From Vulcanimicrobiota bacterium (GTDB lineage: Bacteria > Vulcanimicrobiota > Xenobia > Xenobiales > JADMJV01), in contig JBFWNU010000001.1 in the NCBI GenBank assembly GCA_050250895.1, forward strand, positions 2,884,891 through 2,948,890: 64,000 nt of DNA. Reading direction: 5' to 3'. The position numbers and the translations under genes are program-made. The notes beneath the pieces were generated by a model that saw nothing but the letters and a program-made list of their open reading frames with translations, did no database searches and was not told where the DNA came from. This document shows positions 1 through 64,000 of the stretch, piece after piece; positions within the stretch are counted from its first letter, which is position 1, and every line of letters starts with the position of its first letter.

Positions 1-2
1 AT

Positions 3-362
3 GCCGCCCTGCGAGCGAAGTTGCTGAGCCCAGAGGTGTATTCGCGATTTCGCAAGATCGCGGCGGGCAAGGTGGCGAAGATGATGCCCCAGATGATCGA
101 GGCCGTGCGGGTAGCGGTACCGAAGGCGTTGCGCGTGATGAGTACGGGCAGGTTGGCGCGACGGGCCGATGCTTGCACACGCTTGGCCGACGAGTTGCGA
201 CAAGAGATGGAATACTATCGGTGGCTCGGCGAACACGAACCGCAGCGGGCCCCGTTCGCCCGTGGCGAACTGGCCGACCGCCAGTTGCTGCTCGAGCGAG
301 TTCGCGACGAGCGCATCGAACTCGAGGGCCTGGCCCTCGTCATCGGGACGCAGAAAGATTGA
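3..362 (+). CDS. C-terminal part of a gene running in from the left edge; probably DpdE-like (SF2 helicase) by synteny
   Basis: The frame is open from position 3 to TGA at 360-362, and the stop overlaps the TTG start of the next gene (TTGA). It sits directly before dpdF-G-H-I homologs, where dpdE normally lies. The visible 113 aa contain no diagnostic motif. Confidence 0.45.
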   Translation, partial: AALRAKLLSPEVYSRFRKIAAGKVAKMMPQMIEAVRVAVPKALRVMSTGRLARRADACTRLADELRQEMEYYRWLGEHEPQRAPFARGELADRQLLLERVRDERIELEGLALVIGTQKD

Positions 363-2854
363 AGACACTCCTGCAAGAGGCCAAGTGCCTGACCGAAGCC
401 CTCGAGGCTGCCGAAGCGCTGGGAGCGCTCGACTGGCAGGGTCAGTCGGTGATGGCCTGCCTCCAGTGCTTTCTTCGGGCCACGGCACCCTCAGACCGGG
501 GGGCATTGCTGCGTGAATTGGTGCGACTTTGCGAAGGGATCGTGTCGCTGCCCTTCCGACCCGAGATCGAGAGCCTGGGGGCCGACATCCTCGCTCGCTA
601 CGGCTTGCGCTCGAACCTGCGCGACGAGCGCATCTATTTGAGTCTGGCTCCCGGCCGACCGGGCGTCGAGAGTGATTTTCTGAAGAGAGTGGCCTGGGCG
701 TGCCAACTCGACCGACTCACGCGTCGGCCCTATCCTCCCACCCTGGCCGACGGTTCGCTGCGGCGCTTGATGGGCCGGGACGGCTATCGCACTCCCACCC
801 AGAAGGCGGCCGCCCGCGCCGCCATGATGATGCCGGGCGACGGCAGTCTGCTGGTGACGATGCCGACGGGTGCCGGCAAGAGCCTCATCTTCCATCTGGC
901 CACTCTTTGGTGGATCGAGGGCACCGCTCCCGGTCGGGCTTGCTCGGTCGTGGTCGTGCCGACCGTTTCACTGGCCCTGGACCACGAGCGCACCGCCCGT
1001 GCCATTCCCGGCCTCGAAGGCAGTCGCGCCCTGCGAAGCGATCTCGCTCCCAGCCTCTATCAGGAGACACTCGAAGCCTTTCGTCGCGGCGAGGTGCCGA
1101 TTCTGTTCGTCTCGCCCGAGGCCGCCATGGGCCGGGCCCGAGACGCCCTGCTCGAAGCGGCCACATCGCTGGCCGAGAAGACCGAGCGGCTACAGGCGCG
1201 TTTGATGGGCTTCTTTGTCGATGAGGTCCACATCGTCGAGTCCTGGGGGCGCTCATTCCGCCCCGACTTCCAGCGCCTGCCCGCCCTGGCCGCCGAATTG
1301 CGCGAGCGCAACAGCAGCCTGCGCACCATCCTGCTCTCGGCCACCGTCAGCGATTCGGCCCTCGAGTTGTTGAAGGCCAGCTACGGCACCGACCAGTTCC
1401 TCTCGCTCTCGGCCGGCGTGGCCCGCTATGAGTTCGACTGGATGGTTAATCGCTGCCCCAACCGCGAGGAGCGTCACCAGCAGGCCTTGCAGGCCCTCGA
1501 CCTGTTGCCCCGGCCCTGCATCGTCTACACCACCACCCGCGACGACGCTGAGCACCTCTACCGCGACCTCGGTCAACGGGGCTACCAGCGGCTTCGCATG
1601 TTCACGGGGGACACCTCGGGCCTCGAGCGCCAGGACATCATTCAAGAGTGGGCCACCGATCAGGTCGATCTGGTGGTGGCCACCTCGGCCTTCGGTATGG
1701 GTATCAACAAGTCCAACGTGCGGGCCGTGCTGCACGCCTGTTTGCCCGAGAATGCCTCGCGTTACTACCAGGAGGTAGGGCGAGGTGGGCGCGATGGCCA
1801 TCAGTGTCTGGCCCTCTGTTTGTGGTGTCCTGAAGACCTTCGCACCGCCCGCGGGTTGTCGACTAGCGAGTGGCTGACGCCCGAGATGGCCGCCACGCGC
1901 TGGCAGGCCCTGCTCGACGACGCTCGGGGCAACGGCGGCTTGCGCTCCAACAAAGGCTCCCACGAGGTCACGGTGCGCCTCGACGCTGCTCACCAGGCTC
2001 TCGGTTCGAAGACCGGCGGACGCAACCGTGACTGGAATCGCCGACTCTTGAACTTGCTCCAGCGCGGCCGAGCTATCGAGTTGCTCACCGATGGCCAGGC
2101 TGACCACGACAGCCCGGTGTGGAGGTTTCGGGTGCTCAAGCCCGAGATCTTCGGCTCTGGGCCCGAGGCCCTGGCTAGCCTGAACGCCCTGCGCGATGCC
2201 GAGCAACACGAAGTCAACCGCCAGTTGCAGGTCCTTCAGGCGCTGGTCGAGCACCCCGAAAGTCAGTGCCTGTTGGCCGGCCTCTTCGAGTTCGTCGAGG
2301 CTGGCCAGCCGATGCCCCAGTATTGCGGCCACTGTGCCTGGTGCCATGCCCAGGGCATCACTCCCCCCGAGAAGCTGCATTTCGGCGGCCTGGATGAGGT
2401 CTGGCCGCTGCGCCCCCCGCGGCGTGAGGTCTTCCCCAGCGGCGTCAGCGCGCTCCAACACGGCGGCGACCTGATGGCCCTCATCCCGCGCTTGCAGCGG
2501 GCCGGCCTGCAACAGTTTCTCGTGCCCGATGGCGAAGGCGAGCAGGCCCTGCGAGTGGTGGGCGAACAGCCGGGCCTGGGACTGGTCCTCGAGTTCTCGA
2601 TGGTCTTGCGTCAGGACTGGGCGCCCGCCGAAATGCCCACCGCGGTCTTCTTCACCGACGAGCGACCCCAGAACGACTCGATGATGAGTTGGGTTCGCAA
2701 GCGGTCTAAGCGCCATCCCAACCACGTCTGGCTGCTGGTGGCTCCCCCGAACATCGGCTTCGAGGAGCGGGGCCTCAACGTGCTGGCCAGCCAGGCACCC
2801 TACGACGAAGCCCAACTAGAAGCCCTCATCAGAAAGGAACCCGTCACTCCGTGA
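359..2854 (+). CDS. dpdF: DpdF-like RecQ-family DEAD/DEAH helicase
   Basis: Motifs MPTGAGKS, DEVH, LSAT, ATSAFGMGINK and YYQEVGRGGRDG, plus C-terminal CGHCAWC. Start moved to TTG 359 (coupled to the upstream stop); the ORF-track extension from 173 is low-complexity. Followed by dpdG/H/I-sized genes. Confidence 0.75.
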   Translation: MKTLLQEAKCLTEALEAAEALGALDWQGQSVMACLQCFLRATAPSDRGALLRELVRLCEGIVSLPFRPEIESLGADILARYGLRSNLRDERIYLSLAPGRPGVESDFLKRVAWACQLDRLTRRPYPPTLADGSLRRLMGRDGYRTPTQKAAARAAMMMPGDGSLLVTMPTGAGKSLIFHLATLWWIEGTAPGRACSVVVVPTVSLALDHERTARAIPGLEGSRALRSDLAPSLYQETLEAFRRGEVPILFVSPEAAMGRARDALLEAATSLAEKTERLQARLMGFFVDEVHIVESWGRSFRPDFQRLPALAAELRERNSSLRTILLSATVSDSALELLKASYGTDQFLSLSAGVARYEFDWMVNRCPNREERHQQALQALDLLPRPCIVYTTTRDDAEHLYRDLGQRGYQRLRMFTGDTSGLERQDIIQEWATDQVDLVVATSAFGMGINKSNVRAVLHACLPENASRYYQEVGRGGRDGHQCLALCLWCPEDLRTARGLSTSEWLTPEMAATRWQALLDDARGNGGLRSNKGSHEVTVRLDAAHQALGSKTGGRNRDWNRRLLNLLQRGRAIELLTDGQADHDSPVWRFRVLKPEIFGSGPEALASLNALRDAEQHEVNRQLQVLQALVEHPESQCLLAGLFEFVEAGQPMPQYCGHCAWCHAQGITPPEKLHFGGLDEVWPLRPPRREVFPSGVSALQHGGDLMALIPRLQRAGLQQFLVPDGEGEQALRVVGEQPGLGLVLEFSMVLRQDWAPAEMPTAVFFTDERPQNDSMMSWVRKRSKRHPNHVWLLVAPPNIGFEERGLNVLASQAPYDEAQLEALIRKEPVTP

Positions 2855-3741
2855 GCGTTCTCAGTAGCACCCGAGGAGACCCAGAACTCCTCTACGCCGT
2901 CTTGCGCCTGCTCCAGGCGCGGGGCGAACCGCTGGCCACCACCGAGTTGCGCGACTGGCTGCAACCCGGCCTGGAGAGATACCCCGGTAGTCTGCTAGGA
3001 GACACCCTGGGGGTGGCCCGCAGCCTGGGTCTGGTGCAGTCGGTCGGCAAGAGCGTCGAGCTCACCTCAGAAGAGCCCCTTGACGCCATCGTGCAACTCG
3101 CCGATCGCGTCCACCTCAGACTTTGCACCTGTACCGCCGACGACCCGGACCTGGTGCTCTATCAGACTTTTGCCTGGTTCGTGGTGCAGTGCGAAAAGAA
3201 TGGCCAGACCACCCAGTGGATCGAGGGCTATTCGCGGCGTTCGGACCTGGCCGATGAGATCGACCAGGCCCTGCGCACCCTGCGACCCGACCAGGATGCC
3301 CGGGTGTTCAACGACTCGAAATATGCAAGTTGGAGCAACTGGCTGCACTTCACCGGCCTCGCCTGCGACCTGGGCAAGAGTTTTGGATTCTATCCGTTCG
3401 TCTACGAGCGGCTCAAACGGGAACTAGCCCGAGTGTCACACGACCTCGGTTTGAGAAAACAACTCGACCTGGAGATCGTGCTCCAGGAGGTGGCTCGCGC
3501 GATGCCTTATCTCGACGGCGGCAGAATTTTCGCAGACCTCTCGTCGGCGCTGAGGTGGCAGCAGCCACCTCGCAAGCTGACCCTGGTGCTTAGCACCGCC
3601 TTGCGCGAACTGCACGACCTCGAAGAGATCGAACTAGTCTCGAAGGGCGACATGGCCGACGCCTTCGCCCTGGCCGAAGACCGCTACTCGCGGGTCGGCT
3701 TCGCCCGCTGGATTGTTTTGAAGGAAGGTCTGTTTTCGTGA
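2851..3741 (+). CDS. dpdG: DpdG-like protein
   Basis: 296 aa, with GTGA overlaps on both sides. FNDSKYASWSNWLHFTGL, MPYLDGG and LSTALRELH resemble DpdG motifs, and it lies between dpdF- and dpdH-like genes. Confidence 0.65.
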   Translation: MSVLSSTRGDPELLYAVLRLLQARGEPLATTELRDWLQPGLERYPGSLLGDTLGVARSLGLVQSVGKSVELTSEEPLDAIVQLADRVHLRLCTCTADDPDLVLYQTFAWFVVQCEKNGQTTQWIEGYSRRSDLADEIDQALRTLRPDQDARVFNDSKYASWSNWLHFTGLACDLGKSFGFYPFVYERLKRELARVSHDLGLRKQLDLEIVLQEVARAMPYLDGGRIFADLSSALRWQQPPRKLTLVLSTALRELHDLEEIELVSKGDMADAFALAEDRYSRVGFARWIVLKEGLFS

Positions 3742-6700
3742 GCTTCGAGGGATTTGTTTGTTGGAAAGAGAGCGATGCCCGGGCCATCCTGGCCACCGAG
3801 GCTCTGGAAGGCAGTGAGGCCGCCTTCTTAGCCACCCATCTGCCCATCTCCGACTTCGAGGTGCAGGGCGTTCACGGGGCCGACATTCAGGAGGCCACCG
3901 AACAGGCTCTGCTCGACGTTCTCTCCACTCCCGAACGGCGCCACGCTTTTTGCGTGGTGGAGGGTGAGCCCGGTTCGGGGAAGTCGCATCTCATTCGCTG
4001 GCTTGGCGTCCGGTGGCCGCGAGGCGACGATCTCGTCCTGCTCATTCAGCGCGCCGATGGCAGCCTTGAGGGCACTCTCGAGCAACTGACCCGCAAGGTG
4101 CCCGAGCGTTACGCGCATCTCTTCGCGGGTCTCGGCAGTCGTCAAGAGGCCTCGTTGCGGGGACGGGCTCGCCTCTTCCTTTCGACTCTGGCCCGAACCC
4201 TCGAGGAGGATTACTTCGAAGAAGACGTTCCCCATGCCGAATGGTGTGCCAACTTTCAACTCTCTGACCTCTTCGACAACCCGGCCGTGCGCGACAATTG
4301 GCGAACCCCTGGCCGAATTCTCGACATCTATTCTGGTCGGACCAACTCAGAATTGGGCTTCTTTACCCTGAAGGATATCGCTGAACTGGCCGACCTCGAA
4401 AGCCGGATCCAGAACGAGAAGCCACCGCCAAAGGCTTTTCGCTTCATCCGCACGCTGGCAAAAGAGGGGCGGGAGCTGCGCAACTTTCTGGAGGCCGACT
4501 ATACCGAGTCGGAGATCAAAGCGGCCGCCGGCGACAAGCTCGTCAACACCTTCACCCTGGTCGACGCGCTGAACGTGCGTCTCAACCATGCCATTCAGAA
4601 CCTTATCGGCATCAGCTCGCACGGGCTGCGCGAACTCTTTCTGCGCTTGCGCCGCGAACTCAAGAAAGACAACCGTCGGCTGGTGCTGCTGCTGGAGGAC
4701 ATCACCAACTTTCAGGGCATCGACCAGCAGTTGATCGACGCCCTGGTCACCCAGAGCACCACCCGCACCGAAGACGACCTCTGCGACCTGGTCTCGGCGG
4801 TGGGCATTACGCCTGCCTACTTCGAGCGCTACCTCAGCACCATGGGCAACTACATCGAGCGCATTACCTATCACGTTCGCCTCGGGCGCGAGCAAGAGGG
4901 CAGTCACATGCAAGACGTGGCCAGCCTGCGCAACCCGGAAGCCCAGGTTCAATTTGCCGCCAACTACCTTCGAGCCACCCGGGCCGGGTTAGAACGCCTG
5001 GAACAGTGGGCCGGCAGCCAGGACCAGTCAGTTCCCAATGTCTGCTTGTCCTGTCAGCACCGGTCGGTGTGCCATGGTGCCTTCGGAGCCGCCGACGGAG
5101 TCGGTCTCTACCCCTTTACGGCCGGGGCCATCACGGGCATGTTCCATCGACTGGTCGACCCTCACGCGGCCACCCAGACCACACATCAGACTCCGCGCGG
5201 TATGCTCCAGGGAGTCTTGACCCCGACGCTGATGCACCCGCACGTCATCGAAGAGCAAGAATTTCCCTCACCCCACGCCGATGTGCCCTGGATCCCCGAG
5301 GAGCGACGGAGGTTGCGGGGCGACCACAAGCAGTTTCTGGCCGTCCAGGTGCAAGACCTCGACACGCGCCAACGCCTCGAGCGCCTCATCGAACTGTGGG
5401 GCACCCGCGACCACGTCGAGACCACCAAAGACGAAGCGGGTGAATTGCTTTTTGCCGGGCTCTCACGGGGGGTCTACGAAGCCTTTTCATTGCCGTGGTT
5501 GGGCGATGCCCAGCGGGCGCTCGAGACCCCCGCGCCGCCGCCCCCGCCTGTGGCGGTGGAACAGCCGAGAGTGCACCGAGTCCAGCCATCGGCGCCCTCG
5601 CCCAAGAAGAGTCGGACCGAGGTCATCCCGTCCGAGAAGCGCGCCACACCGAAGAAGGTGCGAGTCGACCTCGACATACGACGCGACCAGCTAGCGAATT
5701 GGCTAAAAGACGGGGGTCGTCTTGAAGATGCGGAGTTCTGGGCAGCGCAGGTTCAGAAGCTCCTGGACCTTTTGCCCTGGGCCCATTTGGACGTATCCCC
5801 GGCAATTCGAAGAGGCTTCTTCACGTCGAACCTCATCCACATCGAACGAAGTGGCACCGCACGCCGCGCCTACCACTTCGTCATTCCGGCCGAGAAGTGG
5901 TTGGCTGACGGACTCGAGGTCTTCATTGCTATCGAGGCGGGCACCGCAGAGGTCAGCGAGTTCCAGCGGCGCTGTCTGGCTCGGGCTCTGTCTCAACTGA
6001 AGAGGCTCGTCCTGCGACGTGTGGCCGAGGTGATTCCCTCGGTCGAGGGTCGACCCTGGTCGGTTGCCGGGTCAGCAACCCAGCTGCTGGTGGCGATGGA
6101 GTGGTTGGGCAAAGGAGCTTCGCCCGAGCAACCGCTGGTGGAGCAGTGGATACGGGTGCGCGACGACCAGGCACCCGGGGCGCCATCGAAGGAGAGAACA
6201 CAAAGGTGGCGGCGCGTGGCCGAGTTGAGCAGGCACCGGAGCGTGCTTCGTAACCTGCTGGCGAGTTTCATCACCTTACGAGACGGCACAGTCTTCTTGG
6301 ACGCAGCCGATGCGTGCACCGCGCTCGAGCGCCTGCGCCGAACGTTTTCGTTCGACGCAACCCCCGATCTGCCCGACCTTCAGCATTGGGCGGACATGAA
6401 GAAACTTGGGCAGCGGGCGCAAGACTCGCGCGCAGATTTTCAGTTGGCGGCAAGAGACGAGATTCGTCGTTTGCGAGACGGCTGCCAGGAGTTGGACGAG
6501 TACTTGCGCCAGAACTCGCTTTCGGAGCACGTGAAACGCATAGACTCGGTTCTCGAGGGAGTGCAGCGAGTGGATGTTCTTACCACCAATCGGCCCCGCG
6601 AATGGCATGACCAGCGAGGGGCGCTCGAGGACGCGGGGCTGATTGGGCCTTCGCCGGCTCTCGACATCTGCGGCTTCTTGGACGAGACACTTGAGCGCGA

Positions 6701-6950
6701 CGGCGAGTTCTCATCGCCTCTCGATGCTTTCCTCTGGTGTAGGGGGGCGCCGGCTGAAGCTCTGCAGCTGGTCCTTTCGGCCTGTCGCTCGGGAGAAGCC
6801 CTGGTGGCCGACCTCTTCACCCACGTACAGACCTATGGAGATGTGCGTGGCGGGGAAGCGAGTCTATCGAAGGTTCACGAGCGGGGCGAGTGGTTGAAAT
6901 CGGTGGGCGACGCCCTTCGGGCGCAGTTGGAGGTGAAGAGTGAAGTCTAA
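3738..6950 (+). CDS. dpdH: DpdH-like large P-loop ATPase
   Basis: 1070 aa. Walker A GEPGSGKSHLIRW, Walker B LVLLLEDIT, Cys cluster CLSCQHRSVCH, and GLYPF and TPR motifs. Size and position match DpdH. Confidence 0.7.
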   Translation: MSFEGFVCWKESDARAILATEALEGSEAAFLATHLPISDFEVQGVHGADIQEATEQALLDVLSTPERRHAFCVVEGEPGSGKSHLIRWLGVRWPRGDDLVLLIQRADGSLEGTLEQLTRKVPERYAHLFAGLGSRQEASLRGRARLFLSTLARTLEEDYFEEDVPHAEWCANFQLSDLFDNPAVRDNWRTPGRILDIYSGRTNSELGFFTLKDIAELADLESRIQNEKPPPKAFRFIRTLAKEGRELRNFLEADYTESEIKAAAGDKLVNTFTLVDALNVRLNHAIQNLIGISSHGLRELFLRLRRELKKDNRRLVLLLEDITNFQGIDQQLIDALVTQSTTRTEDDLCDLVSAVGITPAYFERYLSTMGNYIERITYHVRLGREQEGSHMQDVASLRNPEAQVQFAANYLRATRAGLERLEQWAGSQDQSVPNVCLSCQHRSVCHGAFGAADGVGLYPFTAGAITGMFHRLVDPHAATQTTHQTPRGMLQGVLTPTLMHPHVIEEQEFPSPHADVPWIPEERRRLRGDHKQFLAVQVQDLDTRQRLERLIELWGTRDHVETTKDEAGELLFAGLSRGVYEAFSLPWLGDAQRALETPAPPPPPVAVEQPRVHRVQPSAPSPKKSRTEVIPSEKRATPKKVRVDLDIRRDQLANWLKDGGRLEDAEFWAAQVQKLLDLLPWAHLDVSPAIRRGFFTSNLIHIERSGTARRAYHFVIPAEKWLADGLEVFIAIEAGTAEVSEFQRRCLARALSQLKRLVLRRVAEVIPSVEGRPWSVAGSATQLLVAMEWLGKGASPEQPLVEQWIRVRDDQAPGAPSKERTQRWRRVAELSRHRSVLRNLLASFITLRDGTVFLDAADACTALERLRRTFSFDATPDLPDLQHWADMKKLGQRAQDSRADFQLAARDEIRRLRDGCQELDEYLRQNSLSEHVKRIDSVLEGVQRVDVLTTNRPREWHDQRGALEDAGLIGPSPALDICGFLDETLERDGEFSSPLDAFLWCRGAPAEALQLVLSACRSGEALVADLFTHVQTYGDVRGGEASLSKVHERGEWLKSVGDALRAQLEVKSEV

Positions 6951-7653
6951 GTTGGCGCCACTGGAGGAACTCGAAGCTGCTTTACCCGGCCTGGGCGGGG
7001 CCGTTCAACGACACCACCTGGGCCAGAAGCTGGACTTTGCCTGTTCTCGCCTCGATAAGATCGCCGGAAGAGCGCAGGAGTTGGCGACCTATCCCGAGGT
7101 TCTGCCCCTGGTAATTGAGCAGCTCGAGGCCGTTGTTCGAGAGAATCTAGCTGGCAAGGCGCGAGGAGTTTGGGCCATCGGGGACAGGGCGTGCAAAGCG
7201 GACACCGCCGACGCTCTCGACGAGTTGGCTCGGGAGTTGAGCAAGATTGGCGAGTGGGCTAAGGAGATGCAGAGCTATCTCTTGGCGGCCTGGCAGCGAC
7301 GGGTCAAGACGGAGTTCGGCCCGGCCGGCCACTTGGGCCGGGTCCTCCAAGAACTCGCCGATGCGCCAGACCTGCGCGAAGTCGCCGAAATGATGACTGA
7401 GGTCGGTGCCGAGGGGGCGAAGTGCGGTGCCCGCTTGCCAGTGAACGAGGAACAGCGGAGGAGGTTCGCCCGCTTACGGGCTGAGCGCGACGAGGCCTAT
7501 GCGCTGTTGGCTGCTTCAGGGGCAGCGGATGATGTGGTGGAGTTTCTCCAGGCTGTGGCCGAGGATAGAGCGACGCTGGAGCAGGTCACTCCGGGAGTTT
7601 TTGGTTGGTTGCGGGAGAAGGGCGCTGGGGGAAGGTTTAGGGTGGGGTTATGA
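6940..7653 (+). CDS. DpdI-like alpha-helical protein
   Basis: 237-aa helical protein overlapping the dpdH stop, with C-terminal FLQAV...ATLEQVTPGVFGWL. Called from size and position. Confidence 0.5.
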   Translation: MKSKLAPLEELEAALPGLGGAVQRHHLGQKLDFACSRLDKIAGRAQELATYPEVLPLVIEQLEAVVRENLAGKARGVWAIGDRACKADTADALDELARELSKIGEWAKEMQSYLLAAWQRRVKTEFGPAGHLGRVLQELADAPDLREVAEMMTEVGAEGAKCGARLPVNEEQRRRFARLRAERDEAYALLAASGAADDVVEFLQAVAEDRATLEQVTPGVFGWLREKGAGGRFRVGL

Positions 7654-7686
7654 AGCACTCCGTGATAAGGGGTGTTTTCGGCTGCT

Positions 7687-10600
7687 CTAGAGGTCAAATT
7701 CCCGGAGTCGCCTCGCAACCAACCGCCTTAGTTCTGGTAGCCGTGAAAAAAGTTGGTTACCGGGGCACTCTGTTGGCACCAGGTCACGATGGCCAACGAT
7801 CGAGTCTGGACTTATTTTGCTTGCGTAACATATTGACGCACAAAGCTCGACCAATCTCTCCCATTGCTCGGGTGGCATCTCGGTTTTGCGAAAATCACCA
7901 AAGTTTTCAATGCCAATAGAATTTGAGTTGTCCTCCTTGGTCCCGGCGTGGGCGCCCTGGACAGTAAAGCCTTTTCGCGCGGCCGCCAACGAGCCTTCCC
8001 GCCCCTCAAAGACAACACCATCTGATGATATCACGAACTGAACGCCAACATCGTCCCACGCGCGCTCAAAATCTATTCTCTGGAGGGATCTCATGTTCGC
8101 TCGCGCAGTTCCTTCGGCGTCATTCCTGGCTAACACTGGCAAGCTCCCAGTGTGATGAATCACAATAGATTTAGCCTCCCCGAGCTTAAACTCCCGCTTC
8201 GCGCGCAGGGCCCCCCATTCCGATCTGGTCACGACCTCATCCAGAGTCTTGAAAGGATTGGGCGGGGCGACAGCCATACTCTGAATCGGCCACGCGCGAA
8301 CCTTCGGCTTTGGTGGAGGAAAGCCCGGAGGTGGGCCCCAAGCCAAGACTAAGAGAAGACCCAAGCCAAGGCCAAACGCGGTGAGTCGCTCTATCATCTG
8401 GTCGAGGAGCCCGATCAGAGCGAACCCTTGACCAATTAGGTAGACAGTACAGGCCAGCACGGGAAGCCACTCTTGGGCACCAACCAAATTCAAGGCAACC
8501 GCCAGCATCAATCCAGAAAGGGCCAGACGCCATCGTGGAGCCGAGTTGCCAGGAAGTTGGCCGATTTCCCAAATCCAATAGAGGGTCAGCAACAACCAGC
8601 CAAACCGCCCCGTGGAGGTGGAATATAAGATTGCGAGCACCGCTCGACCTGGAAGAGGAGTATTGAGATCCAGGCATCGCTCTGGGGCTACTCGATCCCA
8701 TAATCTGGCAACTTTCTGTCTCCAGATTGCCATCGCCAATACGAACGCGATAAGGAGCACCTCCGAAACGGGCTTGGCGCGGCCGGCCAGTTCAGCCAGA
8801 TAGAGGTCCAAAAGGAAGAGTGAGGTCAAGAAGCAGGCAAGTAGAAAGATGACTTCCAAAAATGACTGACGACAGGCAAGACGAGTGAACACAATCCGTC
8901 GAATTCCGTAGAGTGAAAAGACCAGAAACGCGATGAAGGGAAACGCGATGAAGGCTCCCGATGGCCAAGGAAAACTAAAGATGATCGCTGGCCACACGAG
9001 TAGTCCTGCGAATAGCCCACCCCGCGGCATCTCGTTGAAGGAGCCCTTTACCACCAGTTGGAGAGCCCGCTCCGGGTCGATTCGGTCCACCGCGCTCAGC
9101 GGGCGCCTGATTTGGAATGGGGCCCGGTGTTGCCACAGAATTCCCAGACATCCGCAACACATCATCAAGACAGCCCCGACGGGCTCGACAGCGAAACCGA
9201 AGGGAATCGAAAAAAGTAGCGCTCGATAGAGGCGCCCCTTCCGTTCTCCGTTGCCGAAGAGCAAAATGGCGCTTAACAAGGCCGCGAAGAGAATACCCAC
9301 GGGTCGCGGCCACCACAGAGCCGCAACCGTGCCCAGAACCACTGATCCTATCGTAGTCGGGATGGCCGAATGATGCTGCCCTATCTCGAGTGAGGCTCGG
9401 AGTTCCTTCAGAGCAGTCCACAAACGAAGCCGGACCCGTTGACGCTCGCCATCGTCCAGGGTAATTGAGCCCTCCGCACCATCTTCCGTTTCAGGCACAC
9501 TGGTGTCGTGCAAATGTCTGACGAGGTCGGCGACTTGTTCGCTTTGGGCTCGCGCCTCTTCGCGCGGGAGGCTTGCCAGCAACCAATCCCTCAGCCACGT
9601 TGGTATGGATCCGGTGCGAAACCAGGGGAGTCGGAAAAGTTTGAGCAGAGAGGCAGTGCCCCGTTCACCAGTGGGTCGCCCGGCTAGAAGTGCGAGCGTC
9701 AGATCGAAATGAAGACTCCTGTAGGTAGCGCAACTCTGAAGCACCCGAAAGTGGTCGTGCCCCAGGTATGCTTCCAACTGATTCAGGAACTCTTCGATTT
9801 TCTGCGGACTAGGAGGGCGCGGCGCCGTCCACGTCCGCTCGTCAAGTTGGAGAGCCAAAGGATATCCCTCTTCCGCTGGGTAAAGTTGCTCCTTCGCTCC
9901 ACTCGTTAAAGCATCCAAGCCCTCGTAGCTGAATGGAGAAATCAAAATCCCCGACTGCTTCAACCTGTTAAGCAACTCAGGGAACTCCAAAACGTCGGGT
10001 AGCGCCATCACTCGAACAATGCGCTCGCGCGAGAGTTGGAGCAACCATTTGAGTGGTTGAAAGGAGAATGCCTGGTGGAGACTCCTCGGTGCGGCGAATA
10101 CCCACACCTCGCTCGGGTTGAGTCGACCGAACAACTCCTCCCGGTGAAGCCACTGACCTCTGTAGCGCACAAACCTGGGTTCGCCCTCAAAATAGGCCCA
10201 ATGGACGGGGAGACTAGCGTCTAGGAGTTGTTGGGCGAAGCCTTCGAACAACCGAGCTTGGTGGTCAAGATGGGACCGCCGCTCTATTAGGAAGAAGTAG
10301 ACCTTCAACCTGGTTGTCTGATGGTACACTGGCGTGAAAAGCCCAGCATGGCGGACAGTGGCTTTCACCGACCGGCCAATGCTCAGCACCGGTTCTGCCG
10401 AGGCCTTCTTAAGTGCCAGACTCCGGACAAGCCGAGCGAGCAGATTGTGGTCAAACCAGCGTGACCCCGTCAGTTTGCGCTGAGAGTGACGTCTGAGAGA
10501 CACTTCCCACGCTTTTCTTACCAGGACTGGTTCAATGCGGGATAGCTTCGTCATGGCGACGAGGAGACAGGCAAGTCCGAGGCTCGCCAAAGTGGCGGTA

Positions 10601-12099
10601 AGAACCCAATCCGGCAGGAGCGGGGGCCTAGAAACAATTGAGGCACCAAGGTTCCATACCTTGAAGTTCCTTTCCAAATCCACAAGTCTTAGTTCTGGGC
10701 AGGAGGTGAACAACCAACGTCCATCTGCGCTGGTCAGTAGAGAGATAATCGACCCCTCCAGCTTGATACTGGAGACCTCACTACGCTTGGCCAAATCCCA
10801 TATTCTAACACGACCGTCCTCTTGTCCGAGAAGGAGCCGCTTATCCGGCGACCAGGTGAGCGTGGTAATTGGGCTCTCGGCTCTAGGAATGGTGGCGAGC
10901 AGTCGGTCGTATTCCCAGACTTGAACGGACCCATCCACTAGGAGGAGCCCGGCTTCCCCATCGGGGTGGCAAACCGCTTTCGCAACCGCCCGGCTAAGGG
11001 TCGCGCGCCGTGAAGCCTCGCCCTTGCTCATCCAATCGATCTCATTCTCACCAACCGCCGTTACAGCACGGTCGCCAGCCACTGCCAAAACTCGGTGCCC
11101 GATCGATCCCAACCGAAACGGGATGGGTGGGAGCATTTTGCCATCGCCATCGGCTCGTCCATCGATTCCGGCCACTAATGCCACTTCTCCATCGGCCAAG
11201 CCGCAGGTCAACGTCGGCCACTCGGACCCCCTCCCGGCCATCAGTGCTGTCACCGGTGCGGATCCGATCTCAATTTGAAAGCTGCGGATTGTCGGATCTT
11301 CAGCCGGCCGAAATGACCTGACATCAAAAACCCAGACACTCCCGTTTCCGTCACCTACGGCTAGGACTCGACCTGCCGCCACCAACTTCGTTATTGGACC
11401 GCCCCTCCACGGCGTCTCCGTTCGCCGCCCGTCGATCCAGAGGTCCAGTTTCTCACCTGATGCGACCGCAAGATAACCAGCCCCTGCGACAATCGGGGTT
11501 GTGATGGACGAATCGATTTGACCGAGGTCTTCGTAACCGTTAGTCTTTTCAAGATAGCGCTCAGAGAGTGTCCACATCCGCAGACTGCCGTCCGCGCCCA
11601 ATGCAAAGAGCGAAGAACCGCCGTGAGACTTACTAAAATTTGAAGAGTTCGGTGTCGGAATGACCGAAGGTTGGGGGGGAGCTTGAGGAACCATGTTCGT
11701 GCGACTGACATCCGACAGAAGGTCAGCGGGTGCGGTTGTGCGCGGCGGGCAGAACTTATAGGTCAGTATGAGAACTGTGCTAAGAAGGAGCGCGACTATC
11801 CACCACCTGGACTTTGGCACGGTTGGCGGCTCAACAACTGGCTCTGGCCCAGAACCAGCACTCTCAAGCCGGAGCCACTGAGCGAAGTCTCGCGAAAAGG
11901 TCTCCTGCTCCGGGGCACTTTTGACCAGAATTGGTCTCAGAAAGTCGCGTGCATCAGCGAGTCTGAACTCAGGGTTTCCTCTAACCAAGTTCTTTAGGAG
12001 TGCGTGGCCCCTTAGCCTCTCTCGAACTCCAACGCTATATCCTCGCCCCTCAAGAAATTCAAACAGCCGATCCAGCGTCGTCGGACTAGGAATCAACAA
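7687..12099 (-). CDS. Ternary-system vWA-like membrane protein: N-terminal helical domain, TM, WD40 propeller, TM, vWA-like domain, multi-TM block, C-terminal Amidase_2/PGRP-like domain
   Basis: WD-like repeats (GADGSLRMW, GDGNGSVWVFD, DGSVQVWE, GQEDGRVRIWD). ATVRHAGLFTPVY and FLIERRSHLDHQ (degenerate MIDAS) are typical of MoxR-associated vWA proteins. Amidase motifs IVIHHT, GAHA, SIGIE and GHRD...TECPG. Overlaps the MoxR gene. Confidence 0.75.
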   Translation of the reverse strand: MLIPSPTTLDRLFEFLEGRGYSVGVRERLRGHALLKNLVRGNPEFRLADARDFLRPILVKSAPEQETFSRDFAQWLRLESAGSGPEPVVEPPTVPKSRWWIVALLLSTVLILTYKFCPPRTTAPADLLSDVSRTNMVPQAPPQPSVIPTPNSSNFSKSHGGSSLFALGADGSLRMWTLSERYLEKTNGYEDLGQIDSSITTPIVAGAGYLAVASGEKLDLWIDGRRTETPWRGGPITKLVAAGRVLAVGDGNGSVWVFDVRSFRPAEDPTIRSFQIEIGSAPVTALMAGRGSEWPTLTCGLADGEVALVAGIDGRADGDGKMLPPIPFRLGSIGHRVLAVAGDRAVTAVGENEIDWMSKGEASRRATLSRAVAKAVCHPDGEAGLLLVDGSVQVWEYDRLLATIPRAESPITTLTWSPDKRLLLGQEDGRVRIWDLAKRSEVSSIKLEGSIISLLTSADGRWLFTSCPELRLVDLERNFKVWNLGASIVSRPPLLPDWVLTATLASLGLACLLVAMTKLSRIEPVLVRKAWEVSLRRHSQRKLTGSRWFDHNLLARLVRSLALKKASAEPVLSIGRSVKATVRHAGLFTPVYHQTTRLKVYFFLIERRSHLDHQARLFEGFAQQLLDASLPVHWAYFEGEPRFVRYRGQWLHREELFGRLNPSEVWVFAAPRSLHQAFSFQPLKWLLQLSRERIVRVMALPDVLEFPELLNRLKQSGILISPFSYEGLDALTSGAKEQLYPAEEGYPLALQLDERTWTAPRPPSPQKIEEFLNQLEAYLGHDHFRVLQSCATYRSLHFDLTLALLAGRPTGERGTASLLKLFRLPWFRTGSIPTWLRDWLLASLPREEARAQSEQVADLVRHLHDTSVPETEDGAEGSITLDDGERQRVRLRLWTALKELRASLEIGQHHSAIPTTIGSVVLGTVAALWWPRPVGILFAALLSAILLFGNGERKGRLYRALLFSIPFGFAVEPVGAVLMMCCGCLGILWQHRAPFQIRRPLSAVDRIDPERALQLVVKGSFNEMPRGGLFAGLLVWPAIIFSFPWPSGAFIAFPFIAFLVFSLYGIRRIVFTRLACRQSFLEVIFLLACFLTSLFLLDLYLAELAGRAKPVSEVLLIAFVLAMAIWRQKVARLWDRVAPERCLDLNTPLPGRAVLAILYSTSTGRFGWLLLTLYWIWEIGQLPGNSAPRWRLALSGLMLAVALNLVGAQEWLPVLACTVYLIGQGFALIGLLDQMIERLTAFGLGLGLLLVLAWGPPPGFPPPKPKVRAWPIQSMAVAPPNPFKTLDEVVTRSEWGALRAKREFKLGEAKSIVIHHTGSLPVLARNDAEGTARANMRSLQRIDFERAWDDVGVQFVISSDGVVFEGREGSLAAARKGFTVQGAHAGTKEDNSNSIGIENFGDFRKTEMPPEQWERLVELCASICYASKISPDSIVGHRDLVPTECPGNQLFSRLPELRRLVARRLREFDL

Positions 12100-13024
12100 A
12101 CTCTCTGACCCACTCTAACGAAGGTGGCATATCCTCCTTGGCCTTTACCAAAAGGCCGAGGCTAGCGCTAAGGCGCTCGACTGCCCAAGACCAGTCGGGA
12201 CTATCGACCTCGTGAAGCCAGACCATGAACTCCCCCGTGCTCGGGATCCGGACCAGTCCACGCTCGCGCAGCCCAATAAAGAAGTCTAAAGCTTTGTCCA
12301 ATCGGTCTAGTCGCTCAAGACGCGTTGAAACCATCGCCTTTAGCTCTTCTTTCTCTGGAAGCGGAATATGGAAGTAGGCGCAGCGGCGGAGGAAGGGGCT
12401 CGGAAGAAGCGATTCCGCATTGCTTGTCAAGAAAATGATGGGACTGCAGGCTGGGTTCGCTTCTAGTTTCACTCTGTGCGGCAATTCTGTCATTTCGAAA
12501 GATGGAGCGTCCTCGAAGGCTGCAAGCAAATCGTTGGGGAAATCTCTCGGAGCCTTATCAATTTCGTCGATGAGGACCAAGCTTCGCACAGGCTCGGTGC
12601 CACACTCTGAGTTCCATAGGCTGAGCTCACGCGGCCGACCCTCGCCGTCCCTTCCCCAGGACCTAAGAATTGCCTTGCCTAGGGCGTTAAAGGTGACAAA
12701 AGATGTCGGCTCGATCGTCTCTCCCTCAGCGCGTAGCTGAGCAGCCCTGAAGTGCCCGATGTGGTCGAAGCTATAGAAAAGATCCTGGTAGCAGGTTGAA
12801 GATCTGGCATTAAACCGATATACAGGCACGCGGAGCTCATTTCCCACATAATAGGCCAGTTGTGTCTTTCCGACTCCTGGATCGCCGGTGACCAAAAACG
12901 GGAGGCCGAGCGTTAGGGCACTCTGTACAGCCTTCTTTAACTCGGGAGAAGCTATATATTCTTGAGGTCGAAATTTCGGTGGTAGGGTTGCTGGAAGGAT
13001 AAAATCCCCTGCCTTCTTGGTCAT
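12086..13024 (-). CDS. MoxR-family AAA+ ATPase
   Basis: Walker A GDPGVGKT, Walker B LVLIDEIDKA, DFPNDLL, and Arg-finger FLRRC. ATG 13024 overlaps the upstream TGA. Confidence 0.9.
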   Translation of the reverse strand: MTKKAGDFILPATLPPKFRPQEYIASPELKKAVQSALTLGLPFLVTGDPGVGKTQLAYYVGNELRVPVYRFNARSSTCYQDLFYSFDHIGHFRAAQLRAEGETIEPTSFVTFNALGKAILRSWGRDGEGRPRELSLWNSECGTEPVRSLVLIDEIDKAPRDFPNDLLAAFEDAPSFEMTELPHRVKLEANPACSPIIFLTSNAESLLPSPFLRRCAYFHIPLPEKEELKAMVSTRLERLDRLDKALDFFIGLRERGLVRIPSTGEFMVWLHEVDSPDWSWAVERLSASLGLLVKAKEDMPPSLEWVREFVDS

Positions 13025-14340
13025 TTGGCGTCTCCAAAAAAATGCGGCTTGAGAATGTCGCCAATGCGCTCTACCCAAATCTCCATGGTCAACGGCTCTT
13101 CGAGTATTTTTCTGGCTTGTGATTCTATTTGCTTTAGTTGGTAGGCTCCACACCACCGCGGAAGGTGCTCTAGATTGATCTTCTCGAAGCCGTCGATTCG
13201 AATACATTCGGCGCCGGGTCCGTTCAACCACGACTCCACGTCCCGCTGCGAGAGTGTGCTTTGAGCGGATGGGTTGAACCAGGTAGCCAACTTTGCCAAC
13301 AGCCCAGGTTCGCGGTATTCTAGAAAAAAGATCACAGAAGCCTGGGGATTTCTGCCGAGACTCTTTTTGAGCAGTCGAAGATATTCACCGAAACGGGGCT
13401 GCATCATTTTCCTTAGAGTCTCTTTCTGGCAGACATATTGATAAAGGAGTCGGGGGCCCCTTCCTACCTGTGAAATCAACTCTCTCTCCACTTCATCCGG
13501 TTCCCAACTCTCCAAGGGCGGGATGTCCAAGCTACGGGGTTCCTGGGGATGTGCGGCGAGATGATCGGTGAAGCGAGAGATGACGTGGCCTGCTAACCCA
13601 AACGCTGCGAACATTTGGCTGCGTTCTCTTTGTCCGGCCCTAAAGAGCTCTCTCTGCGAGTGCCGATTGACCAGGTATTCAACTACTCCCAGTCCCGGCC
13701 GAGAGGGTCCGCACGTAGGGCTCCCATTCCTCCCACCCGCTTCTAGTTCGAACGTGAAATCCCCACACACACTGCGATAACTGTCCAACTTTGGGTCTTT
13801 TCGAACCTCTCGTAGCAACTCTTCTTGCCGCCAACGACCAACCCACAAGATGTCTTTGACATCAATATCGCGACCAAACGGGTGATTCGTTTTTGGTTTG
13901 GTATCGGAGGCTTCCCAACGCTCGTCAAACTGTTTGAAGAACTGCTGTCGGAGTTCATCTTCCCTTTGGCTTTGACCCTCGTCGCTGTCCGCCAAAAAGT
14001 AGAGGGCGCAGTTTGCCGTATTTGTCATCTTGCCAATGAAGAACTCAAGTTCAAGGTATACCCAGCTCTTCTTTCTCGTCAGATTATTGATTGTGTTTTC
14101 AGAGACAAAGACTACCAAGCCTGCCGAGCTCCTCAAACCAGCAGCGAGTTTGGGCGTGATGCCGTCGCCGGGCTTGATAACCGCTTCGTCCAGGAAGACG
14201 GAGAGAGCGTGTTTACCTACTTCGCGAACCTTGAGCGAATCATAAACACTACGCACCCAGCCGCGCTCATGATGGTCTTGACCCTTGTCCCGGCTGTCGT
14301 GCGAAAGGAACAAATCGTAATGTTGATTATCGTCAGCCAT
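13021..14340 (-). CDS. TIR domain fused to a probable inactive STAND (iSTAND) domain
   Basis: N-terminal TIR (YDLFLSHDSRDK, VFLDE...PGD, SWVYLELE). The C-terminal half starts EYLVNRHSQ and lacks an intact Walker A, resembling iSTAND. It is the first gene before MoxR and vWA. Confidence 0.65.
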   Translation of the reverse strand: MADDNQHYDLFLSHDSRDKGQDHHERGWVRSVYDSLKVREVGKHALSVFLDEAVIKPGDGITPKLAAGLRSSAGLVVFVSENTINNLTRKKSWVYLELEFFIGKMTNTANCALYFLADSDEGQSQREDELRQQFFKQFDERWEASDTKPKTNHPFGRDIDVKDILWVGRWRQEELLREVRKDPKLDSYRSVCGDFTFELEAGGRNGSPTCGPSRPGLGVVEYLVNRHSQRELFRAGQRERSQMFAAFGLAGHVISRFTDHLAAHPQEPRSLDIPPLESWEPDEVERELISQVGRGPRLLYQYVCQKETLRKMMQPRFGEYLRLLKKSLGRNPQASVIFFLEYREPGLLAKLATWFNPSAQSTLSQRDVESWLNGPGAECIRIDGFEKINLEHLPRWCGAYQLKQIESQARKILEEPLTMEIWVERIGDILKPHFFGDAK

Positions 14341-14410
14341 GTAACGGAGTGGAACTGCGAAACGAATTCGCAGTCCAGCCGCCCTTATCCTGTCAACCTA
14401 TCTGCGATGC

Positions 14411-15145
14411 CTAGCCAAAGAAGGCGTCGAAAATGTGCGGGGAAAGGAGGAGGACGAGAAAAAAAAGCCAGGCGATGTTGACCTCGAGTTTACCCAACGG
14501 GGTTTCCCTCTCCGGGTCTTGCTTCAGGCCACCGAGGCCTGCGTCGTTTTGGCCGCTCTCAGGAAACTCATCAATTGATGGGGCCTTCTTTTGTATGTCA
14601 TTGATTGAAGGCGATTCCTCTCGCCATGATCCGGCCGGGGTTCCCCCCTCGAAAGGCCGGGATAGGGTGAAGCTGATTCCTTCGGCGAGAAGCTCGGCTT
14701 GTTGTAGCCACTCCGGTTGACCCGGGTGGAGTAACGCCTCGCGACCGTCTGTGTGGAGGAAGAAGCGAATCTGCTTAAACCTGGATAGAAGGTCCCAAAT
14801 CTCCTCAGCCGCCCGACTACGAGGTATTTCTGATTGGAGCAGGATGGGAACGACCTTTGACATACCGTGATTACCAAGAAACGCGGATAGCTCATATCGA
14901 CACCATTCGGACTCGAAGTAGGCCCGAGAAACAATGCAGAGTAACAGCCGGCTGCGCCCAAGCACCCTCTCTGCTTCAAATTCGACACCCGCTGAGAGAC
15001 CGGTGTCATTGAAGATTTTGGTGGGGCGGCCGATGTGCGCCGTAATCCTTTGCTGGAGGAACACCATTAGGGACTCCACCCACTCGGCATCTTCCCCTGT
15101 GTAGCTTATGTATAGGTCGTAGTCAGGGTCGTCTCGGATATTCAT
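14411..15145 (-). CDS. TIR-domain protein with hydrophobic C-terminal tail
   Basis: YDLYISYTGED, LLLCIVSRAYFESEWCRYEL (Glu retained) and VVPILL. The C-terminus IAWLFFLVLLLSP is a possible membrane anchor. Confidence 0.8.
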   Translation of the reverse strand: MNIRDDPDYDLYISYTGEDAEWVESLMVFLQQRITAHIGRPTKIFNDTGLSAGVEFEAERVLGRSRLLLCIVSRAYFESEWCRYELSAFLGNHGMSKVVPILLQSEIPRSRAAEEIWDLLSRFKQIRFFLHTDGREALLHPGQPEWLQQAELLAEGISFTLSRPFEGGTPAGSWREESPSINDIQKKAPSIDEFPESGQNDAGLGGLKQDPERETPLGKLEVNIAWLFFLVLLLSPHIFDAFFG

Positions 15146-15150
15146 GAAAT

Positions 15151-18100
15151 TTAGTCCTCGCCGCTGCCCCTCGCTGGAAGTGCGTCAAGCACCCGCCGGT
15201 CCCAACCCTTCGGTCGGACATCGGGGCACTTGGCAAGGGCCTTGCCGGTCGGCGGGGTTTCGGGTTTTAGACAAGCGAGGTCGGCGGGCTCCATCAAGGC
15301 TCTTCGACTCAAAGCCGCCCTCGCCTGCGTCCCTGACATCAAATCACTGCTCCCAAACAGACAAGCCTCACAGCCATCCGGGCACAGTCGTCCCGCGAAG
15401 CGAAAGACTTGCTCGGCCAGTCGCTCTTCGGGGCTCATCCCGGCCTCATGCGAGACGCCCTCCAGTCCCCGATAGGCGGCAAGTAGGCCCGCCAACTGTG
15501 GCGAGCGGCCGTCCTGAGCTGCTTTCACCGCTCCCGTTACCAGTTCCCAGGTCGACGGGGCCCTGGGCATCGACTGGGCCAGTTCGGCCTCGACCGCTCG
15601 CACTTCGCGAACCAGGTCGAAGAAGTCGAACTGCTCCACGCCGACCGTCTCGCGACCGTGCAACAACTGCACCAGGCGTCCAAGGTCACCATCCACGCTC
15701 AATTCGGTCCGTAGCGCCTCGACGAGAGCTGCCCGGTCGAGCGAGCGCCACCGCTCGTGCTGCTCGCTCATGGCCAGCATCCGGTCCACCGCCGCGTCCT
15801 CGCGAGCGTTCGGACAGTCCACCAGGCCATGGTCCCGAACCTCGTCGAGGGCCTCTTCGAAGCTCTCCAAAAAGGTCCGGGTGGTCCCGTCCCCGTGGTC
15901 ACCGTTCTCCACCACCGAGATGATGTCGTGAGACTCGGCCCCAAATTGCAGAGGCAGCCGAGCGTGAAAGAGCACCCGGCGCTCGTCCCCCCGCCCATAG
16001 AGCACGAAGAGGTCCCGCAGACGCATCGCCAACCCATGCAGAAAGAGCGACCGAAGGTAACCCCGAAAGACCTCCGCGTCGCTGACATCGGTGACGATCT
16101 TGCGAAAGGTGTCGGCGAAGCCGGCCCGCTCCAGCACCTTTTCCAGCTTGTCGATGCGCCGCTCGGTCAGCAACGGGTGATAGCGCAAGACGTTGCGATA
16201 GGTCTCTCGCAGCAGGTTCATCATCCTGGTCTGGTCCCACCGCCCCCGCAACACTTTCTTCCCTTCGTCACTGGCGGCCGCGCTCACGAACAACTCGGCC
16301 AGGCGGTTGGCTTCGAAGCTATTCACGCCGAGGCCCGATAGCCTGCTCTCCATCAAATAGGCCAGTAACTTGCCCCGATAGTGGCGCTCCTCGCCCGGAT
16401 TGGCCTGGAGATGCTCCAGCATGGCATCGACCCGAGCATCGAGCTTGGCGCTGTCGACGTGAAACCGCACTCCCTCGGTCTCGACCTGATAGCCGTGCAG
16501 CAGGGTCTTGTCGGTCTTGGGATAGACGAAGGTCTGGGTGAACTCGGCGTCCTGGGTCTTGGTGTCTTTGAGCTTCAGCGACACGTCGGCCCCCCAGTAT
16601 AGGCGGGTGACCCGCAGCCCCGTGCCCGGCCGGTCGGATGAGCCGACAAAGGCCTCGACTTTCTCGAACAGGTCAGATAGGTCGGTGGGGGTGATGTCGC
16701 TGCCGCGGCCGTCTTCAGCCGCCACCACCAGAAAGCCCCGTAGGAATGAGCGACTCTTTTCGGTGGCCGGCAGGCCCGGCTCTTGCTGTTGCTTGTCTCG
16801 CTTGATGAGACCGTGGCCCTCGCGATAGAGCCAACCCGAGGTGAAGCTGGCGCCAGACATTTTCCCGCCGAGGTCGAGGTCGAGGGTCTTCGGACGGCAG
16901 ATCTTGGGGTAGATCTCGGCCCCAAGGCCATCCCGCACCTCGACGGGCAGCTCGCGACGAAAGTCTTCTCCGCTCTGTTCCTGACCGGTGAGCGTGAAGC
17001 CGGTGCTGTCGCGATAGTCGCTCAAGAAGGGGCTGCGACCGGGCGTGGGGGGCACCCAGTGGACCGTCCCCATGCCGTAGCGGCGGGTCATATTGCCCGG
17101 GGCGCACTCGGTAAAGGCCAGGGTGATATCGACAGGCACCGGGTCTCGCGCATCGGGATGGCGCACCATCAGCAGCGGCAGGTTGATCGAGTCAAACAGC
17201 CGCTGGGGCACCCAGGCCAGACTGCCACGCCACGTCGAGGGCTCTGCGGTCACGTCCAGTCCTTCCTCTTCCAGCAGCTGCTGAAACAAGGGAAGCGAGC
17301 TCTCGAGGCCGAGAATGGCGAACACCGTTGGCCCGCAGGCGGCCACGACCATCTCATCCGCCATGGTCACCAGTTGAGGCGCCACCTCGAGCTTGCCAGA
17401 GGTTCTTCTCAAGCCGTACTTTCCGGGATGCAGGGTTCGAAAGCGGGCCACGGCGTCGAGAGCGGTGGCGGCCGCCTGACCACGCACGACGAAATAGTTG
17501 CTGATGTTGAGCGGCACCGCGAAGTTGCGGGCATCGAGCATCCGCCGAGGCGAGCGAAAGTACCACGAGTCTCGCGAGGAATAGACCGACAACGTCACTC
17601 CCGTCACGGGACGGTCATCGGCTCCGCGGCCCCCTCGACCCTTGCGTTGGATGAAACTGGCTAGATTGCCCGGAGCATAGTGCTGATAGACGAGCGTCAT
17701 GTCGGGGTCGTCATAGCCCACCTCGAGAGTCGAGGTGGCAAAAATGAGGTCACTGTTCTGCAGCAGTTCTTCGGTGCGACCGCTGGTGCCTGAAAAGATG
17801 GGGCGGTGGGCTACCGTGAGAGGGTCGCCGGGGCGATAGCGTTTGCCGGCCATCCACTGAGCCTGGTCGGTGGCCGCGAAGAACCAACACTCGCCCTCAC
17901 GAAAGCGGTCACAAGAGAGCGGCTCCCTGCAGCAGGCGCGGCACGGCTCGCCGGTGGCCGGGTCGTCGTCAAGTAGTTCGGTGCGTAGCGCCGCCAGTTT
18001 GTTGGCCTCCGCATCCGAGTAATCGCTGTGCAGGCGCTTGAGTTTGTCGATCGAGTCGAGAAAGACCACGCCTCGAAAGCCGCCTTCTTTGCCGGTACGG

Positions 18101-21100
18101 CGGCGCATTCCGTGGGCCAAACACATCAGGCACTGGATGGTGGTCGAAGCGCCGGCGATGTCCTGGCCTCGCGATTCGACCTCTGGCTGGACGAAGTAGA
18201 AATACTCCCGACCGCGCGGATTGACCAGTCGTTCCTCCTCGGTCGGCCCCAGGGCCACCACCTGCTGGCGGCCACAAAGGTCACCCCACACCCGGTCGGG
18301 GCGGCTCAGGGTGGCGCTCATCCCAATGGCCAGAGGACTTTCGTCGCCGTTGACGGTCAGGCGCGCCAACAACCGCCGCAGGGCATAGCCAACCTGGGCC
18401 CCGTGCACATGCGAGTAGAGATGGATCTCGTCGGCCATCACCGCCCGAGCGGGAGCAAACTCCGTATCGCCAAAGATCGCACCATATCTGGAGTCGTGTT
18501 GCCACTGGTGGAGCGACTCGGTGACCGGCAAGAAGAAGTGAGGCGGGTTTTGGCGCAGGCCCTCCTTCGAGCCAATCCACCCCAAGAAGCACCAACCGCA
18601 AGCACACTCCAGTCGGTCGGCCCCTCCTCGGCCCTCACCCTCGAGCAAAGATAGATCCTGCGAACATTCAGGACAAGAGAAGAAAGGAAACTGCAAGGCT
18701 CCGCCAGGCAGCGCCCGCCATTCTTCGAACTTGTCGGGGTTGGACCGCAGATAGCCAAAGGCCGAGGGTACGCTGCCGTTCTGCAAGCCGATGGTGAGAG
18801 GAGCGACCCCGGGGTGCTGGTTGAACGCGGCCAGGTAGCGCACCAACCGCTGCGCCTGGTTGGCCCCCAGGCGAATGCGGGGATAGACCAGGATGGCCCG
18901 GCAGCCGCGCACCCCCCGCAGTGCGTCGACGGCTGCTCCCACCAGCATCGGCAGGCAAGCCGCTTCGGTCTTGCCCGAGCCGGTGTCGGCTGTTACCACG
19001 AAGGCCTCCTCCTTGCCAACCCCCAGCCAGGCCGAGAGGATGCTCAAAAGAGCGCGCTGCTGAAAGCCGGCGATGGTCGGGTTGTCGACGCCCCAGCAGA
19101 CCGAGAGCATGTGAGCGCAGGCCTCCAGGGCCAACTCAAGATTGGGATCGTCGGCCAGCAGGCCCCGGGCCTGCTCCAGAGTGGCCCGCAGAGAAACGTC
19201 ACGAATCGGCTTCTGGCGGTCGATGGTCTCGAGCTTGAGTGAGCGCACCAGATAGGGGCGCCGGTGGGCGTCGCCCTTGCGAAAGCGCTGCTTCACGTAG
19301 CGCAACTCGCGGGCCAACTCGGCCATGCGACTGCGAACGCCGCCTTGCTCGTCGGGCATCAGATGGCCATGTTGCTCAAGCCGGTTAATGGGTTCTAAAA
19401 GCGCGTCGCGGGCCACACCCAGTCTTTCGGCCAGCGTGGAGAGCATCACCCACGATTCGGTCACGCCGAAATTGATGCGACCTCGCTCGATATCCTCAAG
19501 AGCGTTCAATACCTCGAAGTCACCGTCGGTGAGTTGCACTTCTGGCGGTGGCAGGGGCTGCTCGTTCACTTCCGTCGCGCTAGTCAGATCGAAGGTTGGT
19601 TCGTCGTTATGGCTGGTCTCCACCAAAAGGCCCTCTTTGACCAGGTCTCTCAGCAAGGGCAGTAAGACATCCTGCTCCTGGGCATTGACCCATACAAAGC
19701 TGTTGCGCAGGTGGCGGTATTGGGGCGCGAATCGGCCTCGGCGGCGAGAGTGGATCACCTCGTCGATGCGGCTGCGCACGGTCACCTCATCGGCGGTAAA
19801 TGGCAACGACGGCGGCTCGATCGGTTTGAAGCACCAGAACCTTCCGTGGGGCCCCGTCTGTTCGGCGAACTCGATCATGCCCAGGGTTAGCAACTGATGA
19901 AAGAGGGCGAAGGGCGGTTGGTAGGCAAGCTTCTTGCGGACTGCGCTCACGGTGGCGTTGCCGTAGCGGCTCTCGAGGGCGCAAGCTTTGATGGCTCCGA
20001 AGAGTTCCTCGAGTTCCCTCGTCAGCTCTGGGGGATCTTCGACGGCAGAGACCTCGACTGGCTGTAGCTCTTCTGGCGCCTGACCGAAGGTCTTGACGCG
20101 GATGGTGACCTCGACCCCTCTTCCGTCGCACTGACGTTCGACTGCGCCGATTTTGTGTGTGTCGAAGAGGAACTCGCGCAGCAGTTGGGCGTGTTCAAAG
20201 AGTTCCTCGTCGGGTGGCACCACCTCGAGCAGACGATTGCTGGCGATCACCACCAGTTTGGTCTTAGCTCGCGTGATCATCACGTTGAGGCGCTGGGGAT
20301 TGAAGAGAAACTCGGCCTCTGACAGAGCGAATTCTGGGTCTGAGACGGTGTAGCAGGCCAGAATGGTATCGCGCTCTTTGCCCTGGATGCGCTCCACCGT
20401 CTCGACCACACAGCCCTCACTCAGCGTCGAGTTCTCGAAGCTCCGTCGAATAGCGGCGTTCTGGGCACGATGCGGCGTGATGATGGCGAACCGGTCCTGC
20501 CAGAACTGGTCGTGGTCGAGATAGCGGTGGAACAGCCTGGCCAGGTGGCCGGCTAGATCGACCTCGAATGGGTTGAGCGTGCCGTTCGGCGGGCCATCGT
20601 GCAGCAGCACCACGATCGGATGCTCGGGGTCGAGCACGGCGCACTCCCAGGGGGCTAGAGCCTCCCTCCAGTCGCCTCGCAGTTCCAGGCGCTGCTGCCC
20701 TGACTGCTCGGACGCTTTGTAGTTGCTCTGGTAGAAGCTCTGCGCCGGAAAAGCGGCCAGGGGGGCATTGAGCCGAAAAGTCTCGTCGAGGGGAAACTCC
20801 GGAATCTCGGCCTTCTTCAAGAAGGCATAGAGCGAGCCCGTGAGGCGCCGCTCATCGAGTTCTTCATCCTGGCTGGCCCGGATGGGAGCTAACTGGCGGT
20901 CGTCGCCCACCACCAGCACGCGCCCGTCGTTGGCCAACCCACCTAGCCCCAGCAGGCCGTGCGAGAGCAGCATTTGCGAGGCTTCGTCGACACAGACCAG
21001 GTCGAACCTGGGAGCGTCGCCCCGTTTGAGCCTCTTGAAGAGCGACCACACGGTACCGCCGGCCACAAACCACTCGGCCTCGAGCGGCTTGACCGTCTTG

Positions 21101-21522
21101 TGGTCGAGGGCCTCCACATCGCCAGCCAGATCCTCCGGAGCCTGCTTGCCCAGGAAGAATACCGGCCCCGGGCCCGTGCGGCGCACGACCGCGTTCAGCA
21201 CGTTGACCACCGCGTTGCGCGTGAAGGCCGTCACGAAGACTCGGCAGGGCCGATTCTGGGCTTGCCGAGCCCTCAGATAGCCCACTGTCATGGCCGAGAG
21301 CACGAAGGTCTTGCCGGTGCCTGGAGGGCCTAGCAACAGTGCCGCCCTGTGGTTGGCGATCCCCTGCCAGGCCCGCTGTTGGCCGTCCAGGAGTTTGGTC
21401 ACCCCGCTCAGTTCCTGGCCCTCGAGCCAGGCTTGTCGGGAGTGCTCGGCCACCTGGGCCGCAAATTCGGCAGGCTTGGCCAGAAAGTGGTTGATTTGTT
21501 GGCGCACGCCGCTGTCGATCAC
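15151..21522 (-). CDS. Fusion of an SF1 (Dna2/Upf1-like) helicase, wHTH-like linkers and a DpdJ-like DEAH helicase (2123 aa)
   Basis: SF1 motifs GPPGTGKT, DEASQ, GDDRQL, IITPHRAQ, TVERIQGKERD and RLNVMITRAK. SF2 motifs ADTGSGKTEA, DEIH, MSAT, ATSTLEVGYD and QRKGRGGR. RSRMAE...QRF and terminal CPDGCEAC resemble DpdJ. Confidence 0.8.
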   Translation of the reverse strand: MIDSGVRQQINHFLAKPAEFAAQVAEHSRQAWLEGQELSGVTKLLDGQQRAWQGIANHRAALLLGPPGTGKTFVLSAMTVGYLRARQAQNRPCRVFVTAFTRNAVVNVLNAVVRRTGPGPVFFLGKQAPEDLAGDVEALDHKTVKPLEAEWFVAGGTVWSLFKRLKRGDAPRFDLVCVDEASQMLLSHGLLGLGGLANDGRVLVVGDDRQLAPIRASQDEELDERRLTGSLYAFLKKAEIPEFPLDETFRLNAPLAAFPAQSFYQSNYKASEQSGQQRLELRGDWREALAPWECAVLDPEHPIVVLLHDGPPNGTLNPFEVDLAGHLARLFHRYLDHDQFWQDRFAIITPHRAQNAAIRRSFENSTLSEGCVVETVERIQGKERDTILACYTVSDPEFALSEAEFLFNPQRLNVMITRAKTKLVVIASNRLLEVVPPDEELFEHAQLLREFLFDTHKIGAVERQCDGRGVEVTIRVKTFGQAPEELQPVEVSAVEDPPELTRELEELFGAIKACALESRYGNATVSAVRKKLAYQPPFALFHQLLTLGMIEFAEQTGPHGRFWCFKPIEPPSLPFTADEVTVRSRIDEVIHSRRRGRFAPQYRHLRNSFVWVNAQEQDVLLPLLRDLVKEGLLVETSHNDEPTFDLTSATEVNEQPLPPPEVQLTDGDFEVLNALEDIERGRINFGVTESWVMLSTLAERLGVARDALLEPINRLEQHGHLMPDEQGGVRSRMAELARELRYVKQRFRKGDAHRRPYLVRSLKLETIDRQKPIRDVSLRATLEQARGLLADDPNLELALEACAHMLSVCWGVDNPTIAGFQQRALLSILSAWLGVGKEEAFVVTADTGSGKTEAACLPMLVGAAVDALRGVRGCRAILVYPRIRLGANQAQRLVRYLAAFNQHPGVAPLTIGLQNGSVPSAFGYLRSNPDKFEEWRALPGGALQFPFFSCPECSQDLSLLEGEGRGGADRLECACGWCFLGWIGSKEGLRQNPPHFFLPVTESLHQWQHDSRYGAIFGDTEFAPARAVMADEIHLYSHVHGAQVGYALRRLLARLTVNGDESPLAIGMSATLSRPDRVWGDLCGRQQVVALGPTEEERLVNPRGREYFYFVQPEVESRGQDIAGASTTIQCLMCLAHGMRRRTGKEGGFRGVVFLDSIDKLKRLHSDYSDAEANKLAALRTELLDDDPATGEPCRACCREPLSCDRFREGECWFFAATDQAQWMAGKRYRPGDPLTVAHRPIFSGTSGRTEELLQNSDLIFATSTLEVGYDDPDMTLVYQHYAPGNLASFIQRKGRGGRGADDRPVTGVTLSVYSSRDSWYFRSPRRMLDARNFAVPLNISNYFVVRGQAAATALDAVARFRTLHPGKYGLRRTSGKLEVAPQLVTMADEMVVAACGPTVFAILGLESSLPLFQQLLEEEGLDVTAEPSTWRGSLAWVPQRLFDSINLPLLMVRHPDARDPVPVDITLAFTECAPGNMTRRYGMGTVHWVPPTPGRSPFLSDYRDSTGFTLTGQEQSGEDFRRELPVEVRDGLGAEIYPKICRPKTLDLDLGGKMSGASFTSGWLYREGHGLIKRDKQQQEPGLPATEKSRSFLRGFLVVAAEDGRGSDITPTDLSDLFEKVEAFVGSSDRPGTGLRVTRLYWGADVSLKLKDTKTQDAEFTQTFVYPKTDKTLLHGYQVETEGVRFHVDSAKLDARVDAMLEHLQANPGEERHYRGKLLAYLMESRLSGLGVNSFEANRLAELFVSAAASDEGKKVLRGRWDQTRMMNLLRETYRNVLRYHPLLTERRIDKLEKVLERAGFADTFRKIVTDVSDAEVFRGYLRSLFLHGLAMRLRDLFVLYGRGDERRVLFHARLPLQFGAESHDIISVVENGDHGDGTTRTFLESFEEALDEVRDHGLVDCPNAREDAAVDRMLAMSEQHERWRSLDRAALVEALRTELSVDGDLGRLVQLLHGRETVGVEQFDFFDLVREVRAVEAELAQSMPRAPSTWELVTGAVKAAQDGRSPQLAGLLAAYRGLEGVSHEAGMSPEERLAEQVFRFAGRLCPDGCEACLFGSSDLMSGTQARAALSRRALMEPADLACLKPETPPTGKALAKCPDVRPKGWDRRVLDALPARGSGED

Positions 21523-23753
21523 GCCTGGTCTCCCAGCATCTCGAGAAACTCGACCACCCTCTCGGTATTGAAGTCGCGGAAGGAGCGGTCAATAAACCAC
21601 TGATCCTCGGGGTTGTCCAGCAAAAGGTGCTGCATCTCGGCGGACCCGTACTTCGCGGCCCACATCCGGGCCCGCACCTGCGTGTTGCTGTCGACAGGGT
21701 CTAGTTGGATCTGAAAAGGTTCCCAGCGGGTGGGGTCGAGCAGGATGTCGGGGTCGTTGTTGGTCAGCACCAGGTTGATGTCATCCGGCCCCAACTCCGC
21801 GTCGCGGCTTTCGGTTGGCACCCTGAACCTGAACCTGGCCCACGGCTTGCCCTCGCGATGACTCTCGAGTCGCAGCTGGGCGAAGCACTTCATCGCATCG
21901 CGGCGCGCCTCCCAAGGTTGGGCCAGGCTGATGAGGGCGTTGAGCATCCCAGACTTCTCGGCCAGCAACTCGTAGGCTCGCAAGATCTCGAGGTCTTCTC
22001 TACCCAGCGGATTGAATTCGGCCTGGAACGCGAAAGGCTGTTTTCTCAGCCGCAGGAACGGAGAAGCAGCGGCAGCGTTCTGTTCGAGCACCCACCGGGC
22101 CAGGTGGCGCAACGAGGCCAGACGAATGCGCAGGTCGTCTTCGATGTCGCGCATACCCCGGTGACCATCTCGAAGCTTGCGCAAGACCTCGATGGAGAGT
22201 CGGGTGGAGAAGTCTCGCTTGAAAGCTTGCGACGGTTCGTAGGCCTCGCTCAGTCCGACAGCGGTGAGAGCCTGGGTGACCTGGCGCAGGTCGTAGGACA
22301 CTGTCACCGGCAGCAGATAGAGCTGCTCCATCACCGTCCTCAGGGCGGTGGCGGGAAGGTGGTGATAGCCGCGATAGCCTGGTTCGGGGATGACTTCTTC
22401 GGGCGGGAATAGTCGCACCAGGTCAAGCAGTCCGGTGCGGATGTCGGGGTCGTTCAGGTGGCGACCCACTGCCCGTTGCAAGTCTTTGGCTTCGGATGGC
22501 TCATAGAGCAAGATGTGGGCGTAGAGGCGCTGGGCTTCGGGCAGCCGCTGGTTGTGCTCGTGCAGCCGTCGCAGGTCGAGGACCAGTTTGCCCAGCACTT
22601 GCTTTAGCGCGCGTATCTCCTCGGCGGGCTGGCCCTTCGGCAAGAGGGCTGTGGCGTATTGCACCTCACCCTGCCAGTCGAGGAGATAGCCGAGAGTGAC
22701 CAGGTTGCCCTGCATCGGGTCGGAGTCGACCACCAGATACAGGCCTACGTCGATGCGAGGTGGCATCAGGTAGGTATAGCGCTCTTCGAGTATCTTCGGC
22801 TGCCCATTCACCAGCGTCTCGGCTCGGAGCCGGAGCAACTCGGCCTGGCGCTTGAGCGACCAGCTGTCGAGCTTCTGGTTGCGGATACCCTGGGCGCGGG
22901 CCAGGCCACCCACTGTGTGGATGCCCAGCTTCTCCAGGGCCCGCTTGGCCTCGTGGCTCATGCCCGGCACGGCCGATACGTCATTCTTGGCGGCTTCTCG
23001 CTCGATGGCGCGACGGCAATGGGGGAGATAGCCACACTGCTCGCATTTGTAGTAGAGGTGGAAGAAGGTTTCGTCTCGTCCGGGTTCTACGACCTGTTCT
23101 TGCAGCCGAGGCACGGTTCTTTCGAAGAAGTCTCTGACCAGGTTCTCATAGCTCTTGAGCTTGAACTCGAGCCTGTCATAGAGCCCGTCGGCTCCGTCTT
23201 CACCGCGGCGCAGGTGCCAGATTTCGCCCACTTCGTCCACTCTCGCCTCGACGCCCATGTCTTTGAGCATGCCCTGGAGCAGGTGGGAGTAGAAAGCCAC
23301 CTGCGCTTTGTGGAAGTAGGTGGCCACCTGGGTTGCTTTGACGTCGATGATGCGAATGGCGCCGTCGACCCACTGGAGTAGGTCGGGGTAGCAATGCCTG
23401 AAGATGATCTGGTCGTCGCTGCTGAGTTGCTGCCTCAGGCTCGGGCCGCCGAAGAGGACGGCCTGGTGGGCGAACTCGCAGTCGTTCTGACCGCGCAGGA
23501 AGGCCGCCGTGATGCGCTGGCCGAGGTTCTGCTCGCCCGCCTTTGGGGTGAGGACCTTGCTCTCGCGCGCCAGGCGGCGGACGACGGCCAGTTCGAAGTC
23601 GTTGCCCAGTTCGGCCCAGCTGTCCTTCTGGTCGTCTTTGAGGATAGGGATGGCCTCGCGCTCGTCGCGACTCATCGTCTCGTAGCGCGTCTTGCGGTCA
23701 CATCGATATTGAAACCACGATTTGATGGTCGTGGCACTGAAGCTTAGTGGCAT
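21519..23753 (-). CDS. PD-(D/E)XK (Cas4/RecB/Dna2-like) nuclease with probable Fe-S cysteines
   Basis: YPDLL...IIDVK...QVAFY catalytic motifs, N-terminal YRC plus CEQC-x5-C, and an HhH-like VPGMS segment. GTGA overlap with the helicase fusion. Confidence 0.8.
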   Translation of the reverse strand: MPLSFSATTIKSWFQYRCDRKTRYETMSRDEREAIPILKDDQKDSWAELGNDFELAVVRRLARESKVLTPKAGEQNLGQRITAAFLRGQNDCEFAHQAVLFGGPSLRQQLSSDDQIIFRHCYPDLLQWVDGAIRIIDVKATQVATYFHKAQVAFYSHLLQGMLKDMGVEARVDEVGEIWHLRRGEDGADGLYDRLEFKLKSYENLVRDFFERTVPRLQEQVVEPGRDETFFHLYYKCEQCGYLPHCRRAIEREAAKNDVSAVPGMSHEAKRALEKLGIHTVGGLARAQGIRNQKLDSWSLKRQAELLRLRAETLVNGQPKILEERYTYLMPPRIDVGLYLVVDSDPMQGNLVTLGYLLDWQGEVQYATALLPKGQPAEEIRALKQVLGKLVLDLRRLHEHNQRLPEAQRLYAHILLYEPSEAKDLQRAVGRHLNDPDIRTGLLDLVRLFPPEEVIPEPGYRGYHHLPATALRTVMEQLYLLPVTVSYDLRQVTQALTAVGLSEAYEPSQAFKRDFSTRLSIEVLRKLRDGHRGMRDIEDDLRIRLASLRHLARWVLEQNAAAASPFLRLRKQPFAFQAEFNPLGREDLEILRAYELLAEKSGMLNALISLAQPWEARRDAMKCFAQLRLESHREGKPWARFRFRVPTESRDAELGPDDINLVLTNNDPDILLDPTRWEPFQIQLDPVDSNTQVRARMWAAKYGSAEMQHLLLDNPEDQWFIDRSFRDFNTERVVEFLEMLGDQA

Positions 23754-23810
23754 CGAACCCCCGATTCGTTCAGGGCCGTTCGTCGCCAGTGCTGGTTCGC
23801 CTTCGATGAC

Positions 23811-25538
23811 CTAACGATCATCCCTCAACCGGTGCAGAACCTGGAGGAGCGGGCCGAGCTGCTCCCTCTCCCACGCACCCAGGGGGCTCTGGACATCAGA
23901 GCCAGCGTTGTTAGCGACCGACGAGGCTACTTGGGCGGTGCGGGCCCCTTCCGAGACGCTGTCTTTTTGGACCGTTTCGCTCTTGGACCGCAAATCCACA
24001 AACATAATGGATTTTACATCTTTTGCGTGTGGCAAGTCCTCTAGTTTTGCACCGGGCAACAACAAGGGAAACAACTTGAAGGCGGGTTCGGTCCTCAGTC
24101 GATGGAGTGCCACCGCAAGCTCAGGCAGTTGGCCATGCTGCGATTCTGGCGTCCGCTCGTTGATGGCAAAAAGGACCGAGCGAGATAACCAAAAACCTGT
24201 AGTGAGTTCTCTTGCATAGTCGGTTCCAGGCGGGATGTCTCGACACCAGAATACCTTCAAACCTTCCTCTCTGAGGAGATTGACGATCGGGTGAATCGCC
24301 TCACTCGCGCTAAAGGGGTAACTCACAAAGATGTCGTACGAGTCAACCACTGCGCGGACCAGATCGTCAAACGGGCTGGGGTCTCGCTCGAAGTCGATGT
24401 AGTTGGGGACTACCATCTCCGACCCGCTGGTCTCCGAACCATCGAATAGATGATCTGTGGTGGCATCATGTAATAGAACTGGAATGACACGGCGATTCCC
24501 CGATCGTCTCGAGCGCTCCCGAAATGTGTTGGCGGGCGAGCCTTCACGGTCAGCTTTGCCACACAGGATCACCTCGACATTCCTTTGGCGGTCGTGGTGC
24601 AAGCGGGATTTCAGGTCGCCGGTTGGGACCGGGGCATCTCTCGCGAGGGCTACGCTGAGGCCCACGCCTTGGAGCATTGCTTTTAGAGATTTGGCGTCCT
24701 CAAGTAATTCTTCCTGATGCCAGATAACGACCTCGCCGCCGCCAGCCTCTTCCAGCACGGCCTTGTCGAGCTTCTCAGCGATACTCTCTGCCAGTAGCCT
24801 CGGGCCGAGGGACCATTTGGTGTAGTATAGCCAGTGCGAGGCGCCTTTGGGCAGGTTTTCGTCGATCTGAATCGCAAGGATGAAGTCCCTCTGAAGCCGT
24901 TGTTGATCCCGGGCCACGGTCCACTCTGCCTCGCAATGGACCGAGGTCAAGTAATCGTCGGAAATCAGCACCACCGTGTAGCGAGACGCCCAGTATCGAC
25001 CGGGAATGGTGCGCTGCGTCCCCCAGATGTCGATATGTTCGTTTTCGTCATAGAAGACCCGTATGCCCCGACGTTCTAGCTCATGACGAAGTTGGTTTGC
25101 CTTTGCTCGTTGAGTGCCCCGGAAAGACAGCGCGACATCGTAACGATACTTGTGGCGGTAATACCGCCAAGACGCGGCAGCCGCGAGGGCCTTTTCTATG
25201 TCTGGTTGGCCATTCGGTGTTGTGCCCATCTCTACGACGCCCGTGTATAGCTTGTGATGTTGAAGGCTGGTGTCGTCCTTTCCAAAAGTTATGAATGCTG
25301 GGTGAGGTCGTCTCTGGTCATCGCAATGCATCCATATGCTCTCGACGAGTTTGGAATGGCGAATCACCCCCGCGCGCAAATCCGCCAACAAGATGAGATC
25401 TTGTTCTAGAGCCTGACTGCAGGACGGGATTTCACTGCACTGAGACACTTCCAGCGAGATGGCACGCTTTTCAGCTAGTTCTCTCAGTTCGCCTGCAAGA
25501 AGGTCGCGGGTATCTTGTGCTAGGATTAGGATCTTCAT
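23811..25538 (-). CDS. Multi-TIR protein: receiver-like N-terminus, two clear TIR domains and a possible degenerate third
   Basis: TIR1 YDVALSFRG...VFYDE...ISDDYLTSVHCEAEW. Last TIR YDIFVSY...VFWCRDIPPG...QLPEL...LFPLLLPG. A middle segment ending RRVIPVLL...YIDF looks TIR-like. Confidence 0.75.
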   Translation of the reverse strand: MKILILAQDTRDLLAGELRELAEKRAISLEVSQCSEIPSCSQALEQDLILLADLRAGVIRHSKLVESIWMHCDDQRRPHPAFITFGKDDTSLQHHKLYTGVVEMGTTPNGQPDIEKALAAAASWRYYRHKYRYDVALSFRGTQRAKANQLRHELERRGIRVFYDENEHIDIWGTQRTIPGRYWASRYTVVLISDDYLTSVHCEAEWTVARDQQRLQRDFILAIQIDENLPKGASHWLYYTKWSLGPRLLAESIAEKLDKAVLEEAGGGEVVIWHQEELLEDAKSLKAMLQGVGLSVALARDAPVPTGDLKSRLHHDRQRNVEVILCGKADREGSPANTFRERSRRSGNRRVIPVLLHDATTDHLFDGSETSGSEMVVPNYIDFERDPSPFDDLVRAVVDSYDIFVSYPFSASEAIHPIVNLLREEGLKVFWCRDIPPGTDYARELTTGFWLSRSVLFAINERTPESQHGQLPELAVALHRLRTEPAFKLFPLLLPGAKLEDLPHAKDVKSIMFVDLRSKSETVQKDSVSEGARTAQVASSVANNAGSDVQSPLGAWEREQLGPLLQVLHRLRDDR

Positions 25539-25757
25539 CCTGGGCCTCGGAATTTGGACCTGGCGACTCGATTTTGCTGGGGCTTGTCGTTGTAAAGTCC
25601 AGGGGATTTACATTTGGGCATGGATTGCGATCCTTCTTCCTGTCGGCCAGGGTGCCTCACTCGGAATGCAATGGCGCCCAGATGTGTCTGGGGGACTGTT
25701 CTGCTACGGATCTTGTCCCTCTCAGCACTGCTTTCGGCGGTCGCCCGTAGCGGGCCT

Positions 25758-26252
25758 TCACTGGGACCGATGAGGCATCCAACACCATGCGCCGCACCGT
25801 CCTCCAATATAGTTGGGTGTTTTGCTACAATCAATCACAGGCTTGGAGGCCATGTCCCTTGCTCTTCTAGAGGATCGGGTCTCGGCGGGCTTACCAAGGA
25901 ATCGCATCAGCACCCAGATGAGGTTCGCGGACTTGGCCGGCACCAGGGCCCGATTGTAGCCCGAGCGGGAGCCGACCGAGCGCACGATGTTGGTCGAGTA
26001 GGGCGCGTGGTCGAACTCACAGGTCAACTGCAACTCGAACTCATTTGTTGGCCTGCGCAGCAGCCCGCGCGGGCCCTCGATGCCCGGGTCAGGGTGCCGC
26101 GAACTCACCTGGTCTTTCCATCGCCGGCCTCGAAAGGGCGGCAGGGCGGCGAACTGGTGACGGATACGGGCCCGCCAGTCGGGTGCGGCCAGGCGCCGGT
26201 GGCCTGGCGAGAACAGGGTATGATTGAGTGTGATCTCGGTCCGGGGCTTCAC
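25758..26252 (-). pseudogene. Chimeric ORF containing an in-frame fragment of a PilX-like gene
   Basis: GTG start overlaps the upstream stop. Contains APYSTNIVRSVGSRSGYNRALVPAK versus APYSTNNVRSAGSRSGFNRALVPAK in the 503-aa protein. Confidence 0.4.
25932..26008. repeat. 77-bp direct copy of 31748-31824 (inside PilX-like gene 1)
   Basis: Manual alignment: 7 mismatches in 77 bp, no gaps. Confidence 0.9.
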
Positions 26253-27460
26253 GAGGGGAACTTGTGGCCCAGGAAGCGCTGGACCAGGCCGCCACGAGCC
26301 TCGCGAGCGAGAATGGCCCGGATGCGCTCCTCGACCTCCTGCACCCGCCCGGCCTTGCCTGCCGCTTCCATCGTGTAAGAGTAGGCCAGCGACACATCCT
26401 CGCCGGTCACCTCATAGCCATACCCGGCCGCCAGCCAGGTCAGAGCCGCCAGGCCCGCCTCGAGAGCAAAATCGGGTCGCTTCTCGGCGAAGTCCCGAGC
26501 GGCCCGGGTGAGGGTCTGGGGCGCGCAGGGGGCGGACTGGGCCAGGGCGATGGCCTGGTCGAAGAGCTTGGCATCCTTGGCGGCCGCGAACCACTTGCCC
26601 TCATCGCCCGGATTGGCCTCGACCAGGTCGGCCAGGATCTGCTCGGGCGAGCGGTGGGGATACTTCTTGGCCACCGCCCGAAACCAGGCCAGGTAGGTTC
26701 CCGCCCGGTTGGCCTCCAGGCCGTAGCGCTGGTAGGCCTCCTCGACCAGGCCCGAAGAGAGCAGAAGCTCCTCGCAGGCGCGGTCGACCAAAACGGGGCT
26801 GTAGCCATCGCGGCTGGCCTCGGCGTAGCGAAGGGCCTCGGCCTTCCTGCCCAGGGCGGCCAGCGCCTTCACCCCGTACTGCCGATAGTGCCACATTTTG
26901 TAGGGGCATATCTCGAGCAATTCCATGAGTTCCTCGTAGCGCTCGGCGGCCAGCAACGCATTCAAGCAGCAGCTCGTGCCCTTGAAATAGGCACCCTTCT
27001 CGGGACCCCAGACGAGTTTCACGAGGGGCATCAGGCGGTCGGCCCATTCCGCGGCGAGCTTTTGGTTGGCACACATGGCGCCCCAATGGTCCGCCAGGCT
27101 CTCGACCCAGGGCATCTCGTCTTCCTGATAGGCTTCCCAGAGCCGCTCCAGCCACTGGTCTCGAGTCTTGTCATCGGCGGGGGCGGCCGCGATGATATCA
27201 GACAGCGTGGCCAAGGCTCCGTTGACGGTCGAGCCCATCGCGCCCGAGGAACCGTCCACCCGTTCGAGGGCCGGGGCCACCCGCTCGATGAACAGCACAG
27301 CTCCTTCGGCCGCCAGCAACGGGTCGGTCTTGGCCACCTTCTTGATCTCGGCAACCGCCTCTTTCACCCGCTTCATCGCCGGCTGCGACTGCCAGCCGAA
27401 GGCGTTACGGCGGAACCGGGCTCTGAATTGCCAGGCGTGCTTTTTGCTCTTCTCGGCCAT
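26249..27460 (-). CDS. Conserved hypothetical alpha-helical (TPR-like) protein
   Basis: 403 aa from ATG 27460 (MAEKSKKHAWQFRARFRRNAFGW), with host-like codon use and helical repeats. The ORF extension to 27574 runs through a repeat remnant. Confidence 0.75.
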   Translation of the reverse strand: MAEKSKKHAWQFRARFRRNAFGWQSQPAMKRVKEAVAEIKKVAKTDPLLAAEGAVLFIERVAPALERVDGSSGAMGSTVNGALATLSDIIAAAPADDKTRDQWLERLWEAYQEDEMPWVESLADHWGAMCANQKLAAEWADRLMPLVKLVWGPEKGAYFKGTSCCLNALLAAERYEELMELLEICPYKMWHYRQYGVKALAALGRKAEALRYAEASRDGYSPVLVDRACEELLLSSGLVEEAYQRYGLEANRAGTYLAWFRAVAKKYPHRSPEQILADLVEANPGDEGKWFAAAKDAKLFDQAIALAQSAPCAPQTLTRAARDFAEKRPDFALEAGLAALTWLAAGYGYEVTGEDVSLAYSYTMEAAGKAGRVQEVEERIRAILAREARGGLVQRFLGHKFPS

Positions 27461-27515
27461 CGTAGGTGCTCGTTCGCCGGCAAGACTCGACCTCCTTGCC
27501 CGACTTGACTCCGAG

Positions 27516-27580
27516 CGACGGCTGCACAGTCCAGGGCGTCCCCATCGGCGGCTTCGCGGGGGACGGCATCCCATCGAACG
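27516..27580. repeat. 65-bp direct copy of 30008-30072 (inside lipoprotein gene 1)
   Basis: Manual alignment: 7 mismatches in 65 bp. Encodes DGCTVQGVPIGGFAGDGIPSN versus DGCTVQGLHIGGFAGDGITSN. Confidence 0.9.
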
Positions 27581-29218
27581 CTACCGAAGGATGTGACGGG
27601 TTTCTCCATAGGACTCTGCAGCCATTCGCGGCAGAGCTTGCATCGTCTGAATGACCTTCTTCGAGCCCAGCACGAAGAGTTGCGAGCGGGCGCGACTGAC
27701 TCCGATGGCGGCCAACCGAAAGTCTCGCAACTTGGTCAGCCGGTCTTGCAACAGGAGCACGACATCAGACTCGAGTCCTTTGAAGCGGTGGACGGTTTCC
27801 ACCGTGACAGCATCCCTCGCTTCCATTCTACTCAACGGCCAACGGTGGACCGTCCGACCGACCAGAAAATCTCTAAGCGCGCGGGTCTGACAGAGTATGG
27901 CGACCTGATTAGCTGAAATCTCGTGCTCTTGGAGTTGCTGGAAGCGCGTTTCCAGTTGGGCCAGAAGGGCAGCATCGTCTTCGATGACAGAGAACTCGGG
28001 CTCCGGCCCCTCAACAGGCAGGGAGTCGTAGGCCCGCCGCTGCAGGGCCCCAACCAACCCGGCGACAGGACGGGTATTCCGACAGTTCACGGTGAGTTCG
28101 TAGGTAAACCCTTCGACCGGCGGTCGCCAGTCGTCGTCACGATAAATATTCTGATCGGTGTCGCCGAAGATGTAGAAGCGATCTTGTTTGAGTAGTTTCT
28201 CAAGGACCTCCCACCACAGGGGTAAGAAGTCCTGCGCCTCGTCGGCCACGATGGCGTCCACTTTGAACCCGTTCTGAGCTGCAGCGTGAGCGAGCAGCCT
28301 GGGGCATTCATCATTCCAAAAGGCGCTGTCGTTCGCCGCAGGGGTTGGCAGCCCAGCCTTCTTCATTTGCTCCACGGCCAGTCCGTGAAAGTGGACAGCC
28401 TGCACGCCTTTGAGGTGACGGGTGCGCTCGGCCAGATGACTTCCGAGCGGCTCGTTGTAACAGGTCAGGAGCACTTCGAGGCCTTCCTGTGCCAGGCGGC
28501 GCGCTTGCTCGATGGCCAGCACGGTCTTGCCGGTGCCCGCGCCACCAGTGACAAAGAATCGCCTATTGCGACGCAGACCATTCAGGACAAAGAATTGTTG
28601 CTCGGTCAGTACCATCTGTTGTCGGCCCACATCTTCGACCTGGACGGCGAGCAGTGGCGCGACAGAGCGACGGGGGGCCAGCAGATCGACCATGACATCG
28701 ACATGTTCCAGGGCCCGGCATCGACCCATCATCGCTATCAACTTCGGCTGGGGGTGTAGTAGATCGTCGCGAAGCCATACGACCTCGGACTTTTCCCGCG
28801 GGCCGAGTCGAGGCAGCGAAGACATGTCGGGAAACACCACGGCGTAGCAGCTCGGAAGCCTCGAGAGGTTGACGTGATTGCAGAGATGTCTGCGTAGCGT
28901 CTTCGACGCTACCATGGCCTGCTCGAACGGGTTCTTGATGGAGTGCCTCTGCTTATTGCGATTGACGCTGTACCATTGGCCCCGGTCTACCTCGATGCCA
29001 CCACCCTTCACCTCGAGCACGGCTAGACCGTGTTCAGGGTGGAGGATGACGAAGTCGGCCTCTCCGTCCTGTCCTTCGTCGAACCAGGCAACCGAGTGAA
29101 AGACGTGCCAGCCTGTGGGAAGCGCGCCCAACGCATCCCACACTTTACGCTCGGAATAGGGCCAATCGTTGCTGGTGGAAAGTGAGTTTCGAGTCGCCAC
29201 AACGAGTCTCTTCGGCAT
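27581..29218 (-). CDS. NERD nuclease fused to an SF1 (UvrD-like) helicase
   Basis: SE...GEADFVILHP...VLEVKGG...NPFEQA (NERD). GGAGTGKT, DEAQD, GDTDQ, NCRNT, TVHRFKGLE and GVSRAR (helicase). Confidence 0.9.
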   Translation of the reverse strand: MPKRLVVATRNSLSTSNDWPYSERKVWDALGALPTGWHVFHSVAWFDEGQDGEADFVILHPEHGLAVLEVKGGGIEVDRGQWYSVNRNKQRHSIKNPFEQAMVASKTLRRHLCNHVNLSRLPSCYAVVFPDMSSLPRLGPREKSEVVWLRDDLLHPQPKLIAMMGRCRALEHVDVMVDLLAPRRSVAPLLAVQVEDVGRQQMVLTEQQFFVLNGLRRNRRFFVTGGAGTGKTVLAIEQARRLAQEGLEVLLTCYNEPLGSHLAERTRHLKGVQAVHFHGLAVEQMKKAGLPTPAANDSAFWNDECPRLLAHAAAQNGFKVDAIVADEAQDFLPLWWEVLEKLLKQDRFYIFGDTDQNIYRDDDWRPPVEGFTYELTVNCRNTRPVAGLVGALQRRAYDSLPVEGPEPEFSVIEDDAALLAQLETRFQQLQEHEISANQVAILCQTRALRDFLVGRTVHRWPLSRMEARDAVTVETVHRFKGLESDVVLLLQDRLTKLRDFRLAAIGVSRARSQLFVLGSKKVIQTMQALPRMAAESYGETRHILR

Positions 29219-29354
29219 CGGGGACCAGGTTCCTTAGCTCGCAATCGTTGCGGTGGGCGGTTCACGCCTCCCAGTTGCTGCACTCGCTCCTCCAAAAGGA
29301 AGCTCGGGCCCGTCCCAGAAACCCCGAACAATCCATTCGAGGGGGTCCTCAATC

Positions 29355-30584
29355 GTGAAACGCTTTCTACTCCTCATCTTGCTCGCCGCTTGCCTGGCGG
29401 GCTGCGACAATAGTAGCGATGACTTCTTCGGCACACCGAGCAATCCGGTGTCAGCCCCGCAAGCCGTCAACGACGCTTACAACGGGCTCGGCAACGCTCC
29501 CCTCAGCGTGGCCCTCGCCCAGGGAGTCCTGGTCAACGACACCGTCCCAGCGCCCGTCACGGCCTTCCAGAACCCCAGCGCCCAGGGAGCCACCGTAGCC
29601 GTCAACGCCGACGGCTCGTTCACGTACACCCCGGTCAACGGCTTTCAGGGTGCGGACACGTTTACTTACACGACGACCAACTCCAGCGGTCAATCCACCG
29701 CCACGGTGACGCTCAATGTCGCCAACACGGCTCGCTTCGTCAATAACACCGCCGCCCCCGGCAATCCGGGCACCTTCGCCGCCCCCTTCAGCAGCTTGGC
29801 TGAAGCTCAAGCTAACTCCGTCCCTGGCGACACCATCTTCGTCTTTCGCGGCAATGGCAACCCCTACACCGGCATCACCCTTCAGAACAATCAGCGCCTC
29901 ATCGGTGAAGGCTCGGGCCTGGTGGTGGCTCGCCAGGACGTTCTGGCTCAGGGCACGGTCGTTCCCCAGGGCCCCTTCCCCATCATCGGCGGCACGGTCA
30001 TCATGGCCGACGGCTGCACCGTCCAGGGCCTCCATATCGGCGGATTCGCGGGGGACGGCATCACGTCGAACGGCGTGGATGGGACGATTGTGGGCAACGA
30101 GTTTGCCGATATCACGAACCCTGGGAACGTTGGGAACCAGGCTATGGACTTCGATCTCACTTCGGGAGCTTGGACGATTCAGGGGAACAATTTCGTAGAT
30201 ATTCAGGCCGGCGCCATCGTGGTTTCTGGGGCCCTTCTGTCAGGCACGGCAACCTATGTTTTTACAGACAATATTGCCAATAATACAGGCGCGATGGTCT
30301 TCTTCGGGGCAGCGGGTACGTCACAAATCCGGGCACAGGTGTCGCGGAATTCCATAGTTGGTGCAGTGGCCGTTGATTCCTTTAGCTTTGTGGCGGGCGA
30401 CCAGGCGACCTTGTGTTTGGACTTAGAGGGCAATTCAACCGACCAGATGTATAGCTTTGGAAACTCCGCGACATCGACGCTCAATGTTGAGCAGTTTGCA
30501 AGTTTGAATTCACTCAACAATGGGACCGGCAACATCGTTACCGGGACCATCACGGAGGTCGCCAATGGCTTTTGCAATTTCTAA
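29355..30584 (+). CDS. Lipoprotein with Ig-like (Big_9/cadherin-like) and beta-helix domains, copy 1
   Basis: GTG 29355, lipobox LAGC, PQAVNDAY...GVLVND...VNADGSFTYTP...DTFTYT, then a beta-helix cap GTFAAPFSSL...GDTIFV. Confidence 0.8.
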   Translation: MKRFLLLILLAACLAGCDNSSDDFFGTPSNPVSAPQAVNDAYNGLGNAPLSVALAQGVLVNDTVPAPVTAFQNPSAQGATVAVNADGSFTYTPVNGFQGADTFTYTTTNSSGQSTATVTLNVANTARFVNNTAAPGNPGTFAAPFSSLAEAQANSVPGDTIFVFRGNGNPYTGITLQNNQRLIGEGSGLVVARQDVLAQGTVVPQGPFPIIGGTVIMADGCTVQGLHIGGFAGDGITSNGVDGTIVGNEFADITNPGNVGNQAMDFDLTSGAWTIQGNNFVDIQAGAIVVSGALLSGTATYVFTDNIANNTGAMVFFGAAGTSQIRAQVSRNSIVGAVAVDSFSFVAGDQATLCLDLEGNSTDQMYSFGNSATSTLNVEQFASLNSLNNGTGNIVTGTITEVANGFCNF

Positions 30585-32092
30585 TTGGTGCCCTTCCACG
30601 TTAGCACGGCCGAACCATCCAGCATTTGGGCGTATCGATCCGTCCGGTTGAGGCTTAGGCTAAACACGTCAATCTGCGTAGCGTCGCCGGGCGTATGTTG
30701 GGCGAGTTGGCTCAAGAAGATGGCCCGCACACGCGCCAGTTCTTGCTGTCCTCTTAGCCTTTGAGTTAGGGGCAGATCCTGTGCTCGTCGGTAGAGGACG
30801 CCTTGATACTGTATATTCAGCAAAGACTCGTCCAGAACGTAGGTGGCCGCATCACCTCGCATCGATCCTGGCTCCACGGGAAAGAGACTAAGTGGAACTG
30901 ATGGAATCACGATTCCAACAATTCCGGATTGAGTGTGGTCGTCTTCCCCAATCATCACCTGACTAACCACCTCCATCTCGGTCAACTCCGGAGCGAGCAC
31001 CATGCGCACATCTCGCAACTCCATCGGGCGGGTGGTCTCCTTCGAGACCACCGCGCCGACGACCGTGACATCCGAAGCGGCGAAGCGGCCGCCGGAGTAG
31101 ACGAGGCCCTGAAAGCGCGAACTCACGCGGCCCTCGCCCTGAATGGTCACATCACCATCAGCCACCAGAGCGGTCATCGCCGACTCGGTCCGCATCGAGC
31201 CACGCACGACCACGTTGCCGGTGCACACGATGGCGCCGTGGCCGGTGATGTCGCCGTTGATGGTCAGGTCGCCATCGACCCACAGCAAGCCGTCGTCGAG
31301 GGCCAGGTCGCCGAGGCTCAGCGAGCCGAGATTGTAGCAGCGACCGGACACCTCGGAGTCACCCTGGTAGGCGTAGGCATAGTCGAGGGCGCGCGGGTCG
31401 AACTGGCCGGCACTGACCGACGGCAGCTCTTCGGGAGCGTGGTTCGCCAGCACCCTCCCAGCCGTCGACCGGGTCAGGGTGATCGAGCCCACCGCCTGGG
31501 CGTCTCCCAGCACTTCGCTGTCGCTGAGCACGGCACTGCCATTGGTGACCAGGTTGCCGGGGCGGCGGTCGTCTTCGTCGAGCCCGTCCTCGAGAGCGGC
31601 CAGACTATCCACCGAGAAGACCTCGAGGTTCGAGCCGTTCAGGGGCCCGGCGGCGGCCAGCGAGTAGGGGAAGGGCGGGAAGTGGATGTAGGCCTCGCGC
31701 ACGACCGTCTTGTTATTACAGCGTCCCACGGCTACCAGGTGGACGGTCTTGGCCGGCACCAGGGCTCGGTTGAAGCCCGAGCGTGAGCCGGCCGAGCGCA
31801 CGTTGTTGGTGGAGTAGGGCGCGTCACCCTCGGCGAAGGTGAGCGTGCCCAGCGCCTCGCGCGAGGGAGCGTAGTGTAGCTCGCCGGCGAAGTCGGCATC
31901 GGCCTTGAGTTCGCCGATGGCCTGGTAGATGACCGAGTCGGCGCACAGGCTCGCCTGGGCCCGATTTGCCTCGGCAGTGGTTACCTGCAGTTGGGTGGTC
32001 ATTCCGGCGGTGAGGGTGAAGATGAGCGTGGCCATCACCAGGGTGAACAGGATGACTCCGAGCAAAGTGTTTCCGGCGTGGTGTCTTTTCAT
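30581..32092 (-). CDS. PilX/GspK-like minor (pseudo)pilin with beta-solenoid body, copy 1
   Basis: Class III-like leader KRHHAG|NTLLGVILF without E5, and A..CADS..YQA. G-rich beta repeats. The stop overlaps the lipoprotein stop. Confidence 0.65.
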   Translation of the reverse strand: MKRHHAGNTLLGVILFTLVMATLIFTLTAGMTTQLQVTTAEANRAQASLCADSVIYQAIGELKADADFAGELHYAPSREALGTLTFAEGDAPYSTNNVRSAGSRSGFNRALVPAKTVHLVAVGRCNNKTVVREAYIHFPPFPYSLAAAGPLNGSNLEVFSVDSLAALEDGLDEDDRRPGNLVTNGSAVLSDSEVLGDAQAVGSITLTRSTAGRVLANHAPEELPSVSAGQFDPRALDYAYAYQGDSEVSGRCYNLGSLSLGDLALDDGLLWVDGDLTINGDITGHGAIVCTGNVVVRGSMRTESAMTALVADGDVTIQGEGRVSSRFQGLVYSGGRFAASDVTVVGAVVSKETTRPMELRDVRMVLAPELTEMEVVSQVMIGEDDHTQSGIVGIVIPSVPLSLFPVEPGSMRGDAATYVLDESLLNIQYQGVLYRRAQDLPLTQRLRGQQELARVRAIFLSQLAQHTPGDATQIDVFSLSLNRTDRYAQMLDGSAVLTWKGTN

Positions 32093-32131
32093 AGGTCCTA
32101 TCCTAGCGAGAAGTGAGCGGGCGTTCGGTGA

Positions 32132-33160
32132 TCATGGGCAAACTTGCGAGAGATTGGTCAGGGGCAGGGCCAGCTGGATGGCTAGAAAGCCCACGAACAG
32201 GCCCATTCCGGCCATGGCCACCGGCTCGATGGCGGCCATCAGGGTGGCGATGCGATAGTCGAGCTCTTCTTCGAGCAAGCGGGCGCAGCGCTCGAGCATG
32301 GCCTCGAGCTTGCCGCAGCGTTCGCCCGAGTCGACCATGGTCAACACCATCTTGGGCAGCTCGATGCGGGAGAGGGTCCGCGACAGGCTGGCTCCCTGGC
32401 CGATGGCCCGAAGGGCGGGCCGGGCGTGCGCCTCTAGCAGGGGGTCGGTCGTGGAACGAAGTGACGACCCCACTGCCTTATCGAGGCGCACGCCCACCCG
32501 GACCTGTAAGACCAGCCCTCGCACGAAGCGAAGGGCTCCCGCGGTGGCCAGCAGCTTGTTGAGATAGGGGACCCGATTGGCCAGTTGGCGCAGTCGGGTC
32601 CGCTGCTGGGTCAGGGTCTCGCGCAGGAAGTGGCGGGCCGGCCAGGCGATCAGCAGAGCCAGGGGCAGCAGCCAGGCGGCCCATTGCGACAGGGCCACCA
32701 GGTGCAGCATCGAGGCGGGCGGATTGGGCAGGCTCTGGGCCAGGCCCGAGAACAGCTGGCCGATGGAGAGAAAGATGAGCAGGGCCAGGGACATCACCAC
32801 CAGCGGATAGGCGAGCACTCCGAGCAGTCGGCGGCGCAGCTGGTCCTGGCTCTCTTCGTGGTCGGCCAGTTCATGCAGCACGCGCACCAGGCTGCCGGTC
32901 TCTTCGCCCATCATGAGCAGGCGCAGGTGAAAGTTGGAAAAGCAGCTCCGGTAACGGGCCAGAGCGTGGGACAGCGGCTGGCCGCAACGCACCAGCGCGG
33001 CCGAGCCCAGGCACACGGCCGAGAGCTGCTCGTCACCACTGGGCACGATGCCTTCCAGAGCCCGGTCGATGCGGACTCCCGAGTCGAGCATGGTGGCCAG
33101 CGAGCGAAAGAAGAGCGCCCGGGATTGGTGAGCGAGGTGGAGCTTGGTTTCGTTTGCCAT
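32132..33160 (-). CDS. Type II secretion system F / PilC family protein
   Basis: FFRSLATMLDSGV, GEETGSL, LAYP, GERCGKL and IEP: two GspF domains. Confidence 0.9.
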   Translation of the reverse strand: MANETKLHLAHQSRALFFRSLATMLDSGVRIDRALEGIVPSGDEQLSAVCLGSAALVRCGQPLSHALARYRSCFSNFHLRLLMMGEETGSLVRVLHELADHEESQDQLRRRLLGVLAYPLVVMSLALLIFLSIGQLFSGLAQSLPNPPASMLHLVALSQWAAWLLPLALLIAWPARHFLRETLTQQRTRLRQLANRVPYLNKLLATAGALRFVRGLVLQVRVGVRLDKAVGSSLRSTTDPLLEAHARPALRAIGQGASLSRTLSRIELPKMVLTMVDSGERCGKLEAMLERCARLLEEELDYRIATLMAAIEPVAMAGMGLFVGFLAIQLALPLTNLSQVCP

Positions 33161-33166
33161 AGCCAC

Positions 33167-33283
33167 ACTCTAGTCGAGGTGGCGCGAGTCGCTCAGTGAC
33201 TCCCCTGACCGTCGTCTTGTGAACTAGATCACAATTTGGCTCCGATGTCGATCACGGAAAGTCCGACGGCCGCAAGCTAGACT
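33167..33283. promoter_or_regulatory. Divergent promoter pair with central CRP-type palindrome TTGTGA-ACTAGA-TCACAA (33217-33234) and flanking half-sites
   Basis: Perfect TGTGA-N6-TCACA. Half-sites GTGA 33196 and TCAC 33252. -10 hexamers TAGAGT (minus, 33172) and TAGACT (plus, 33278). Confidence 0.75.
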
Positions 33284-33289
33284 GGGGCT

Positions 33290-33640
33290 ATGAAACGCAA
33301 TCGAGGATTTTCCACCCTGAACGAGGTTTTCGCGATGGCCGTGCTGGGGCTGACCTTATTCACCTTCTTGGCGATGTCGGGACGCATCTTCGCGGCCAGT
33401 CGAGAAGCCCGCCATCGGCAGGCGGCCCAGAGCATCCTGGACAAGGTGGTGGCCGAGGTCCGGGCCCAGCCAGCCGCCTATGCCGACGGGTCCACTCGAC
33501 TCGACCCGGTGACCCTGGATGGGACGGAGTATCGTCCCCGTCTGACCGTCTCGGGCGGGCCGCTCCGTGATGTGACGGTCACAGTGGAATGGGGCCAGGG
33601 AACCAGCCAAACTCGCTACTTTCGAGTGCTGGAGCCCTAG
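33290..33640 (+). CDS. Prepilin-like small protein
   Basis: KRNRG|FSTLNEVFAMAVLGL hydrophobic leader and a C-terminal VTVTVEW typical of PilV-like pilins. Confidence 0.75.
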   Translation: MKRNRGFSTLNEVFAMAVLGLTLFTFLAMSGRIFAASREARHRQAAQSILDKVVAEVRAQPAAYADGSTRLDPVTLDGTEYRPRLTVSGGPLRDVTVTVEWGQGTSQTRYFRVLEP

Positions 33641-33862
33641 AGTTGGGCTAGAAAGGCCTCGAGCGTCGGAGCAGCCGCGGCCGCTTCGGCCAGAGCGGAA
33701 AGGCGTTTCGGATCCGACAACTCGTCCAGGCGTTGCAGAGCCTCCTCGCCAACCTCAGGGAACCGGAGTTGGCGCACCAGCCGCTGCTTGGCCCGGCGAC
33801 GGCGGTTGCTATCGGGACCGCCGGTGCGCGTGTGGAGATGGGCGACGACGACCGGACCGAAG
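33637..33862 (-). pseudogene. Internally deleted third Rpn paralog
   Basis: The minus frame reads FGPVVVAHLHTRTGGPDSNRRRRAKQRLVRQL|RFPEVGEEALQRLDELSDPKRLSALAEAAAAAPTLEAFLAQL*, i.e. two non-adjacent Rpn segments joined in frame. Confidence 0.8.
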
Positions 33863-33992
33863 AGATTGTTAACTCTGGCGGAGCCCCCATGAAGGTTCCC
33901 CCGGTAGAGCGACGCGGCTGCGGCGTGCGGGTTCGGGGAACCTCAAGACCAAGAATACCAGCCGGACGGCCGGGCGTCGGTGAAATTTTCCC
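33858..33992. repeat. 135-bp repeat, copy 1 (Rpn upstream region)
   Basis: Near-identical to 35009-35143 and 36148-36282. Contains an AGGTTCCCC...GGGGAACCT inverted repeat and TGGTATTCT (extended -10-like) on the minus strand. Confidence 0.95.
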
Positions 33993-34952
33993 TCAGAGTT
34001 CGGCCAGAAAGGCGTCTATCGTCGGGGCGGTGGCAGCCTTTAGCGCCAGGGAGGATAGGCGCTCCCGGTCCGTCAATTCGTCGAGGCAGGACAGGGTCTC
34101 TTCGGCTACCTCGGGGAACCGGCCCATGAGGACTGTCCTGACGGCCTCTCTCAGACCCTCCGTCCGACCCTCGACCCGGCCCTGTTCCAGACCCTGTTCC
34201 AGGCCCTGCTGCAGGCCCTTCTTGATCCCGATTCTCTCGACGCTGGTGATGTAAGGCATGTTGTTCTTCCTCTCATAGATTTCTAGATTGTGCCAGAAGA
34301 CTCCCGCCTGGCGTTCTGACAGACGCAAGAACCAATCGATGAGCCGAAAGAGTTGGCGGATGTCCTTGCGGCTGAAGCCTGATTTGTGGAGCTGGCGCAC
34401 CAGCCGCTGCTTGGCCCGTTGTCGACGATCGCTATCCGGGCCACCGGTGCGCGTGTGAAGATGAGCGGCCACGACTGGGCCGAAGGGGTTCTTGCTCTGC
34501 TCAAGAGCCGGCAGGTCAGCGCGAAACTCCTCGAGTTTGACCACTGGAAAGTCGAGGCGGTGGCGGCAACCGAGCAACTCTTCCTGGTAGCTGTCGGGAC
34601 GCCAGGTCGGGCTAGGATCGCCCAGCACCACCAGGGTGCAGACGGGCAGACCAAGGCCCAGCCGGATGCGATAGTGGTAGTCAAAGAGGCGTTCGGGAAA
34701 ATCTTGCTTGGTCTGGTTTTGCACCTCGATGTGGATCAGGATGAGAGTGGCCATGCCGCCCGTCATCGTGACCTGCATCAGGACATCAACCCGGCGGGGG
34801 CCGGCCGCCGGACTGAGCAGCTCGGTCTCTTTCACCTGCCAACCGAGGCTCCAGTCGATGGCCAGGTACACCTCGGGAAAGAGCAGTTCGAGGAACTGGG
34901 GAAAGTAGACGTGCAGCGCCTCTTTCCAGGGGGAGTCGTATTCCTGTGCCAC
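33993..34952 (-). CDS. Rpn family recombination-promoting nuclease / putative transposase, copy A
   Basis: YDSPWKEAL, RRVDVL, LIHIEVQ (PD-(D/E)XK), MPYITSVERIG and GLEQ repeats. GGAGG before the GTG start. Confidence 0.9.
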   Translation of the reverse strand: MAQEYDSPWKEALHVYFPQFLELLFPEVYLAIDWSLGWQVKETELLSPAAGPRRVDVLMQVTMTGGMATLILIHIEVQNQTKQDFPERLFDYHYRIRLGLGLPVCTLVVLGDPSPTWRPDSYQEELLGCRHRLDFPVVKLEEFRADLPALEQSKNPFGPVVAAHLHTRTGGPDSDRRQRAKQRLVRQLHKSGFSRKDIRQLFRLIDWFLRLSERQAGVFWHNLEIYERKNNMPYITSVERIGIKKGLQQGLEQGLEQGRVEGRTEGLREAVRTVLMGRFPEVAEETLSCLDELTDRERLSSLALKAATAPTIDAFLAEL

Positions 34953-35008
34953 GCAGACCTCCAGTGAGCGGATCTGGGTGGCTTCTACGACCTCCGGGCG
35001 GCTCCCGT

Positions 35009-35143
35009 CGAAGAGATTGTTAACTCTGGCGGAGCCCCCATGAAGGTTCCCCCGGTAGAGCGACGCGGCTGCGGCGTGCGGGTTCGGGGAACCTCAAGAC
35101 CAAGAATACCAGCCGGACGGCGGGGCGTCGGTGAAATTTTCCC
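35009..35143. repeat. 135-bp repeat, copy 2
   Basis: Direct repeat of 33858-33992. Confidence 0.95.
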
Positions 35144-36091
35144 CTACAGTTCGGTCAGGAAGTCATCAACCGTTGGCGCTGTAGCGGCTTTGAGAGCTAG
35201 GGCGGACAGACGCTCTTGGTCGGTTAGCTCGTCGAGGCAGGACAGGGTCTCTTCGGCTACCTCGGGGAACCGGCCGATGAGGACTGTCCTGACGGCCTCT
35301 CTCAGACCCTCCGTCCGACCCTCGACCCGGCCCTGTTCCAGGCCCTGCTGCAGGCCCTTCTTGATCCCGATTTTCTCGACGCTGGTGATGTAAGGCATGT
35401 TGTTCTTCCTCTCATAGATTTCTAGATTGTGCCAGAAGACTCCCGCCTGGCGTTCTGACAGACGCAAGAACCAATCGATGAGCCGAAAGAGTTGGCGGAT
35501 GTCCTTGCGGCTGAAGCCTGATTTGTGGAGCTGGCGCACCAGCCGCTGCTTGGCCCGTTGTCGACGATCGCTATCCGGGCCACCGGTGCGCGTGTGAAGA
35601 TGAGCGGCCACGACTGGGCCGAAGGGGTTCTTGCTCTGCTCAAGAGCCGGCAGGTCAGCGCGAAACTCCTCGAGTTTGACCACTGGAAAGTCGAGGCGGT
35701 GGCGGCAACCGAGCAACTCTTCCTGGTAGCTGTCGGGACGCCAGGTCGGGCTAGGATCGCCCAGCACCACCAGGGTGCAGACGGGCAGACCAAGGCCCAG
35801 CCGGATGCGATAGTGGTAGTCAAAGAGGCGTTCGGGAAAATCTTGCTTGGTCTGGTTTTGCACCTCGATGTGGATCAGGATGAGAGTGGCCATGCCGCCC
35901 GTCATCGTGACCTGCATCAGGACATCAACCCGGCGGGGGCCGGCCGCCGGACTGAGCAGCTCGGTCTCTTTCACCTGCCAACCGAGGCTCCAGTCGATGG
36001 CCAGGTACACCTCGGGAAAGAGCAGTTCGAGGAACTGGGGAAAGTAGACGTGCAGCGCCTCTTTCCAGGGGGAGTCGTATTCCTGTGCCAC
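35144..36091 (-). CDS. Rpn family nuclease, copy B (tandem duplicate)
   Basis: Essentially identical to copy A except for one fewer GLEQ repeat, two substitutions and a diverged last ~85 nt. Confidence 0.9.
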   Translation of the reverse strand: MAQEYDSPWKEALHVYFPQFLELLFPEVYLAIDWSLGWQVKETELLSPAAGPRRVDVLMQVTMTGGMATLILIHIEVQNQTKQDFPERLFDYHYRIRLGLGLPVCTLVVLGDPSPTWRPDSYQEELLGCRHRLDFPVVKLEEFRADLPALEQSKNPFGPVVAAHLHTRTGGPDSDRRQRAKQRLVRQLHKSGFSRKDIRQLFRLIDWFLRLSERQAGVFWHNLEIYERKNNMPYITSVEKIGIKKGLQQGLEQGRVEGRTEGLREAVRTVLIGRFPEVAEETLSCLDELTDQERLSALALKAATAPTVDDFLTEL

Positions 36092-36147
36092 GCAGACCTC
36101 CAGTGAGCGGATCTGGGTGGCTTCTACGACCTCCGGGCGGCTCCCGT

Positions 36148-36282
36148 CGAAGAGATTGTTAACTCTGGCGGAGCCCCCATGAAGGTTCCCCCGGTAGAGC
36201 GACGCGGCTGCGGCGTGCGGGTTCGGGGAACCTCAAGACCAAGAATACCAGCCTGACGGCTGGGCGTCGGTGAAATTTTCCC
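36148..36282. repeat. 135-bp repeat, copy 3
   Basis: Direct repeat of 33858-33992. Confidence 0.95.
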
Positions 36283-36289
36283 CCGCCGG

Positions 36290-37042
36290 CTAGTAGAGCC
36301 GATAGAAGCGAAAGGCCTTGGGCCACTCTACCCGGGGGCAGAAGGCGAGGGCGACGGGCTGGTCGCCTAAGGCCGATTCGCGGATCACGATGTGGTGCTC
36401 GAAGGCTTGGGCCTGCTCGAATTCGCGCTGACTGACCCGGCACACGACCTTGTGAAAGCGGCTGTAAAGCCAGCACCGCAGCTGCCAGGCCTGCGAGAAG
36501 CGCTCGATGCAAGCCACGGCCGCGTGGGCGGCGGCTACGATGGCCCGGCCGGGGGCGAGGTCTTCTTGGACCAGGATGTACATCTTGAGCTGGTCTTCGT
36601 AGAAGTCGTCCAGGCGTTCGTATTCGGCCGCCTGGTCGCTGACCCAAGCGACCGCCTCGTCGACACCCGCATGAAGCTGGGCCCCGGGCAAGAGGCTGTC
36701 GAGGTGGCAGTCGGGGCCGGCCACGACGGCGATGGGGAAAGCCGGTAAGACGGGGTCAGGGTCGAGGCAGAACAGGCGCAACAGGCTGTCGCCCCACGAG
36801 TAGGCGAGCCGAGAGAAGTCGAGCACCAGGCCGTGGGGGTGGCAGAGGTGGTAGTAGCGATGAAACTCCGACTCCATGAAGGCGGCGTCGGCGTTGCCGG
36901 GCGAGCCGGGGCGATACTCGCCGTGAAAGGCCAAAACCAGAACGGGCCTGGCGAACTCGGCGCGACAGCTAAGCGAGCTGAAGTCGGCGGGGTTGATCAC
37001 ACCGCGTGGGACACATAGGACAATGATAGCCAATATTGCCAT
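36290..37042 (-). CDS. Protein with C-terminal peptidyl-tRNA hydrolase 2 (PTH2)-like domain
   Basis: KMYILV...GRAIVAAAHAAV...W...FHKVVCRV...VALAFCP. The N-terminal ~140 aa are unrecognised and the start is uncertain. Confidence 0.7.
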   Translation of the reverse strand: MAILAIIVLCVPRGVINPADFSSLSCRAEFARPVLVLAFHGEYRPGSPGNADAAFMESEFHRYYHLCHPHGLVLDFSRLAYSWGDSLLRLFCLDPDPVLPAFPIAVVAGPDCHLDSLLPGAQLHAGVDEAVAWVSDQAAEYERLDDFYEDQLKMYILVQEDLAPGRAIVAAAHAAVACIERFSQAWQLRCWLYSRFHKVVCRVSQREFEQAQAFEHHIVIRESALGDQPVALAFCPRVEWPKAFRFYRLY

Positions 37043-37102
37043 CTTGTCAAGGGGGCGGGCCGGGCAAGATGACCTGGCGTCTCCCGACAGCTACAATAGA
37101 GG

Positions 37103-37186
37103 GACCGGCTTCGGTGGTCGTGTTGTCGTGGAGGCAGCACTCGGCGAGGGCTACTCGTGCAGCGCGCTCGGCCATCAGCAGAGCCT
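37103..37186. repeat. Degenerate copy of 42305-42384 (5' part of a PilX-like gene)
   Basis: Shared TTCGGTGGTCGTGTTGTC and CTCGGCCATCAGCAGAGCCT blocks with indels between them. Confidence 0.8.
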
Positions 37187-37237
37187 CCGTATGGGGGGCG
37201 GGACAGGGCAGTTACGGGCGGTGACGAAGCCCAGACC

Positions 37238-38476
37238 ATGGATAGGAAGATGTTACTCCTGGCTGTGCTGCTCTTGTTGGCCTTTGGTTGTGATTCCGAA
37301 GACGTCAACTTCCCGAGCGGAAGCACTCCCGTGATCGGCCCGGCAGCGGCCAACGACACCTATAACGCGGTGGTCAACGCGCCGCTCACTGCGACTGCGG
37401 CTCAGGGGGTGCTGCTCAACGACCCGGTCCCGGCCCCCGTGACCGCCTTCGACAACCCCAGTGCCCAGGGCGGCACGGTAGCGGTCAATGCCGACGGCTC
37501 CTTCACCTACACGCCGGCCAACAACTTCCAGGGCACGGACACCTTCACCTATACCACCGCCAACGGCAGCGGTCAGGCCTCCGCAACGGTTACCGTGACA
37601 GTCGCCGGTGGGGTCATCTTCGTGAATAACCAGTCCGGTGGAGGCACGGGCGGCTTCAACGACCCCTTCCCGACCCTGGCCCAGGCAGTGGCCGCTTCGG
37701 TCCCCGGTGACACCATCTTCCTGTTCCGCGGCAACGGCACAACCAACGGCTACAACACTCCCGTGCAACTCAAAGCCAACCAGCGCCTGGTCGGCGAGGG
37801 CACCGGCCTCATCACCGCCCGCCAGGACATCCTGGCTCAAGGCACCGTCGTGCCCTCTGGAGCCTTCCCTGTCCTGACCGGCCCGGTCACGATGGCCGAC
37901 GGCTGCACCGTTCAGGGTTTGCGCTTTGAAAACCCCAGCAATATGATGGCGAATGTGTTCGCCGTAACGGTTCCGGTGACACCCGTGGTCACAGATGGGA
38001 CCGTCAGCAACAACCAGTTCATTGGTTATGGCGCGGGAGTGGAAGTATCAAGTGCCGTAGGCACCTGGACCATCCGCGAGAACTTATTTCAGAATGGCAT
38101 AGTGGCCATCGTCATAAACGGAGCCCTCCTCAGTGGACAGACCACTTACTTCATCACGGACAACCGGGCGCAAGGCTTCGGTCAGTTTCTGTTTCTCTCC
38201 GCCGCCAACAATGCCAATGTGAGAGCCCAGTTGCTGAACAACGTTGTCGTGAACCCGACCGGCACCCGTAGCTTCGTCTTCGACGCTCGCGACAACGGCG
38301 TCTTGTGTCTCGACTTGGTCAGCAATGATGGGGCCGGAGATTTCGAATTTGGCCAATTCGACTTGAGCGTTCTCAGCGTTGAGCAATTCTTACAGCTGGG
38401 CACGCTGAACACGGGCTCAGTGACTGTGCCGTTCGGGACCGTCACGGAGGTGGTCGATGGATTTTGCGGCTTCTAG
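37238..38476 (+). CDS. Ig-like/beta-helix lipoprotein, copy 2
   Basis: ATG 37238, lipobox AFGC, same domain motifs as copy 1, ends DGFCGF. Confidence 0.85.
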   Translation: MDRKMLLLAVLLLLAFGCDSEDVNFPSGSTPVIGPAAANDTYNAVVNAPLTATAAQGVLLNDPVPAPVTAFDNPSAQGGTVAVNADGSFTYTPANNFQGTDTFTYTTANGSGQASATVTVTVAGGVIFVNNQSGGGTGGFNDPFPTLAQAVAASVPGDTIFLFRGNGTTNGYNTPVQLKANQRLVGEGTGLITARQDILAQGTVVPSGAFPVLTGPVTMADGCTVQGLRFENPSNMMANVFAVTVPVTPVVTDGTVSNNQFIGYGAGVEVSSAVGTWTIRENLFQNGIVAIVINGALLSGQTTYFITDNRAQGFGQFLFLSAANNANVRAQLLNNVVVNPTGTRSFVFDARDNGVLCLDLVSNDGAGDFEFGQFDLSVLSVEQFLQLGTLNTGSVTVPFGTVTEVVDGFCGF

Positions 38477-39706
38477 CGAGTCCGCCAGACGACCACACGG
38501 AGGCGATCTCCCTCGGAGAGGAGTTGGTCGAGATCCAGCCGGAAGAACACACCCGAGTGTCCTATGTTGGCCTCCGCGATCCGCGTTCGCCAGGCCGATT
38601 CCACACGCGGCCAATATCTTGCAGCTGCGCTGCGGACGGGGCCTGGGGGCAGTTGCTGCCAATCCGAGAATGTCTCGGTAACTGACCGGCCTTCTTCGTC
38701 CGGATGGGTCCATTGAAGCGACAACTTGGAGGGATCCCACGCGTAACCACCCCTTCCGTCTGCGAAATCGCTAATTTGCAGTGGGGAGACTTGCAGCCCA
38801 TAGAGGCGAGCTGTGTCATCTGCGAGGTTCAACCGATCCTCCAGTTCAATATGCCCGGCCTCCGGCGCGTAGTAGAGGCGAGTGTCCTCGAGGTGCATGT
38901 CGCCCTGGGCGAGCAGCACGCCACGCACCTCGAGGTTATCGGCGGAGAAGCCGCCCTGGGTGGCCACCAGGCCGGTGAACACCGAGCCCTCACCGTGCAG
39001 CGTCACATCGCCGCCGGCCACCAGGGCGGTCAGGCCGGTGCTGGTCAACTGCGAGCCGCCGTGGACTTCCAGGCGACCGGTGCAGACCACGGCCCCCTGG
39101 CCGCGGATACCTCCGTGGACCACCAGGTCGCCGTCGACGTAGAGCAAGCCGCCGTCGAGGTCGAGGCCGTCACCGACGATCAAATCGCCCTGGCGGCGGG
39201 CGGGGCCGGCGACCGAGAGACGGTTCTCGAAGCTCGAGTCGAGCGAGCGCAGGTTGAGCTGGCCACGCGGGTCATAGGTGGTGGGGTCGATGGTGGCGAT
39301 GGCCTGGGCTTCGGAGAAGGGGCGCAGCTGGCCGCGCACCAGGCCGTGATTGTCCACCGAGCCGACCGCGCGCGCGTCGCCCAGCACCTCGCACTGTTGG
39401 CCCAGCACCAGAGCGGGACCGTTGCTATCGGTGGCGTTGCTCAGGATGTGGCCAGGAAAGAGCTCGTCCGGGTTGAGGCCATTCTCGAAGGCGGCCAGGT
39501 TCTCGACCGAGCCGACCAGCACGCGATCGGCCTCGATGCGCCCGTTCGAGGCGATCGAGTAGGGAAAGGGCGGGATGTGCAAGATGGCCTCGCGCACCAC
39601 CTGGCGGCCGCGACAGCTGCCGACAGCTACCAGGTGAATGGCGTGGGCCGGGACCATCGTGTGGCCGTAGCCCTCGCGCGGAGTCGACGAGGCCAGGTTG
39701 TTGAGA
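38473..39706 (-). pseudogene. 5'-truncated PilX-like gene, copy 2 (394-aa ORF lacking the prepilin leader)
   Basis: Homology to copy 3 stops abruptly at 39706; the first ~100 codons, including the leader, are missing. The remaining frame is intact. Confidence 0.75.
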
Positions 39707-39767
39707 AATCCCGCCTGCTCACCGAGCCCCGAACAGGGCAGTTCCGGGCGGTGACGAAGCCCAGACC

Positions 39768-41009
39768 ATGGATAAGAAGATGTTACTCCTGGCTGTGCTG
39801 CTCTTGTTGGCCTTTGGTTGTGATTCCGAAGACGTCAACTTCCCGAGCGGAAGCACTCCCGTGATCGGCCCAGCAGCGGCCAACGACACCTATAACGCGG
39901 TGGTCAACGCGCCGCTCACCGCCACTGCGGCTCAGGGGGTGCTGCTCAACGACCCGGTCCCGGCCCCCGTGACCGCTTTCGACAACCCCAGCGCCCAGGG
40001 CGGCACGGTAGCGGTGAATGCCGACGGCTCCTTCACCTACACGCCGGCCAACAACTTCCAGGGCACGGACACCTTCACCTATACCACCGCCAACGGCAGC
40101 GGTCAGGCCTCCGCAACGGTTACCGTGACAGTCGCCGGTGGGGTCATCTTCGTGAATAACCAGTCCGGTGGAGGCACGGGCGGCTTCAACGACCCCTTCC
40201 CGACCCTGGCCCAGGCAGTGGCCGCTTCGGTCCCCGGTGACACCATCTTCCTGTTCCGCGGCAACGGCACAACCAACGGCTACAACACTCCCGTGCAACT
40301 CAAAGCCAACCAGCGCCTGGTCGGCGAGGGCATCGGCCTCATCACCGCCCGCCAGGACATCCTGGCTCAGGGCACCGTCGTGCCCTCTGGAGCCTTCCCC
40401 GTCTTGACCGGCCCGGTCACGATGGCCGACGGCTGCACGGTCCAGGGTTTGCGCTTTGAAAACCCCAGCAATATGATGGTCAACACCTTCGCTGTCCTGG
40501 TCCCGGTCGTGCCCGTGGTGACTGACGGCACGATCAGCAACAACCAGTTCGTCGGCTACGGCGGCGGAGTGGACATCTCCAGCGGCGTGGGCACGTGGAA
40601 CCTGAGGAACAACTTATTCCAGAATGGGTTGGCCGCGATTTCTGTTAACGGCGCCCTGCAGAGTGGACAATCCACGTTTCTCATCACTGGTAACCGGGCC
40701 GAGGACTACGGCCAACTCCTGTTCATTTCCGCCGCTAACCTGGCTCAGGTGAGAGCCCAGGTGCGCAACAATGTAGTTGTCAACCCCACTAGTATACTCA
40801 TCTTTGTCTTCGATGCGGCGGACAACGGAGTTCTATGTCTCGACCTGGTTGGCAACGACGCGGCGAGCGGTTTGTTCGAGTTTGGTCAGTTCGATACAAG
40901 CACTCTGAATGTCGAGCAGTTCTCTCAAGTGAGTACACTGAATTCAGGGCAGGTCTCGGCGCTTACCGGGACCGTGACGGAGGTCGCGGACGGATTCTGT
41001 GGGTTCTAG
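39768..41009 (+). CDS. Ig-like/beta-helix lipoprotein, copy 3
   Basis: Near-identical to copy 2 up to ENPSNMM and diverged after it. Confidence 0.85.
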   Translation: MDKKMLLLAVLLLLAFGCDSEDVNFPSGSTPVIGPAAANDTYNAVVNAPLTATAAQGVLLNDPVPAPVTAFDNPSAQGGTVAVNADGSFTYTPANNFQGTDTFTYTTANGSGQASATVTVTVAGGVIFVNNQSGGGTGGFNDPFPTLAQAVAASVPGDTIFLFRGNGTTNGYNTPVQLKANQRLVGEGIGLITARQDILAQGTVVPSGAFPVLTGPVTMADGCTVQGLRFENPSNMMVNTFAVLVPVVPVVTDGTISNNQFVGYGGGVDISSGVGTWNLRNNLFQNGLAAISVNGALQSGQSTFLITGNRAEDYGQLLFISAANLAQVRAQVRNNVVVNPTSILIFVFDAADNGVLCLDLVGNDAASGLFEFGQFDTSTLNVEQFSQVSTLNSGQVSALTGTVTEVADGFCGF

Positions 41010-42532
41010 CGGCTTCGCCAAAGGACGATGCGCAAACGATCTGCTGCTGACAGTAGTTGATCGAGGTCCAGCCGGAATAGGAGTCTGGAATGCCCCTGGT
41101 TGGCTCTATCGATAGCTGATCGCCAGTCCGACTCCACACGCGACCAAAATCTTCCACCGTCTCTGCGGATCGGTCCCGGAGGCAGGAGTCGCCAATCCGA
41201 AAACGTCTCGGTTATCATGCTGCCTGCTCCGTCTGGATGGCTCCACTGGATCGACAACTTGGAAGGGTCCCAGGCGTAACCACCCTGTCCGTCCGCGAAG
41301 TCGCTAAGCTGGAGGCGGGGTAGACTCAGTCCTCTCAGTTCTGCCTGGGGGTCCTCCTCCACTTCCAACGTCCCTCCCAATTCAATGTGCCCGGCCTCAG
41401 GCACGTAGTAGAGGCGTGTGTCCTCCAGGTGCATGTCGCCCTGGGCGAGCAGCACGCCACGCACCTCGAGGTTGTCGGCGGAGAAGCCGCCCTGAGTGGC
41501 CACCAGGCCGGTGAACACCGAGCCCTCGCCGTGGAGCGTCACATCGCCGCCGGCCACCAGAGCCGTTAGGCCGGTGCTGGTCAACTGCGAGCCGCCGTTG
41601 ACTTCGAGGCGACCCGTGCAGACCACGGCACCCTGGCCGCGGATACCGCCGTGGACCACCAGGTCGCCGTCGACGTAGAGCAAGCCGCCGTCGAGGTCGA
41701 GGCCGTCACCGACGATCATGTCGCCCTGGCGCCGGGCGGGGCCGGCTACCGAGAGGCGGTTCTCGAAGCTCGAGTCGAGCGAGCGCAGGTTGAGCTGGCC
41801 GCGCGGGTCATAGGTGGTGGGGTCGATGGTGGCGATCGCCTGGGCTTCGGAGAAGGGGCGCAACTGGCCGCGCACCAGGCCGTGATTGTCCACCGAGCCG
41901 ACCGCCCGAGCGTCGCCCAGCACCTCGCACTGTGCGCCCAGCACCAGAGCGGGACCGTTGCTGTCGGTAGCGTTGCTCAGGATGTGCCCGGGGAAGAGCT
42001 CGTCCGGGTTGAGGCCATTCTCGAAGGCGGCCAGATTCTCGACCGAGCCGACCAGCACCCGGTCGGCCTCGATGCGGCCGTTCGAGGCGATCGAGTAGGG
42101 AAAGGGCGGGATGTGCAAGATGGCCTCGCGCACCACCTGGCGGCCGCGACAGCTGCCGATAGCTACCAGGTGAATGGCGTGGGCCGGGACCATCGTGTGG
42201 CCGTAGCCCTCGCGCGGAGTCGACGAGGCCAGGTTGTTGAGAGAGTATGGTGCATCACCCGCGGTGAAGCTGAGATGGGCCTCGCACTCGCCCGAGAGTA
42301 GAGTGACGGGTTCGGTGGTCGTGTTGTCCGAGAGTACGCGGCGAGCGGCTACCCGCAGGGCGCTCTCGGCCATCAGCAGAGCCTGCTCGCGGCCCTCGGC
42401 GTTGCGAGCCCGGGCCAGGTGCCCGCAGACCAGGTTGGCCAGGGTCAACAGCAGCATCGAGGCCAGTGCCGTCAACACCAGCACTCCCGCCAACCCCATG
42501 CCTTTACGTTTGTTGCTTGGTTGCGTGTTCAT
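41006..42532 (-). CDS. PilX/GspK-like minor pilin, copy 3
   Basis: KRKG|MGLAGVLVL leader, A..MAESA, and EAILHIPPFPYSIA shared with copy 1. ATG at 42532. Confidence 0.7.
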   Translation of the reverse strand: MNTQPSNKRKGMGLAGVLVLTALASMLLLTLANLVCGHLARARNAEGREQALLMAESALRVAARRVLSDNTTTEPVTLLSGECEAHLSFTAGDAPYSLNNLASSTPREGYGHTMVPAHAIHLVAIGSCRGRQVVREAILHIPPFPYSIASNGRIEADRVLVGSVENLAAFENGLNPDELFPGHILSNATDSNGPALVLGAQCEVLGDARAVGSVDNHGLVRGQLRPFSEAQAIATIDPTTYDPRGQLNLRSLDSSFENRLSVAGPARRQGDMIVGDGLDLDGGLLYVDGDLVVHGGIRGQGAVVCTGRLEVNGGSQLTSTGLTALVAGGDVTLHGEGSVFTGLVATQGGFSADNLEVRGVLLAQGDMHLEDTRLYYVPEAGHIELGGTLEVEEDPQAELRGLSLPRLQLSDFADGQGGYAWDPSKLSIQWSHPDGAGSMITETFSDWRLLPPGPIRRDGGRFWSRVESDWRSAIDRANQGHSRLLFRLDLDQLLSAADRLRIVLWRSR

Positions 42533-42539
42533 TGGCCCG

Positions 42540-42655
42540 AGTATAGACCGGGTCAAGGCGCGCTTGCAGTGACCATGCCCGAACTGTCTCGGTGATGCCC
42601 GTCACGCCCGCGGCGGACCGTCATCACTGTCGCGGTCCCCAGACTGCGCTAGGCT
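42540..42655. promoter_or_regulatory. Divergent promoter pair with GGTGA-N6-TCACG (42591-42606) and flanking half-sites
   Basis: Half-sites GTGA 42569 and TCAC 42624. -10 TATACT (minus, 42545) and TAGGCT (plus, 42650). Same spacing as at 33.2 kb. Confidence 0.65.
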
Positions 42656-42674
42656 GGGGCCAATGGAGGTGCTT

Positions 42675-43013
42675 ATGCACAAGCGAAGAGGGTTCTCCCT
42701 GCTGGAGATGACCACGGCGGTCGGGGTGGCCGCAGTCATGGTGATGACTTTTCTCTCGACCGTGTTTCCCACGGTGGTCGCCAATCGGCGCGCCGAGATC
42801 AGGCTGCAGGCCCAGGATATCGCCCTGGCGTGTCTGGTCGACAGTGAGGAGCTGCCGGCCGGCGAAGCGACCTTGGAGCCGGTCGCCCGCAATGGCAAAA
42901 GCTTTCAGCGCAAGGTGTCCAAGGTGGCGGGACCGGACGGGATGTTCCAGGTCGTCGCTACCGTCGTTTGCGATGGCGTCGAGGTTCGACGCAGTCTGGT
43001 GGTGGCCCGATGA
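42675..43013 (+). CDS. Prepilin-type N-terminal cleavage/methylation protein
   Basis: KRRG|FSLLEM with E5; GGAGG SD. Confidence 0.85.
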   Translation: MHKRRGFSLLEMTTAVGVAAVMVMTFLSTVFPTVVANRRAEIRLQAQDIALACLVDSEELPAGEATLEPVARNGKSFQRKVSKVAGPDGMFQVVATVVCDGVEVRRSLVVAR

Positions 43014-43540
43014 ACCGCCGTCGAGGAATGAGTCTGCCCGAGCTTCTCATTGCCATCGCGATCATGGCCCTGGTCGCACCGATCGTTCTCAGAGGGCTGA
43101 GCCTGGCGGCCAGTGTCTATCGATCCGAGTCGCACCGCGTGGCGGTGAGCCAGCAGGCGCAAACCGTCTTTGACATCCTTCAGTTGGATCTCGACCGTTC
43201 GGCCCCCGAAGGAGTGCAGGTGGATGGCGATCGATTGGCCGTCCAGTTCATCGACGGGTTTACTCCCTCGGGTCAGCGCCATTGGGGCTCGCAGCTGGCG
43301 GTGTATTGGCTGCACGACGGCGAGTTGCGGCGCGAGGTGGTCCAGGTCGAGGCGGATCCGGGCCTGCCCAGGCGCGGCATTCCCGAGGTCGGTGGCGGAC
43401 GGCGACTGGCGCTCGAGGTCGAGCGATTCGAGCTTTCGCTGGGTGGCGACAGGGCGAGCTGTCAGCTCACCCTGGCCGGACTCGAGCGGGGGCGCACCCT
43501 GCTGATGATGAGTGGCTTTGACCTGGCCTCGCTACGGTGA
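43010..43540 (+). CDS. Prepilin-type protein (PilW/GspJ-like)
   Basis: RRRG|MSLPELLIAIAI; ATGA overlap with the previous gene. Confidence 0.85.
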   Translation: MNRRRGMSLPELLIAIAIMALVAPIVLRGLSLAASVYRSESHRVAVSQQAQTVFDILQLDLDRSAPEGVQVDGDRLAVQFIDGFTPSGQRHWGSQLAVYWLHDGELRREVVQVEADPGLPRRGIPEVGGGRRLALEVERFELSLGGDRASCQLTLAGLERGRTLLMMSGFDLASLR

Positions 43541-43602
43541 CCGGGATCACCCGGGCGCACCGGGGTCTGTCACTGAGAGGCGGTTCGTTGGCGGGCTACA
43601 AT
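43536..43602 (+). promoter_or_regulatory. GGTGA-N6-TCACC site, TCAC half-site and -10 TACAAT
   Basis: Sites at 43536-43551, 43570 and 43597, with spacing matching the other pilus promoters. Confidence 0.6.
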
Positions 43603-43626
43603 CTGAGAAACTCTAGGAGGCAAACC

Positions 43627-44946
43627 ATGCGAAAGATTCTCTTGTTCTTGCTACTCTTCTTGCCGGCGGCCGGCCAGGATATGCGCCAGGTGGTGGTGCG
43701 CACCAATCCTCCCGGAGCCGAGGTTTATCGAGTCGATGTCAGCGAGCCCGGCGACGGCTATCTGGGTGTCAGCGGCGAGCAGCCGATTCTGCTCCCGGTG
43801 GGCGACTTCGAGGTGGTCATCAGCCTCGACGGACACGCTCCCTATAAGGGCTTCGTCAAGAGCTATCACACTCAGAATGGCGTCTGGCCCGAGCCTCCCC
43901 AGCCGGCCATCGAACTGAGTGCCCAGAGTCCGCTGGTGGCCCTGCGCGATGCCTGGCAGCTGCGGCCGGGGCTGGTCCTCACGGTGGCTCTGGGCGTACT
44001 CGGCGTGCTGGCCGGAGGGCTGGGACTGGTGGTGTCTCGGCGCGAGCGCCAGCGCCAGGCCCGCACCATCGAAGAACTGGAGTCGGTTCAGGAGGCTGGT
44101 GGAGACAATCTGCTCGGGCGCCTTCTGCCCACCGGGCATCGGCTGACCACCCTGCTGGGGGTAGGCGGGTTTGGCAAAGTTTATCTGGCCGACGGACCCG
44201 ACGAGCAGGCTGCGGTGAAGATTCCGTTCTTCGACTGGATTACCGATCCTCGCGATTTGCGCGAGGCCCAGGGGCGCTTTGACCGCGAGATCGCCATCTG
44301 CGCTCGCATGAGTCACCCCAACATCGTGCGCATCTACGACTGGGGACAAGAGGAGAACTTCCACTACTTCGTGATGGAATACCTCGAGGGCAAGACCCTC
44401 AAAGCCAGCCTCGAGGAGTGGGAGCAAACGGGCCGCCCCCAGCTGGGCAGCCTCTATCGCCTGGCCGAGCAGCTCTTCGCTGGGCTCTGCTACGCTCACC
44501 ATAAGGGCGTCGCCCATCGCGACATCAAGCCCGAGAACATCATGCTGCGAGACTCCGGCCGGCTCAAGCTGATGGATTTCGGAGCCGCCTGGGGAGACAA
44601 GTTCGTCGAGGTCACCCGCACCGGTGGTGGGGTCTGCAGCCTGCTCTACGCTGCTCCCGAGTGCATCAATCCGGCCGCCGCCAAAGGCAAACGCGACTTC
44701 CGCGCTTTCGACCAGTTCTCGCTGGGAGTCGTGCTTTATGAGATGCTGGCCGGAGTGCGTCCCTTCGCCGACCATGACCTGCTCAAGATGACGCCGGCGC
44801 GTCCCGTTCGCCAACACAACCCCGAGGTTCCCGAGCAACTCGAGCGGGTGCTGGCACGAATGCTGGCCTTCCGTCCCGAGCAACGGTTCGACGACCTTCA
44901 CGAGGCTCGTCGGGCCTTCGAGGCGGCCGTTTCCCAACTGGTGTGA
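43627..44946 (+). CDS. Membrane Ser/Thr protein kinase with extracytoplasmic PEGA domain
   Basis: Signal peptide, VRTNPPGAEV (PEGA), TM, GVGGFGKV, AAVK, HRDIKPEN, DFG and YAAPE. AGGAGG SD. Confidence 0.9.
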   Translation: MRKILLFLLLFLPAAGQDMRQVVVRTNPPGAEVYRVDVSEPGDGYLGVSGEQPILLPVGDFEVVISLDGHAPYKGFVKSYHTQNGVWPEPPQPAIELSAQSPLVALRDAWQLRPGLVLTVALGVLGVLAGGLGLVVSRRERQRQARTIEELESVQEAGGDNLLGRLLPTGHRLTTLLGVGGFGKVYLADGPDEQAAVKIPFFDWITDPRDLREAQGRFDREIAICARMSHPNIVRIYDWGQEENFHYFVMEYLEGKTLKASLEEWEQTGRPQLGSLYRLAEQLFAGLCYAHHKGVAHRDIKPENIMLRDSGRLKLMDFGAAWGDKFVEVTRTGGGVCSLLYAAPECINPAAAKGKRDFRAFDQFSLGVVLYEMLAGVRPFADHDLLKMTPARPVRQHNPEVPEQLERVLARMLAFRPEQRFDDLHEARRAFEAAVSQLV

Positions 44947-45008
44947 CGACCATCACTCTCGACCCTCGACGCCAATCACTGCCTCGCCCGCGCCGCTACG
45001 ACTAGACT
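44942..45008 (+). promoter_or_regulatory. TGTGA-N6-TCACT site, TCAC half-site and -10 TAGACT
   Basis: Sites at 44942-44957, 44976 and 45003. Confidence 0.65.
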
Positions 45009-45029
45009 GAAGGCAGATTGGAGGCTAAC

Positions 45030-46040
45030 ATGTCAGGCAAGAAAGAAATGGTCGCTTTCTATCGCGCCCTCACCACCCTGCTCTCAGCGGGGGTCAATCT
45101 CCACAACGCCCTCGCTCATCTGCGCGAGCCGTCCTTCGGACTGGCCGAAGAGGCCGAGGGAATGCGCCGCAGGCTGCTGGCCGGTCACACACTGTCCCAG
45201 GCCATGATGGACTATCCCAAGACGTTCCCCCTGATGGTCCGAGAACTCGTGCATCTGGGCGAAGAGACCGGCGCCTTGCGAGAGGTGCTGCAGCGGCTGG
45301 CCGACCACGAAGAGAGAGCCAGAGCCCTGGCCGCTCGGGTGCGCTCGGCTCTAGTCTATCCAATCTGTGTGCTGCTCGTCGGTCTGTTGATGCTGGTGTG
45401 GCTGCCCATCGCCCTGGGCCGCTCTTTGTCGGATTCGTTCGGCGCTTTGGGGTTGCATCACACGCTGGTGGGACAACTCTTGTCGGTCATGGGCAGCCCC
45501 TATTTCGTGGTGGGTGGACTGGCCTCCGTGCTCGCTCTGGTTTGGATGGCTCGGCCCGTCTACAAGCGCCATGCGGCAGCAATTGGGCAAGGCTTGCAGG
45601 CGGTGCCTGGTCTGGGTCGTGTTCTAAGGCTGGTCATTCAGCTGCGCTTCACTCGAGCCCTGGCCTTGTGCACTCGAGTAGGGATTTATCTCCCCCACGG
45701 TCTGCGTCTGGCAGCTGCCGTGGGAGGTTGCCCGAAGTTGCGACTGGAGGCGGCCGGGGCGGCCCGAGCCCTGACTCACGGCATCGACTTGAGCCGCGGC
45801 CTGGCTGGCTCTCTTGAACCGACCCTGCGCTCGATGTTGGAAGTCGGGGAAGAGACAGGCAAGGTCCCCGAGTTGCTCGAGAGTGCCTGCGATTTGCTGG
45901 AACTCGAACTCCAACACTCGGTGGAAGTGGCCCTGGCCATGTTAGAGCCCGTCATGCTGGCCGGCGTCGGCTTGATGGTAGGCCTGTTCGCGATGGCGAT
46001 GCTGGGCCCGCTCACGCAGTTGCTTGGAAGCCTGAGCTAA
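45030..46040 (+). CDS. Type II secretion system F / PilC family protein
   Basis: FYRALTTLLSAGV, GEETGAL, ALVYP, GEETGKV and MLEP. Confidence 0.9.
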   Translation: MSGKKEMVAFYRALTTLLSAGVNLHNALAHLREPSFGLAEEAEGMRRRLLAGHTLSQAMMDYPKTFPLMVRELVHLGEETGALREVLQRLADHEERARALAARVRSALVYPICVLLVGLLMLVWLPIALGRSLSDSFGALGLHHTLVGQLLSVMGSPYFVVGGLASVLALVWMARPVYKRHAAAIGQGLQAVPGLGRVLRLVIQLRFTRALALCTRVGIYLPHGLRLAAAVGGCPKLRLEAAGAARALTHGIDLSRGLAGSLEPTLRSMLEVGEETGKVPELLESACDLLELELQHSVEVALAMLEPVMLAGVGLMVGLFAMAMLGPLTQLLGSLS

Positions 46041-46044
46041 GATA

Positions 46045-46180
46045 GAGAGGGGCGGCGACCCTCGACCGCCGCCCAGGATTATCCCCCGTTACCTCGTTTG
46101 TTTTTCCTCCGGCTCTTACCGGAGGCCCTGACCGAAGTCAGGAAAGGGTTCCACGGCGTTCCTCGTGGAGAAGGGCCTTC
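46045..46180 (-). ncRNA. Candidate structured small RNA
   Basis: -10 TAAAAT (46192-46187) followed by four hairpins, including CCTGAC-TTCG-GTCAGG and a terminal GGGCGGCG/CGCCGCCC stem. Confidence 0.4.
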
Positions 46181-46300
46181 AAGTCCATTTTAGGCGGTCG
46201 ATAGCGAACGAGTCCGCAAGAAAGCGTTAACCCCGCTCCAGCCTGCCACTCTACTTCGGGCGCACTACCAGGGCCGGAGGAGCCGCCGGAACGAACGACC

Positions 46301-46897
46301 TCACTCGGGCCGAGTGCGTTGGAACGCGTCGCGCGAGCAGAAGCGAGCGTGCCACTCGTAGAGCGAAGGAAAGCGCTCCGGCCAGTTGTGCTCGCCAAAG
46401 CGAAAGAGCAGATAGTCGAGCGCGCAGGCCAGCGAGATGTTGCCGATATCGATGGTGTCGAGCTCCGGCTCGAGGGTCATTAGGAAGGCCAACGTGGCCG
46501 TGATTTGGTGCTTGCGCCGCGAGAGCAGATCCTGGGAGGGACCTTCGGTGCGCAGCAATTCTTGCCGCCAGGGCACGGCCGAATCCATGATGCCATCGCC
46601 CAGGGCTTGTCGTCGCAAGGCGCTCCAACGGCGGGGGCCGGGGGTGGGGAAGAGCGGGTGGGGGGCGGCCGAGAGGTGGTCGAGGTACTCGCAGATCACT
46701 GGACTGTCGACCAGGACCCAGCCCTCGGCGGTGACCAGGGCGGGCACACGACCCAGGGGATTGATCTGGTGGAGGTGGTCGTCGGCGTCATGGGGAGTGG
46801 CCAGCACCAGCTCGAGTTGCTCTTCAAGTCCGCACTCGATAGCGCATACGCGCACCTTGCGGGCATAGGGGCTGGCCGGCGAATGATAGAGCTTCAT
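46301..46897 (-). CDS. Glutathione S-transferase family protein
   Basis: KLYHSPASPYARKV, NPLGRVPAL and DSPVICEYL. Confidence 0.92.
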   Translation of the reverse strand: MKLYHSPASPYARKVRVCAIECGLEEQLELVLATPHDADDHLHQINPLGRVPALVTAEGWVLVDSPVICEYLDHLSAAPHPLFPTPGPRRWSALRRQALGDGIMDSAVPWRQELLRTEGPSQDLLSRRKHQITATLAFLMTLEPELDTIDIGNISLACALDYLLFRFGEHNWPERFPSLYEWHARFCSRDAFQRTRPE

Positions 46898-46916
46898 GGG
46901 CCTGCCCTTCGACAGG

Positions 46917-47945
46917 TCAGCGGAAATTTACTTGAGGCTTGATGCGGCCGTATTCGCTCGACGTCGTGTCGTGGTTGGTGGCCGTCAGCACACTGGTGTC
47001 GGCCCGCAGGCTAGAGACGTAGTCGAGCACGAGAAAGCGGCCGGCCTCGAGGCGCGGCAGGTTGCGCAGGTCGGTGGCGACTACCTGGCCGTTGGCGGCT
47101 TTCCACTCGATGACGATCTTGGCCTCGCTGGTGGGTGTGCCGCCGCGGTTGGCCACTTTCACGCGAGCGCAAATCATGCCGTCGCCATCGGTGTAGCCAT
47201 CGATGTCTTCGGCGGTGAGGCGAGCGGGCGTGTCGGGGATATACGAGATCTTGCCTTCGCGAGTGACGCCAGAATTGAGCGATTGGGAGCGGCTGCGGCG
47301 AATCATCTCGTCCACCGAGACCGGGGTCCTATCGGTCGTCTCGGAGTGGAGTTCGGTGGCGCGAACCGGGCCGGTCTCGTCGCGTTGGGTGTCGGGGGTG
47401 AAGGCCTCACTGGGACTCATGATCTTGCCGGAGTTGGTGGAAGACGTTTCTTGGTAGCGGTTCGACAGGGGAGTCGACAGGCGAGAGCTTTTCAGGTGAG
47501 ACTCTTGAGCAGCGCTGGGGCCGCGCTCTTCGCTGCTCGACAGGCCTTTGGTGGCTCCGTGCTTATAGGCAGCGTTGGGGTCGGACTGGGATTGACCGGC
47601 CAGCGAACTGGGCCGGATGCCTTGCACGTAGAGAGCGTCCCCCGCTACCGGCATGGAGCCCTGGCTTTCGATGACCTCGACCAGGGCGTTACCCGACTCG
47701 ATCTCGACCACCCTGACCAGGATACCCTTGGCCCACGCCTCCTGAGACGACAGGGTCTGGTTGCTGGGCAGAATCTTGGCCACGGCCTTCTTGTCGATGG
47801 CTGATTCTAGCTCGATGACGTATTGGGTGGTCTGACCCGGGACTCGGGTCACCACCTTGCCGGCCTGATAACTGGTCTGGCACCACCCGATTCGGGTGAG
47901 GCAGGTTAGGCAGATAAGGACGAGCACTCCGGGCGCGAATTTCAT
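46917..47945 (-). CDS. Exported hypothetical protein
   Basis: Signal peptide, Ser/Thr-rich linker and a C-terminal beta-sandwich (CARDB-like VKVANRG). Confidence 0.65.
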   Translation of the reverse strand: MKFAPGVLVLICLTCLTRIGWCQTSYQAGKVVTRVPGQTTQYVIELESAIDKKAVAKILPSNQTLSSQEAWAKGILVRVVEIESGNALVEVIESQGSMPVAGDALYVQGIRPSSLAGQSQSDPNAAYKHGATKGLSSSEERGPSAAQESHLKSSRLSTPLSNRYQETSSTNSGKIMSPSEAFTPDTQRDETGPVRATELHSETTDRTPVSVDEMIRRSRSQSLNSGVTREGKISYIPDTPARLTAEDIDGYTDGDGMICARVKVANRGGTPTSEAKIVIEWKAANGQVVATDLRNLPRLEAGRFLVLDYVSSLRADTSVLTATNHDTTSSEYGRIKPQVNFR

Positions 47946-47991
47946 ATTGTGGAATTCCGCGGCCCGCGAGGAACTCCTTCGCGCTCGGGCC

Positions 47992-48315
47992 CTAGGGCTT
48001 GGTGCGATCGACCAGGAACTGGTCGCGGCCGCGGGTGGCCACGGCGTTCTCGACTTCCATCAACAAGCGGGTGATTTCGAGGCGGACCTGGGGCTCGGCC
48101 GAGCGCTCGGCCAGCTTCTCGATCTGGGCCAGGTTGGCTGACGAGACGCCCAGTTCGCCGCATTCCTCGTGCAGAATCTCGAGGCGATGGTCGAGCCAGG
48201 CCCGGTAGCGGGCGTCGGGCACAGCGTTGATCTGCTCTTCGACATGGTCGAGCGGGCAAGCCGAGCCGGCTAGAGTCAGCAGAAAGAGCAGGGCCAAAGT
48301 GAGATAGCGAGCCAT
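47992..48315 (-). CDS. Small exported hypothetical protein
   Basis: Signal peptide MARYLTLALLFLLTLAGSA and host-like codons. Confidence 0.6.
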   Translation of the reverse strand: MARYLTLALLFLLTLAGSACPLDHVEEQINAVPDARYRAWLDHRLEILHEECGELGVSSANLAQIEKLAERSAEPQVRLEITRLLMEVENAVATRGRDQFLVDRTKP

Positions 48316-48370
48316 GCCCAGATGTTAAAACAAAGTAAACCCGCCGGGCAGCCACCAGGGCATCCCGGAG

Positions 48371-48390
48371 GGGCATCCCATCGGATGCCC
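48371..48390. terminator. Hairpin after the CHAT gene
   Basis: GGGCATCC-CATC-GGATGCCC, 6 nt from the stop; no U-tract. Confidence 0.4.
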
Positions 48391-48396
48391 GCTAGC

Positions 48397-51015
48397 TTAG
48401 TGCCAGTCGCCGATCAGCTCGAAGGAACTCCAGAAGTAGGGGTGCGCCCAACGCGCTTCGGAGCGCACGGCCAACTGGGCCTGGCGCAGCGCTTCGGCTT
48501 TGTTCTGGCCGGCCAGCAGGCCTTTGTAGAACTCGACCATCAGGCGGGCGGTGGCCTCGTCGTCGACCCGCCACAGGCTGGCCACCATACTGCGGCTACC
48601 GGCCACCGAGAAGGCCTGGGCCAGGGTGGCCACTTCCGAGCCGGGGTTGCGCTCGCCCAGGGCGGTCTCGCAGGCCGAGAGCGTGACCAGGCTGACCTTG
48701 GAGAGGTCGAGTCCGTAGATCTCGCCGGTGGTCAGCTTGCCGCCCGCTACCAGCAGATAGCTCTCGTTGACGTTGCGCGGGTTGAGCACGCCGTGGGTGG
48801 CCAGATGGACCACGTCGCTGGCTCCGTCGAGTTTGTCGGCAGTGGCGGCCGGGCCCACGAAGGTGCGCGGGCTGGTGAACAGGCCCGCCAGCTCTTCGAC
48901 CTCATGGGTGGCTCCGGGCAGGCTGCCGTCGGGGTTCGCCAGAGCCAATAGGGTGGCCGGTGGTTTGGCGGCGCCAAAGCCGGTCACCTCGGGCATCTCG
49001 GTGGCCGTCACCAGATTGATGGCCAGCCGCGCGGCCAGAGGCTGGCCTCCTTTGGGTGCCAGGGCCGAGAAAGGAAGGTAATAGAGCATCCCGCTGGGGA
49101 TGATGGTGAGCACCTGGTGATCGGCCAGCATCGGTTCGAGGGGAGCGACCAGGCCCTGGTAGAGCTGGTCGAGAGCCGCCTCGTCGAGCGGACTGCGGCT
49201 GACCATCTGGCGCCGCAGGGTGGCTACGGCGGTGGCGGTCTGTTGGCGGCCCAGCGGGGTCGAGAAGATGCGCAGTTGGTCGTGGGTGACGGTGAACAGC
49301 AGTGTCTTGTCGGCAGCCGGATAGTAGGCCACCAACACCACCTCGGGGGGCAGCGAGGCCTGCAGCTTGGAAAAACTCGAAGGGCGGACCGACAGCAGGC
49401 GTTCGAAGTCGGGGTCGTCCTGGCGCAGCCGATTGATGGTCTTTTGAAAGTCGGCCCGGTTGTTGGCCAGTTCGCCTTCCAGGCGAGTGGCCGCGGTCTG
49501 GTCTCCGTTGGCCTGGGCCGATTGTAGTTGGGCCTGAAGCTGGCCGCGCTCTCGTTGGCCTTGGGCCAGGCTGCGCAGGGCTTGATCGGTGCCCGGGCTC
49601 CGCGAGACGCGACTCAGGTCGAGCCCGGCCGACTCGACCTCGGCGCTCAGGCGATGGGTCCACTCCAGCGCCTCCGAGGCCCGTTTCTGCTGGACCAGCA
49701 CCTCGACCAGGGTATCGGCGAAAAGGCGCAGTTCGGGCTTCTCCATGAGCTGGGCCCGGGCCTCGGGGCTGACTGCGCGAGCCCACTCCATACTCTGGGA
49801 CAGCGCCTCGACCAGCAGCTTTTCGGCTCCGGGCAGGTCGCCGGCGCGGGCCTTCATCGTGCCTAGAAAACCCAGCCCAAAGTAGCGTCCGAAGGGGTAG
49901 TAAACCTGCTCCGAGAGGGTCACCAGTTGCTTGAGGTTGGCCTCGACAGGCTCGCCCCATCCGGGCTTTGGGATGTCGTCGAGCAGATAGACGTAGGCGG
50001 TCTCGGCCCAGATGTCCATCTGGTCGACATGGTGACCGGCTTTGGCGAACCAGGCGGCGGCCTGGTCATAGTGCCCCAGGGCGGCCGCCGCGTCCCGGGC
50101 CGCGAACAGGGCATAGCGGGCGCGGGAACGCTGGAAACGGCCTCGGATGTAGTGGCCCTCCTGGGTCTCGGGAAAGGCCTTGACGGCGGGCTCGAGCTGG
50201 GTCAGCAAGGTAGGCGTGCCGGTGGATAGAGGAAAGGCCTCGGTCAGTTCCAGGGCGATATGGATGGCGCCGATGAGGAACTCGGGGTCGTTGAGTTTCT
50301 GATAGCCGGCGAAGAAGGCTTTGAACGAGGCTTCTCCCAGGCCCAGCGAGGTCTGGAACCAGGCTGCCGACAGGGGGTGGTCGCCGCGGCGAAAGGCCAG
50401 AAAGTGGTATTCGAAGGCCTGCCAGATCCACAATCTCGACCAATAGGTGGCTCGCACCACGTCAAGCGGCCACAGGGGTTGCTCGGCGGTGGCCTGATGC
50501 TGAAAAGAGGGAACATAGGCCAGCTGGCAGGCCTGGGCATAGGCGGCCGGTTCGGGTCGGCCCTGGACCAGCAGGCTAGCGAGATAGGCGGCGCTGTTGC
50601 ATTCGCTTAGCCCCAGCGCTCCGCCGGGGTCGCCCGCGGCGGTCAGCTTTTCGGCCAGCGGGCGCGCTTTGGTGAAGGCCTCGGCCGCCTTCTCGGGGTC
50701 GACGGTGCGGCTGGCGACGGCCCCCTGGATGAGGTAAAGACGCATGGCCACCTGCGGGTCGTCGACACCTTTGAGGGCCGTCTCGAGCTGTTGCCCGAGG
50801 GTGGCCGCCGAGGCCACGTCGTTGCGGGCCTGGGCGATGGCCAGACGGCGCAGGAGCAAGCGCCGGCCGTCGGCCGCATCGGTGGGCTGGGCGGCTCTGT
50901 AGAGGGCCTCAGCCTTCTCGTAGTCGCCTTGTTTGGCGGCGAGATCGGCCTCGGGCGGCACGGCCCAGGCCAGGCTCGAGAGAACGAAGAGCAGAGCGAG
51001 CAGGCGGGTTTTCAT
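48397..51015 (-). CDS. Exported TPR-CHAT (caspase-like) protease
   Basis: Signal peptide, helical repeats, IIPSGMLYYLPF, HLATHG (His), LSACET (Cys), SLWRVDD and HPYFW. Confidence 0.9.
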   Translation of the reverse strand: MKTRLLALLFVLSSLAWAVPPEADLAAKQGDYEKAEALYRAAQPTDAADGRRLLLRRLAIAQARNDVASAATLGQQLETALKGVDDPQVAMRLYLIQGAVASRTVDPEKAAEAFTKARPLAEKLTAAGDPGGALGLSECNSAAYLASLLVQGRPEPAAYAQACQLAYVPSFQHQATAEQPLWPLDVVRATYWSRLWIWQAFEYHFLAFRRGDHPLSAAWFQTSLGLGEASFKAFFAGYQKLNDPEFLIGAIHIALELTEAFPLSTGTPTLLTQLEPAVKAFPETQEGHYIRGRFQRSRARYALFAARDAAAALGHYDQAAAWFAKAGHHVDQMDIWAETAYVYLLDDIPKPGWGEPVEANLKQLVTLSEQVYYPFGRYFGLGFLGTMKARAGDLPGAEKLLVEALSQSMEWARAVSPEARAQLMEKPELRLFADTLVEVLVQQKRASEALEWTHRLSAEVESAGLDLSRVSRSPGTDQALRSLAQGQRERGQLQAQLQSAQANGDQTAATRLEGELANNRADFQKTINRLRQDDPDFERLLSVRPSSFSKLQASLPPEVVLVAYYPAADKTLLFTVTHDQLRIFSTPLGRQQTATAVATLRRQMVSRSPLDEAALDQLYQGLVAPLEPMLADHQVLTIIPSGMLYYLPFSALAPKGGQPLAARLAINLVTATEMPEVTGFGAAKPPATLLALANPDGSLPGATHEVEELAGLFTSPRTFVGPAATADKLDGASDVVHLATHGVLNPRNVNESYLLVAGGKLTTGEIYGLDLSKVSLVTLSACETALGERNPGSEVATLAQAFSVAGSRSMVASLWRVDDEATARLMVEFYKGLLAGQNKAEALRQAQLAVRSEARWAHPYFWSSFELIGDWH

Positions 51016-51020
51016 TGACC

Positions 51021-52385
51021 CTACTTCTGAGTTGTGGAGGTTTCATCCTCGAACGGTTTGACCATGGCCGCCCAGTCGGTGCGCAACGCCTTGAGGTCGC
51101 CCATGGCTCCCTCCACCACCTGGCGCGGCTCCTGGCCCGCAGTCTTATAGGCCTGGTGGGCTGCCCACCAGAACAGAAGGCTGGCCGGCAAGGCCACCAC
51201 CGTCAGCAGGCCCATGCCGGCAAAGAGCACGGCCGAAGCGATGTCACCCCGGGTATGCGAGGTGAGCAGGTCGTCAAAATCGGGGTCGTTTTGCAAATCG
51301 AGTTGTCGAGCCAGGGCCCTCACCGCCCGACCGTAACGTTGGCTGCGTTCTGGACCGTCGATCAACCTGAGGGTGGTAAGATCGGTGGGCAGGCCATCGG
51401 CGCTCGCGAACAGGGCCACGGTGACAGCCCGGGGATCGATGGGGAAATTCTCGATGTGGCTGGCCACGCCGTCGGCGATCCAATGGCACTGCGAGGGTAG
51501 CCGCAGATGGCGCAGGTAACGGCTCTTGCCCTGGGTGACGTAGTGAAGATGCAAGCTGAGTAGATAAGCGACCCAGGTTTGCGGCTCGCTGTCGCGGATT
51601 TGATTGGAGTCCTGGCTCAGTTCCCTCAGGTGGCTGCTGAGCAGCCAGGCCTGACGGTAGCGCAGATTCTCGAGGGTGCCAGGGGGTAGACGCCAACGCG
51701 GCTCGCCCTCATCGAGACGGCCGATCACCAGCGGCTGAGAGGAGGGGCCGAAGCCGTGCATGGGAGCGAAGTGGAGAGCGTCCAGACGACGACCGTCGAC
51801 GATGAGGGGAAGGGGGCAGGTGAAAGCGCGAGCACTCAGACTGCTGTGCACCACGCTATTGGCCTGGCGCCAAAGCTTGAGCGAGGCCCAGAAACCGAGC
51901 TTTTCACCCAGCCGCTGATGGGCTATGGTGAGACGCATTCGAGGGGGCGGTTGCTCGAGTTCGACCGTTTCAAAGCCGTCGCCGAGCCAGACCAGTGCCT
52001 GGCTTTGCCCGGGCAAGGCCAATTCCACCGGCCGCTGGAAGTGAATGCCCACATTCCAGAAGGCCGCCTTGAGATGGGCGAAGGCACGCTCCGGTTCGGG
52101 GTTGGGGTCGAGCAGGTCGGTGCGCAGGCGCTCCAGGGTCCAGGCCGCGGGAGCGGCGAAACTGAACTCGGCTTGCTTGCGGCCCAGTCTCACCGCGATA
52201 GCCTCGGCGGCGCCCCCGGCTACGGCTGCCTGGATGAGCTTGAGGGCCCAGTCGCCGGGCCGCGGCAATTGGAAGCTGGCTAGCTTCTCTAGAGCGCGCT
52301 TTTGGTCAAGGCTGAATTGGCCGGCCGACTCCAGGCGTCCCTGGCCTTCTAGTCGGCGAAGATAGTGCTCGAGCTGGGAGTGCAC
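51021..52385 (-). CDS. Hypothetical protein with GHKL-like N-terminus and C-terminal TM
   Basis: SAGQFSLD..RALEKLA.FQL...LKLIQAAV; hydrophobic segment near the C-terminus. Confidence 0.65.
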   Translation of the reverse strand: MHSQLEHYLRRLEGQGRLESAGQFSLDQKRALEKLASFQLPRPGDWALKLIQAAVAGGAAEAIAVRLGRKQAEFSFAAPAAWTLERLRTDLLDPNPEPERAFAHLKAAFWNVGIHFQRPVELALPGQSQALVWLGDGFETVELEQPPPRMRLTIAHQRLGEKLGFWASLKLWRQANSVVHSSLSARAFTCPLPLIVDGRRLDALHFAPMHGFGPSSQPLVIGRLDEGEPRWRLPPGTLENLRYRQAWLLSSHLRELSQDSNQIRDSEPQTWVAYLLSLHLHYVTQGKSRYLRHLRLPSQCHWIADGVASHIENFPIDPRAVTVALFASADGLPTDLTTLRLIDGPERSQRYGRAVRALARQLDLQNDPDFDDLLTSHTRGDIASAVLFAGMGLLTVVALPASLLFWWAAHQAYKTAGQEPRQVVEGAMGDLKALRTDWAAMVKPFEDETSTTQK

Positions 52386-52395
52386 CCGGGCGGCG

Positions 52396-54462
52396 TTAGC
52401 CGCTGGGCGTGTCGTTTCCTACCGGGTCGGGCGCGATCGCTCCCAGGGCGTGGCTGAGTTCGCCCATTCCAAACGGTTTGCTCAGACAAGCGCGAAAGCC
52501 GTAAGTCTTGAAATCGGCCATCACCGGGTCGTTACTGTAGCCGCTGGCCACCACCACCCTCGCTTTGGGGTCGAGTTCTAGCAATTGGCGAGTCGCCTCC
52601 TGTCCTCCCATGCCTCCGGGCACGGTCAGGTCCATCACGACCACGTCGAACGGTTGGTTGGAGTAGGCCTGCAAGGCCTGGTCGCCGTCGGCCACGGCCG
52701 TGGCCGTATAGCCTAACCGCTCGAGCATCTTGACGGTCACTCGCCGCACCGACTCCTCGTCGTCCATCACCAGCACCCGCCCCTGACCACGCCGAGGGAT
52801 GCGGCTCAGGCTATCGTCGGCCGATGAGTCCTGAGCCAGCAAGGGTAACCACAGTTCAAAGCGGGCCCCGGCCGGTGAACTGACCGTCAGCAGACCACCG
52901 TGGCGGCGGGCCACCGAGAAGGTGGTGGCCAGCCCCAATCCGCTGCCGGTGCCTTTGGTGGTGAAATAGGGGTCGAAGATCTTCCCCAGCAGTTCCTTAG
53001 CAATGCCGGGGCCCTGGTCTTCAAAGGTCAGGCGGGCGAATCGGCCCGGGCCAAGCGAAGGGTGGCCCTCGACCTGATCGAGGCTGACCTTGAACAGGCC
53101 CCCCTCCGGCATCGCCTCGAGGGCGTTAATGGTGAGGTTTTGGATGGCCTGATCGAGCTGGCCGGGATCGACCAACGCCATCAAGCGTTCGCTCTGGTTG
53201 AACTCAGCCTTGACCTTGGAACCGGTCAATACGAAGTTGACCGAACGTTTCACCAGGCGACCCAGGTCGGCCGCCCGCTTGACCGGATCGCCGCCTTTGG
53301 AGAAAGTCAGCAATTGGCGCGCCAGGTCGCGGGCTCGCTTGCAGCCATAGGTCGCTTCGCGCAGACCCTCGTGAGCCGGGTGGTCGGGGCCGAGGTCTTC
53401 CTCTGACAGCGAGAGGTTGCCCAGGATGGCAGTCAGCAGGTTGTTAAAGTCATGGGCGATTCCGCCCGCCAGCACCCCGAGCGACTCGAGCTTGGAGAGG
53501 CGCAGGCGCTCGTCTTCTTGTTCGCGCAGCTGGGTGAGGTCTTGCAGGATGAAGACAGTGCCGGTGGCTTCGTTGGAGTCGAGGCGGGCCCCGGCCAGGC
53601 GCACGGAGGGCGAACTCTGTCCGGCCAGCAGTCGCACCCCTGGGGGAGACTCCCAAAATGGCTCGTCTAACTCGACCTTGACCCGGCGGTTGTCGGAGTC
53701 GAGCAAGACCAGCACCTCGTCGAGCGAGGCTCCTCGGGCGCGTTCCACCGAAAGTCCCAACTGTCTGGCCGCGGCCGCGTTGCAGATCTCGATGCGGCCC
53801 TGCGAATCGACGGTAATCACTCCGTCGCGGATGTTGTCGACGGTCACCTCCAAACGCTGGGTGCCGGCTCTCAAAGCGCGGTTTGACTCGAAGGTCTCGC
53901 GCAAAGCCTGATCCAGGCGTAAAGAGCCGTAGAAAGCGGTGGAAGGACCGGTCAAGGCGGTCAGGCCGGCCACCCACAATCCGGGGCGCCAACCGTCCGA
54001 GGTGGCCGCGTAGACGAGAAAGAAGAGAAGGGCGAGACTGAGGGGGTGCCACAGCGCCCGCGGTGCTCGCATGGGGTATTGGGCGCCGGCCGCCGCGATA
54101 CCGTAAGCAGCCGTAGCGTAGAACGGAATCCCCAGACGGGCGTCGAGCACCGCTCCGATCCAGGCCACGAGGATGGCGAAGGCGGCGAAATTGAGCCAGA
54201 TGTAGACGAGCTGGTCGACCTGCCGCCAGCGGATGCGGATGTAATAGACCAGCGCCAACTCGGCCACCACGGCCAGGCGGGCCAGGAAGAAATTGCCGAG
54301 GGGGAGGGGGGTCACCCAGTAGCTCAGGGCCGCCTCGATGACAAAAGTGAGAACGAGGGCCGCCAGGCCGGCCCGCAAGGCTTCGTGGCGCGTATCAAAA
54401 AGATATTGCTGGCGGTAGGTCTCGTAGTCGACCGGCCGCCCGGTCTCCAAATCCCCATTCAT
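52396..54462 (-). CDS. Membrane hybrid sensor kinase (TM-PAS-HisKA-HATPase-REC, CckA-like)
   Basis: GGIAHDFNNLL, NLTINA, DQGPGI, FDPYFTTK, GSGLGL, VLVMDD and DLTVPG. Confidence 0.92.
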   Translation of the reverse strand: MNGDLETGRPVDYETYRQQYLFDTRHEALRAGLAALVLTFVIEAALSYWVTPLPLGNFFLARLAVVAELALVYYIRIRWRQVDQLVYIWLNFAAFAILVAWIGAVLDARLGIPFYATAAYGIAAAGAQYPMRAPRALWHPLSLALLFFLVYAATSDGWRPGLWVAGLTALTGPSTAFYGSLRLDQALRETFESNRALRAGTQRLEVTVDNIRDGVITVDSQGRIEICNAAAARQLGLSVERARGASLDEVLVLLDSDNRRVKVELDEPFWESPPGVRLLAGQSSPSVRLAGARLDSNEATGTVFILQDLTQLREQEDERLRLSKLESLGVLAGGIAHDFNNLLTAILGNLSLSEEDLGPDHPAHEGLREATYGCKRARDLARQLLTFSKGGDPVKRAADLGRLVKRSVNFVLTGSKVKAEFNQSERLMALVDPGQLDQAIQNLTINALEAMPEGGLFKVSLDQVEGHPSLGPGRFARLTFEDQGPGIAKELLGKIFDPYFTTKGTGSGLGLATTFSVARRHGGLLTVSSPAGARFELWLPLLAQDSSADDSLSRIPRRGQGRVLVMDDEESVRRVTVKMLERLGYTATAVADGDQALQAYSNQPFDVVVMDLTVPGGMGGQEATRQLLELDPKARVVVASGYSNDPVMADFKTYGFRACLSKPFGMGELSHALGAIAPDPVGNDTPSG

Positions 54463-54513
54463 CCCATGGAGGAGTTATCCGTCGAGAGCGATTCCTCCCG
54501 TGGTATATTCCCC

Positions 54514-56295
54514 CTATTTATCGGGACCTTTCCCGTCGAGCAGGGCCGCGATGGTGCGGTGCAAGGTGGCTCGGTCTACGGGTTTGGTCAAGAACCCGTC
54601 CATTCCGGCATCCAAGCATCGTTCCCGCTCGCCGATCATGCAATGCGCCGTTAACGCCACCACGGGAATGGGTTTGCGACCCTCGAGCTGCTCTCGCTGG
54701 CGCAGTTTCGAAAAGACTTCGAAGCCGTTCATTCCCGGCATCTGAATATCGAGCAGCACGGCATCGTGGTGGCCTTGCGCGAGCCGTTCGAGGGCCCCCT
54801 CGCCGTTGATGGCAGTGTCCACCTCGTAGCCGCAGTTTTCGAGCATGAGGGTGGCTACCCGCAGACTGATCGGATTGTCTTCGACCAGCAGAATGCTCAG
54901 CGCGCGCGAGGGTGGCTGTAGCTCGCCTTCTTCCTCCGCCGCCTCGGCCTCCGGCAGGTCCAGACTGAAGCGAAAGTGGCTGCCCTGCCCGGGACGGCTG
55001 GTGAGTTCAAGCTGCCCACCCATGCGGGCTACCAGGGCAGCGGCGATGGCCAGCCCCAGGCCGGTCCCTTCGTGTTGGCGCGACAAGGAAGTGTCGGCCT
55101 GGACGAAAGGCTGGAAAATCCTTTCCTGGTCTTCTGGAGCCACTCCGACTCCGTTGTCCCAGACGGTGAACTGAAAACGCTCCCCCTCGCGCTCTACTTT
55201 CAGGCCGCAACGCCCTTTGGCGAACTTGATGGCGTTGCCCACCAGGTTGAGCAACACCTGACGCAGGCGCCCCCAGTCGCCCAGCAGCGTTTCCGGCAAG
55301 TCGTCGGGGTGCTCGAGTTCAAGCTTACATTGGCGCCTTTCGGCCTCGACCTCGAGCACTCCGACCAGTCGCTCGAGCGCTCGCGGCAGCGAGAACGGCC
55401 GGGGACGAATCTTGACGTGGCCAGCCTCCACTTTCGAGATGTCGAGGATGTCGTCGAGTACTCCCAGCAACTCACGAGCACCGCCATCGGCCAGGCGAAC
55501 GTAGTCTCGTTGCTGCTCTTCGAGTTCACTTTCGAGCAGCAGCTCGAGCATGCCCAGTACGGCCGTCATGGGAGTGCGCAACTCGTGGCTCATCATGGCC
55601 AGAAAGTCGGTCTTGGCGCGGCTGCCTGCCTCGGCCTGGTGGCGGGCCTCTTCGAGTTCGGCGTTCTTCTTCTCCAGCAATTCGCGAGCACGGTGGCGCT
55701 CGGAGATATCGTAACCGGTGCAGATGAGGTGGTCGCCGAAAGTGGTCAGACGCCAGGCGATGGTCAATTCATCCCACTCTGTCTCGCATTCGGGCGGCGG
55801 GGGCTCTTCGCTGAGACACTCGGCCAGATCGGGGAGCGTCTCTTCGAGAGGACGGTCGACGATGGCGTCCTGGCTCAGGGAAACGGCCTCGAGGAAGGTC
55901 CGGTTGACCCGCTCCACCCGCAGATCGCGGTCGGTGATCAGCACCAGAGCGCCTAAATTCTCCATCAGGGCCGAGAAGAAATCTCGCTCTTCGCGCAACT
56001 GCAGACGGGTGCGTTCGCGCTCGGTCACATCGCGCAGACAGGCCAGGACGGCCGGCTCGTTCTTCCACAGCAACGGGGTCAGGCGCATCTCGGCCAGGCC
56101 ACGCTGAGGACCCAGAATATCGACCTCGACGCATCCACTGGGTGCCAGGGGCAGGCCGAGCTGGGTGCCCTCGAGGTCGCGACCGAACATTCTCTGCGCG
56201 GCCGGGTTCGAAAAGCGGATCACTCCGTCCTCACCCAGGACCAGCATGCCGTCCACGGTGCTCTCGACGATACCCCACAGGTCTGAGGGAACCAC
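54514..56295 (-). CDS. Cytoplasmic PAS-PAS hybrid histidine kinase
   Basis: MSHELRTPM, QVLLNLVGNAIKF, DNGVG, GTGLGL, LLVEDN and DIQMP. The start overlaps the kaiC stop. Confidence 0.92.
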   Translation of the reverse strand: MVPSDLWGIVESTVDGMLVLGEDGVIRFSNPAAQRMFGRDLEGTQLGLPLAPSGCVEVDILGPQRGLAEMRLTPLLWKNEPAVLACLRDVTERERTRLQLREERDFFSALMENLGALVLITDRDLRVERVNRTFLEAVSLSQDAIVDRPLEETLPDLAECLSEEPPPPECETEWDELTIAWRLTTFGDHLICTGYDISERHRARELLEKKNAELEEARHQAEAGSRAKTDFLAMMSHELRTPMTAVLGMLELLLESELEEQQRDYVRLADGGARELLGVLDDILDISKVEAGHVKIRPRPFSLPRALERLVGVLEVEAERRQCKLELEHPDDLPETLLGDWGRLRQVLLNLVGNAIKFAKGRCGLKVEREGERFQFTVWDNGVGVAPEDQERIFQPFVQADTSLSRQHEGTGLGLAIAAALVARMGGQLELTSRPGQGSHFRFSLDLPEAEAAEEEGELQPPSRALSILLVEDNPISLRVATLMLENCGYEVDTAINGEGALERLAQGHHDAVLLDIQMPGMNGFEVFSKLRQREQLEGRKPIPVVALTAHCMIGERERCLDAGMDGFLTKPVDRATLHRTIAALLDGKGPDK

Positions 56296-57779
56296 TACAG
56301 TCTCTCTCCGCTGCTCAGGGCTTGCGAGAGATTGCCCGACAAGATTCCGAACACACCCTCGAAGGGCTGTTCGATCCGCATGCCATGCGTGGTGATCGTA
56401 TACTCGTGGATCACCTTGTCATGGGCCGAACCGCGCATCTTGAGCACGGCCAGACCGCGCCGCATCTTGCCGCAGATCTCCACATAGCGCAGCAGGATAA
56501 TGGTGTCGGTCAGGCTCGAGATATGCTCTTCGGTCACCGAGGTCGCGCCCGTCAACAGCGGAGTGGTCGAGGTAAAGAGCGCTGGCACGCCGCGCTCTTT
56601 GACGAACGAGGAGAGGGCCAACACGAATTCCCGAAACCCCTTCATCGACGAGACCCGTTCCAGGGCCGACAGGCTGTCGATGGCGATCCGGCGGGGGCCG
56701 AAGTCCTCGATTTCGTTGCGCATATAGAGCAACTGGTCTTCCAGGCTCGCCGTCTCGGGAAAGCGGCAACAGAGCTTGATGAGCCCCTTCTTTTCCAGCG
56801 ACCTGAAGTCGAAGCCCCAGCCCCGGGCGTTGCGCAGCAACTGTTCCCGGCTCTCTTCGAAGGCGAAGACCATCACTTTGTCGCCTTGCTGGGCGGCACG
56901 GCCCAAGAAATGAGTGGAGAGCAAGGTCTTACCGGTGCCCGTGGCGCCCGACACGAGGATGATCGAATCGCGGAAGAAGCCTCCGCCACACATCTCGTCC
57001 AAGCGCTCGACCCCACTCGAAACCCGCTCGTCGCTGGAACTTTGGGTGAGTTCTAGCGATGACAAAGGGATCACCATGACGCCGCGGTCGGGCAGTACCG
57101 AGAAGGGATACTCCCCTTTGTGGTGGGTGGTGCCGCGAAACTTCAGGATCTCGATGGTGCGGCGGCGCTTTTCTTCGGAGCGAAGGTTGCGCAGCACCAC
57201 CACATTGTCGGTGACGAACTCCTCGGCGCCGCTGGGGCGCTGGAGTTCGTTCTCGGGCCACTCCTGGGTGAGCAGAGAGGTGATGCCCCACTCGCGCAAC
57301 TGGCTGACGATGCGAAAGAGTTCGGCCCGGATCATGGCGGGATTCTTTAGCCGCATGAGAACGGCCGCGGCCGAGTCCATGACCAGGCGCTTGGCGCCGA
57401 CCTTGTTGACGGCGTGCTCGAGTCTGGCCAGCAGGCCACCCAGGTCATACTCACCCGTCACGGCTGCGTCATGATCGGCGTGATAGGACGCGTTCACGAA
57501 GCAGAACTTGCCTTCGCGTTCCCACTGCTCGATATCCCAACCGAAGCTCTCGACATTGCGCCGAATATCCTCGGGACGCTCTTCGAAGGTCACCATCACG
57601 CCCGACTGCTGGAACTGTTGGATTCCCTCGGCCAGAAACTGGAGAGCAAACGTGGTCTTGGCACTGCCGGTACTGCCGCACAGAAGGGTGCTGCGACCCT
57701 GGGGCAATCCACCCTCCGAGATGTTGTCAAAACCGGGGATGCCGGTCGGTAGTTTCTCGATGCATTTTCGCCTGCTCAC
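56295..57779 (-). CDS. kaiC: Circadian clock protein KaiC
   Basis: Two RecA-like domains: KLPTGIPGFD, GSTGSAKT, EEFVTDNV, GATGTGKT, HISSLTDTIILLRY and KMRGS.HDK. Confidence 0.93.
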   Translation of the reverse strand: MSRRKCIEKLPTGIPGFDNISEGGLPQGRSTLLCGSTGSAKTTFALQFLAEGIQQFQQSGVMVTFEERPEDIRRNVESFGWDIEQWEREGKFCFVNASYHADHDAAVTGEYDLGGLLARLEHAVNKVGAKRLVMDSAAAVLMRLKNPAMIRAELFRIVSQLREWGITSLLTQEWPENELQRPSGAEEFVTDNVVVLRNLRSEEKRRRTIEILKFRGTTHHKGEYPFSVLPDRGVMVIPLSSLELTQSSSDERVSSGVERLDEMCGGGFFRDSIILVSGATGTGKTLLSTHFLGRAAQQGDKVMVFAFEESREQLLRNARGWGFDFRSLEKKGLIKLCCRFPETASLEDQLLYMRNEIEDFGPRRIAIDSLSALERVSSMKGFREFVLALSSFVKERGVPALFTSTTPLLTGATSVTEEHISSLTDTIILLRYVEICGKMRRGLAVLKMRGSAHDKVIHEYTITTHGMRIEQPFEGVFGILSGNLSQALSSGERL

Positions 57780-58081
57780 GATGGTGTCTCTCCTTTCCGC
57801 GACGAGCTGCTAAGATCCAGGCCGAAGAGCACGGCCTCCGTGTCGGACAAATCCCCCACGACCCGTCTCTGGGGGCCGGGGGATTGGCGGACCAGTGTAG
57901 GCGTCATCAGCACCATCTCGTCTTCGGCCCGCTGAGGATTCTCGCGAACGTCCACCACCTCGAGCTGGTGCCTGTCGAGGTGTTGCTCGCAGATGCGCCG
58001 CAGATTGGCTATGGTCTTGGAGGAACGCGCTCCAGACCCGGCCACGTACAGTGTCAAGACCACCTCTGCCTCAGTCTCCAT
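57776..58081 (-). CDS. kaiB: Circadian clock protein KaiB
   Basis: LTLYVAG, LEVVDV..NPQRAE, TPTLVR..P.P.RRVVGDLS. Confidence 0.92.
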   Translation of the reverse strand: METEAEVVLTLYVAGSGARSSKTIANLRRICEQHLDRHQLEVVDVRENPQRAEDEMVLMTPTLVRQSPGPQRRVVGDLSDTEAVLFGLDLSSSSRKGETPS

Positions 58082-58251
58082 GGCATGCTCGATAGAAAAT
58101 CAACATAAATAAGAAAAACCCCCAGGGTCCAGCCGGTCTGCGCCGGCCTGCAGCCATGGTAGATCAGACGGAACCGAGGGTAATTATCCGGCCAGATTTT
58201 TTGGGGGTATCCCCTGGGATGCCCCGCCGTATAGCCAATGCGCGCCTAAGA

Positions 58252-58279
58252 CGAAGAGGCGCCCCGGGGCGCCTCTTCG
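58252..58279. terminator. 28-bp perfect palindrome downstream of the hemerythrin-like gene
   Basis: CGAAGAGGCGCCCCGGGGCGCCTCTTCG. Confidence 0.5.
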
Positions 58280-58284
58280 AGCAT

Positions 58285-58638
58285 TTAGGATGGGCGAGGT
58301 CGTGGCGGTAGGGGGATCTTCCAGTAGGATTCGAGCAGCTCGTCAAGGGACCAGCCGAGCGACTCGGCGCGGTCGTTGAGGAAGGCATAGACGACCATGT
58401 GTTTGTGGCGCCGGTTGGCCTGCAGGAGCTTGTCGAAGTGTTCCCATTCGCCTTTTGAGGCGAGCCATTCCATCTGGCCGTGTTCACGGCTCAGAGCGCT
58501 GGTAAAGCAGCCAGCGTCGCGGCCGGCCAGTTGGTCGAAAACGGGAAAGAGCACTTCTTCTTCCCATTCACACAGGTCACGCCAGCGGCAAAGCTGGGCG
58601 TCGAAGGCGGGGGGACGGATTGTCGTGGCGAGCGTCAT
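58285..58638 (-). CDS. Degenerate hemerythrin (HHE)-like protein
   Basis: EEEVLFP...L.REH motif; GGAGG SD before ATG 58638. Several His ligands are absent. Confidence 0.55.
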   Translation of the reverse strand: MTLATTIRPPAFDAQLCRWRDLCEWEEEVLFPVFDQLAGRDAGCFTSALSREHGQMEWLASKGEWEHFDKLLQANRRHKHMVVYAFLNDRAESLGWSLDELLESYWKIPLPPRPRPS

Positions 58639-58663
58639 ATTTTCCACCTCCTTACTCTTCCTT

Positions 58664-58705
58664 AGTATACCCCCTTTACAAATCTTTAACATTGATCAGG
58701 ATCAG
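58664..58705 (-). promoter_or_regulatory. FNR-type box TTGAT-CAGG-ATCAG with -10 TATACT
   Basis: Box 58692-58705 has a 9/10 match to TTGAT-N4-ATCAA and is centred 29.5 bp from the -10 (class II position). Confidence 0.6.
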
Positions 58706-58731
58706 GAGGCCGTCAAAGCGAAGGTCCCGCC

Positions 58732-60750
58732 GTGCATCAGCCCGGAAAGAGCTATCCCCTCGGCGCTACCCCCTCGGGGCAGGGGGTCAACTTCAGCGTC
58801 TACGCCCGCCACGCCGTCAAGGTCGAATTGCTGCTGTTCGACACGATCGAGCAACGCCAGCCAGCCCGCACCCTGCCGCTGTTTCGCACCTTCGACTACT
58901 GGCACGCTTTCGTGCCGGGCATCGAGCCGGGCCAACTCTATGCCTATCGGGCCAGCGGTCCGCATGCCCCGTCAGAGGGGCATCGCTACGACCATCAAAA
59001 GATCTTGCTCGACCCCTACGCGCGAGCGGTGGCGGTGCCTGAAGACTACGACCGGGAGGTGGCCAAGCGACCTGGCCTTTGTTCGGCCCGCAAGGGCGTG
59101 GTGGTCGACCGGCGCGGCTATGACTGGGAGGGTGACGAGCCGCCGCGTCACCCCTTCGACCGGACCATCCTCTACGAAGTGCACCTGGCCGGATTTACCA
59201 AGCATCCGTCTTCGGGAGTCTCGCAACCGGGAACGTTCTCCGGGCTGGTCGAGAAGATTCCCTATCTGCAAGAGTTGGGGATCACCGCGGTCGAGTTGCT
59301 GCCGGTCTTTCACTTCGACGAGCAAGACGCCCCGGCTGGCTTGACCAACTTTTGGGGCTACAGCCCGGTGTCGTTCTTTGCAGTCCACCCCGCCTTTAGC
59401 GCCGCCAGTGACCCCTTACGAGTGCTCGACGAGTTTCGCGACATGGTGAAGGCTCTGCATCGAGCCGGCATCGAGGTGATTCTGGATGTGGTCTACAACC
59501 ACACCGCCGAAGGTGACGAGACCGGGCCGACCCTCTCTCTGCGAGGGTTAGACAACGAAGTCTATTACACTCTCGGTGAAGAGCCGGGGACTTTCGCCAA
59601 CTATAGCGGCTGTGGCAATACGCTCAACGCCAATCGCTCGGTGGTGCGTCGCCTGATTGTCGATAGCCTGCGTTACTGGGTGACCGAGATGCATGTCGAC
59701 GGTTTTCGTTTTGACCTGGCCTCGATTCTGGCCCGCGACGAAGATGGTGAGCCCCTTTCGAATCCGCCGGTTTTGTGGGAGATCGAGACCGATCCGATGC
59801 TGGCGGGAGCCAAGCTCATTGCGGAAGCCTGGGATGCCGGCGGGCTCTATCAGGTTGGCAGCTTCATCGGCGACCGTTGGGCGGAATGGAACGGCCGTTT
59901 TCGCGACGATGTGCGGCGCTTTCTCAAGGCCGACCCTGGCTCGCTCAAGGTGCTGCCCGAGCGACTGCTGGCCAGTCCCGACATCTTCGCCCACGAAGAG
60001 CGTGAGCCCGAGCAAAGCATCAACTTCGTCACCTGTCACGACGGCTTCACCCTCAACGATGTGGTCAGCTACAACGACAAGCATAACCAGGCCAATCTCG
60101 AGCAGAGTCGCGATGGAACACCGACCAATTTCAGCTGGAACTGCGGGGTCGAAGGCCCCAGTGACGACCCCGAGGTCGAGGCTTTGCGCAACCGTCAGGT
60201 CAAGAATTTCTTCACCATCAACCTGCTCTCGGTGGGTGTGCCGATGTTGTTGGCCGGTGACGAGTTTCGGCGCACCCAGTGGGGCAACAACAACGCCTAC
60301 TGCCAGGACAGCGAGCTGAGCTGGGTCGACTGGCGTCTACTCGAGCGCCATCGGTCGTTGCAGCGTTTCGTAAGCCGCTTGATCGCCTTGCGACAAAGCC
60401 TCGAGCTCTATCGGCGCGAGCGCAATCTCACCCTTAACCAGTTTCTCGAAGAGGCCGCCATCCGTTGGCATGGCACCCGTCTGGACGAGCCCGACTGGAG
60501 CGAGCATTCGCACAGCCTGGCCCTCACTATCGAAGGTGAGCGCGAGCACATGCACTTTATCTTCAACAGCTACTGGAAGCCGCTGGAGTTCGAATTGCCG
60601 GCCCCGCCCACCGTGTGGTGGCGGGTGCTCGATACCTCTCTCGAGAGCCCCGAGGACATCACCGACCGCGGCCAATCAATGCATCAACCACCGACCTATT
60701 CCTGCGCGGCCCGCTCCTGCGTGGTTCTGCTGAGTTCGACCTCGCGATAG
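58732..60750 (+). CDS. glgX: Glycogen debranching enzyme
   Basis: YPLGAT, LLDPYA, NFWGYSP, DVVYNHTAE, DGFRFDLAS, IAEAWD, NFVTCHDGFTL and GNNNAYCQD. Confidence 0.96.
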   Translation: MHQPGKSYPLGATPSGQGVNFSVYARHAVKVELLLFDTIEQRQPARTLPLFRTFDYWHAFVPGIEPGQLYAYRASGPHAPSEGHRYDHQKILLDPYARAVAVPEDYDREVAKRPGLCSARKGVVVDRRGYDWEGDEPPRHPFDRTILYEVHLAGFTKHPSSGVSQPGTFSGLVEKIPYLQELGITAVELLPVFHFDEQDAPAGLTNFWGYSPVSFFAVHPAFSAASDPLRVLDEFRDMVKALHRAGIEVILDVVYNHTAEGDETGPTLSLRGLDNEVYYTLGEEPGTFANYSGCGNTLNANRSVVRRLIVDSLRYWVTEMHVDGFRFDLASILARDEDGEPLSNPPVLWEIETDPMLAGAKLIAEAWDAGGLYQVGSFIGDRWAEWNGRFRDDVRRFLKADPGSLKVLPERLLASPDIFAHEEREPEQSINFVTCHDGFTLNDVVSYNDKHNQANLEQSRDGTPTNFSWNCGVEGPSDDPEVEALRNRQVKNFFTINLLSVGVPMLLAGDEFRRTQWGNNNAYCQDSELSWVDWRLLERHRSLQRFVSRLIALRQSLELYRRERNLTLNQFLEEAAIRWHGTRLDEPDWSEHSHSLALTIEGEREHMHFIFNSYWKPLEFELPAPPTVWWRVLDTSLESPEDITDRGQSMHQPPTYSCAARSCVVLLSSTSR

Positions 60751-61298
60751 ATGTCGGCCAGCTTCAAGGTCACTCCGACCGAGGCGAGTTCGAGGCTCTG
60801 GTCAAGCTGCTGGAAGAGACTCGTGTGCCATTCACCGGGGCCAGTCCGAGTTCGTCGCTCGACCCGAGGTTGCTGGCTTACCAGCAGATACTCGGCCAGC
60901 GACGGCAAGCTTTGATAGAAGAGAAACTTCTCGCCCCGGTCATAGACCTCGGTCGAGGGCGAAAGAACCTCGACCACCAGGGTCGCGTCGGTCAGCGTGT
61001 CGCTTCGTCCCTCCAGGCGGGCGAGCGGTCCGCATACCACAAATAGGTCGGGGTAGGTGAACAAGTCGTGAGTAGCGATGAAAAGCCTCAGGTCCGTGAC
61101 GAAGACCTGGCATGGACCCCCTCGCAGAGCCAGACCCAGTTCGAGGGTCAGATTGCGGACGATCTGGTTGTGCTCCACCGTGCCACCCGTCATAGCGAAG
61201 ATCTGACCTTGATAGTATTCGCTGCGGGTCTCTGAGGCTTGTTCGAGAGCCAGATACTCGCGATGTTTGAAAAGACGCGGTTGCCGGTGGGCTAGCAT
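60696..61298 (-). CDS. Uma2 family endonuclease
   Basis: EY..GQIFAMTGG...H, YPDLFVVC, VEVLSPST..YDRGEK and EYLLVSQ. Confidence 0.92.
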   Translation of the reverse strand: MLAHRQPRLFKHREYLALEQASETRSEYYQGQIFAMTGGTVEHNQIVRNLTLELGLALRGGPCQVFVTDLRLFIATHDLFTYPDLFVVCGPLARLEGRSDTLTDATLVVEVLSPSTEVYDRGEKFLFYQSLPSLAEYLLVSQQPRVERRTRTGPGEWHTSLFQQLDQSLELASVGVTLKLADIYREVELSRTTQERAAQE

Positions 61299-61314
61299 GG
61301 GCTCATTCTAGCAT

Positions 61315-61340
61315 AAAAACGACCCGCCGCGACGGGTCGA
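61315..61340 (-). terminator. Rho-independent terminator
   Basis: Minus strand CGACCCG-TCGCGG-CGGGTCG followed by TTTTT. Confidence 0.65.
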
Positions 61341-61366
61341 TGTTCCCCCGACAATCCCGGTGTGGG

Positions 61367-61693
61367 TCAGGGCGAGGCGGCTACGGGCGTGTCCACCAGT
61401 AGCGCGCGGTTCTCGAGGTGGGCGTGGCCTTCGCCGGTGGCCAGCAAGCGGGCTTCGGCAGTCTCGAAATACAGCTTCCACAGGCCTTCGGGGGCGGGCG
61501 TGAAGAGGGGGTTTTTACCTTTGCGGGCTCGTTGCAGGTGGACGGCCATCAGCTCTTCAAGCGAGTCGAGAGCATCTTCGGGGGTCGACGCCGTGGCGGT
61601 CAGGTTGAAGTCGAGGCAGTGGGCGCTAAAGCTCGAGCCATCACCCACTACCAGGGTGCGAATCGGGATGTCGTGGTGATTGTCGGTGCACAT
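61367..61693 (-). CDS. HicB-like (RNase H-fold) protein
   Basis: FSAHCLDFNLTATASTPEDALDSLEELMAVHL matches the HicB N-domain pattern. Confidence 0.6.
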   Translation of the reverse strand: MCTDNHHDIPIRTLVVGDGSSFSAHCLDFNLTATASTPEDALDSLEELMAVHLQRARKGKNPLFTPAPEGLWKLYFETAEARLLATGEGHAHLENRALLVDTPVAASP

Positions 61694-61803
61694 CCTTACT
61701 TTTTCCCTAACGGATTGGGGAATGTCCTTCTTGGGAATGACTGTTCGAGAGGTGGCTTCGGGCGATTCCCGAAGCTTTGCTCACTGCGAAGCCGATCATC
61801 CTT

Positions 61804-62169
61804 GTGCACGAACTGTCCATCGCGCATAGTATCGTCGAGATGGTCAGTGAAGTGGCCGACCGCGAAGGAGCGACCCGAATCCTGGCCATCCACCTTCGTA
61901 TTGGAGCCCTGTCGGCGGTGGTCGAAGAAGCGCTGCGGTTCGCCTTCGAGATTGCGGCAGTGGGCACCCCGGCCGCCGAAGCGCGCCTCGAGATCGAGGC
62001 CGTGCCCGTGACCATCTTCTGCCAGGCCTGCCAGGCCGAGCATCAGCTCGCGTCGGTGCAGCGCTTCTTCTGCCCTGTCTGCCAGCAGCCCAGCGCCAAA
62101 ATCGTGGCCGGAAACGAACTTGAAGTGGTGCGTCTGGAAGTGGAGGACGCGTGCGAATTGTCGAGCTAA
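61804..62169 (+). CDS. hypA: Hydrogenase nickel metallochaperone HypA
   Basis: GTG-HELSIA, CQAC, CPVC and GNEL. Confidence 0.93.
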   Translation: MHELSIAHSIVEMVSEVADREGATRILAIHLRIGALSAVVEEALRFAFEIAAVGTPAAEARLEIEAVPVTIFCQACQAEHQLASVQRFFCPVCQQPSAKIVAGNELEVVRLEVEDACELSS

Positions 62170-62801
62170 AACAGGGCATTCTCAGCAAGAACGATCGACT
62201 GGCTCGCCACTTGCGCGAGCGCTTTCAAGAGGCGGGCGTCTTCGTGCTCAACCTGGTCTCGAGCCCCGGCACCGGCAAGACCGAGCTACTCGAGCGCACC
62301 CTGGCCGGCCTGCGCGAGCGCGGCCATCGCGTGGCCGCCCTGGTGGGTGACCTTCGCACCGACAACGATGCCGCCCGCCTGGCCCGCAGCGGGGCCCCGG
62401 TGCGCCAGATCGAGACCTCGGGCCTGTGTCATCTCGAAGCCAGGATGGTGAGCGACCATCTGGCCGACTGGAATCTCGACGAGTTGGATTTTCTCTTCCT
62501 CGAGAACGTCGGCAATCTGGTCTGCCCTTCGTCTTACGATCTGGGCGAGAGCCTTCGGGTGGTGCTACTGTCGGTCACCGAGGGCGAGGACAAGCCGCTC
62601 AAGTATCCTCCCATTTTCGCCTCGGCCGATCTCGCCGTCATCACCAAGTGGGATCTGGCCGGCCCCTGCGAGTTCGACCAGGCCACCGCCCTGGCCAACC
62701 TCGAATCAGTCCATCCAGGCCTGAAAGTGCTGACCACTTCGGCCCGCAAAGGCCACGGCATGGAAGGCTGGCTCGACTATCTCGAAGAGGCCCGCCCATG
62801 A
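62151..62801 (+). CDS. hypB: Hydrogenase nickel incorporation GTPase HypB
   Basis: NLVSSPGTGKT, CHL, ENVGNLVCP and EGEDKPLKYP. Confidence 0.95.
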   Translation: MRIVELKQGILSKNDRLARHLRERFQEAGVFVLNLVSSPGTGKTELLERTLAGLRERGHRVAALVGDLRTDNDAARLARSGAPVRQIETSGLCHLEARMVSDHLADWNLDELDFLFLENVGNLVCPSSYDLGESLRVVLLSVTEGEDKPLKYPPIFASADLAVITKWDLAGPCEFDQATALANLESVHPGLKVLTTSARKGHGMEGWLDYLEEARP

Positions 62802-64000
62802 GTCTGCGCCAGCATCTGCGGGTGGAGGGAGTGGTCCAGGGAGTGGGCTTTCGCCCCCACGTCTATCGCCTGGCCCGCAGCCTATCGCTGAGCGGTTTTG
62901 TGGGCAACGACAGCCAGGGCGTGTTCATCGAGGTCGAAGGCGAGCCGGCCTCGCTTGAGGCCTTTCGCCGCCAGCTGATCGAATCAGCCCCCCCGGCCGC
63001 CTACATCGAACGCCTCACGCACCGCGACAAGCCGGCCACCGGAGAAACCGACTTCACCATCGTGCCCTCGCAAGCTCAAGAGAACATCGAGGTGCTGGTC
63101 TCGCCCGACCTCGATTGCTGCCCGGACTGTCTGGCCGAACTCGACAATCCGGCTGACCGACGTTATGGCTATCCTTTCATCAACTGCACCAACTGCGGGC
63201 CGCGCTTTACCATCATTCGCTCGCTGCCCTACGACCGGCCCAGGACGACCATGGCCGAATTCACCATGTGTAAGGCCTGTCATACCGAGTATGACGACCC
63301 CGGCGACCGGCGTTTTCACGCCCAGCCCAACGCCTGCCCGGAGTGCGGACCGAGCCTGTCCTTGCCCCTGCCCGAGGTGCTCGCGGCCCTGGCCGCCGGC
63401 CAGCTGGTAGCGATCAAAGGCGTGGGCGGCTATCATCTGGCCTGCGACGCCTTCAACGCCCATCCCATCCGCCGCCTGCGCGCTCGCAAAGGCCGCTTCT
63501 CGAAGCCCTTCGCGGTGATGGTGGCCGACCTCGAGACAGCCCGCCAACTGGCCTACGTCAGTCCGGCCGAAGAGGCTCTCTTGAGCAGCCGTCACAAGCC
63601 TATCGTACTGCTTTCATCGCGCCACCTCCTCCCCGATGAAGTGGCCCCCGGAGTCGACACCCTGGGCTTGATGCTGCCCTACACCCCCCTCCACCACTTG
63701 CTTTTGCAGCAGCAGCGGGCCCTGGTGATGACCTCGGCCAATCTCTCGAGCGAGCCCATCATCAGCACCGCCGAGCCGGCGCTCGACCAGTTGGCCGACC
63801 TGGTAGTGCACCACGACCGGCCCATCGAGATGGCTTGCGATGATTCGGTGGTCAGGGTCTATCGCGAGCAAGCCTTGCCCCTGCGCCGCTCGCGGGGATA
63901 TGCTCCCTTTCCAGTCGAGCTGCCCTTCGAGGTGCCGCCCAGTCTGGCGGTGGGAGCCCAGATGAAATCGACGTTCTGCCTGGGCCGGGGGCGTCACGCT
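62798..64000 (+). CDS. hypF: Carbamoyltransferase HypF (runs off the right edge)
   Basis: Translated from ATG 62798: GVVQGVGFRP (acylphosphatase), CPDC, YPFINCTNCGPRF, RRFHAQPNACPECGP and KGVGGYHLAC. Confidence 0.95.
   Translation, partial: MSLRQHLRVEGVVQGVGFRPHVYRLARSLSLSGFVGNDSQGVFIEVEGEPASLEAFRRQLIESAPPAAYIERLTHRDKPATGETDFTIVPSQAQENIEVLVSPDLDCCPDCLAELDNPADRRYGYPFINCTNCGPRFTIIRSLPYDRPRTTMAEFTMCKACHTEYDDPGDRRFHAQPNACPECGPSLSLPLPEVLAALAAGQLVAIKGVGGYHLACDAFNAHPIRRLRARKGRFSKPFAVMVADLETARQLAYVSPAEEALLSSRHKPIVLLSSRHLLPDEVAPGVDTLGLMLPYTPLHHLLLQQQRALVMTSANLSSEPIISTAEPALDQLADLVVHHDRPIEMACDDSVVRVYREQALPLRRSRGYAPFPVELPFEVPPSLAVGAQMKSTFCLGRGRHA

Follow-up and report, generated by a model that had tools for sequence, protein, structure and literature searches.

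The window analyzed here, a stretch of 64,000 nucleotides from a Vulcanimicrobiota bacterium (contig JBFWNU010000001.1), begins with two convergent operons related to the 7-deazaguanine (Dpd) DNA modification and restriction system (Table 1). On the forward strand, the 3' end of dpdE is followed by dpdF, dpdG, dpdH, and dpdI, with overlapping stop and start codons. On the opposite strand, a nuclease gene precedes a long dpdJ, and a cassette encoding TIR, AAA, and WD40-amidase proteins (Pfam, PADLOC, and NCBIfam) fills the 7.5 kb between the end of dpdI (7653) and the 3' end of dpdJ (15151). The layout of the two operons and the distance between them are those given in a preliminary description made from the sequence alone.

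Table 1. Features of the Dpd island in and next to the window (window positions unless a locus name is given).
Feature	Position	Strand	Remarks
dpdA	L004:6395-7660, left of the window		TGT-like DNA transglycosylase; NF041059, 579.6 bits (cut-off 200); PADLOC 1.7e-178
dpdE (3' end)	3..362	+	SNF2-type helicase, 1190 aa in all; gene start at L004:16790, upstream of the window
dpdF	359..2854	+	RecQ-like DEAD-box helicase; TTG start overlaps the dpdE stop (TTGA)
dpdG-like	2851..3741	+	GTGA overlap with dpdF
dpdH	3738..6950	+	P-loop ATPase; GTGA overlap with dpdG
dpdI-like	6940..7653	+	assigned by position; 11-nt overlap with dpdH
Inserted cassette	7687..15145	-	on the dpdJ strand; comprises the next four genes
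WD40 + Amidase_2/PGRP-type protein	7687..12099	-	1470 aa
AAA ATPase	12086..about 13024-13231	-	
TIR protein	13021..14340	-	439 aa
TIR protein	14411..15145	-	244 aa; starts 5 nt after the dpdJ stop
Long dpdJ	15151..21522	-	2123 aa; SF1 + DpdJ double helicase
Dpd-associated nuclease	21519..23753	-	744 aa; GTGA, 4-nt overlap with dpdJ

When the open reading frames of the window were searched with Dpd profiles, DpdE, DpdF, DpdH, and DpdJ matched, DpdG did so more weakly, and DpdI was marginal. The reading frame of DpdE is continuous with locus L004, which covers the DNA to the left, and the protein reached 364.9 bits with the NCBIfam model (8.8e-109, under the cut-off of 500) and 2.5e-71 with PADLOC. 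DpdF aligned with positions 6-808 of the 811 of PADLOC PDLC02862 (1.2e-145; NCBIfam, 487.8 bits, under the cut-off of 550), while DpdH matched PDLC02884 (7e-163; NCBIfam, 323.6 bits, under the cut-off of 450). The DpdG match extended over the full length (NCBIfam 5e-16, 58.9 bits versus a cut-off of 80; PADLOC 1.8e-5), and those of DpdI were 8.9e-4 (PADLOC) and 3.8e-3 (NCBIfam). Neither DpdG nor DpdI had BLASTP similarity to the canonical proteins. Their positions are conserved across related loci, in which tblastn placed DpdI homologues of 25-34% identity between dpdH and the end of dpdJ. Every protein of the restriction arm scored below its NCBIfam equivalog cut-off. DpdH/I are termed BrxC-like in a recent preprint (bioRxiv 10.1101/2025.09.15.676423).

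The long DpdJ is indeed a double helicase with DpdJ as its C-terminal part. Residues ~40-470 form a Dna2/Upf1-type SF1B helicase (Pfam AAA_11 and AAA_12), followed by two small alpha/beta modules (residues ~500-650); DpdJ homology begins near residue 670 and runs to the end, comprising a YprA-family SF2 helicase and a C-terminal four-cysteine cluster. The label Dna2-like, proposed earlier for the SF1 module, agrees with the structural search, since the top PDB match of its AF2 model was Dna2 (Foldseek, 5ean_A, E 7e-24, 495 columns, 22% identity). The motifs GPPGTGKT and DEASQ of this module are invariant in homologues. BLASTP aligned the protein with canonical DpdJ over ~800 residues (26% identity, E 1e-46), and the NCBIfam DpdJ model gave 319 bits, under its cut-off of 800. 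PADLOC PDLC02895 matched it at positions 3-2104 of 2112 (E=0, 1710 bits), and the novelty of the fusion is therefore not supported. A tRNA-Ser(aga) called by ARAGORN inside dpdJ (20624-20704) had no Rfam match at the gathering score and was discarded as spurious.

The combination of D...(D/E)xK and QxxxY catalytic motifs with C...CxxCx5C cysteines defines the Cas4/Dna2/AddB-type Fe-S nucleases. All of these elements were found in the 744-aa protein, whose residues 1-265 make up a four-cysteine PD-(D/E)XK domain of the Cas4/Dna2 type (Pfam PF12705, also TIGR03491) followed by an HhH-like segment; an Fe-S nuclease of the PD-(D/E)XK kind, coupled to dpdJ, had been recognized in the preliminary description. 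The catalytic motifs are D124, D137-x-K139, and Q151xxxY155; across 62 homologues D124, K139, Q151, and Y155 are invariant and D137 is kept in at least 90%. Of the cysteines (C18 and C237xxC240x5C246), the last three are invariant and C18 is conserved in at least 90% of the same sequences. Both Fe-S binding and nuclease activity are thus predicted. The match to the TM0106 family of RecB-like nucleases (TIGR03491) stayed, at 48.9 bits, under the curated cut-off of 97.45. The likeness to that family, a resemblance only, lies in the architecture of a RecB-like nuclease joined to an RNase H/DEDD-like domain.

Structural comparison of the AF2 model (pLDDT 88) revealed two folds. Residues 1-265 superimposed on Cas4 (VIA-align, 7mi4_A, Z 13.4, rmsd 3.5, 195 residues aligned), and Foldseek matches of this domain included Cas4 (7mi5_A, E 1.7e-5), Dna2, MGME1, Exo5, AdnAB, and RecE. 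Residues ~331-610 resembled DEDD/DnaQ-like exonucleases (5mdn_B, Z 13.5, rmsd 2.9, 180 residues aligned, VIA-align), with the exonuclease core of MrfB among the matches (8un9_B, Z 11.1, rmsd 4.1, 171 residues aligned). In this second domain, D-x-D takes the place of the D-x-E of the DEDD family, and its activity is therefore uncertain. The combination of a Cas4/Dna2-type four-cysteine domain with a DEDD-exonuclease-fold domain in this nuclease is newly described here. By sequence, no PDB entry was related to the protein with an E value better than 0.22. The possibility that it is a distant DpdD was discarded (hhalign probability 0.09).

In a model of the complex between DpdJ 1-550 and nuclease 300-744, the C-terminal domain of the nuclease is predicted to dock on the SF1 module. 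The model scored 0.68, the best of three controls 0.00, and the runs shared at least 73% of contacts with a partner pLDDT of at least 79. Of 80 solved complexes, 58 attained this score mark, as did 2 of 110 mismatched pairs; these counts hold only roughly here, given that our own alignments were used as input. In relatives, the counterparts of the two modeled chains are encoded by one fused gene. These fused relatives (P0121 to P0126) are single polypeptides of 1333-1490 aa. In P0121 (1410 aa), residues 11-881 are colinear with the whole nuclease and residues 931-1388 align with DpdJ 44-472 (32% identity, E 1e-53); the helicase half of the fused proteins has the long-DpdJ model as its best PADLOC match. 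In seven of eight loci of the fused form, a D12-class adenine methyltransferase lies directly downstream and there are no Dpd genes. No name for this pair of fused nuclease-SF1 protein and methyltransferase was found in the libraries searched.

Profile searches to the left of the window retrieved, at 11-18 kb, a modification arm with the order queC-queE-queD-folE2-dpdC-dpdB'-dpdA-dpdB. This disposes of the earlier suggestion of a different or missing modification arm. Besides DpdA, the profiles identified two copies of DpdB, a DGQHR/ParB-like ATPase (504.3 and 368.6 bits, cut-off 300), and DpdC (PADLOC 2.4e-75; Pfam DUF6884), and the preQ0 supply genes queC, queE, queD, and folE2 each scored above the NCBIfam cut-off. 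With DpdE, DpdF, DpdH, and DpdJ, these matches support the identity of the system as Dpd. Inside the window, profile searches and tblastn retrieved no dpdA, dpdB, dpdC, dpdK, or dpdD, as had been noted. In the whole genome, the same approaches found a single Dpd island and no other DpdJ. For the PLD-family nuclease DpdK, the best match in the genome scored 27.3 bits (cut-off 100), with no tblastn match at 1e-8, and DpdD had no match anywhere.

The cassette between the two operons has a GC content of 0.53-0.59, compared to 0.61-0.66 in the flanks, and is absent from other related loci. None of 30 relatives carried the stretch searched, positions 6000-16500, and this part is therefore recent and strain specific. 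An NCBIfam scan of the cassette gave weak matches only, all far below cut-offs, and an ESM Atlas search with the 1470-aa WD40-amidase protein gave no usable match. Between dpdB and dpdE there are an IS66 fragment, an ISKra4 transposase gene, and extra genes, which together with the cassette could have disturbed expression. A promoter and terminator scan of positions 6800-26000 found fewer sites than in shuffled sequence.

To place the island among its relatives, we surveyed loci from other species. A long DpdJ directly followed the nuclease in 37 of the 38 loci that contained a full nuclease and at least 2.5 kb of downstream sequence; one locus (L017) had a nuclease without dpdJ. Where at least 9 kb downstream was available, dpdH was convergent with nuclease-dpdJ in 30 of 34 loci, dpdI-dpdH abutting the dpdJ end; two of the four loci without convergent dpdH had dpdF/G/H or dpdE in tandem. 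In the 31 loci whose upstream sequence extended to at least 8 kb, DpdA was located within 10 kb in 17. No locus with the pair and without Dpd genes appeared where the flanks were long enough. The expected co-occurrence of the nuclease-DpdJ pair with the dpdE-I half was thus borne out. On the other hand, the split regarded in the preliminary description as a special feature turned out to be the normal layout of the subtype, and only the 7.5-kb cassette between the two operons is particular to this genome.

The absence of DpdK and DpdD also extends to other genomes. Among 36 with the pair, 35 had DpdA above the cut-off and none had DpdK or DpdD; on the canonical plasmid pPOL9A, which served as control, the same models gave 182 bits (DpdK) and 494.5 bits (DpdD). 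This plasmid was chosen because a class-level sample, with DpdK in 0 of 400 genomes at E ≤ 1e-10, was uninformative. DpdA, found in 1 of 400 sampled Alphaproteobacteria besides the central genome, was too rare to estimate subtype shares, and a plasmid collection was used instead: the nuclease was present on four plasmids, all with DpdA, DpdK was on six, and none carried both nuclease and DpdK. A Sphingopyxis MAG shows the same layout; Thiaville et al. reportedly detected modified bases in a Sphingopyxis strain in 2016. In RefSeq, only DpdA and DpdB are named in such islands, the nuclease being "hypothetical" and the long DpdJ an "AAA domain-containing protein."

The explanation that we favor, with a probability of about 0.75 for the whole, is that a single complete Dpd island of ~46 kb, of which the window contains the restriction half, has dpdE-I converging on a nuclease-long dpdJ operon and lacks DpdK and DpdD, that a Dna2-like nuclease-helicase is divided between the nuclease and the SF1B module at the DpdJ N-terminus, and that the cassette is foreign and was inserted where the two operons converge. 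The island is a non-canonical Dpd subtype, widespread but poorly annotated, in which the nuclease and the Dna2-like helicase-DpdJ fusion replace DpdK and DpdD; we regard it as a variant, so far under-described, of a system already known. Of the original idea of a variant restriction machine with a swapped nuclease, the exchange itself is supported (DpdK and DpdD are gone and the nuclease pair is there), whereas the modification arm is present and the layout is the usual one. Under this scheme, DpdA, DpdB, and DpdC would mark the DNA of the host with dPreQ0/dADG, and unmarked DNA would be engaged by DpdE-I together with the SF2 portion of DpdJ; the nuclease, its C-terminal helices docked on the SF1 motor, may degrade this DNA processively as a helicase-nuclease.

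Alternatively, the nuclease and the long DpdJ could be an independent two-gene defense system that sits beside the Dpd modification genes and does not work with dpdE-I. The pair does form a separate operon on the opposite strand, its fused relatives adjoin a methyltransferase without Dpd genes, and the gene content of the arm varies, as the annotation of the Caulobacter sp. S6 plasmid shows no dpdE between dpdF and the que genes. We consider this improbable, as the C-terminal two thirds of the helicase are a DpdJ homologue and the genome has no other; the contact between dpdI-dpdH and the dpdJ end, the presence of DpdA in nearly all genomes and on every plasmid with the nuclease, and the lack of pairs without Dpd genes (see above) point in the same direction. 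Equally doubtful is a role of the 744-aa protein as a DNA-end processing or repair partner of a YprA-family helicase, as in MrfA-MrfB (YprA-YprB), with the lethal cut made by another component. The DEDD exonuclease fold of the middle domain, with the MrfB core among its matches, fits such a role, and in a 2016 review the protein that restricts is called an open question. However, Pfam, PADLOC, and NCBIfam detected no other nuclease domain in DpdE-J, the nuclease is present exactly where DpdK is missing, and the fused relatives are paired with a DNA methyltransferase, like a restriction enzyme.

Still less credible is a decaying remnant, in which insertions uncoupled modification from restriction and the latter was lost. 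The transposase remains between dpdB and dpdE would suit such a history, as would the low-GC cassette between dpdI and dpdJ in a region that relatives do not carry, but the insertions fall between operons and not within genes, all dpd reading frames are full length compared to profiles or homologues, and the stop/start overlaps and the helicase and nuclease motifs are intact.

We lean slightly toward the view that the nuclease and SF1B module are a portable restriction cassette serving unrelated self-marking systems, a single polypeptide when beside an N6-adenine methyltransferase and split in Dpd, with the helicase half welded to DpdJ, displacing DpdK and DpdD in this lineage. The fused relatives next to a methyltransferase suggest the same cassette serving different modification marks. 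If this were true, Alphaproteobacteria, Myxococcota, Chromatiaceae, Bryobacteraceae, and Lentisphaeria would harbor a second major type of Dpd, with a restriction arm that is currently missed by annotation pipelines, and the DNA-cutting component of a Dpd system, left open in the literature searched, would have a name. The subtype supplies a clear candidate effector for Dpd restriction in the form of a Cas4/Dna2-type nuclease linked to an SF1 motor of its own; in a 2023 biochemical paper, the roles of DpdD-K are stated as unknown (PMC10164549). A genome-mining preprint counts Archangium among the genera with islands lacking the restriction operon. The Archangium locus surveyed here has the nuclease, long DpdJ, DpdI, and DpdH, and surveys seeded with Salmonella proteins may therefore undercount restriction arms.

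Compared with canonical Dpd (Salmonella Montevideo type; reference Enterobacter cloacae pPOL9A, NZ_CP086409.1), DpdA and DpdB show 50% and 53% identity, and the homologous DpdE, DpdF, DpdH, and DpdJ show 23-33%. Both systems comprise a modification arm and a restriction arm with several helicases (cf. PMC10164549). The canonical genes all lie on one strand in the order dpdE-F-G-H-I-J-K-D and include those for DpdD, the PLD nuclease DpdK, and a DpdJ of 1478 aa, while here DpdK and DpdD are lacking, SF1B is added to DpdJ, and the nuclease precedes dpdJ on the opposite strand. The C-terminal four-cysteine cluster kept in this DpdJ is lost in the canonical one according to bioRxiv 10.1101/2025.09.15.676423. 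In PADLOC-DB v2, the models for DpdJ (PDLC02895), DpdF (PDLC02862), and DpdH (PDLC02884) align with the window proteins along their entire length, so that F, H, and long J of the subtype are already represented in a defense-system database; no model matched the nuclease at E ≤ 1e-3, and G and I were marginal. No named Dpd nuclease of this kind was found in the literature searched, although the supplementary tables of 10.1101/2025.09.15.676423 and the GATOR-GC preprint may list the class; DpdL and DpdM are names of phage enzymes.

The likeness to Dna2, AddAB, and AdnAB lies in the pairing of an SF1 motor with a Cas4/Dna2-type nuclease that has C...CxxCx5C cysteines. The domain order of Dna2, which also matches the nuclease domain structurally, is mirrored by the gene order from nuclease to SF1 helicase. 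Unlike these enzymes, the one described here consists of two polypeptides, encoded by two reading frames with a 4-nt overlap rather than by one as in a Dna2-like enzyme, and has an extra DEDD-fold domain and a second (SF2) motor; we claim no orthology with Dna2. P0121 to P0126 are colinear with the nuclease and the first 470 residues of DpdJ and differ in being single polypeptides encoded in loci without Dpd genes. Finally, bioRxiv 10.1101/2025.09.15.676423 describes BRIGADE and "Dpd-like classes" that combine 7-deazaguanine genes with YprA-family helicases and in which the PLD nuclease is sometimes swapped for a PD-(D/E)xK nuclease. BRIGADE is reported there only from halophilic archaea and has ARMADA-like YprA helicases, whereas the present system is bacterial, has a helicase of the DpdJ branch, and carries a split Dna2-like enzyme whose helicase half is joined to DpdJ.

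The window (G000:C1:2884891-2948890) lies within a 9.5-Mb genome and carries the restriction arm of a 7-deazaguanine DNA modification-restriction (Dpd) island. On the forward strand, dpdE to dpdI are joined in order by stop/start overlaps (TTGA, GTGA, GTGA, and 11 nt), while on the reverse strand a 744-aa nuclease ORF overlaps by GTGA that of a 2123-aa double helicase, here called long DpdJ. The latter matches the PADLOC DpdJ model PDLC02895 over positions 3 to 2104 of 2112 (E = 0, 1710 bits), and DpdE matches its NCBIfam profile at 8.8e-109, with every restriction-arm protein scoring below the NCBIfam equivalog cut-offs. The dpdE-F-G-H-I arm on the plus strand and the nuclease/double-helicase on the opposite one, as seen in the preliminary description, are thus borne out by ORFs, overlaps, and profile matches.

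Features of the Dpd island and its flanks. Plain coordinates refer to the window, and L004 is the DNA to its left.
Feature	Position	Strand	Evidence or remarks
DGQHR (DndB/DpdB-like) protein, 549 aa, then HNH endonuclease, 294 aa	L004:8829-11375	-	between dpdB and IS elements
IS66-family transposase fragment and ISKra4-family transposase gene	L004:11737-14105		between dpdABC block and dpdE
TIR + FGE-sulfatase fusion, 504 aa	L004:14181-15695	+	upstream of dpdE
dpdE 3' end	last 119 codons, stop at 362	+	gene calls
dpdF	359-2854	+	PADLOC 1.2e-145
dpdG	2851-3741	+	weaker match, 5e-16, full length
dpdH	3738-6950	+	PADLOC 7e-163
dpdI	6940-7653	+	marginal match, about 1e-3
Four-gene cassette	7687-15145	- (dpdJ strand)	Pfam/PADLOC/NCBIfam-type profile searches
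TIR protein, 244 aa	cassette, ATG 5 nt past dpdJ stop	-	
TIR protein, 439 aa	cassette	-	
AAA ATPase	cassette	-	weak MadB/IetA-like matches
1470-aa protein	cassette	-	WD40 repeats and C-terminal Amidase_2 (PGRP-type)
Long DpdJ, 2123 aa	15151-21522	-	PADLOC DpdJ model
Nuclease, 744 aa	21519-23753	-	ORF
TIR protein, 575 aa	23811-25538	-	ends 57 nt upstream of nuclease start
NERD + UvrD-type helicase	26249-29218	-	PADLOC 'RTasNERD-Hel' 7.2e-52

The 40 kb to the left of the window contain queC, queE, queD, and folE2, all above cut-offs, together with dpdC (PADLOC 2.4e-75), dpdA (579.6 bits for a cut-off of 200), and two copies of dpdB, one before dpdA and the second at 504.3 bits (cut-off 300). These que/folE2 genes and dpdC/dpdB/dpdA/dpdB adjoin the window, which refutes the suggestion that the modification arm might be different or missing. 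DpdK and DpdD are indeed absent, now from the whole genome, in which no DpdD was found and the best DpdK score was 27.3 bits, under the cut-off of 100. Profile and sequence searches of the genome returned no second DpdA, DpdB, DpdC, DpdH, DpdJ, or nuclease; it has a single Dpd island. A 255-aa ORF is also located between the dpdABC block and dpdE. Homologues of the 549-aa DGQHR and 294-aa HNH proteins occur immediately upstream of the nuclease in Mesorhizobium sanjuanii (locus L038), and the two genes perhaps form another accessory module in such islands.

The nuclease belongs to a large family (477 clusters at E <= 1e-3 among 7999 candidates scored). Among the best 120 of the 477 clusters, homologues are mostly about 720 to 815 aa long with mostly near-whole query coverage, and those listed are labeled only 'PD-(D/E)XK nuclease family protein', 'predicted RecB family nuclease', or 'hypothetical protein'. 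A survey with one genome per species, counted by tblastn with the window proteins, returned 50 loci from Alphaproteobacteria, Myxococcota, Chromatiaceae, Bryobacteraceae, Lentisphaeria, and others, 42 of them with a full-length nuclease. Both halves of long DpdJ directly follow the nuclease in 37 of the 38 loci with at least 2.5 kb downstream (the sole exception being L017), and dpdH, usually with dpdI, converges on the dpdJ end from the opposite strand in 30 of the 34 whose downstream sequence reaches at least 9 kb. A dpdA gene lies within 10 kb in 17/31 loci with at least 8 kb upstream, and DpdA exceeds its cut-off in 35 of the genomes behind 36 of the surveyed loci. The co-occurrence survey called for in the preliminary description finds the two halves together in other genomes. 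In these same genomes neither DpdK (0/36) nor DpdD (0/36) passed its cut-off; the positive control, Enterobacter cloacae plasmid pPOL9A with the canonical order dpdA-B / dpdD-K-J-I-H-G-F-E, scored 182 bits for DpdK and 494.5 bits for DpdD. Within a plasmid collection, the nuclease was found in four records, all four with DpdA, and DpdK in six, with no record containing both.

The conserved counts for the nuclease, long DpdJ, and convergent dpdH identify this as the usual arrangement of a widespread subtype. The 'split' proposed earlier is real as two separated halves on opposite strands, but it is the standard convergent architecture rather than something special. Two features set this genome apart, namely a 7.5-kb cassette that separates dpdI from dpdJ and the placement of the dpdABC block at the dpdE end. 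A compact plasmid-borne version of the subtype is present in Caulobacter sp. S6 (L077; NZ_CP073079.1, 5004-27665), where dpdE is not annotated in the stretch from dpdF to the que genes. Cultured carriers of the subtype include Sphingomonas, Rhizobium, Caulobacter, and Corallococcus strains (L046, L022, L077, and L020). Four loci, L057, L058, L063, and L064 (second scaffold of Devosia sp. ZB163, with a DpdH fragment alongside), have truncated nuclease matches without dpdJ and are probably decayed second copies.

The cassette has a GC content of 0.53-0.59 vs 0.61-0.66 in its surroundings, is absent from the other surveyed loci, and was carried by none of 30 relatives searched with window positions 6000-16500. 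It gave no match above threshold to known systems, and we take it to be an unrelated defence-type insertion which, since it starts so close to the dpdJ stop, may be co-transcribed with dpdJ. In total the island has four TIR-domain genes, none of which was seen in the 50 related loci. The NERD + UvrD-type helicase, whose 441-aa neighbour matches DUF6880 weakly, looks like another defence-type gene adjoining the island. ARAGORN also called a tRNA-Ser(aga) at 20624-20704 (+), antisense to the dpdJ coding sequence, which is probably spurious because Rfam gave nothing there at gathering score.

Residues 40-470 of long DpdJ form an SF1B helicase in which the motifs GPPGTGKT and DEASQ are invariant, and its model (pLDDT 84.7) has Dna2 as best PDB match (5ean_A, E 7e-24), followed by Upf1, Sen1, and IGHMBP2. 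Residues 722-1493 align with 67-849 of canonical DpdJ (26% identity, E 1e-46), and the SF2 motifs TGSGKTE, DEIH, and QRKGRGGRG are invariant, with C1903 and C2047xxxC2051xxC2054 retained. When 62 homologues of the nuclease are aligned, D124, K139, Q151, Y155, C237, C240, and C246 are invariant and C18 and D137 are conserved in at least 90%, which (D124/D137/K139/Q151/Y155 plus four Cys) is the pattern of the Cas4/Dna2/AddB Fe-S nucleases. A PDB sequence search with the nuclease found no relative, and profile comparison rejected it as a DpdD homologue. In its confident AlphaFold model (pLDDT 88, pTM 0.84), the predicted fold of residues 1-265 matches Cas4, Dna2, Exo5, MGME1, AdnAB, and RecE (Foldseek, 7mi5_A, E 1.7e-5; VIA-align, 7mi4_A, Z 13.4, rmsd 3.5 over 195 residues). 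Residues from about 331 to 610 adopt a DEDD/DnaQ 3'-5' exonuclease fold (top match 5mdn_B, Z 13.5, rmsd 2.9 over 180 residues; MrfB, Z 11.1), the activity of which is uncertain, given D343-x-D345 in place of the D-x-E of the DEDD family.

The nuclease and the SF1 part of long DpdJ correspond to two halves of a single enzyme. Among longer proteins, six fused nuclease-SF1 forms (1333-1490 aa) were recovered; in one of them, P0121, the entire nuclease aligns colinearly with residues 11-881 (E 6e-24 and 5e-21) and residues 931-1388 match DpdJ 44-472 (32% identity, E 1e-53). In PADLOC, the helicase half of the fused proteins has its top match in the N-terminal part of the long-DpdJ model. Modelled as a complex, DpdJ 1-550 and nuclease 300-744 passed at 0.68 (best of three controls, 0.00), a mark reached by 58/80 solved complexes and 2/110 mismatched pairs, which is only a rough guide as custom alignments were used. 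Across runs, contact agreement was at least 73% and partner pLDDT at least 79, and the predicted interface would place nuclease 585-598 and 728-741 against DpdJ 1-15, 159-194, 215-228, and 352-356. This pass is expected, as the chains are halves of a gene fused in relatives. None of the eight metagenome loci with the fused form (L068-L075) contains Dpd genes, and in seven a D12-class N6-adenine methyltransferase lies directly 3' of the fused gene, which looks like a restriction enzyme adjoining its own modification enzyme and may represent an unnamed two-gene restriction-modification-like system. Locus L072 additionally has a DUF4011-SF1-MTES_1575 (Hhe-like) gene.

In S. Montevideo, according to passages of PMC10164549, DpdA/B put preQ0 into DNA, DpdC converts it to ADG, and DpdD-K confer restriction. 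Alongside the gene content, conserved pairing, and folds established here for the subtype, we propose that the SF2 part of DpdJ would act with DpdE-I to engage unmarked DNA, which the nuclease, docked on the DpdJ SF1 motor, would degrade processively in the manner of Dna2- or AddAB-like helicase-nucleases. The nuclease/SF1 module would then stand in for the PLD nuclease DpdK and for DpdD, taking over the role ascribed to them in canonical systems. It is unlikely that the pair is an independent system: its fused relatives do stand apart from Dpd genes, and the pair itself keeps the company of dpdH and DpdA. We give a similarly low probability to the nuclease being an MrfB-like processing partner instead of the effector, a reading to which the fold of its second domain lends itself. 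Decay of the island, into which transposase genes have been placed between the modification block and dpdE, seems very improbable beside its overlapping ORFs and invariant motifs, and degradation by a nuclease/SF1 effector remains our preferred reading.

The SF1-DpdJ fusion itself is already known to databases, since PADLOC has a full-length model. A literature search of main texts found no description of the bacterial nuclease/long DpdJ pair, of the nuclease domains, or of the fused relatives adjoining a methyltransferase. In the Caulobacter plasmid island, RefSeq names only DpdA and DpdB, the nuclease being a 'hypothetical protein' and long DpdJ an 'AAA domain-containing protein'. A genome-mining preprint lists Archangium among genera having islands without a restriction operon; in the Archangium locus, tblastn detects the nuclease as well as long DpdJ, DpdI, and DpdH. 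Passages of bioRxiv 10.1101/2025.09.15.676423 mention 'many uncharacterized ... Dpd-like classes' and describe the haloarchaeal BRIGADE systems, in which the PLD is sometimes replaced by PD-(D/E)xK nucleases and which are associated with a DNA2-like helicase/nuclease.

Follow-up and report, generated by a model that had tools for sequence, protein, structure and literature searches.

The window analysed here, a stretch of DNA taken over its full 64,000 nucleotides, carries on its minus strand a cassette of four co-oriented genes, and each of the four has an intact reading frame, the longest running to 1470 codons (Table 1). Three of these genes had been predicted to overlap, and the open reading frames bear this out: the ATG of gene 3 at 13024 overlaps the stop of gene 2 as ATGA, and the stop of gene 3 overlaps the TTG start of gene 4 by 14 bases. 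These three core genes (2, 3, and 4) are translationally coupled.

The remaining gene, gene 1, encodes a TIR_2 protein (Pfam E 1.7e-12, 48 bits, above cut-off) that contains 'WCRYEL', a Glu motif comparable to the 'WTNYEL' of AbTIR, and ends in a hydrophobic tail, LEVNIAWLFFLVLLLSPHIFDAFFG. Its GC3 of 0.62 is in line with the rest of the cassette. Gene 1 is specific to this locus: a TIR domain was found in none of the 18 ORFs upstream of iSTAND genes in related loci.

The cassette is flanked by DpdF, DpdH, and DpdJ, so that it sits inside a Dpd defence cluster, and other TIR and NERD-helicase genes are its neighbours. The GC3 of the cassette is 0.57–0.62 versus 0.71–0.80 for the Dpd genes, and the central domain of gene 4 was found in none of the 40 relatives searched; the cassette is a low-GC insertion in the Dpd defence cluster. 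The original prediction had passed over both this cluster and gene 1, with its TIR domain and membrane anchor.

Table 1. Genes of the cassette and features of their products, with positions in the window
Feature	Position	Strand	Extent and remarks
Gene 1, TIR_2 protein with C-terminal hydrophobic tail	14411..15145	minus	244 aa
Gene 2, ORF	13021–14340	minus	439 aa
Gene 2, TIR domain	13906..14340	minus	residues about 1–145
Gene 2, iSTAND-like inactive P-loop NTPase domain	13024..13728	minus	residues about 205–439
Gene 3, ORF (AAA+)	12086–13231	minus	likeliest start, ATG at 13024, gives 312 aa
Gene 3, MoxR-like AAA+ ATPase, AAA_5/midasin type	12086..13024	minus	312 aa
Gene 4, ORF	7687–12099	minus	1470 aa, TTG start
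Gene 4, N-terminal helical domain	11815..12099	minus	residues 1–95
Gene 4, TM1, WD40 beta-propeller, TM2	10543..11808	minus	TM1 98–117, WD40 about 120–495, TM2 497–519
Gene 4, conserved cytoplasmic core	9556..10500	minus	residues 534–848: Rossmannoid alpha/beta (about 598–734), then helical domain
Gene 4, polytopic membrane block, then Pro-rich linker	8329..9363	minus	residues 913–1257, about 9–12 helices
Gene 4, PGRP-like Amidase_2 domain	7756..8175	minus	residues 1309–1448

The TIR protein and the ATPase

Gene 2 had been predicted to join a TIR domain to a degenerate NTPase-like domain. The TIR assignment holds despite a Pfam TIR_2 score under the cut-off (3e-5, 25 bits, cut-off 28), given the matches to the NCBIfam retron-TIR model (1.6e-10) and to AbTIR (2.7e-5). 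In the latter alignment 'WVYLEL' lies opposite 'WTNYEL' and the Glu, which we take to be the TIR catalytic residue, is kept. Gene 2 preserves the conserved Glu of TIR NADases, and its own NADase activity is putative.

The C-terminal half of this protein is far more elusive. It has no detectable sequence relative among 1.84 billion representatives, hhalign recovers the TIR part and nothing beyond, the AF2 model of the protein is poor (pLDDT 54), and the Pfam iSTAND model PF19995, the check that had been suggested for it, gives no match at E ≤ 0.1. Gene 2 is a sequence orphan, too divergent for that model. In the ESM Atlas, the clusters nearest to its C-terminal half carry PF19995 iSTAND, with scores of 0.95 and 0.94; in structure it matches an EAD2/iSTAND cluster (TM 0.65), with AAA+/STAND clusters next. 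Four residues, R226, Q229, G248, and W371, are invariant across gene 2 and 11 iSTAND proteins, and the family HMM scores gene 2 at 9.2 bits, a value reached by 0 of 2000 shuffles (maximum 5.5). The Walker A Lys is absent, the sequence there being 'FGLAGHVISRF'. By its language-model and structural look-alikes and by these four invariant residues, the C-terminal half is STAND/AAA+-like and nearest to iSTAND, in agreement with the degenerate domain first proposed.

As for gene 3, it was put forward as a MoxR AAA+ protein. Its membership of the AAA+ ATPases is sustained by intact Walker A and B motifs, and the invariant columns of its family, gene 3 included, comprise Walker A/B, sensor-1, and Arg positions. 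The MoxR side of the claim is more qualified: AAA_5 matches all 19 members of the ATPase family, but bpMoxR only 4 of 19 and AAA_3 only 2 of 19, and the family profile matches the AAA domains of midasin at 1.2e-18. On its own, gene 3 gives only weak AAA matches in Pfam; an Azospirillum homologue is named 'MoxR family ATPase' in RefSeq. Within the family, gene 3 is a long-branch outlier, with a leaf branch of 1.57 versus a median of 0.23.

The large membrane protein

Gene 4 begins with a helical domain that we infer to be cytoplasmic. About 80 residues of it are conserved at the N-terminus of homologues, and the domain is present in 75 of the 97 ORFs that contain the central domain; compared with the CoxE proteins of relatives, hhalign gives a P of 0.099 and so detected no link to the CoxE N-domain. 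Two hydrophobic segments follow, and the WD40 region lies between them, as had been anticipated: one repeat exceeds the Pfam cut-off (33 bits) and the region matches WD40 propellers of the PDB at 3e-12. Membrane segments were assigned from hydropathy and positive-inside analysis. A K/R-rich stretch follows TM2, and the propeller is most likely exposed outside the cytoplasm, in the TM1–TM2 loop. The predicted multi-TM block is likewise present, and it matches no Pfam family at E ≤ 1 and no homologue by word-based search. Of the topology proposed for gene 4, the extracytoplasmic propeller thus stands as most likely, and whether the C-terminal domain faces the cytoplasm or the outside is not fixed by the positive-inside analysis, a point counted against the explanation preferred below.

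The PGRP-like Amidase_2 character of that C-terminal domain is well founded. It matches Pfam PF01510 Amidase_2 at E 6e-20 (72 bits, cut-off 26), and 28 PDB sequences match it at E ≤ 0.001, the best being Drosophila PGRP-LB (7e-20); mammalian PGRPs follow at 1e-13. Its motifs 'IHHT', 'GHRD', and 'ECPG' align to PGRP-LB positions with H, H, T, and C kept, and the two His and the Cys are presumably zinc ligands; the same His, His, Cys, and Thr are shared with animal PGRPs and other Amidase_2 proteins (PGRP-LB, T7 lysozyme, AmpD). In animal PGRPs without catalytic activity the zinc Cys is lost; gene 4, unlike them, keeps it. What has changed is the Tyr of PGRP-LB 'GYSF', which we take to be catalytic and opposite which gene 4 has Val ('GVQF'); this Tyr is kept in all seven Amidase_2 homologues from relatives. 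Because of this replacement the domain, a family member by sequence, is probably not an active amidase. It further differs from animal PGRPs in being tethered to a polytopic membrane protein and in lying in an operon with an ATPase and TIR genes. Phage endolysins resemble it at 27–30% identity, and the NCBIfam model of AmpD, a protein located in the cytoplasm, matches weakly (E 0.007).

Another question is the nature of the central domain, which had been labelled vWA. The conserved core, which corresponds to the 'vWA' and linker of the family, is 27–32% identical to its homologues, and a 30-sequence alignment was built from the family. Modelled by AF2 on this alignment (pLDDT 80, pTM 0.78), the domain is confidently predicted to fold as a Rossmannoid alpha/beta domain, made of beta-alpha units with a beta-hairpin after the second strand, which brings the strands to a count of six and would fit the vWA topology. 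Kaur et al. (eLife 2020) describe the vWA domain as a Rossmannoid fold of six strands, the first and the fourth of which have Asp at their ends. Acidic residues also occur at the ends of two strands in the core family, with D in 19 of the 30 members at each position; gene 4 itself has E and A there. The domain can be called Rossmannoid, and the vWA label was not confirmed. Neither the Pfam vWA models, which match none of the 58 proteins (gene 4 and 57 homologues), nor hhalign, which gives the core a probability of 0.9–1.7% against vWA versus 97% for a control pair of genuine vWA families in the same set-up, recovers such an identity. The gene 4 central domain has no MIDAS motif, in which it departs from the NorQ-NorD and other MoxR-vWA chaperone pairs and from midasin, the protein that the ATPase profile resembles.

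Structural comparison yields a SIGIRR TIR domain as the best match (Z 9.4, rmsd 3.3, 121 aligned), CheY-like receiver domains (in general a (beta-alpha)5 fold with an acidic pocket) at Z 7.4–8.9, and a vWA domain of collagen VI at Z 7.5, values of a size that, by the search tool's own note, is common in models without a true match. The best of them are of the receiver/TIR type, a flavodoxin-like fold (Z 8–9.4), yet neither Pfam Response_reg nor TIR matches the core. Chain G of the NorQD complex, presumably NorD, came third in Foldseek (E 3.2e-3, probability 0.99; below significance) and is absent from the top 50 when re-ranked by Z. The fold matches are generic rather than decisive.

Relatives of the cassette

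Relatives of the central domain occur in 95 other loci, and it is their organization that places the cassette in a known class. In 24 of 31 genome loci, the gene next to that of the central domain on its upstream side is a MoxR homologue (E 1e-29 to 1e-60), and the two are also adjacent in 40 of the 47 metagenome loci with room upstream. Beyond the MoxR homologue, the gene in third position carries PF19995 iSTAND in 17 of the 21 cases tested. The N-terminal domains of these 21 proteins include TIR_2 (8), DUF4062 (3), Trypsin_2 (3), protein kinase (3), and caspase (1). The order of third component, MoxR, and large protein is conserved across phyla. Among the 57 homologues of the central domain, the accessory domains are FGE-sulfatase/FGS, PEGA, OmpA, PASTA, Sel1, and WD40, a PBP transpeptidase domain occurs in one family member, and the TM1–TM2 loop holds PEGA, PKD, or CarboxypepD_reg. 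The domains fused to the large protein are mostly binding modules, not toxins; it is the iSTAND protein that carries the plainly enzymatic domains of the death type (TIR, caspase, trypsin).

Systems of this kind, the iSTAND-type MoxR-vWA "ternary conflict systems", were predicted by Kaur, Burroughs, Iyer, and Aravind (eLife 2020, section 20), and the accessory domains listed in that section match those of the homologues found here. The paper describes a CoxE-type 4-helical domain at the N-terminus of the vWA protein, assigns the MoxR clade to the helix-2 insert group, and has the iSTAND protein begin with TIR, caspase, trypsin, or EAD. The resemblance to the cassette is extensive: the same three-gene order, a TIR domain N-terminal to an inactive STAND, a MoxR-like ATPase without long extensions, and a large protein that starts with a helical domain and N-terminal TMs, continues with a conserved core and a helical linker, and ends in variable domains, which often lie behind a TM and are peptidoglycan-associated. 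The proposed kinship with MoxR-vWA ternary systems and their iSTAND partners is in this way supported by gene order, iSTAND domains, and accessory domains, and the cassette represents a highly divergent form of the class.

The cassette also has features of its own. Unlike the systems of Kaur et al. and the homologues, gene 4 houses WD40 in the TM1–TM2 loop and adds a block of 9–12 helices and a PGRP-type Amidase_2. The extra TIR-TM gene, the degenerate acidic pair, and a third component beyond the reach of the Pfam iSTAND model complete the list. As to other architectures combining WD40, the central domain, and amidase, WD40 is present in 7 of the 57 homologues, C-terminally in all seven, and Amidase_2 in none of those scanned. 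The words 'amidase' and 'PGRP' are absent from the main text of the 2020 and 2021 papers. The peculiarity of the cassette is the link between a TIR enzyme and a very large membrane protein, whose C-terminal end is a putative cell-wall-binding domain similar to the peptidoglycan receptors of animals.

Direction of signalling and competing readings

On balance, the evidence leans towards the cassette being a horizontally acquired, membrane-anchored, iSTAND-class MoxR-vWA ternary conflict system, most likely an immune module of the abortive-infection or dormancy type. How would it work? Literature searches found no experiment on any iSTAND system, so that every mechanistic step given here is one that we infer. 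The large protein would be an envelope-facing receptor; through the propeller, the PGRP-like domain, or both, it would bind a ligand that arises from a breach or a remodelling of the wall, for example muropeptides or a phage component. The MoxR-like ATPase would then remodel the cytoplasmic core, and this change would allow the iSTAND modules to assemble and their TIR domains to be brought together; once gathered, these might consume NAD+ or make a nucleotide signal. The membrane-anchored TIR protein of gene 1 may represent a second output.

That envelope sensing drives TIR signalling, as the original prediction held, is plausible, and the loss of the catalytic Tyr strengthens this reading; its direction is the reverse of that in the model of Kaur et al., which gives sensing to the third component and makes effectors of the domains fused to the vWA protein. 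It runs in the same direction as the scheme of Dore et al. (PNAS 2024) for VMAP ternary systems, itself a proposal, in which sensing falls to a ligand-binding domain and execution to the third component. Several TM segments are found in some target proteins of those systems, as in gene 4; the systems differ from the cassette in that the third component is VMAP, not iSTAND, and the sensor is a DGR-diversified C-type lectin domain.

A more specific version can be advanced only tentatively, as a possibility: gene 4 may be a pattern-recognition receptor for the cell's own wall, whose zinc-keeping, catalytically disabled PGRP domain would hold muropeptides released by phage or lytic enzymes and, together with the propeller, signal via the MoxR switch to a scaffold of inactive STAND domains, which would set off TIR NADases. 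If true, this would be an independently assembled bacterial counterpart of the TIR signalling triggered by PGRPs in animals, and the first ternary system to sense envelope damage.

The opposite wiring, following the model of Kaur et al., would have the iSTAND protein sense a cytoplasmic invader, such as nucleic acid, and the TIR domain signal, whereupon MoxR would release or activate gene 4, and its polytopic block and amidase would damage the membrane or the wall and kill the cell. The three zinc ligands and the Thr are indeed kept, the likeness to phage endolysins points the same way, and the membrane could be the target of so large a polytopic block. The reading is nevertheless an unlikely one, since the Tyr retained by seven of seven relatives is Val here, most modules fused at this position in the 57 homologues bind rather than poison, and the death-type enzymes are found on the iSTAND protein. 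The same three points speak for a sensor role of gene 4.

Quite improbable is that the cassette is a decaying relic, transferred in and no longer working, whose metal-binding residues have eroded, whose third component is an orphan, and whose amidase is disabled. The E and A that gene 4 has at the acidic pair, the lost Tyr, and the C-terminal half of gene 2 without a detectable sequence relative among the 1.84 billion representatives could be so explained, and the long branch of gene 3 would also fit decay. However, four undamaged frames, one of them 1470 codons long, the preserved start/stop overlaps, the intact ATPase motifs and TIR Glu, and a core that still folds in the family alignment speak against it.

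If the amidase domain were cytoplasmic, its location would parallel that of AmpD, which bears on a last alternative outside immunity, a housekeeping complex for envelope stress or peptidoglycan turnover whose MoxR chaperone would assemble or regulate a muropeptide-monitoring membrane protein. Several systems outside defence use MoxR-vWA pairs as chaperones of assembly (Kaur et al. 2020), and the PBP transpeptidase, PASTA, and OmpA domains of family members would suit such a role, but it is very improbable for a cassette of foreign GC3, absent from the 40 relatives searched and inserted in a Dpd defence cluster beside other TIR and NERD-helicase genes, whose partners bear domains characteristic of conflict systems (TIR, caspase, or trypsin).

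The four-gene cassette and its family

The four cassette genes are real and intact, and they form a highly divergent member of a family that has been predicted computationally. PADLOC has no model for this ternary system and returns weak IetA and ThsB-like matches only, and an NCBIfam match to MadB_ATPase is weak (38 bits against a cut-off of 475). The original prediction of three overlapping genes is correct, as genes 2 and 3 share an ATGA overlap of stop and start, and the stop of gene 3 lies 14 bases within gene 4. Use of the TTG start of gene 4 is supported by the N-termini of homologues, which align with the first residues of its 1470-aa product, P0001. The public call for this gene, 827 aa beginning at an internal GTG (residue 644), is probably truncated, because its start cuts the conserved central domain of the family. 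That the open reading frame represents two genes is rejected, since the same domain spans the alternative start. A scan for promoters and terminators gave matches no more numerous than in shuffled sequences.

Features of the cassette and of the genes around it, by position in the window
Feature	Positions	Strand	Remarks
Dpd cluster, first part	2-7653	plus	
DpdF	2-2854	plus	strong PADLOC match, 1e-145
Dpd-cluster gene without assignment	2851-3741		
DpdH	3738-6950	plus	strong PADLOC match, 7e-163
Dpd-cluster gene without assignment	6940-7653		
Gene 4 (P0001, large membrane protein)	7687-12099	minus	1470 aa, TTG start
Gene 3 (MoxR-like ATPase)	12086-13024	minus	312 aa, start taken as the ATG at 13024
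Gene 2 (P0003, TIR and iSTAND-like)	13021-14340	minus	439 aa
Gene 1 (TIR_2, hydrophobic tail)	14411-15145	minus	244 aa
Dpd cluster, second part	15151-23753	minus	
DpdJ	15151-21522	minus	strong full-length PADLOC match, 1710 bits
Dpd-cluster gene without assignment	21519-23753		PD-(D/E)XK
TIR_2 protein gene	23811-25538	minus	575 aa
Gene adjoining the helicase	26249-27574		441 aa, weak DUF6880 match only
NERD + UvrD-type helicase	27581-29218	minus	

P0001 has few sequence relatives, 16 at E <= 0.001, one of them the window's own shorter gene call. These have two pieces in common, an N-terminal domain of ~80 aa and the central region (residues 534-848), with 27-32% identity, and unrelated domains surround both. 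When the motif RLPWFRxG was used to scan genomes, 31 loci from many phyla were found, and metagenomes supplied 64 more. Of the 31 genome loci, 24 have a homologue of the window's ATPase (E 1e-29 to 1e-60) immediately upstream in the same orientation. Of the remaining seven, five have the gene beginning no more than ~220 bases into the fetched contig, and two (L019 and L023) have room upstream, yet no ATPase match. In the metagenome loci the ATPase is present in 49/64; where 1.2 kb or more of upstream sequence is available (47 loci), it is adjacent in 40. The gene preceding the ATPase matches the Pfam iSTAND model PF19995 in 17 of 21 cases scanned. This gene order and the third gene bear out the placing of the cassette among the MoxR-vWA ternary conflict systems.

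The accessory domains tell the same story. Within the 21 third genes scanned, the N-terminal domain is TIR_2 (8), DUF4062 (3), Trypsin_2 (3), protein kinase (3) or caspase (1). On the large-protein homologues, examined in two sets (57 in all), FGE-sulfatase occurs in 8/26 and 6/31 and WD40 in four and three, C-terminal in all; PEGA (5), PASTA, OmpA, Sel1, PBP transpeptidase, IcmF/TssM periplasmic, PKD and CarboxypepD_reg domains are also found. In domains and layout the family agrees with the iSTAND ternary systems as pictured in the accessible part of Kaur et al. 2020: there, FGS is the commonest domain, the peptidoglycan-associating PEGA, OmpA, PASTA and Sel1 are placed behind a TM segment, TM segments are N-terminal, and TIR is carried by the iSTAND protein.

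The domain combination of the cassette is new to the sample examined. The original prediction knew of no characterised counterpart, and the search for like architectures found none: Pfam scans showed no Amidase_2 in the 57 homologues, phmmer detected none among the ORFs of all 95 loci, and queries with the TM block and with either half of P0003 likewise matched nothing in the ORFs of the 31 genome and 64 metagenome loci.

Several family members deserve mention in their own right. One in a Myxococcota MAG (locus L008, 7958-12799) carries a penicillin-binding-protein transpeptidase with its dimerisation domain, and another (L007, 9068-12400) carries WD40 and PASTA; both are putative cell-wall-directed versions of the same scaffold. 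In a metagenomic member (L069, 4181-8641) the C-terminal end consists of a papain-like peptidase and a Macro domain; the latter is a module that binds or removes ADP-ribose, and TIR is frequent on the partner proteins of this family. A complete operon lies on the conjugative, 750-kb plasmid of Azospirillum lipoferum 4B (NC_016586.1, 176929-184098): trypco2, a trypsin-iSTAND protein, an ATPase that RefSeq names 'MoxR family ATPase', and a 1411-aa large-protein homologue, annotated as O-antigen polymerase owing to its polytopic C-terminal block. The TM block of P0001 has no similarity to this polytopic block.

P0003, the ATPase and the central domain

P0003, the 439-aa product of gene 2, had been described as a TIR domain followed by a degenerate NTPase-like domain, and this description stands. 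Its N-terminus is a TIR domain: it reaches 25 bits against TIR_2, below the cut-off, and matches the NCBIfam retron-TIR model (1.6e-10) and AbTIR (2.7e-5), with the Glu of 'WVYLEL' aligned to that of 'WTNYEL' in AbTIR. The C-terminal half is harder to place. A word-based homologue search returned P0003 itself alone, none of five other matches in a full HMMER scan extends into residues 229-439, the Pfam iSTAND model does not match this half, and hhalign against 11 iSTAND proteins matched the TIR part alone. Several weaker lines agree on an iSTAND domain. MAFFT aligns the half collinearly with the 11 iSTAND proteins, R226, Q229, G248 and W371 being the sole invariant positions common to all; its score is 9.2 bits with an HMM made from the C-terminal parts of 17 iSTAND proteins, when none of 2000 shuffles exceeded 5.5; and its nearest ESM Atlas clusters carry PF19995 (0.95 and 0.94). 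The Atlas model of P0003, with a pLDDT of 0.56, finds its best structural alignment in an EAD2/iSTAND cluster (residues 212-434, TM 0.65); AAA+ and STAND clusters come next. Our own AF2 model was poor (pLDDT 54), and little weight is given to its Foldseek matches of low TM to AAA+ proteins, the plant TIR-NLR RPP1 and TIR domains. The Walker A position reads FGLAGHVIS, without the Lys.

Taken alone, the ATPase of the window gives weak AAA matches and nothing useful against PDB sequences. Its family is clearer: members match Pfam AAA_5 (19/19), bpMoxR (4/19) and AAA_3 (2/19), and the family profile matches midasin AAA domains (1.2e-18). Walker A, Walker B, sensor-1 and Arg-Arg are invariant columns, the window ATPase included. 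It is a long-branch member: its leaf branch measures 1.57 (median 0.23), and it has 39-41% identity with the other members, which share a median of 46% among themselves.

Is the central domain of P0001 a vWA domain, as the original prediction had it? The question has two parts, fold and membership. As to fold, AF2 gave a confident model from an alignment of 30 sequences (pLDDT 80, pTM 0.78): a beta-alpha domain (residues ~598-734) with a hairpin after the second strand, and then a helical domain. This modelled fold is of the Rossmannoid type and would fit a minimal vWA. As to membership, it is not shown, and the sequence evidence speaks against the label: Pfam vWA models match none of 58 proteins, and hhalign, run with alignments from relatives, gave non-significant probabilities of 1.7% against CoxE-type vWA and 0.9% against VWA_2. 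Under identical settings these two genuine vWA families detect one another at 97%. The N-terminal domain against CoxE was not significant either. By the definition of Kaur et al. 2020, a vWA has six strands, of which strands 1 and 4 each end in an Asp. In the family these two positions are each D in 19 of 30 members, the window having E and A, and a third Asp, in 'DHQ', is invariant.

The central-domain profile found nothing below E 1 in PDB sequences, an earlier untrimmed one matched only the WD40 domains of homologues, and ESM Atlas had no usable match for the homologue P0006. With the central model as query, Foldseek found no structure at E <= 0.001; third in its ranking, among unrelated Rossmann folds, is chain G of the NorQD complex (E 3.2e-3), presumably NorD, a vWA protein that pairs with a MoxR-class ATPase. 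In VIA-align the Z values were 9.4 for a TIR domain and 7.5-8.9 for CheY-like receiver domains, ranked slightly ahead of a collagen VI vWA domain at 7.5; the tool's own note calls such values usual for models without a true match.

Envelope domains and the direction of signalling

The membrane-associated parts of P0001 are as originally described: hydrophobic segments 98-117 and 497-519 bracket the WD40 region, with a K/R-rich stretch after the second, 9-12 helices follow the core, and the C-terminus clearly belongs to Amidase_2/PGRP. Since both the core and the N-terminal domain must be in reach of the ATPase in the cytoplasm, the propeller is expected on the other side of the membrane; in homologues, the corresponding loop holds PEGA, PKD or CarboxypepD_reg. 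For the amidase the predicted topology is evenly balanced: by hydropathy and the positive-inside rule, models that place it inside, with K+R in/out of 27/4 or 26/4, fit as well as one that places it outside, with 26/6, depending on whether residues 1155-1178 cross the membrane. A word-based search with residues 901-1470 (TM block and amidase) returned the window's own shorter gene call alone. Aligned with PGRP-LB, the amidase domain retains His, His, Thr and Cys, and Val replaces the catalytic Tyr, which is kept in 7/7 Amidase_2 homologues from the relatives searched. This natural substitution argues for binding over cleavage.

Two opposite wiring models are in print. For VMAP systems, the ligand-binding domain is proposed to sense and the third component to act (Dore et al. 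2024), and the reverse direction is proposed by Kaur et al. The reading favoured here for the cassette runs in the direction of the former and opposite to the latter, with the large protein as the predicted receptor, because the enzymatic death-type domains are on the iSTAND protein, whereas the domains of the large protein are mostly binders, one being an amidase with a disabled active site. A ligand would be bound at the envelope side by the large protein, a MoxR-driven change in the cytoplasmic core would follow, and iSTAND assembly would then lead to TIR activity. DUF4062 is reportedly described as a TIR-like NADase in a 2026 preprint, which fits the DUF4062-iSTAND fusions in related loci.

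The cassette offers a clean test between the two models. For ternary MoxR systems our literature search found computational predictions only, and no experimental work on an iSTAND system; the cassette is a good candidate for the first experiment on this class, as it is compact, its TIR outputs (TIR activity, NAD+ level) are easily read, and the class of ligand for its putative input domain, muropeptides, is known. If the sensor reading is true, bacteria would guard their own cell wall via a PGRP-like receptor coupled to TIR, and the iSTAND and MoxR components would gain a testable role.

A probably foreign cassette within a Dpd cluster

The cassette appears to be of foreign origin and to have been inserted into a defence island. 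This is suggested by its composition, with GC of 0.52-0.58 over the four genes against 0.62-0.66 outside, and GC3 of 0.57-0.62, every part of gene 4 included, against 0.71-0.80 in flanking genes; by the single copy of the central domain in the genome; and by the lack of that domain in 40 relatives searched, where P0001 matches are confined to the WD40 and amidase parts, with none in residues 530-900. The flanks are a Dpd defence cluster, which would thus be able to harbour a foreign cassette, and DpdJ ends 5 bases before gene 1.

The Dpd cluster (7-deazaguanine DNA modification) is split by the cassette, its F-to-I genes and J-K genes being convergent toward each other. At the sites of its three genes without assignment, dpdG, dpdI and dpdK would presumably be expected. 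Farther on, past DpdJ, are genes for a further TIR protein, for a PD-(D/E)XK protein and for a NERD-UvrD helicase. The TIR_2 domain of the first is strong (E 7e-30) and its SAVED-like PADLOC match is weak; it is possibly another foreign defence gene, since its GC3 of 0.63 is as low as that of the cassette. For the helicase, PADLOC gives a match to RTasNERD-Hel (7e-52), a model of helicases linked with defence reverse transcriptases.

Follow-up and report, generated by a model that had tools for sequence, protein, structure and literature searches.

We found, in the 64,000-nucleotide stretch of a Vulcanimicrobiota bacterium contig analysed here (the window), two adjacent minus-strand genes that extend over 8.6 kb with both open reading frames (ORFs) intact and every motif kept. 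The upstream gene (21519..23753) codes for a 744-aa protein (P0001) that joins a Cas4/Dna2-type, putatively Fe-S-bearing nuclease to a HhH-like region, a candidate RNase H-like domain and a predicted SF1B stalk/1B barrel, and the downstream gene (15151..21522) codes for a 2123-aa protein (P0002) in which an SF1B helicase core is fused to a SF2 helicase that, by sequence, resembles the YprA-family protein DpdJ. The coordinates and overlap given in the preliminary description are borne out by the ORF list and translations: the TGA stop of the first gene is overlapped by the GTG start of the second, forming a GTGA read directly from the sequence at 21519..21522 (minus strand; junction ...caggcGTGAtcg), with an SD-like GGGAGA 8 nt upstream. 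An NTGA overlap recurs between the nuclease and helicase genes in 31 of 37 pairs, and the helicase gene lies directly downstream of the nuclease gene in 38 of 50 related loci; the remaining 12 include seven at contig edges, four with decayed nuclease fragments (L039, L042, L048 and L049) and one (L003) with an intact nuclease and no helicase. Nor is the fusion in P0002 an artefact of assembly, as nearly all of the 120 homologs listed (443 found) are of ~2100-2170 aa and display the same Pfam set. The pair is sporadically distributed, occurring on plasmids and beside integrases and transposases, and the literature searched yielded no experimental work on any member of either family.

The nuclease domain of P0001 (residues 1-250; 23004..23753, minus strand), delineated by residue conservation and fold matches, features the 1+3 cysteine arrangement (C18; C237-x2-C240-x5-C246) around a PD-(D/E)XK core (D124, D137-x-K139, Q151-x3-Y155) that had been proposed for it from the sequence, with E54 as a further key residue. 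All of these residues are conserved in the 39 full-length family members, and the cysteine set and core residues also in 6/6 single-chain relatives, except for C18, which is found in five, the sixth being N-terminally truncated. Pfam PDDEXK_1 scores 22.4 bits (cutoff 22), and fold searches recover MGME1, Exo5, Cas4, Dna2, RecE and AdnAB, consistent with the Cas4/Dna2 type of fold; the domain is predicted to be an active nuclease held by a 4Fe-4S cluster. Membership of the Cas4 family itself is not borne out, with Pfam Cas_Cas4 giving an E-value of 0.11 for P0001 and matching 7 of 21 members at E-values up to 1; no cas genes were detected among the window ORFs scanned. PADLOC returned a weak DruK match for P0001 and no Dpd model.

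The middle domain of P0001 (residues 330-497; 22263..22766, minus strand) is tentatively assigned as RNase H-like or DnaQ-like, as suggested by the order of secondary-structure elements in its model, weak fold matches to DnaQ (8h18) and RNase H (1jl2) and an Atlas lead to PF13482 clusters (0.88). Its conserved residues (D343, D345, E418, E421, Y487 and D488) include acidic positions that are kept, or swapped between D and E, in the fused relatives. MrfB/YprB is an exonuclease of the RNase H fold, and P0001 would share such a domain with it, but the corresponding Pfam profile RNase_H_2 (PF13482) matches none of 21 family members. Further downstream, residues 520-744 (21522..22196, minus strand) are predicted to form a pair of long stalk helices together with a beta barrel and a C-terminal helix. 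A fragment model of residues 500-744 (pLDDT 82.7) matches SETX, Sen1, Dna2, IGHMBP2 and Upf1, and 13 of the first 14 PDB matches listed are Upf1-like SF1B helicases, Dna2 among them, at modest scores (E 9e-4 to 5e-2; TMq 0.28-0.38). The last ~225 residues thus resemble the SF1B helicase's own stalk and 1B barrel, and the gene boundary would fall inside the helicase. This amends the earlier reading that P0001 ends where an SF1 helicase begins: the RecA core does start in P0002, but a part of the helicase appears to precede it in P0001.

P0002 opens with an SF1B RecA core of the Dna2/Upf1 type (residues 44-455; 20158..21393, minus strand; Pfam AAA_11, AAA_12 and AAA_30, and the DNA2 alignment), which lacks its own stalk/1B module and bears the motifs G65PPGTGKT72, D179E-x-SQ183, G206D-xx-QL211, V373ETV-x-RIQG-x-ER384 and N413V-xx-TRA419. 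The best PDB match of the SF1 profile is mouse DNA2, whose residues 625-1034 align with profile positions 47-478 (E 1.7e-31, 111.4 bits), followed by Upf1 and IGHMBP2; all three matches begin after the stalk/1B region of the respective target. Beyond a linker (residues 456-810; 19093..20157, minus strand), for which a putative wHTH can be taken from the domain assignments of Bell et al., comes the SF2 core with two cysteine clusters (residues 811-1360; 17443..19092, minus strand; Pfam DEAD and Helicase_C, PADLOC and NCBIfam DpdJ), with the motifs A845-x-TG-x-GKT852, D1031EIH1034, S1069AT1071 and Q1292RKGRGGR1299. The C-terminal half (residues 1361-2076; 15295..17442, minus strand) carries a DUF1998-type cysteine set. 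The three four-cysteine clusters of the protein (C950/C953/C973/C975, C1197/C1198/C1204/C1212 and C1903/C2047/C2051/C2054) and its SF1 and SF2 motif residues are invariant in 16/16 aligned homologs, so that the full SF1 and SF2 sets with cysteine clusters stand as first described, save that the SF2 motif is DExH (DEIH) and not a literal DEAH. The PADLOC DpdJ model PDLC02895 covers P0002 almost from end to end (residues 6-2076 against model positions 3-2104 of 2112; 1709.9 bits) and is the sole model to reach the C-terminal half; the canonical NCBIfam DpdJ profile (NF041067) starts at residue 672, extends to 1360 and scores 319 bits against an equivalog cutoff of 800. On this sequence evidence, the SF2 half is a DpdJ-like helicase of the YprA family, an identity absent from the preliminary description. 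The supplement of PMC12458937 lists two plasmid-borne homologs of P0002 under the name 'Dpd-like helicase'.

Single-chain relatives bear directly on the split between the two genes. In P0242 and P0245, a stretch collinear with P0001 residues 5-741 is followed by one collinear with P0002 residues 43-472 (32-35% identity); 21 of the best 150 representatives measure 1200-1500 aa, and all 21 have CxxCx5C followed by a later Walker A. With the SF1 part finding its best solved match in DNA2, the idea of a Dna2-like nuclease-SF1B helicase divided over two genes holds, and more strongly than originally stated. Another of these 150 representatives, of 3312 aa, unites the nuclease, SF1 and DpdJ-like parts in one chain. 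The interaction expected of the two proteins was also recovered in a complex prediction, which passed its controls with a score of 0.68 (best control, 0.00), although it joins halves of a fold solved as single chains in Upf1 and Dna2, so that the pass may reflect this likeness and not binding. Of solved complexes, 116 of 157 attained this mark, as did 2 of 215 mismatched pairs; both counts apply only roughly because the prediction was run on custom alignments. Three runs share at least 67% of the contacts, with a partner pLDDT of at least 75, and place P0001 helices 585-598 and 728-741 against P0002 residues 1-15, 159-166 and 185-191. Given this prediction, the conserved NTGA overlap and the all-in-one relative, P0001 and P0002 probably form a complex.

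At the start of the window, on the plus strand, we found matches to four Dpd components (2-7653), two of them, DpdG and DpdI, weak: a DpdF-like RecQ-type helicase (2..2854; NCBIfam 487.8 bits, cutoff 550; PADLOC PDLC02862 484.5 bits), a DpdG-like protein (2851..3741; NCBIfam 58.9 bits, cutoff 80), a DpdH-like ATPase (3738..6950; PADLOC PDLC02884 542.2 bits over the full length; NCBIfam 323.6 bits, cutoff 450) and a small DpdI-like protein (6940..7653; PADLOC E 8.9e-4). The last falls in one gene cluster with the DpdI-like gene found at 27 of 35 loci. All four proteins tested, namely DpdJ, DpdF, DpdH and DpdG, score below the curated NCBIfam cutoffs. Among window ORFs of at least 200 aa there is no dpdA, dpdB, dpdC, queC or queE; as the window cuts the DpdF gene at base 1, such modification genes may lie outside it or be absent. 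The window ORFs scanned likewise gave no match to the PLD nuclease DpdK. The pair is parted from the DpdI-F genes by a 7.5-kb minus-strand insert (7687..15145), recognised by its GC content (0.53-0.59 against ~0.62-0.65 elsewhere), Pfam domains and comparison of loci, which codes for a 1470-aa WD40-amidase, a 381-aa AAA ATPase and two TIR proteins, one of whose genes begins 5 nt past the P0002 stop. None of 50 related loci has homologs of the TIR or other genes of the insert, which is a foreign cassette specific to this window and outside the conserved system. The setting of the pair in a Dpd-like 7-deazaguanine island had been missed in the preliminary description.

The gene neighborhoods of the homologs display the same linkage. 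At 32 of 35 loci a DpdH-like gene adjoins the pair, and 16 of 30 have dpdA/B/C or que genes in the 10 kb upstream, with dpdA/B/C and queC/D/E being found next to pair homologs in related genomes. Two plasmid islands (L051 and L052) hold the whole set, including the dpd and que modification genes, with no DpdD, DpdE or DpdK annotated in either.

Dpd-type restriction systems label their own DNA with 7-deazaguanine. Building on the observed domain content, conservation, gene linkage, fused relatives and interface prediction, we posit, with a probability of roughly 0.65, that the pair serves a Dpd-like restriction system as its nuclease-motor effector, with two motors and in the place of DpdK. Translational coupling would cause both chains to be made together, whereupon the stalk helices of P0001 would bind the first RecA domain of P0002, restoring a Dna2-like nuclease-helicase permanently tied to the DpdJ motor. 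With the DpdF/G/H/I-like proteins, this complex would load on DNA that lacks the modification, the presumed target, and translocate on it by means of both motors, the SF1B core running 5'-3' and the YprA-type core 3'-5' if they behave as their families suggest. The unwound strands would be broken down by the nuclease, and the complex is therefore proposed to stand in for DpdK, the PLD nuclease of the canonical system.

The SF1B module might instead be a sensor or switch, whose ATPase gates the nuclease, or frees it, when the DpdJ motor reaches a target, comparable to HamB/HamA of Hachiman; defence nuclease-helicase heterodimers can indeed combine sensor and effector, as described in PMC12278908. 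We consider this unlikely, as invariance extends to every SF1 helicase motif, those contacting nucleic acid in related helicases among them, and the apparent stalk/1B module is kept, as in processive enzymes of the Upf1/Dna2 type. Slightly less likely still is a self-standing two-gene unit for defence or DNA processing that does not depend on 7-deazaguanine and acts here on its own or together with the TIR genes beside it. It would account for the TIR gene abutting P0002, the foreign cassette between the pair and DpdI-F, the modification genes not visible among the window ORFs of at least 200 aa and the three loci lacking an adjacent DpdH-like gene, but it fits poorly with the prevalent DpdH-like adjacency, the dpd/que linkage extending to both plasmid islands, and the restriction of the TIR and cassette genes to this window. 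A housekeeping enzyme for end resection or repair of the AddAB/AdnAB/Dna2 type, suggested by the nuclease fold matches (AdnAB, Dna2, MGME1 and Exo5) and by the repair role that Bell et al. ascribe to part of the YprA family, is very improbable given the sporadic, plasmid- and integrase/transposase-associated spread, the linkage to dpd genes and the defence-island character of the window neighborhood. Equally improbable is an orphan remnant that has lost its modification partner and is silent or decaying in this genome, serving no function at present, to which the unseen modification genes, the inserted cassette and the decayed nucleases of four related loci might point, since both ORFs are intact, every motif is conserved and the coupling overlap and SD-like site are retained.

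The proposed restriction effector shares with canonical Dpd (dpdA-K of Salmonella Montevideo, with the DpdJ helicase and the PLD nuclease DpdK) the DpdJ-like SF2 half, the DpdF/G/H/I-like genes and, in related loci, adjacent dpdA/B/C and preQ0 genes. It differs in that a gene for a putative Fe-S PD-(D/E)XK nuclease and a DpdJ-fused SF1B core are found instead of DpdK, DpdD and DpdE, and in that P0002 keeps the DUF1998-type cysteine set, which canonical Dpd has lost according to Bell et al. With Dna2 and the single-chain bacterial nuclease-SF1 proteins (P0242 type, 1200-1500 aa), the pair has in common the order of a 1+3 cysteine nuclease, stalk and 1B, and SF1B RecA core, the stalk and 1B between nuclease and RecA1 being seen in the P0001 500-744 model at modest scores. 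Unlike the single polypeptide of Dna2, the chain is cut between 1B/stalk and RecA1, its RecA core continues into a second helicase, and P0001 adds the HhH-like region and the candidate RNase H-like domain, with low identity to eukaryotic DNA2. The TM0106 family, to which Atlas structural rows for P0001 also point, is aligned by its profile TIGR03491 to P0001 residues 74-388, a span that takes in the nuclease and the HhH-like region and extends into the candidate RNase H-like domain; the score of 48.9 bits lies below the cutoff of 97.45, which by the curated test places P0001 outside the family, and its predicted stalk/1B module is extra. In BRIGADE type I, which Bell et al. 2025 report only from halophilic archaea, the Dna2-like protein is one chain, accompanied by a second YprA helicase, which is ARMADA-like, and by a small PLD nuclease. 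DISARM (DrmA/DrmB/DrmC) and MrfA/MrfB likewise pair a YprA-family helicase with a nuclease, which in DISARM is of the PLD type. Finally, RecBCD, AddAB and AdnAB share with the pair two motors and a RecB-type nuclease, the nucleases of AddB and AdnAB falling in the fold group of P0001, but they combine SF1A with SF1B motors, whereas the pair has SF1B and YprA-type SF2 motors and no known Chi-like control; going by their families, these two motors may work with opposite polarities in a RecBCD-like manner.

We read two adjacent genes on the minus strand as a Dna2-like enzyme that is divided into two chains between the 1B/stalk module and RecA1 and whose motor core is fused to a DpdJ-like helicase. 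The first gene (21519-23753) is an ORF for a 744-aa nuclease protein, P0001, and the second (15151-21522) an ORF for a 2123-aa double helicase, P0002, whose GTG start overlaps the TGA stop of the nuclease gene as GTGA, with GGGAGA 8 nt upstream; the arrangement of two overlapping genes in the preliminary description is therefore borne out. Among 37 nuclease-helicase pairs from related loci, the stop/start overlap is ATGA in 25 and GTGA in 6 (L015 and L031, where the nuclease was not called as an ORF, were left out of this count). A scan of 7000-26500 for promoter- and terminator-like sites found no excess over shuffled sequence.

The N-terminal helicase of P0002 is covered by the Pfam domains AAA_11, AAA_12 and AAA_30 (residues 44-455), and the best solved relative of this SF1 part is mouse DNA2 (phmmer E 2.2e-14; profile E 1.7e-31, 111.4 bits), behind which rank Nam7/Upf1, IGHMBP2 and Sen1. 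DEAD and Helicase_C domains follow at residues 821-1299. Every SF1 and SF2 motif is invariant in 16/16 aligned homologs, which upholds the claim of an SF1 set followed by an SF2 set in this gene, and three sets of four cysteines are equally invariant (C950/953/973/975, C1197/1198/1204/1212 and C1903/2047/2051/2054; 16/16). The SF2 part had been described as a DEAH set with Cys clusters; the full motif set and the clusters stand, but motif II is DEIH. The PADLOC DpdJ model PDLC02895 aligns to residues 6-2076 (model 3-2104 of 2112, 1709.9 bits), and the NCBIfam DpdJ equivalog matches residues 672-1360 only (319 bits, cutoff 800). P0002 has 443 homologs and, among the 120 matches listed, almost all are 2100-2170 aa long with the same domains and come from Alpha- and Gammaproteobacteria, Myxococcota and other groups; with so many homologs, we reject the possibility that the fusion is an assembly artefact.

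For P0001 we used an alignment of 21 homologs and a second one that combined 39 full-length members of the family with 6 single-chain relatives; both gave the same picture. C18, C237, C240 and C246 (C...CxxCx5C) are kept in 39/39 family members, as are E54, D124, D137, K139, Q151 and Y155, so that the proposed 1+3 Cys arrangement around a PD-(D/E)XK core holds; both sets of residues are also kept in the fused relatives, except that one of them, truncated at its N-terminus, lacks C18. Pfam PDDEXK_1 matches P0001 at 22.4 bits (cutoff 22) and the NCBIfam TM0106 RecB-like family at 48.9 bits, under its cutoff of 97.45, and a P0001 profile against PDB chain sequences gave chance-level matches only (E at least 0.42). 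The AlphaFold2 model (pLDDT 82.2, pTM 0.68) has five regions in order: the nuclease domain (residues 1-250), HhH-type helices (about 243-316), an alpha/beta domain with an RNase H-like strand/helix order (336-497), two long helices (534-561 and 585-611) and a beta barrel (623-723) followed by the last helix (728-742). Foldseek comparison of this model with the PDB recovered the suspected likeness to Dna2, which appears with MGME1, Exo5 and Cas4-Cas1-Cas2 (E up to 1e-3); RecE, AdnAB and SSO0001 Cas4 come next, and weaker matches include RNase H, a DnaQ domain and a number of Upf1-like helicases. A Cas4 or CRISPR role was rejected, as the window ORFs scanned included no cas genes. In the middle domain, D343, D345, E418, E421, Y487 and D488 are kept in 39/39 members, and the acidic residues show D/E swaps in the fused relatives, the pattern expected of metal-binding residues. 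Since Pfam RNase_H_2 matches 0/21 family members, this domain is a fold-level lead only, and its Atlas likeness to PF13482 clusters (0.88) is likewise only a lead.

The C-terminal part of P0001 (residues 500-744), modelled alone with 26 homologous fragments in the alignment (pLDDT 82.7), is devoid of a RecA domain. Its PDB fold matches are led by SETX (E 9.1e-4), followed by Sen1, and include Dna2 (prob 1.00, TMq 0.37, 193 columns), IGHMBP2 (rmsd 5.0-5.7), Upf1 and ZNFX1; the first 14 rows listed comprise 13 Upf1-like SF1B helicases and one riboflavin-synthase barrel. The part shared with the Upf1-like helicases we take to be the stalk and the 1B barrel, and the P0001 C-terminus is accordingly predicted from the model, at modest fold scores, to belong to the helicase. 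In DNA2 the P0002 profile covers 625-1034, and in Upf1 its alignment does not begin until chain position 174; these starts presumably fall after the stalk/1B region of either protein, which fits the assignment of the P0001 C-terminus as a helicase part. The view that P0001 ends where the helicase starts is thus not quite right, as the P0001 C-terminus is predicted to fold like the stalk/1B of a helicase.

A complex of P0002 1-480 with P0001 320-744, predicted with their alignments, scored 0.68 against 0.00 for the best of three controls; the three runs show at least 67% agreement in their contacts, and the partner pLDDT is at least 75. Of 157 solved complexes 116 attain this mark, as do 2 of 215 mismatched pairs, counts that hold only roughly here because we supplied the alignments ourselves. 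The confidently predicted contacts link the P0001 helices 585-598 and 728-741 to P0002 residues 1-15, 159-166, 185-191 and 225-228. An interaction of the two proteins is thus predicted, but they are halves of a fold that has been solved as single chains (Upf1, Dna2), and the pass may reflect this likeness.

For P0001, 477 homologs were found, about 750 aa in length. Our scan of species genomes yielded 50 loci, in 38 of which the helicase gene directly follows the nuclease gene on the same strand; of the other 12, seven stop at a contig end and four (L039, L042, L048 and L049) retain only fragments, frameshifted or truncated, of the nuclease. The last, L003 from a Chromatiaceae MAG, has an intact nuclease gene and no helicase gene within 3.7 kb downstream. 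Among longer proteins we found six single-chain relatives (1333-1490 aa), two of which, P0242 and P0245, align with P0001 5-741 and then, at 32-35% identity, with P0002 43-472 (E 2e-50 and 1e-48); for their helicase part the best score is that with the N-terminus of PADLOC PDLC02895 (224-245 bits), above MkoA. Scanning 1.84 billion representatives in full gave 404 matches at E <= 1e-3, and the best 150 of these comprise 73 proteins below 700 aa, 49 of 700-830 aa, 6 of 831-1199 aa, 21 of 1200-1500 aa (all 21 with CxxCx5C and a later Walker A) and a single one of 3312 aa. This last, the metagenomic representative P0317, unites a nuclease region, an SF1 core (AAA_11/AAA_12) and a DpdJ-like helicase with a DEAD domain in one chain and aligns with P0002 from 628 to at least about 1930 (31% identity, E 3e-180); a regular expression did not find the exact CxxCx5C pattern in it. 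A FastTree tree of the nuclease parts (78 rows, leaving out representatives outside three length classes) contains a split with local support 100 between 45 proteins of 700-830 aa plus P0317 and a group of 27 fused proteins plus 5 of 700-830 aa; it fixes neither the root nor the order of events.

The pair lies in a setting like that of Dpd, the 7-deazaguanine DNA modification-restriction system. On the plus strand, the window carries DpdF-like (2-2854; PADLOC 484.5 bits), DpdG-like (2851-3741; weak match), DpdH-like (3738-6950; PADLOC 542.2 bits, full length) and DpdI-like (6940-7653; very weak match) genes, all under the NCBIfam curated cutoffs. No dpdA/B/C or queC/E was found among ORFs of at least 200 aa in the window, which starts inside the DpdF-like gene, so that the dpd and que modification genes may lie to the left, on the far side of that gene as on the Methylobacterium plasmid. 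Gene clustering of the 50 loci recovered the same convergent DpdI and DpdH genes beyond the helicase, a DpdH-like gene adjoining the pair in 32/35 and a DpdI-like gene in 27/35 loci with at least 3 kb downstream. The upstream side of many loci holds DpdC, DpdB, DpdA, QueE, QueD and QueC, and one or more of these genes occur in 16/30 loci that have at least 9 kb upstream. Depending on the island, extra genes lie between the que and nuclease genes (L021 8088-9880; L051, a Methylobacterium plasmid island, 36161-36745), namely a HAD-type hydrolase, a protein that matches PycTM weakly, or else a transporter of VUT/YhhQ type. The Methylobacterium sp. XJLW plasmid bears, in this order, an integrase, the nuclease and the helicase; on the opposite strand there follow DpdI/H/G/F-like genes, a VUT transporter, queC/D/E and dpdB-dpdA-dpdB. 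That of Skermanella rosea bears, in order, dpdB-dpdA-dpdB, queE, queD, an IS element, the nuclease, the helicase, DpdI/H/G/F-like genes and an integrase. Neither annotated plasmid island shows a DpdD, DpdE or PLD gene, and RefSeq names DpdA and DpdB only in them. Our literature search found no description of the P0001 nuclease or of the split. The sole relevant work that it turned up is Bell et al. 2025 (PMC12458937), whose accessible portions place DpdJ in the YprA family, list the Skermanella and Methylobacterium P0002 homologs as 'Dpd-like helicase' (supplementary file 1), and mention neither SF1, Cas4, Upf1 or RecB in text or supplement nor DNA2 or AAA_11 in the supplement.

The helicase and DpdI stops abut or overlap in other loci, unlike in the window, where 7.5 kb of lower GC (7687-15145, minus strand, GC 0.53-0.59) separate them. 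This stretch codes for a 1470-aa WD40 + Amidase_2 protein, a 381-aa AAA ATPase and TIR proteins of 439 and 244 aa, the first TIR gene beginning 5 nt past the P0002 stop. None of the four genes has a homolog in the 50 related loci, and a repeat search of 7400-15400 found no flanking direct repeats; the stretch looks like a second defence cassette inserted in the island. Upstream of P0001 (23811-29218, minus strand), small ORFs accompany genes for a TIR protein of 575 aa that matches SAVED-TIR weakly, a DUF6880-like protein of 441 aa and a NERD + UvrD-type helicase of 545 aa (PADLOC RTasNERD-Hel, 175 bits); in L011, a distant NERD + UvrD-like gene pair (26.7% identity) comes after the helicase gene. 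Farther on (29253-46040) come three paralogous Big_9/Cadherin_5 proteins (29253-30584, 37157-38476 and 39768-41009) and two T2SSF proteins (32132-33166 and 45018-46040), with unannotated genes and a Ser/Thr kinase (43537-44946) in between. A CHAT-domain protein of 872 aa and a KaiC homolog (494 aa, 394 bits) are encoded in the minus-strand stretch 48397-57779, together with two hybrid histidine kinases that have PAS and receiver domains.

We read the pair as the effector of a Dpd-like variant in which a Dna2-like nuclease-helicase replaces DpdK. SF1B helicases are known to move 5'-3' and those of the YprA family 3'-5'. By analogy with these families, the two motors would have opposite polarity and the complex would degrade unmodified DNA; overall, what the preliminary description observed is confirmed, and its interpretation as a two-motor nuclease complex is supported in part. 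Going further, we posit, at roughly one chance in five, that Dpd-type restriction here is a RecBCD-like bipolar machine, for which 7-deazaguanine would serve as a distributed 'self' signal instead of shielding a cleavage site. Two motors, a 5'-3' Dna2-like one reconstituted from two polypeptides and a 3'-5' YprA one that shares a chain with it, would drive along foreign DNA, feeding both strands to the two nuclease sites of P0001 (Fe-S PD-(D/E)XK and RNase H-like), until meeting 7-deazaguanine marks stops or disarms the machine.

A published survey of dpd islands counts Archangium and Croceibacterium, in its accessible portion, among the genera with islands lacking a restriction operon (PMC11888242). 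We found the variant restriction set on an Archangium violaceum contig (L007), so that dpd surveys may undercount it, and variant restriction genes also in a Croceicoccus locus (L019); divergent variants of this kind may have been missed in that survey. The lineage provides a naturally divided helicase, broken within its fold between 1B/stalk and RecA1 and with its motor core transferred to a second helicase, and should help in the study of multi-motor nuclease assembly. Gedara et al. 2023 (PMC10164549) give the roles of DpdD-K as unknown. Compared with canonical Dpd systems, the variant lineage has a Dna2-like nuclease-helicase tied to DpdJ in place of the PLD nuclease, and this swap points to motor-driven degradation as the effector step.
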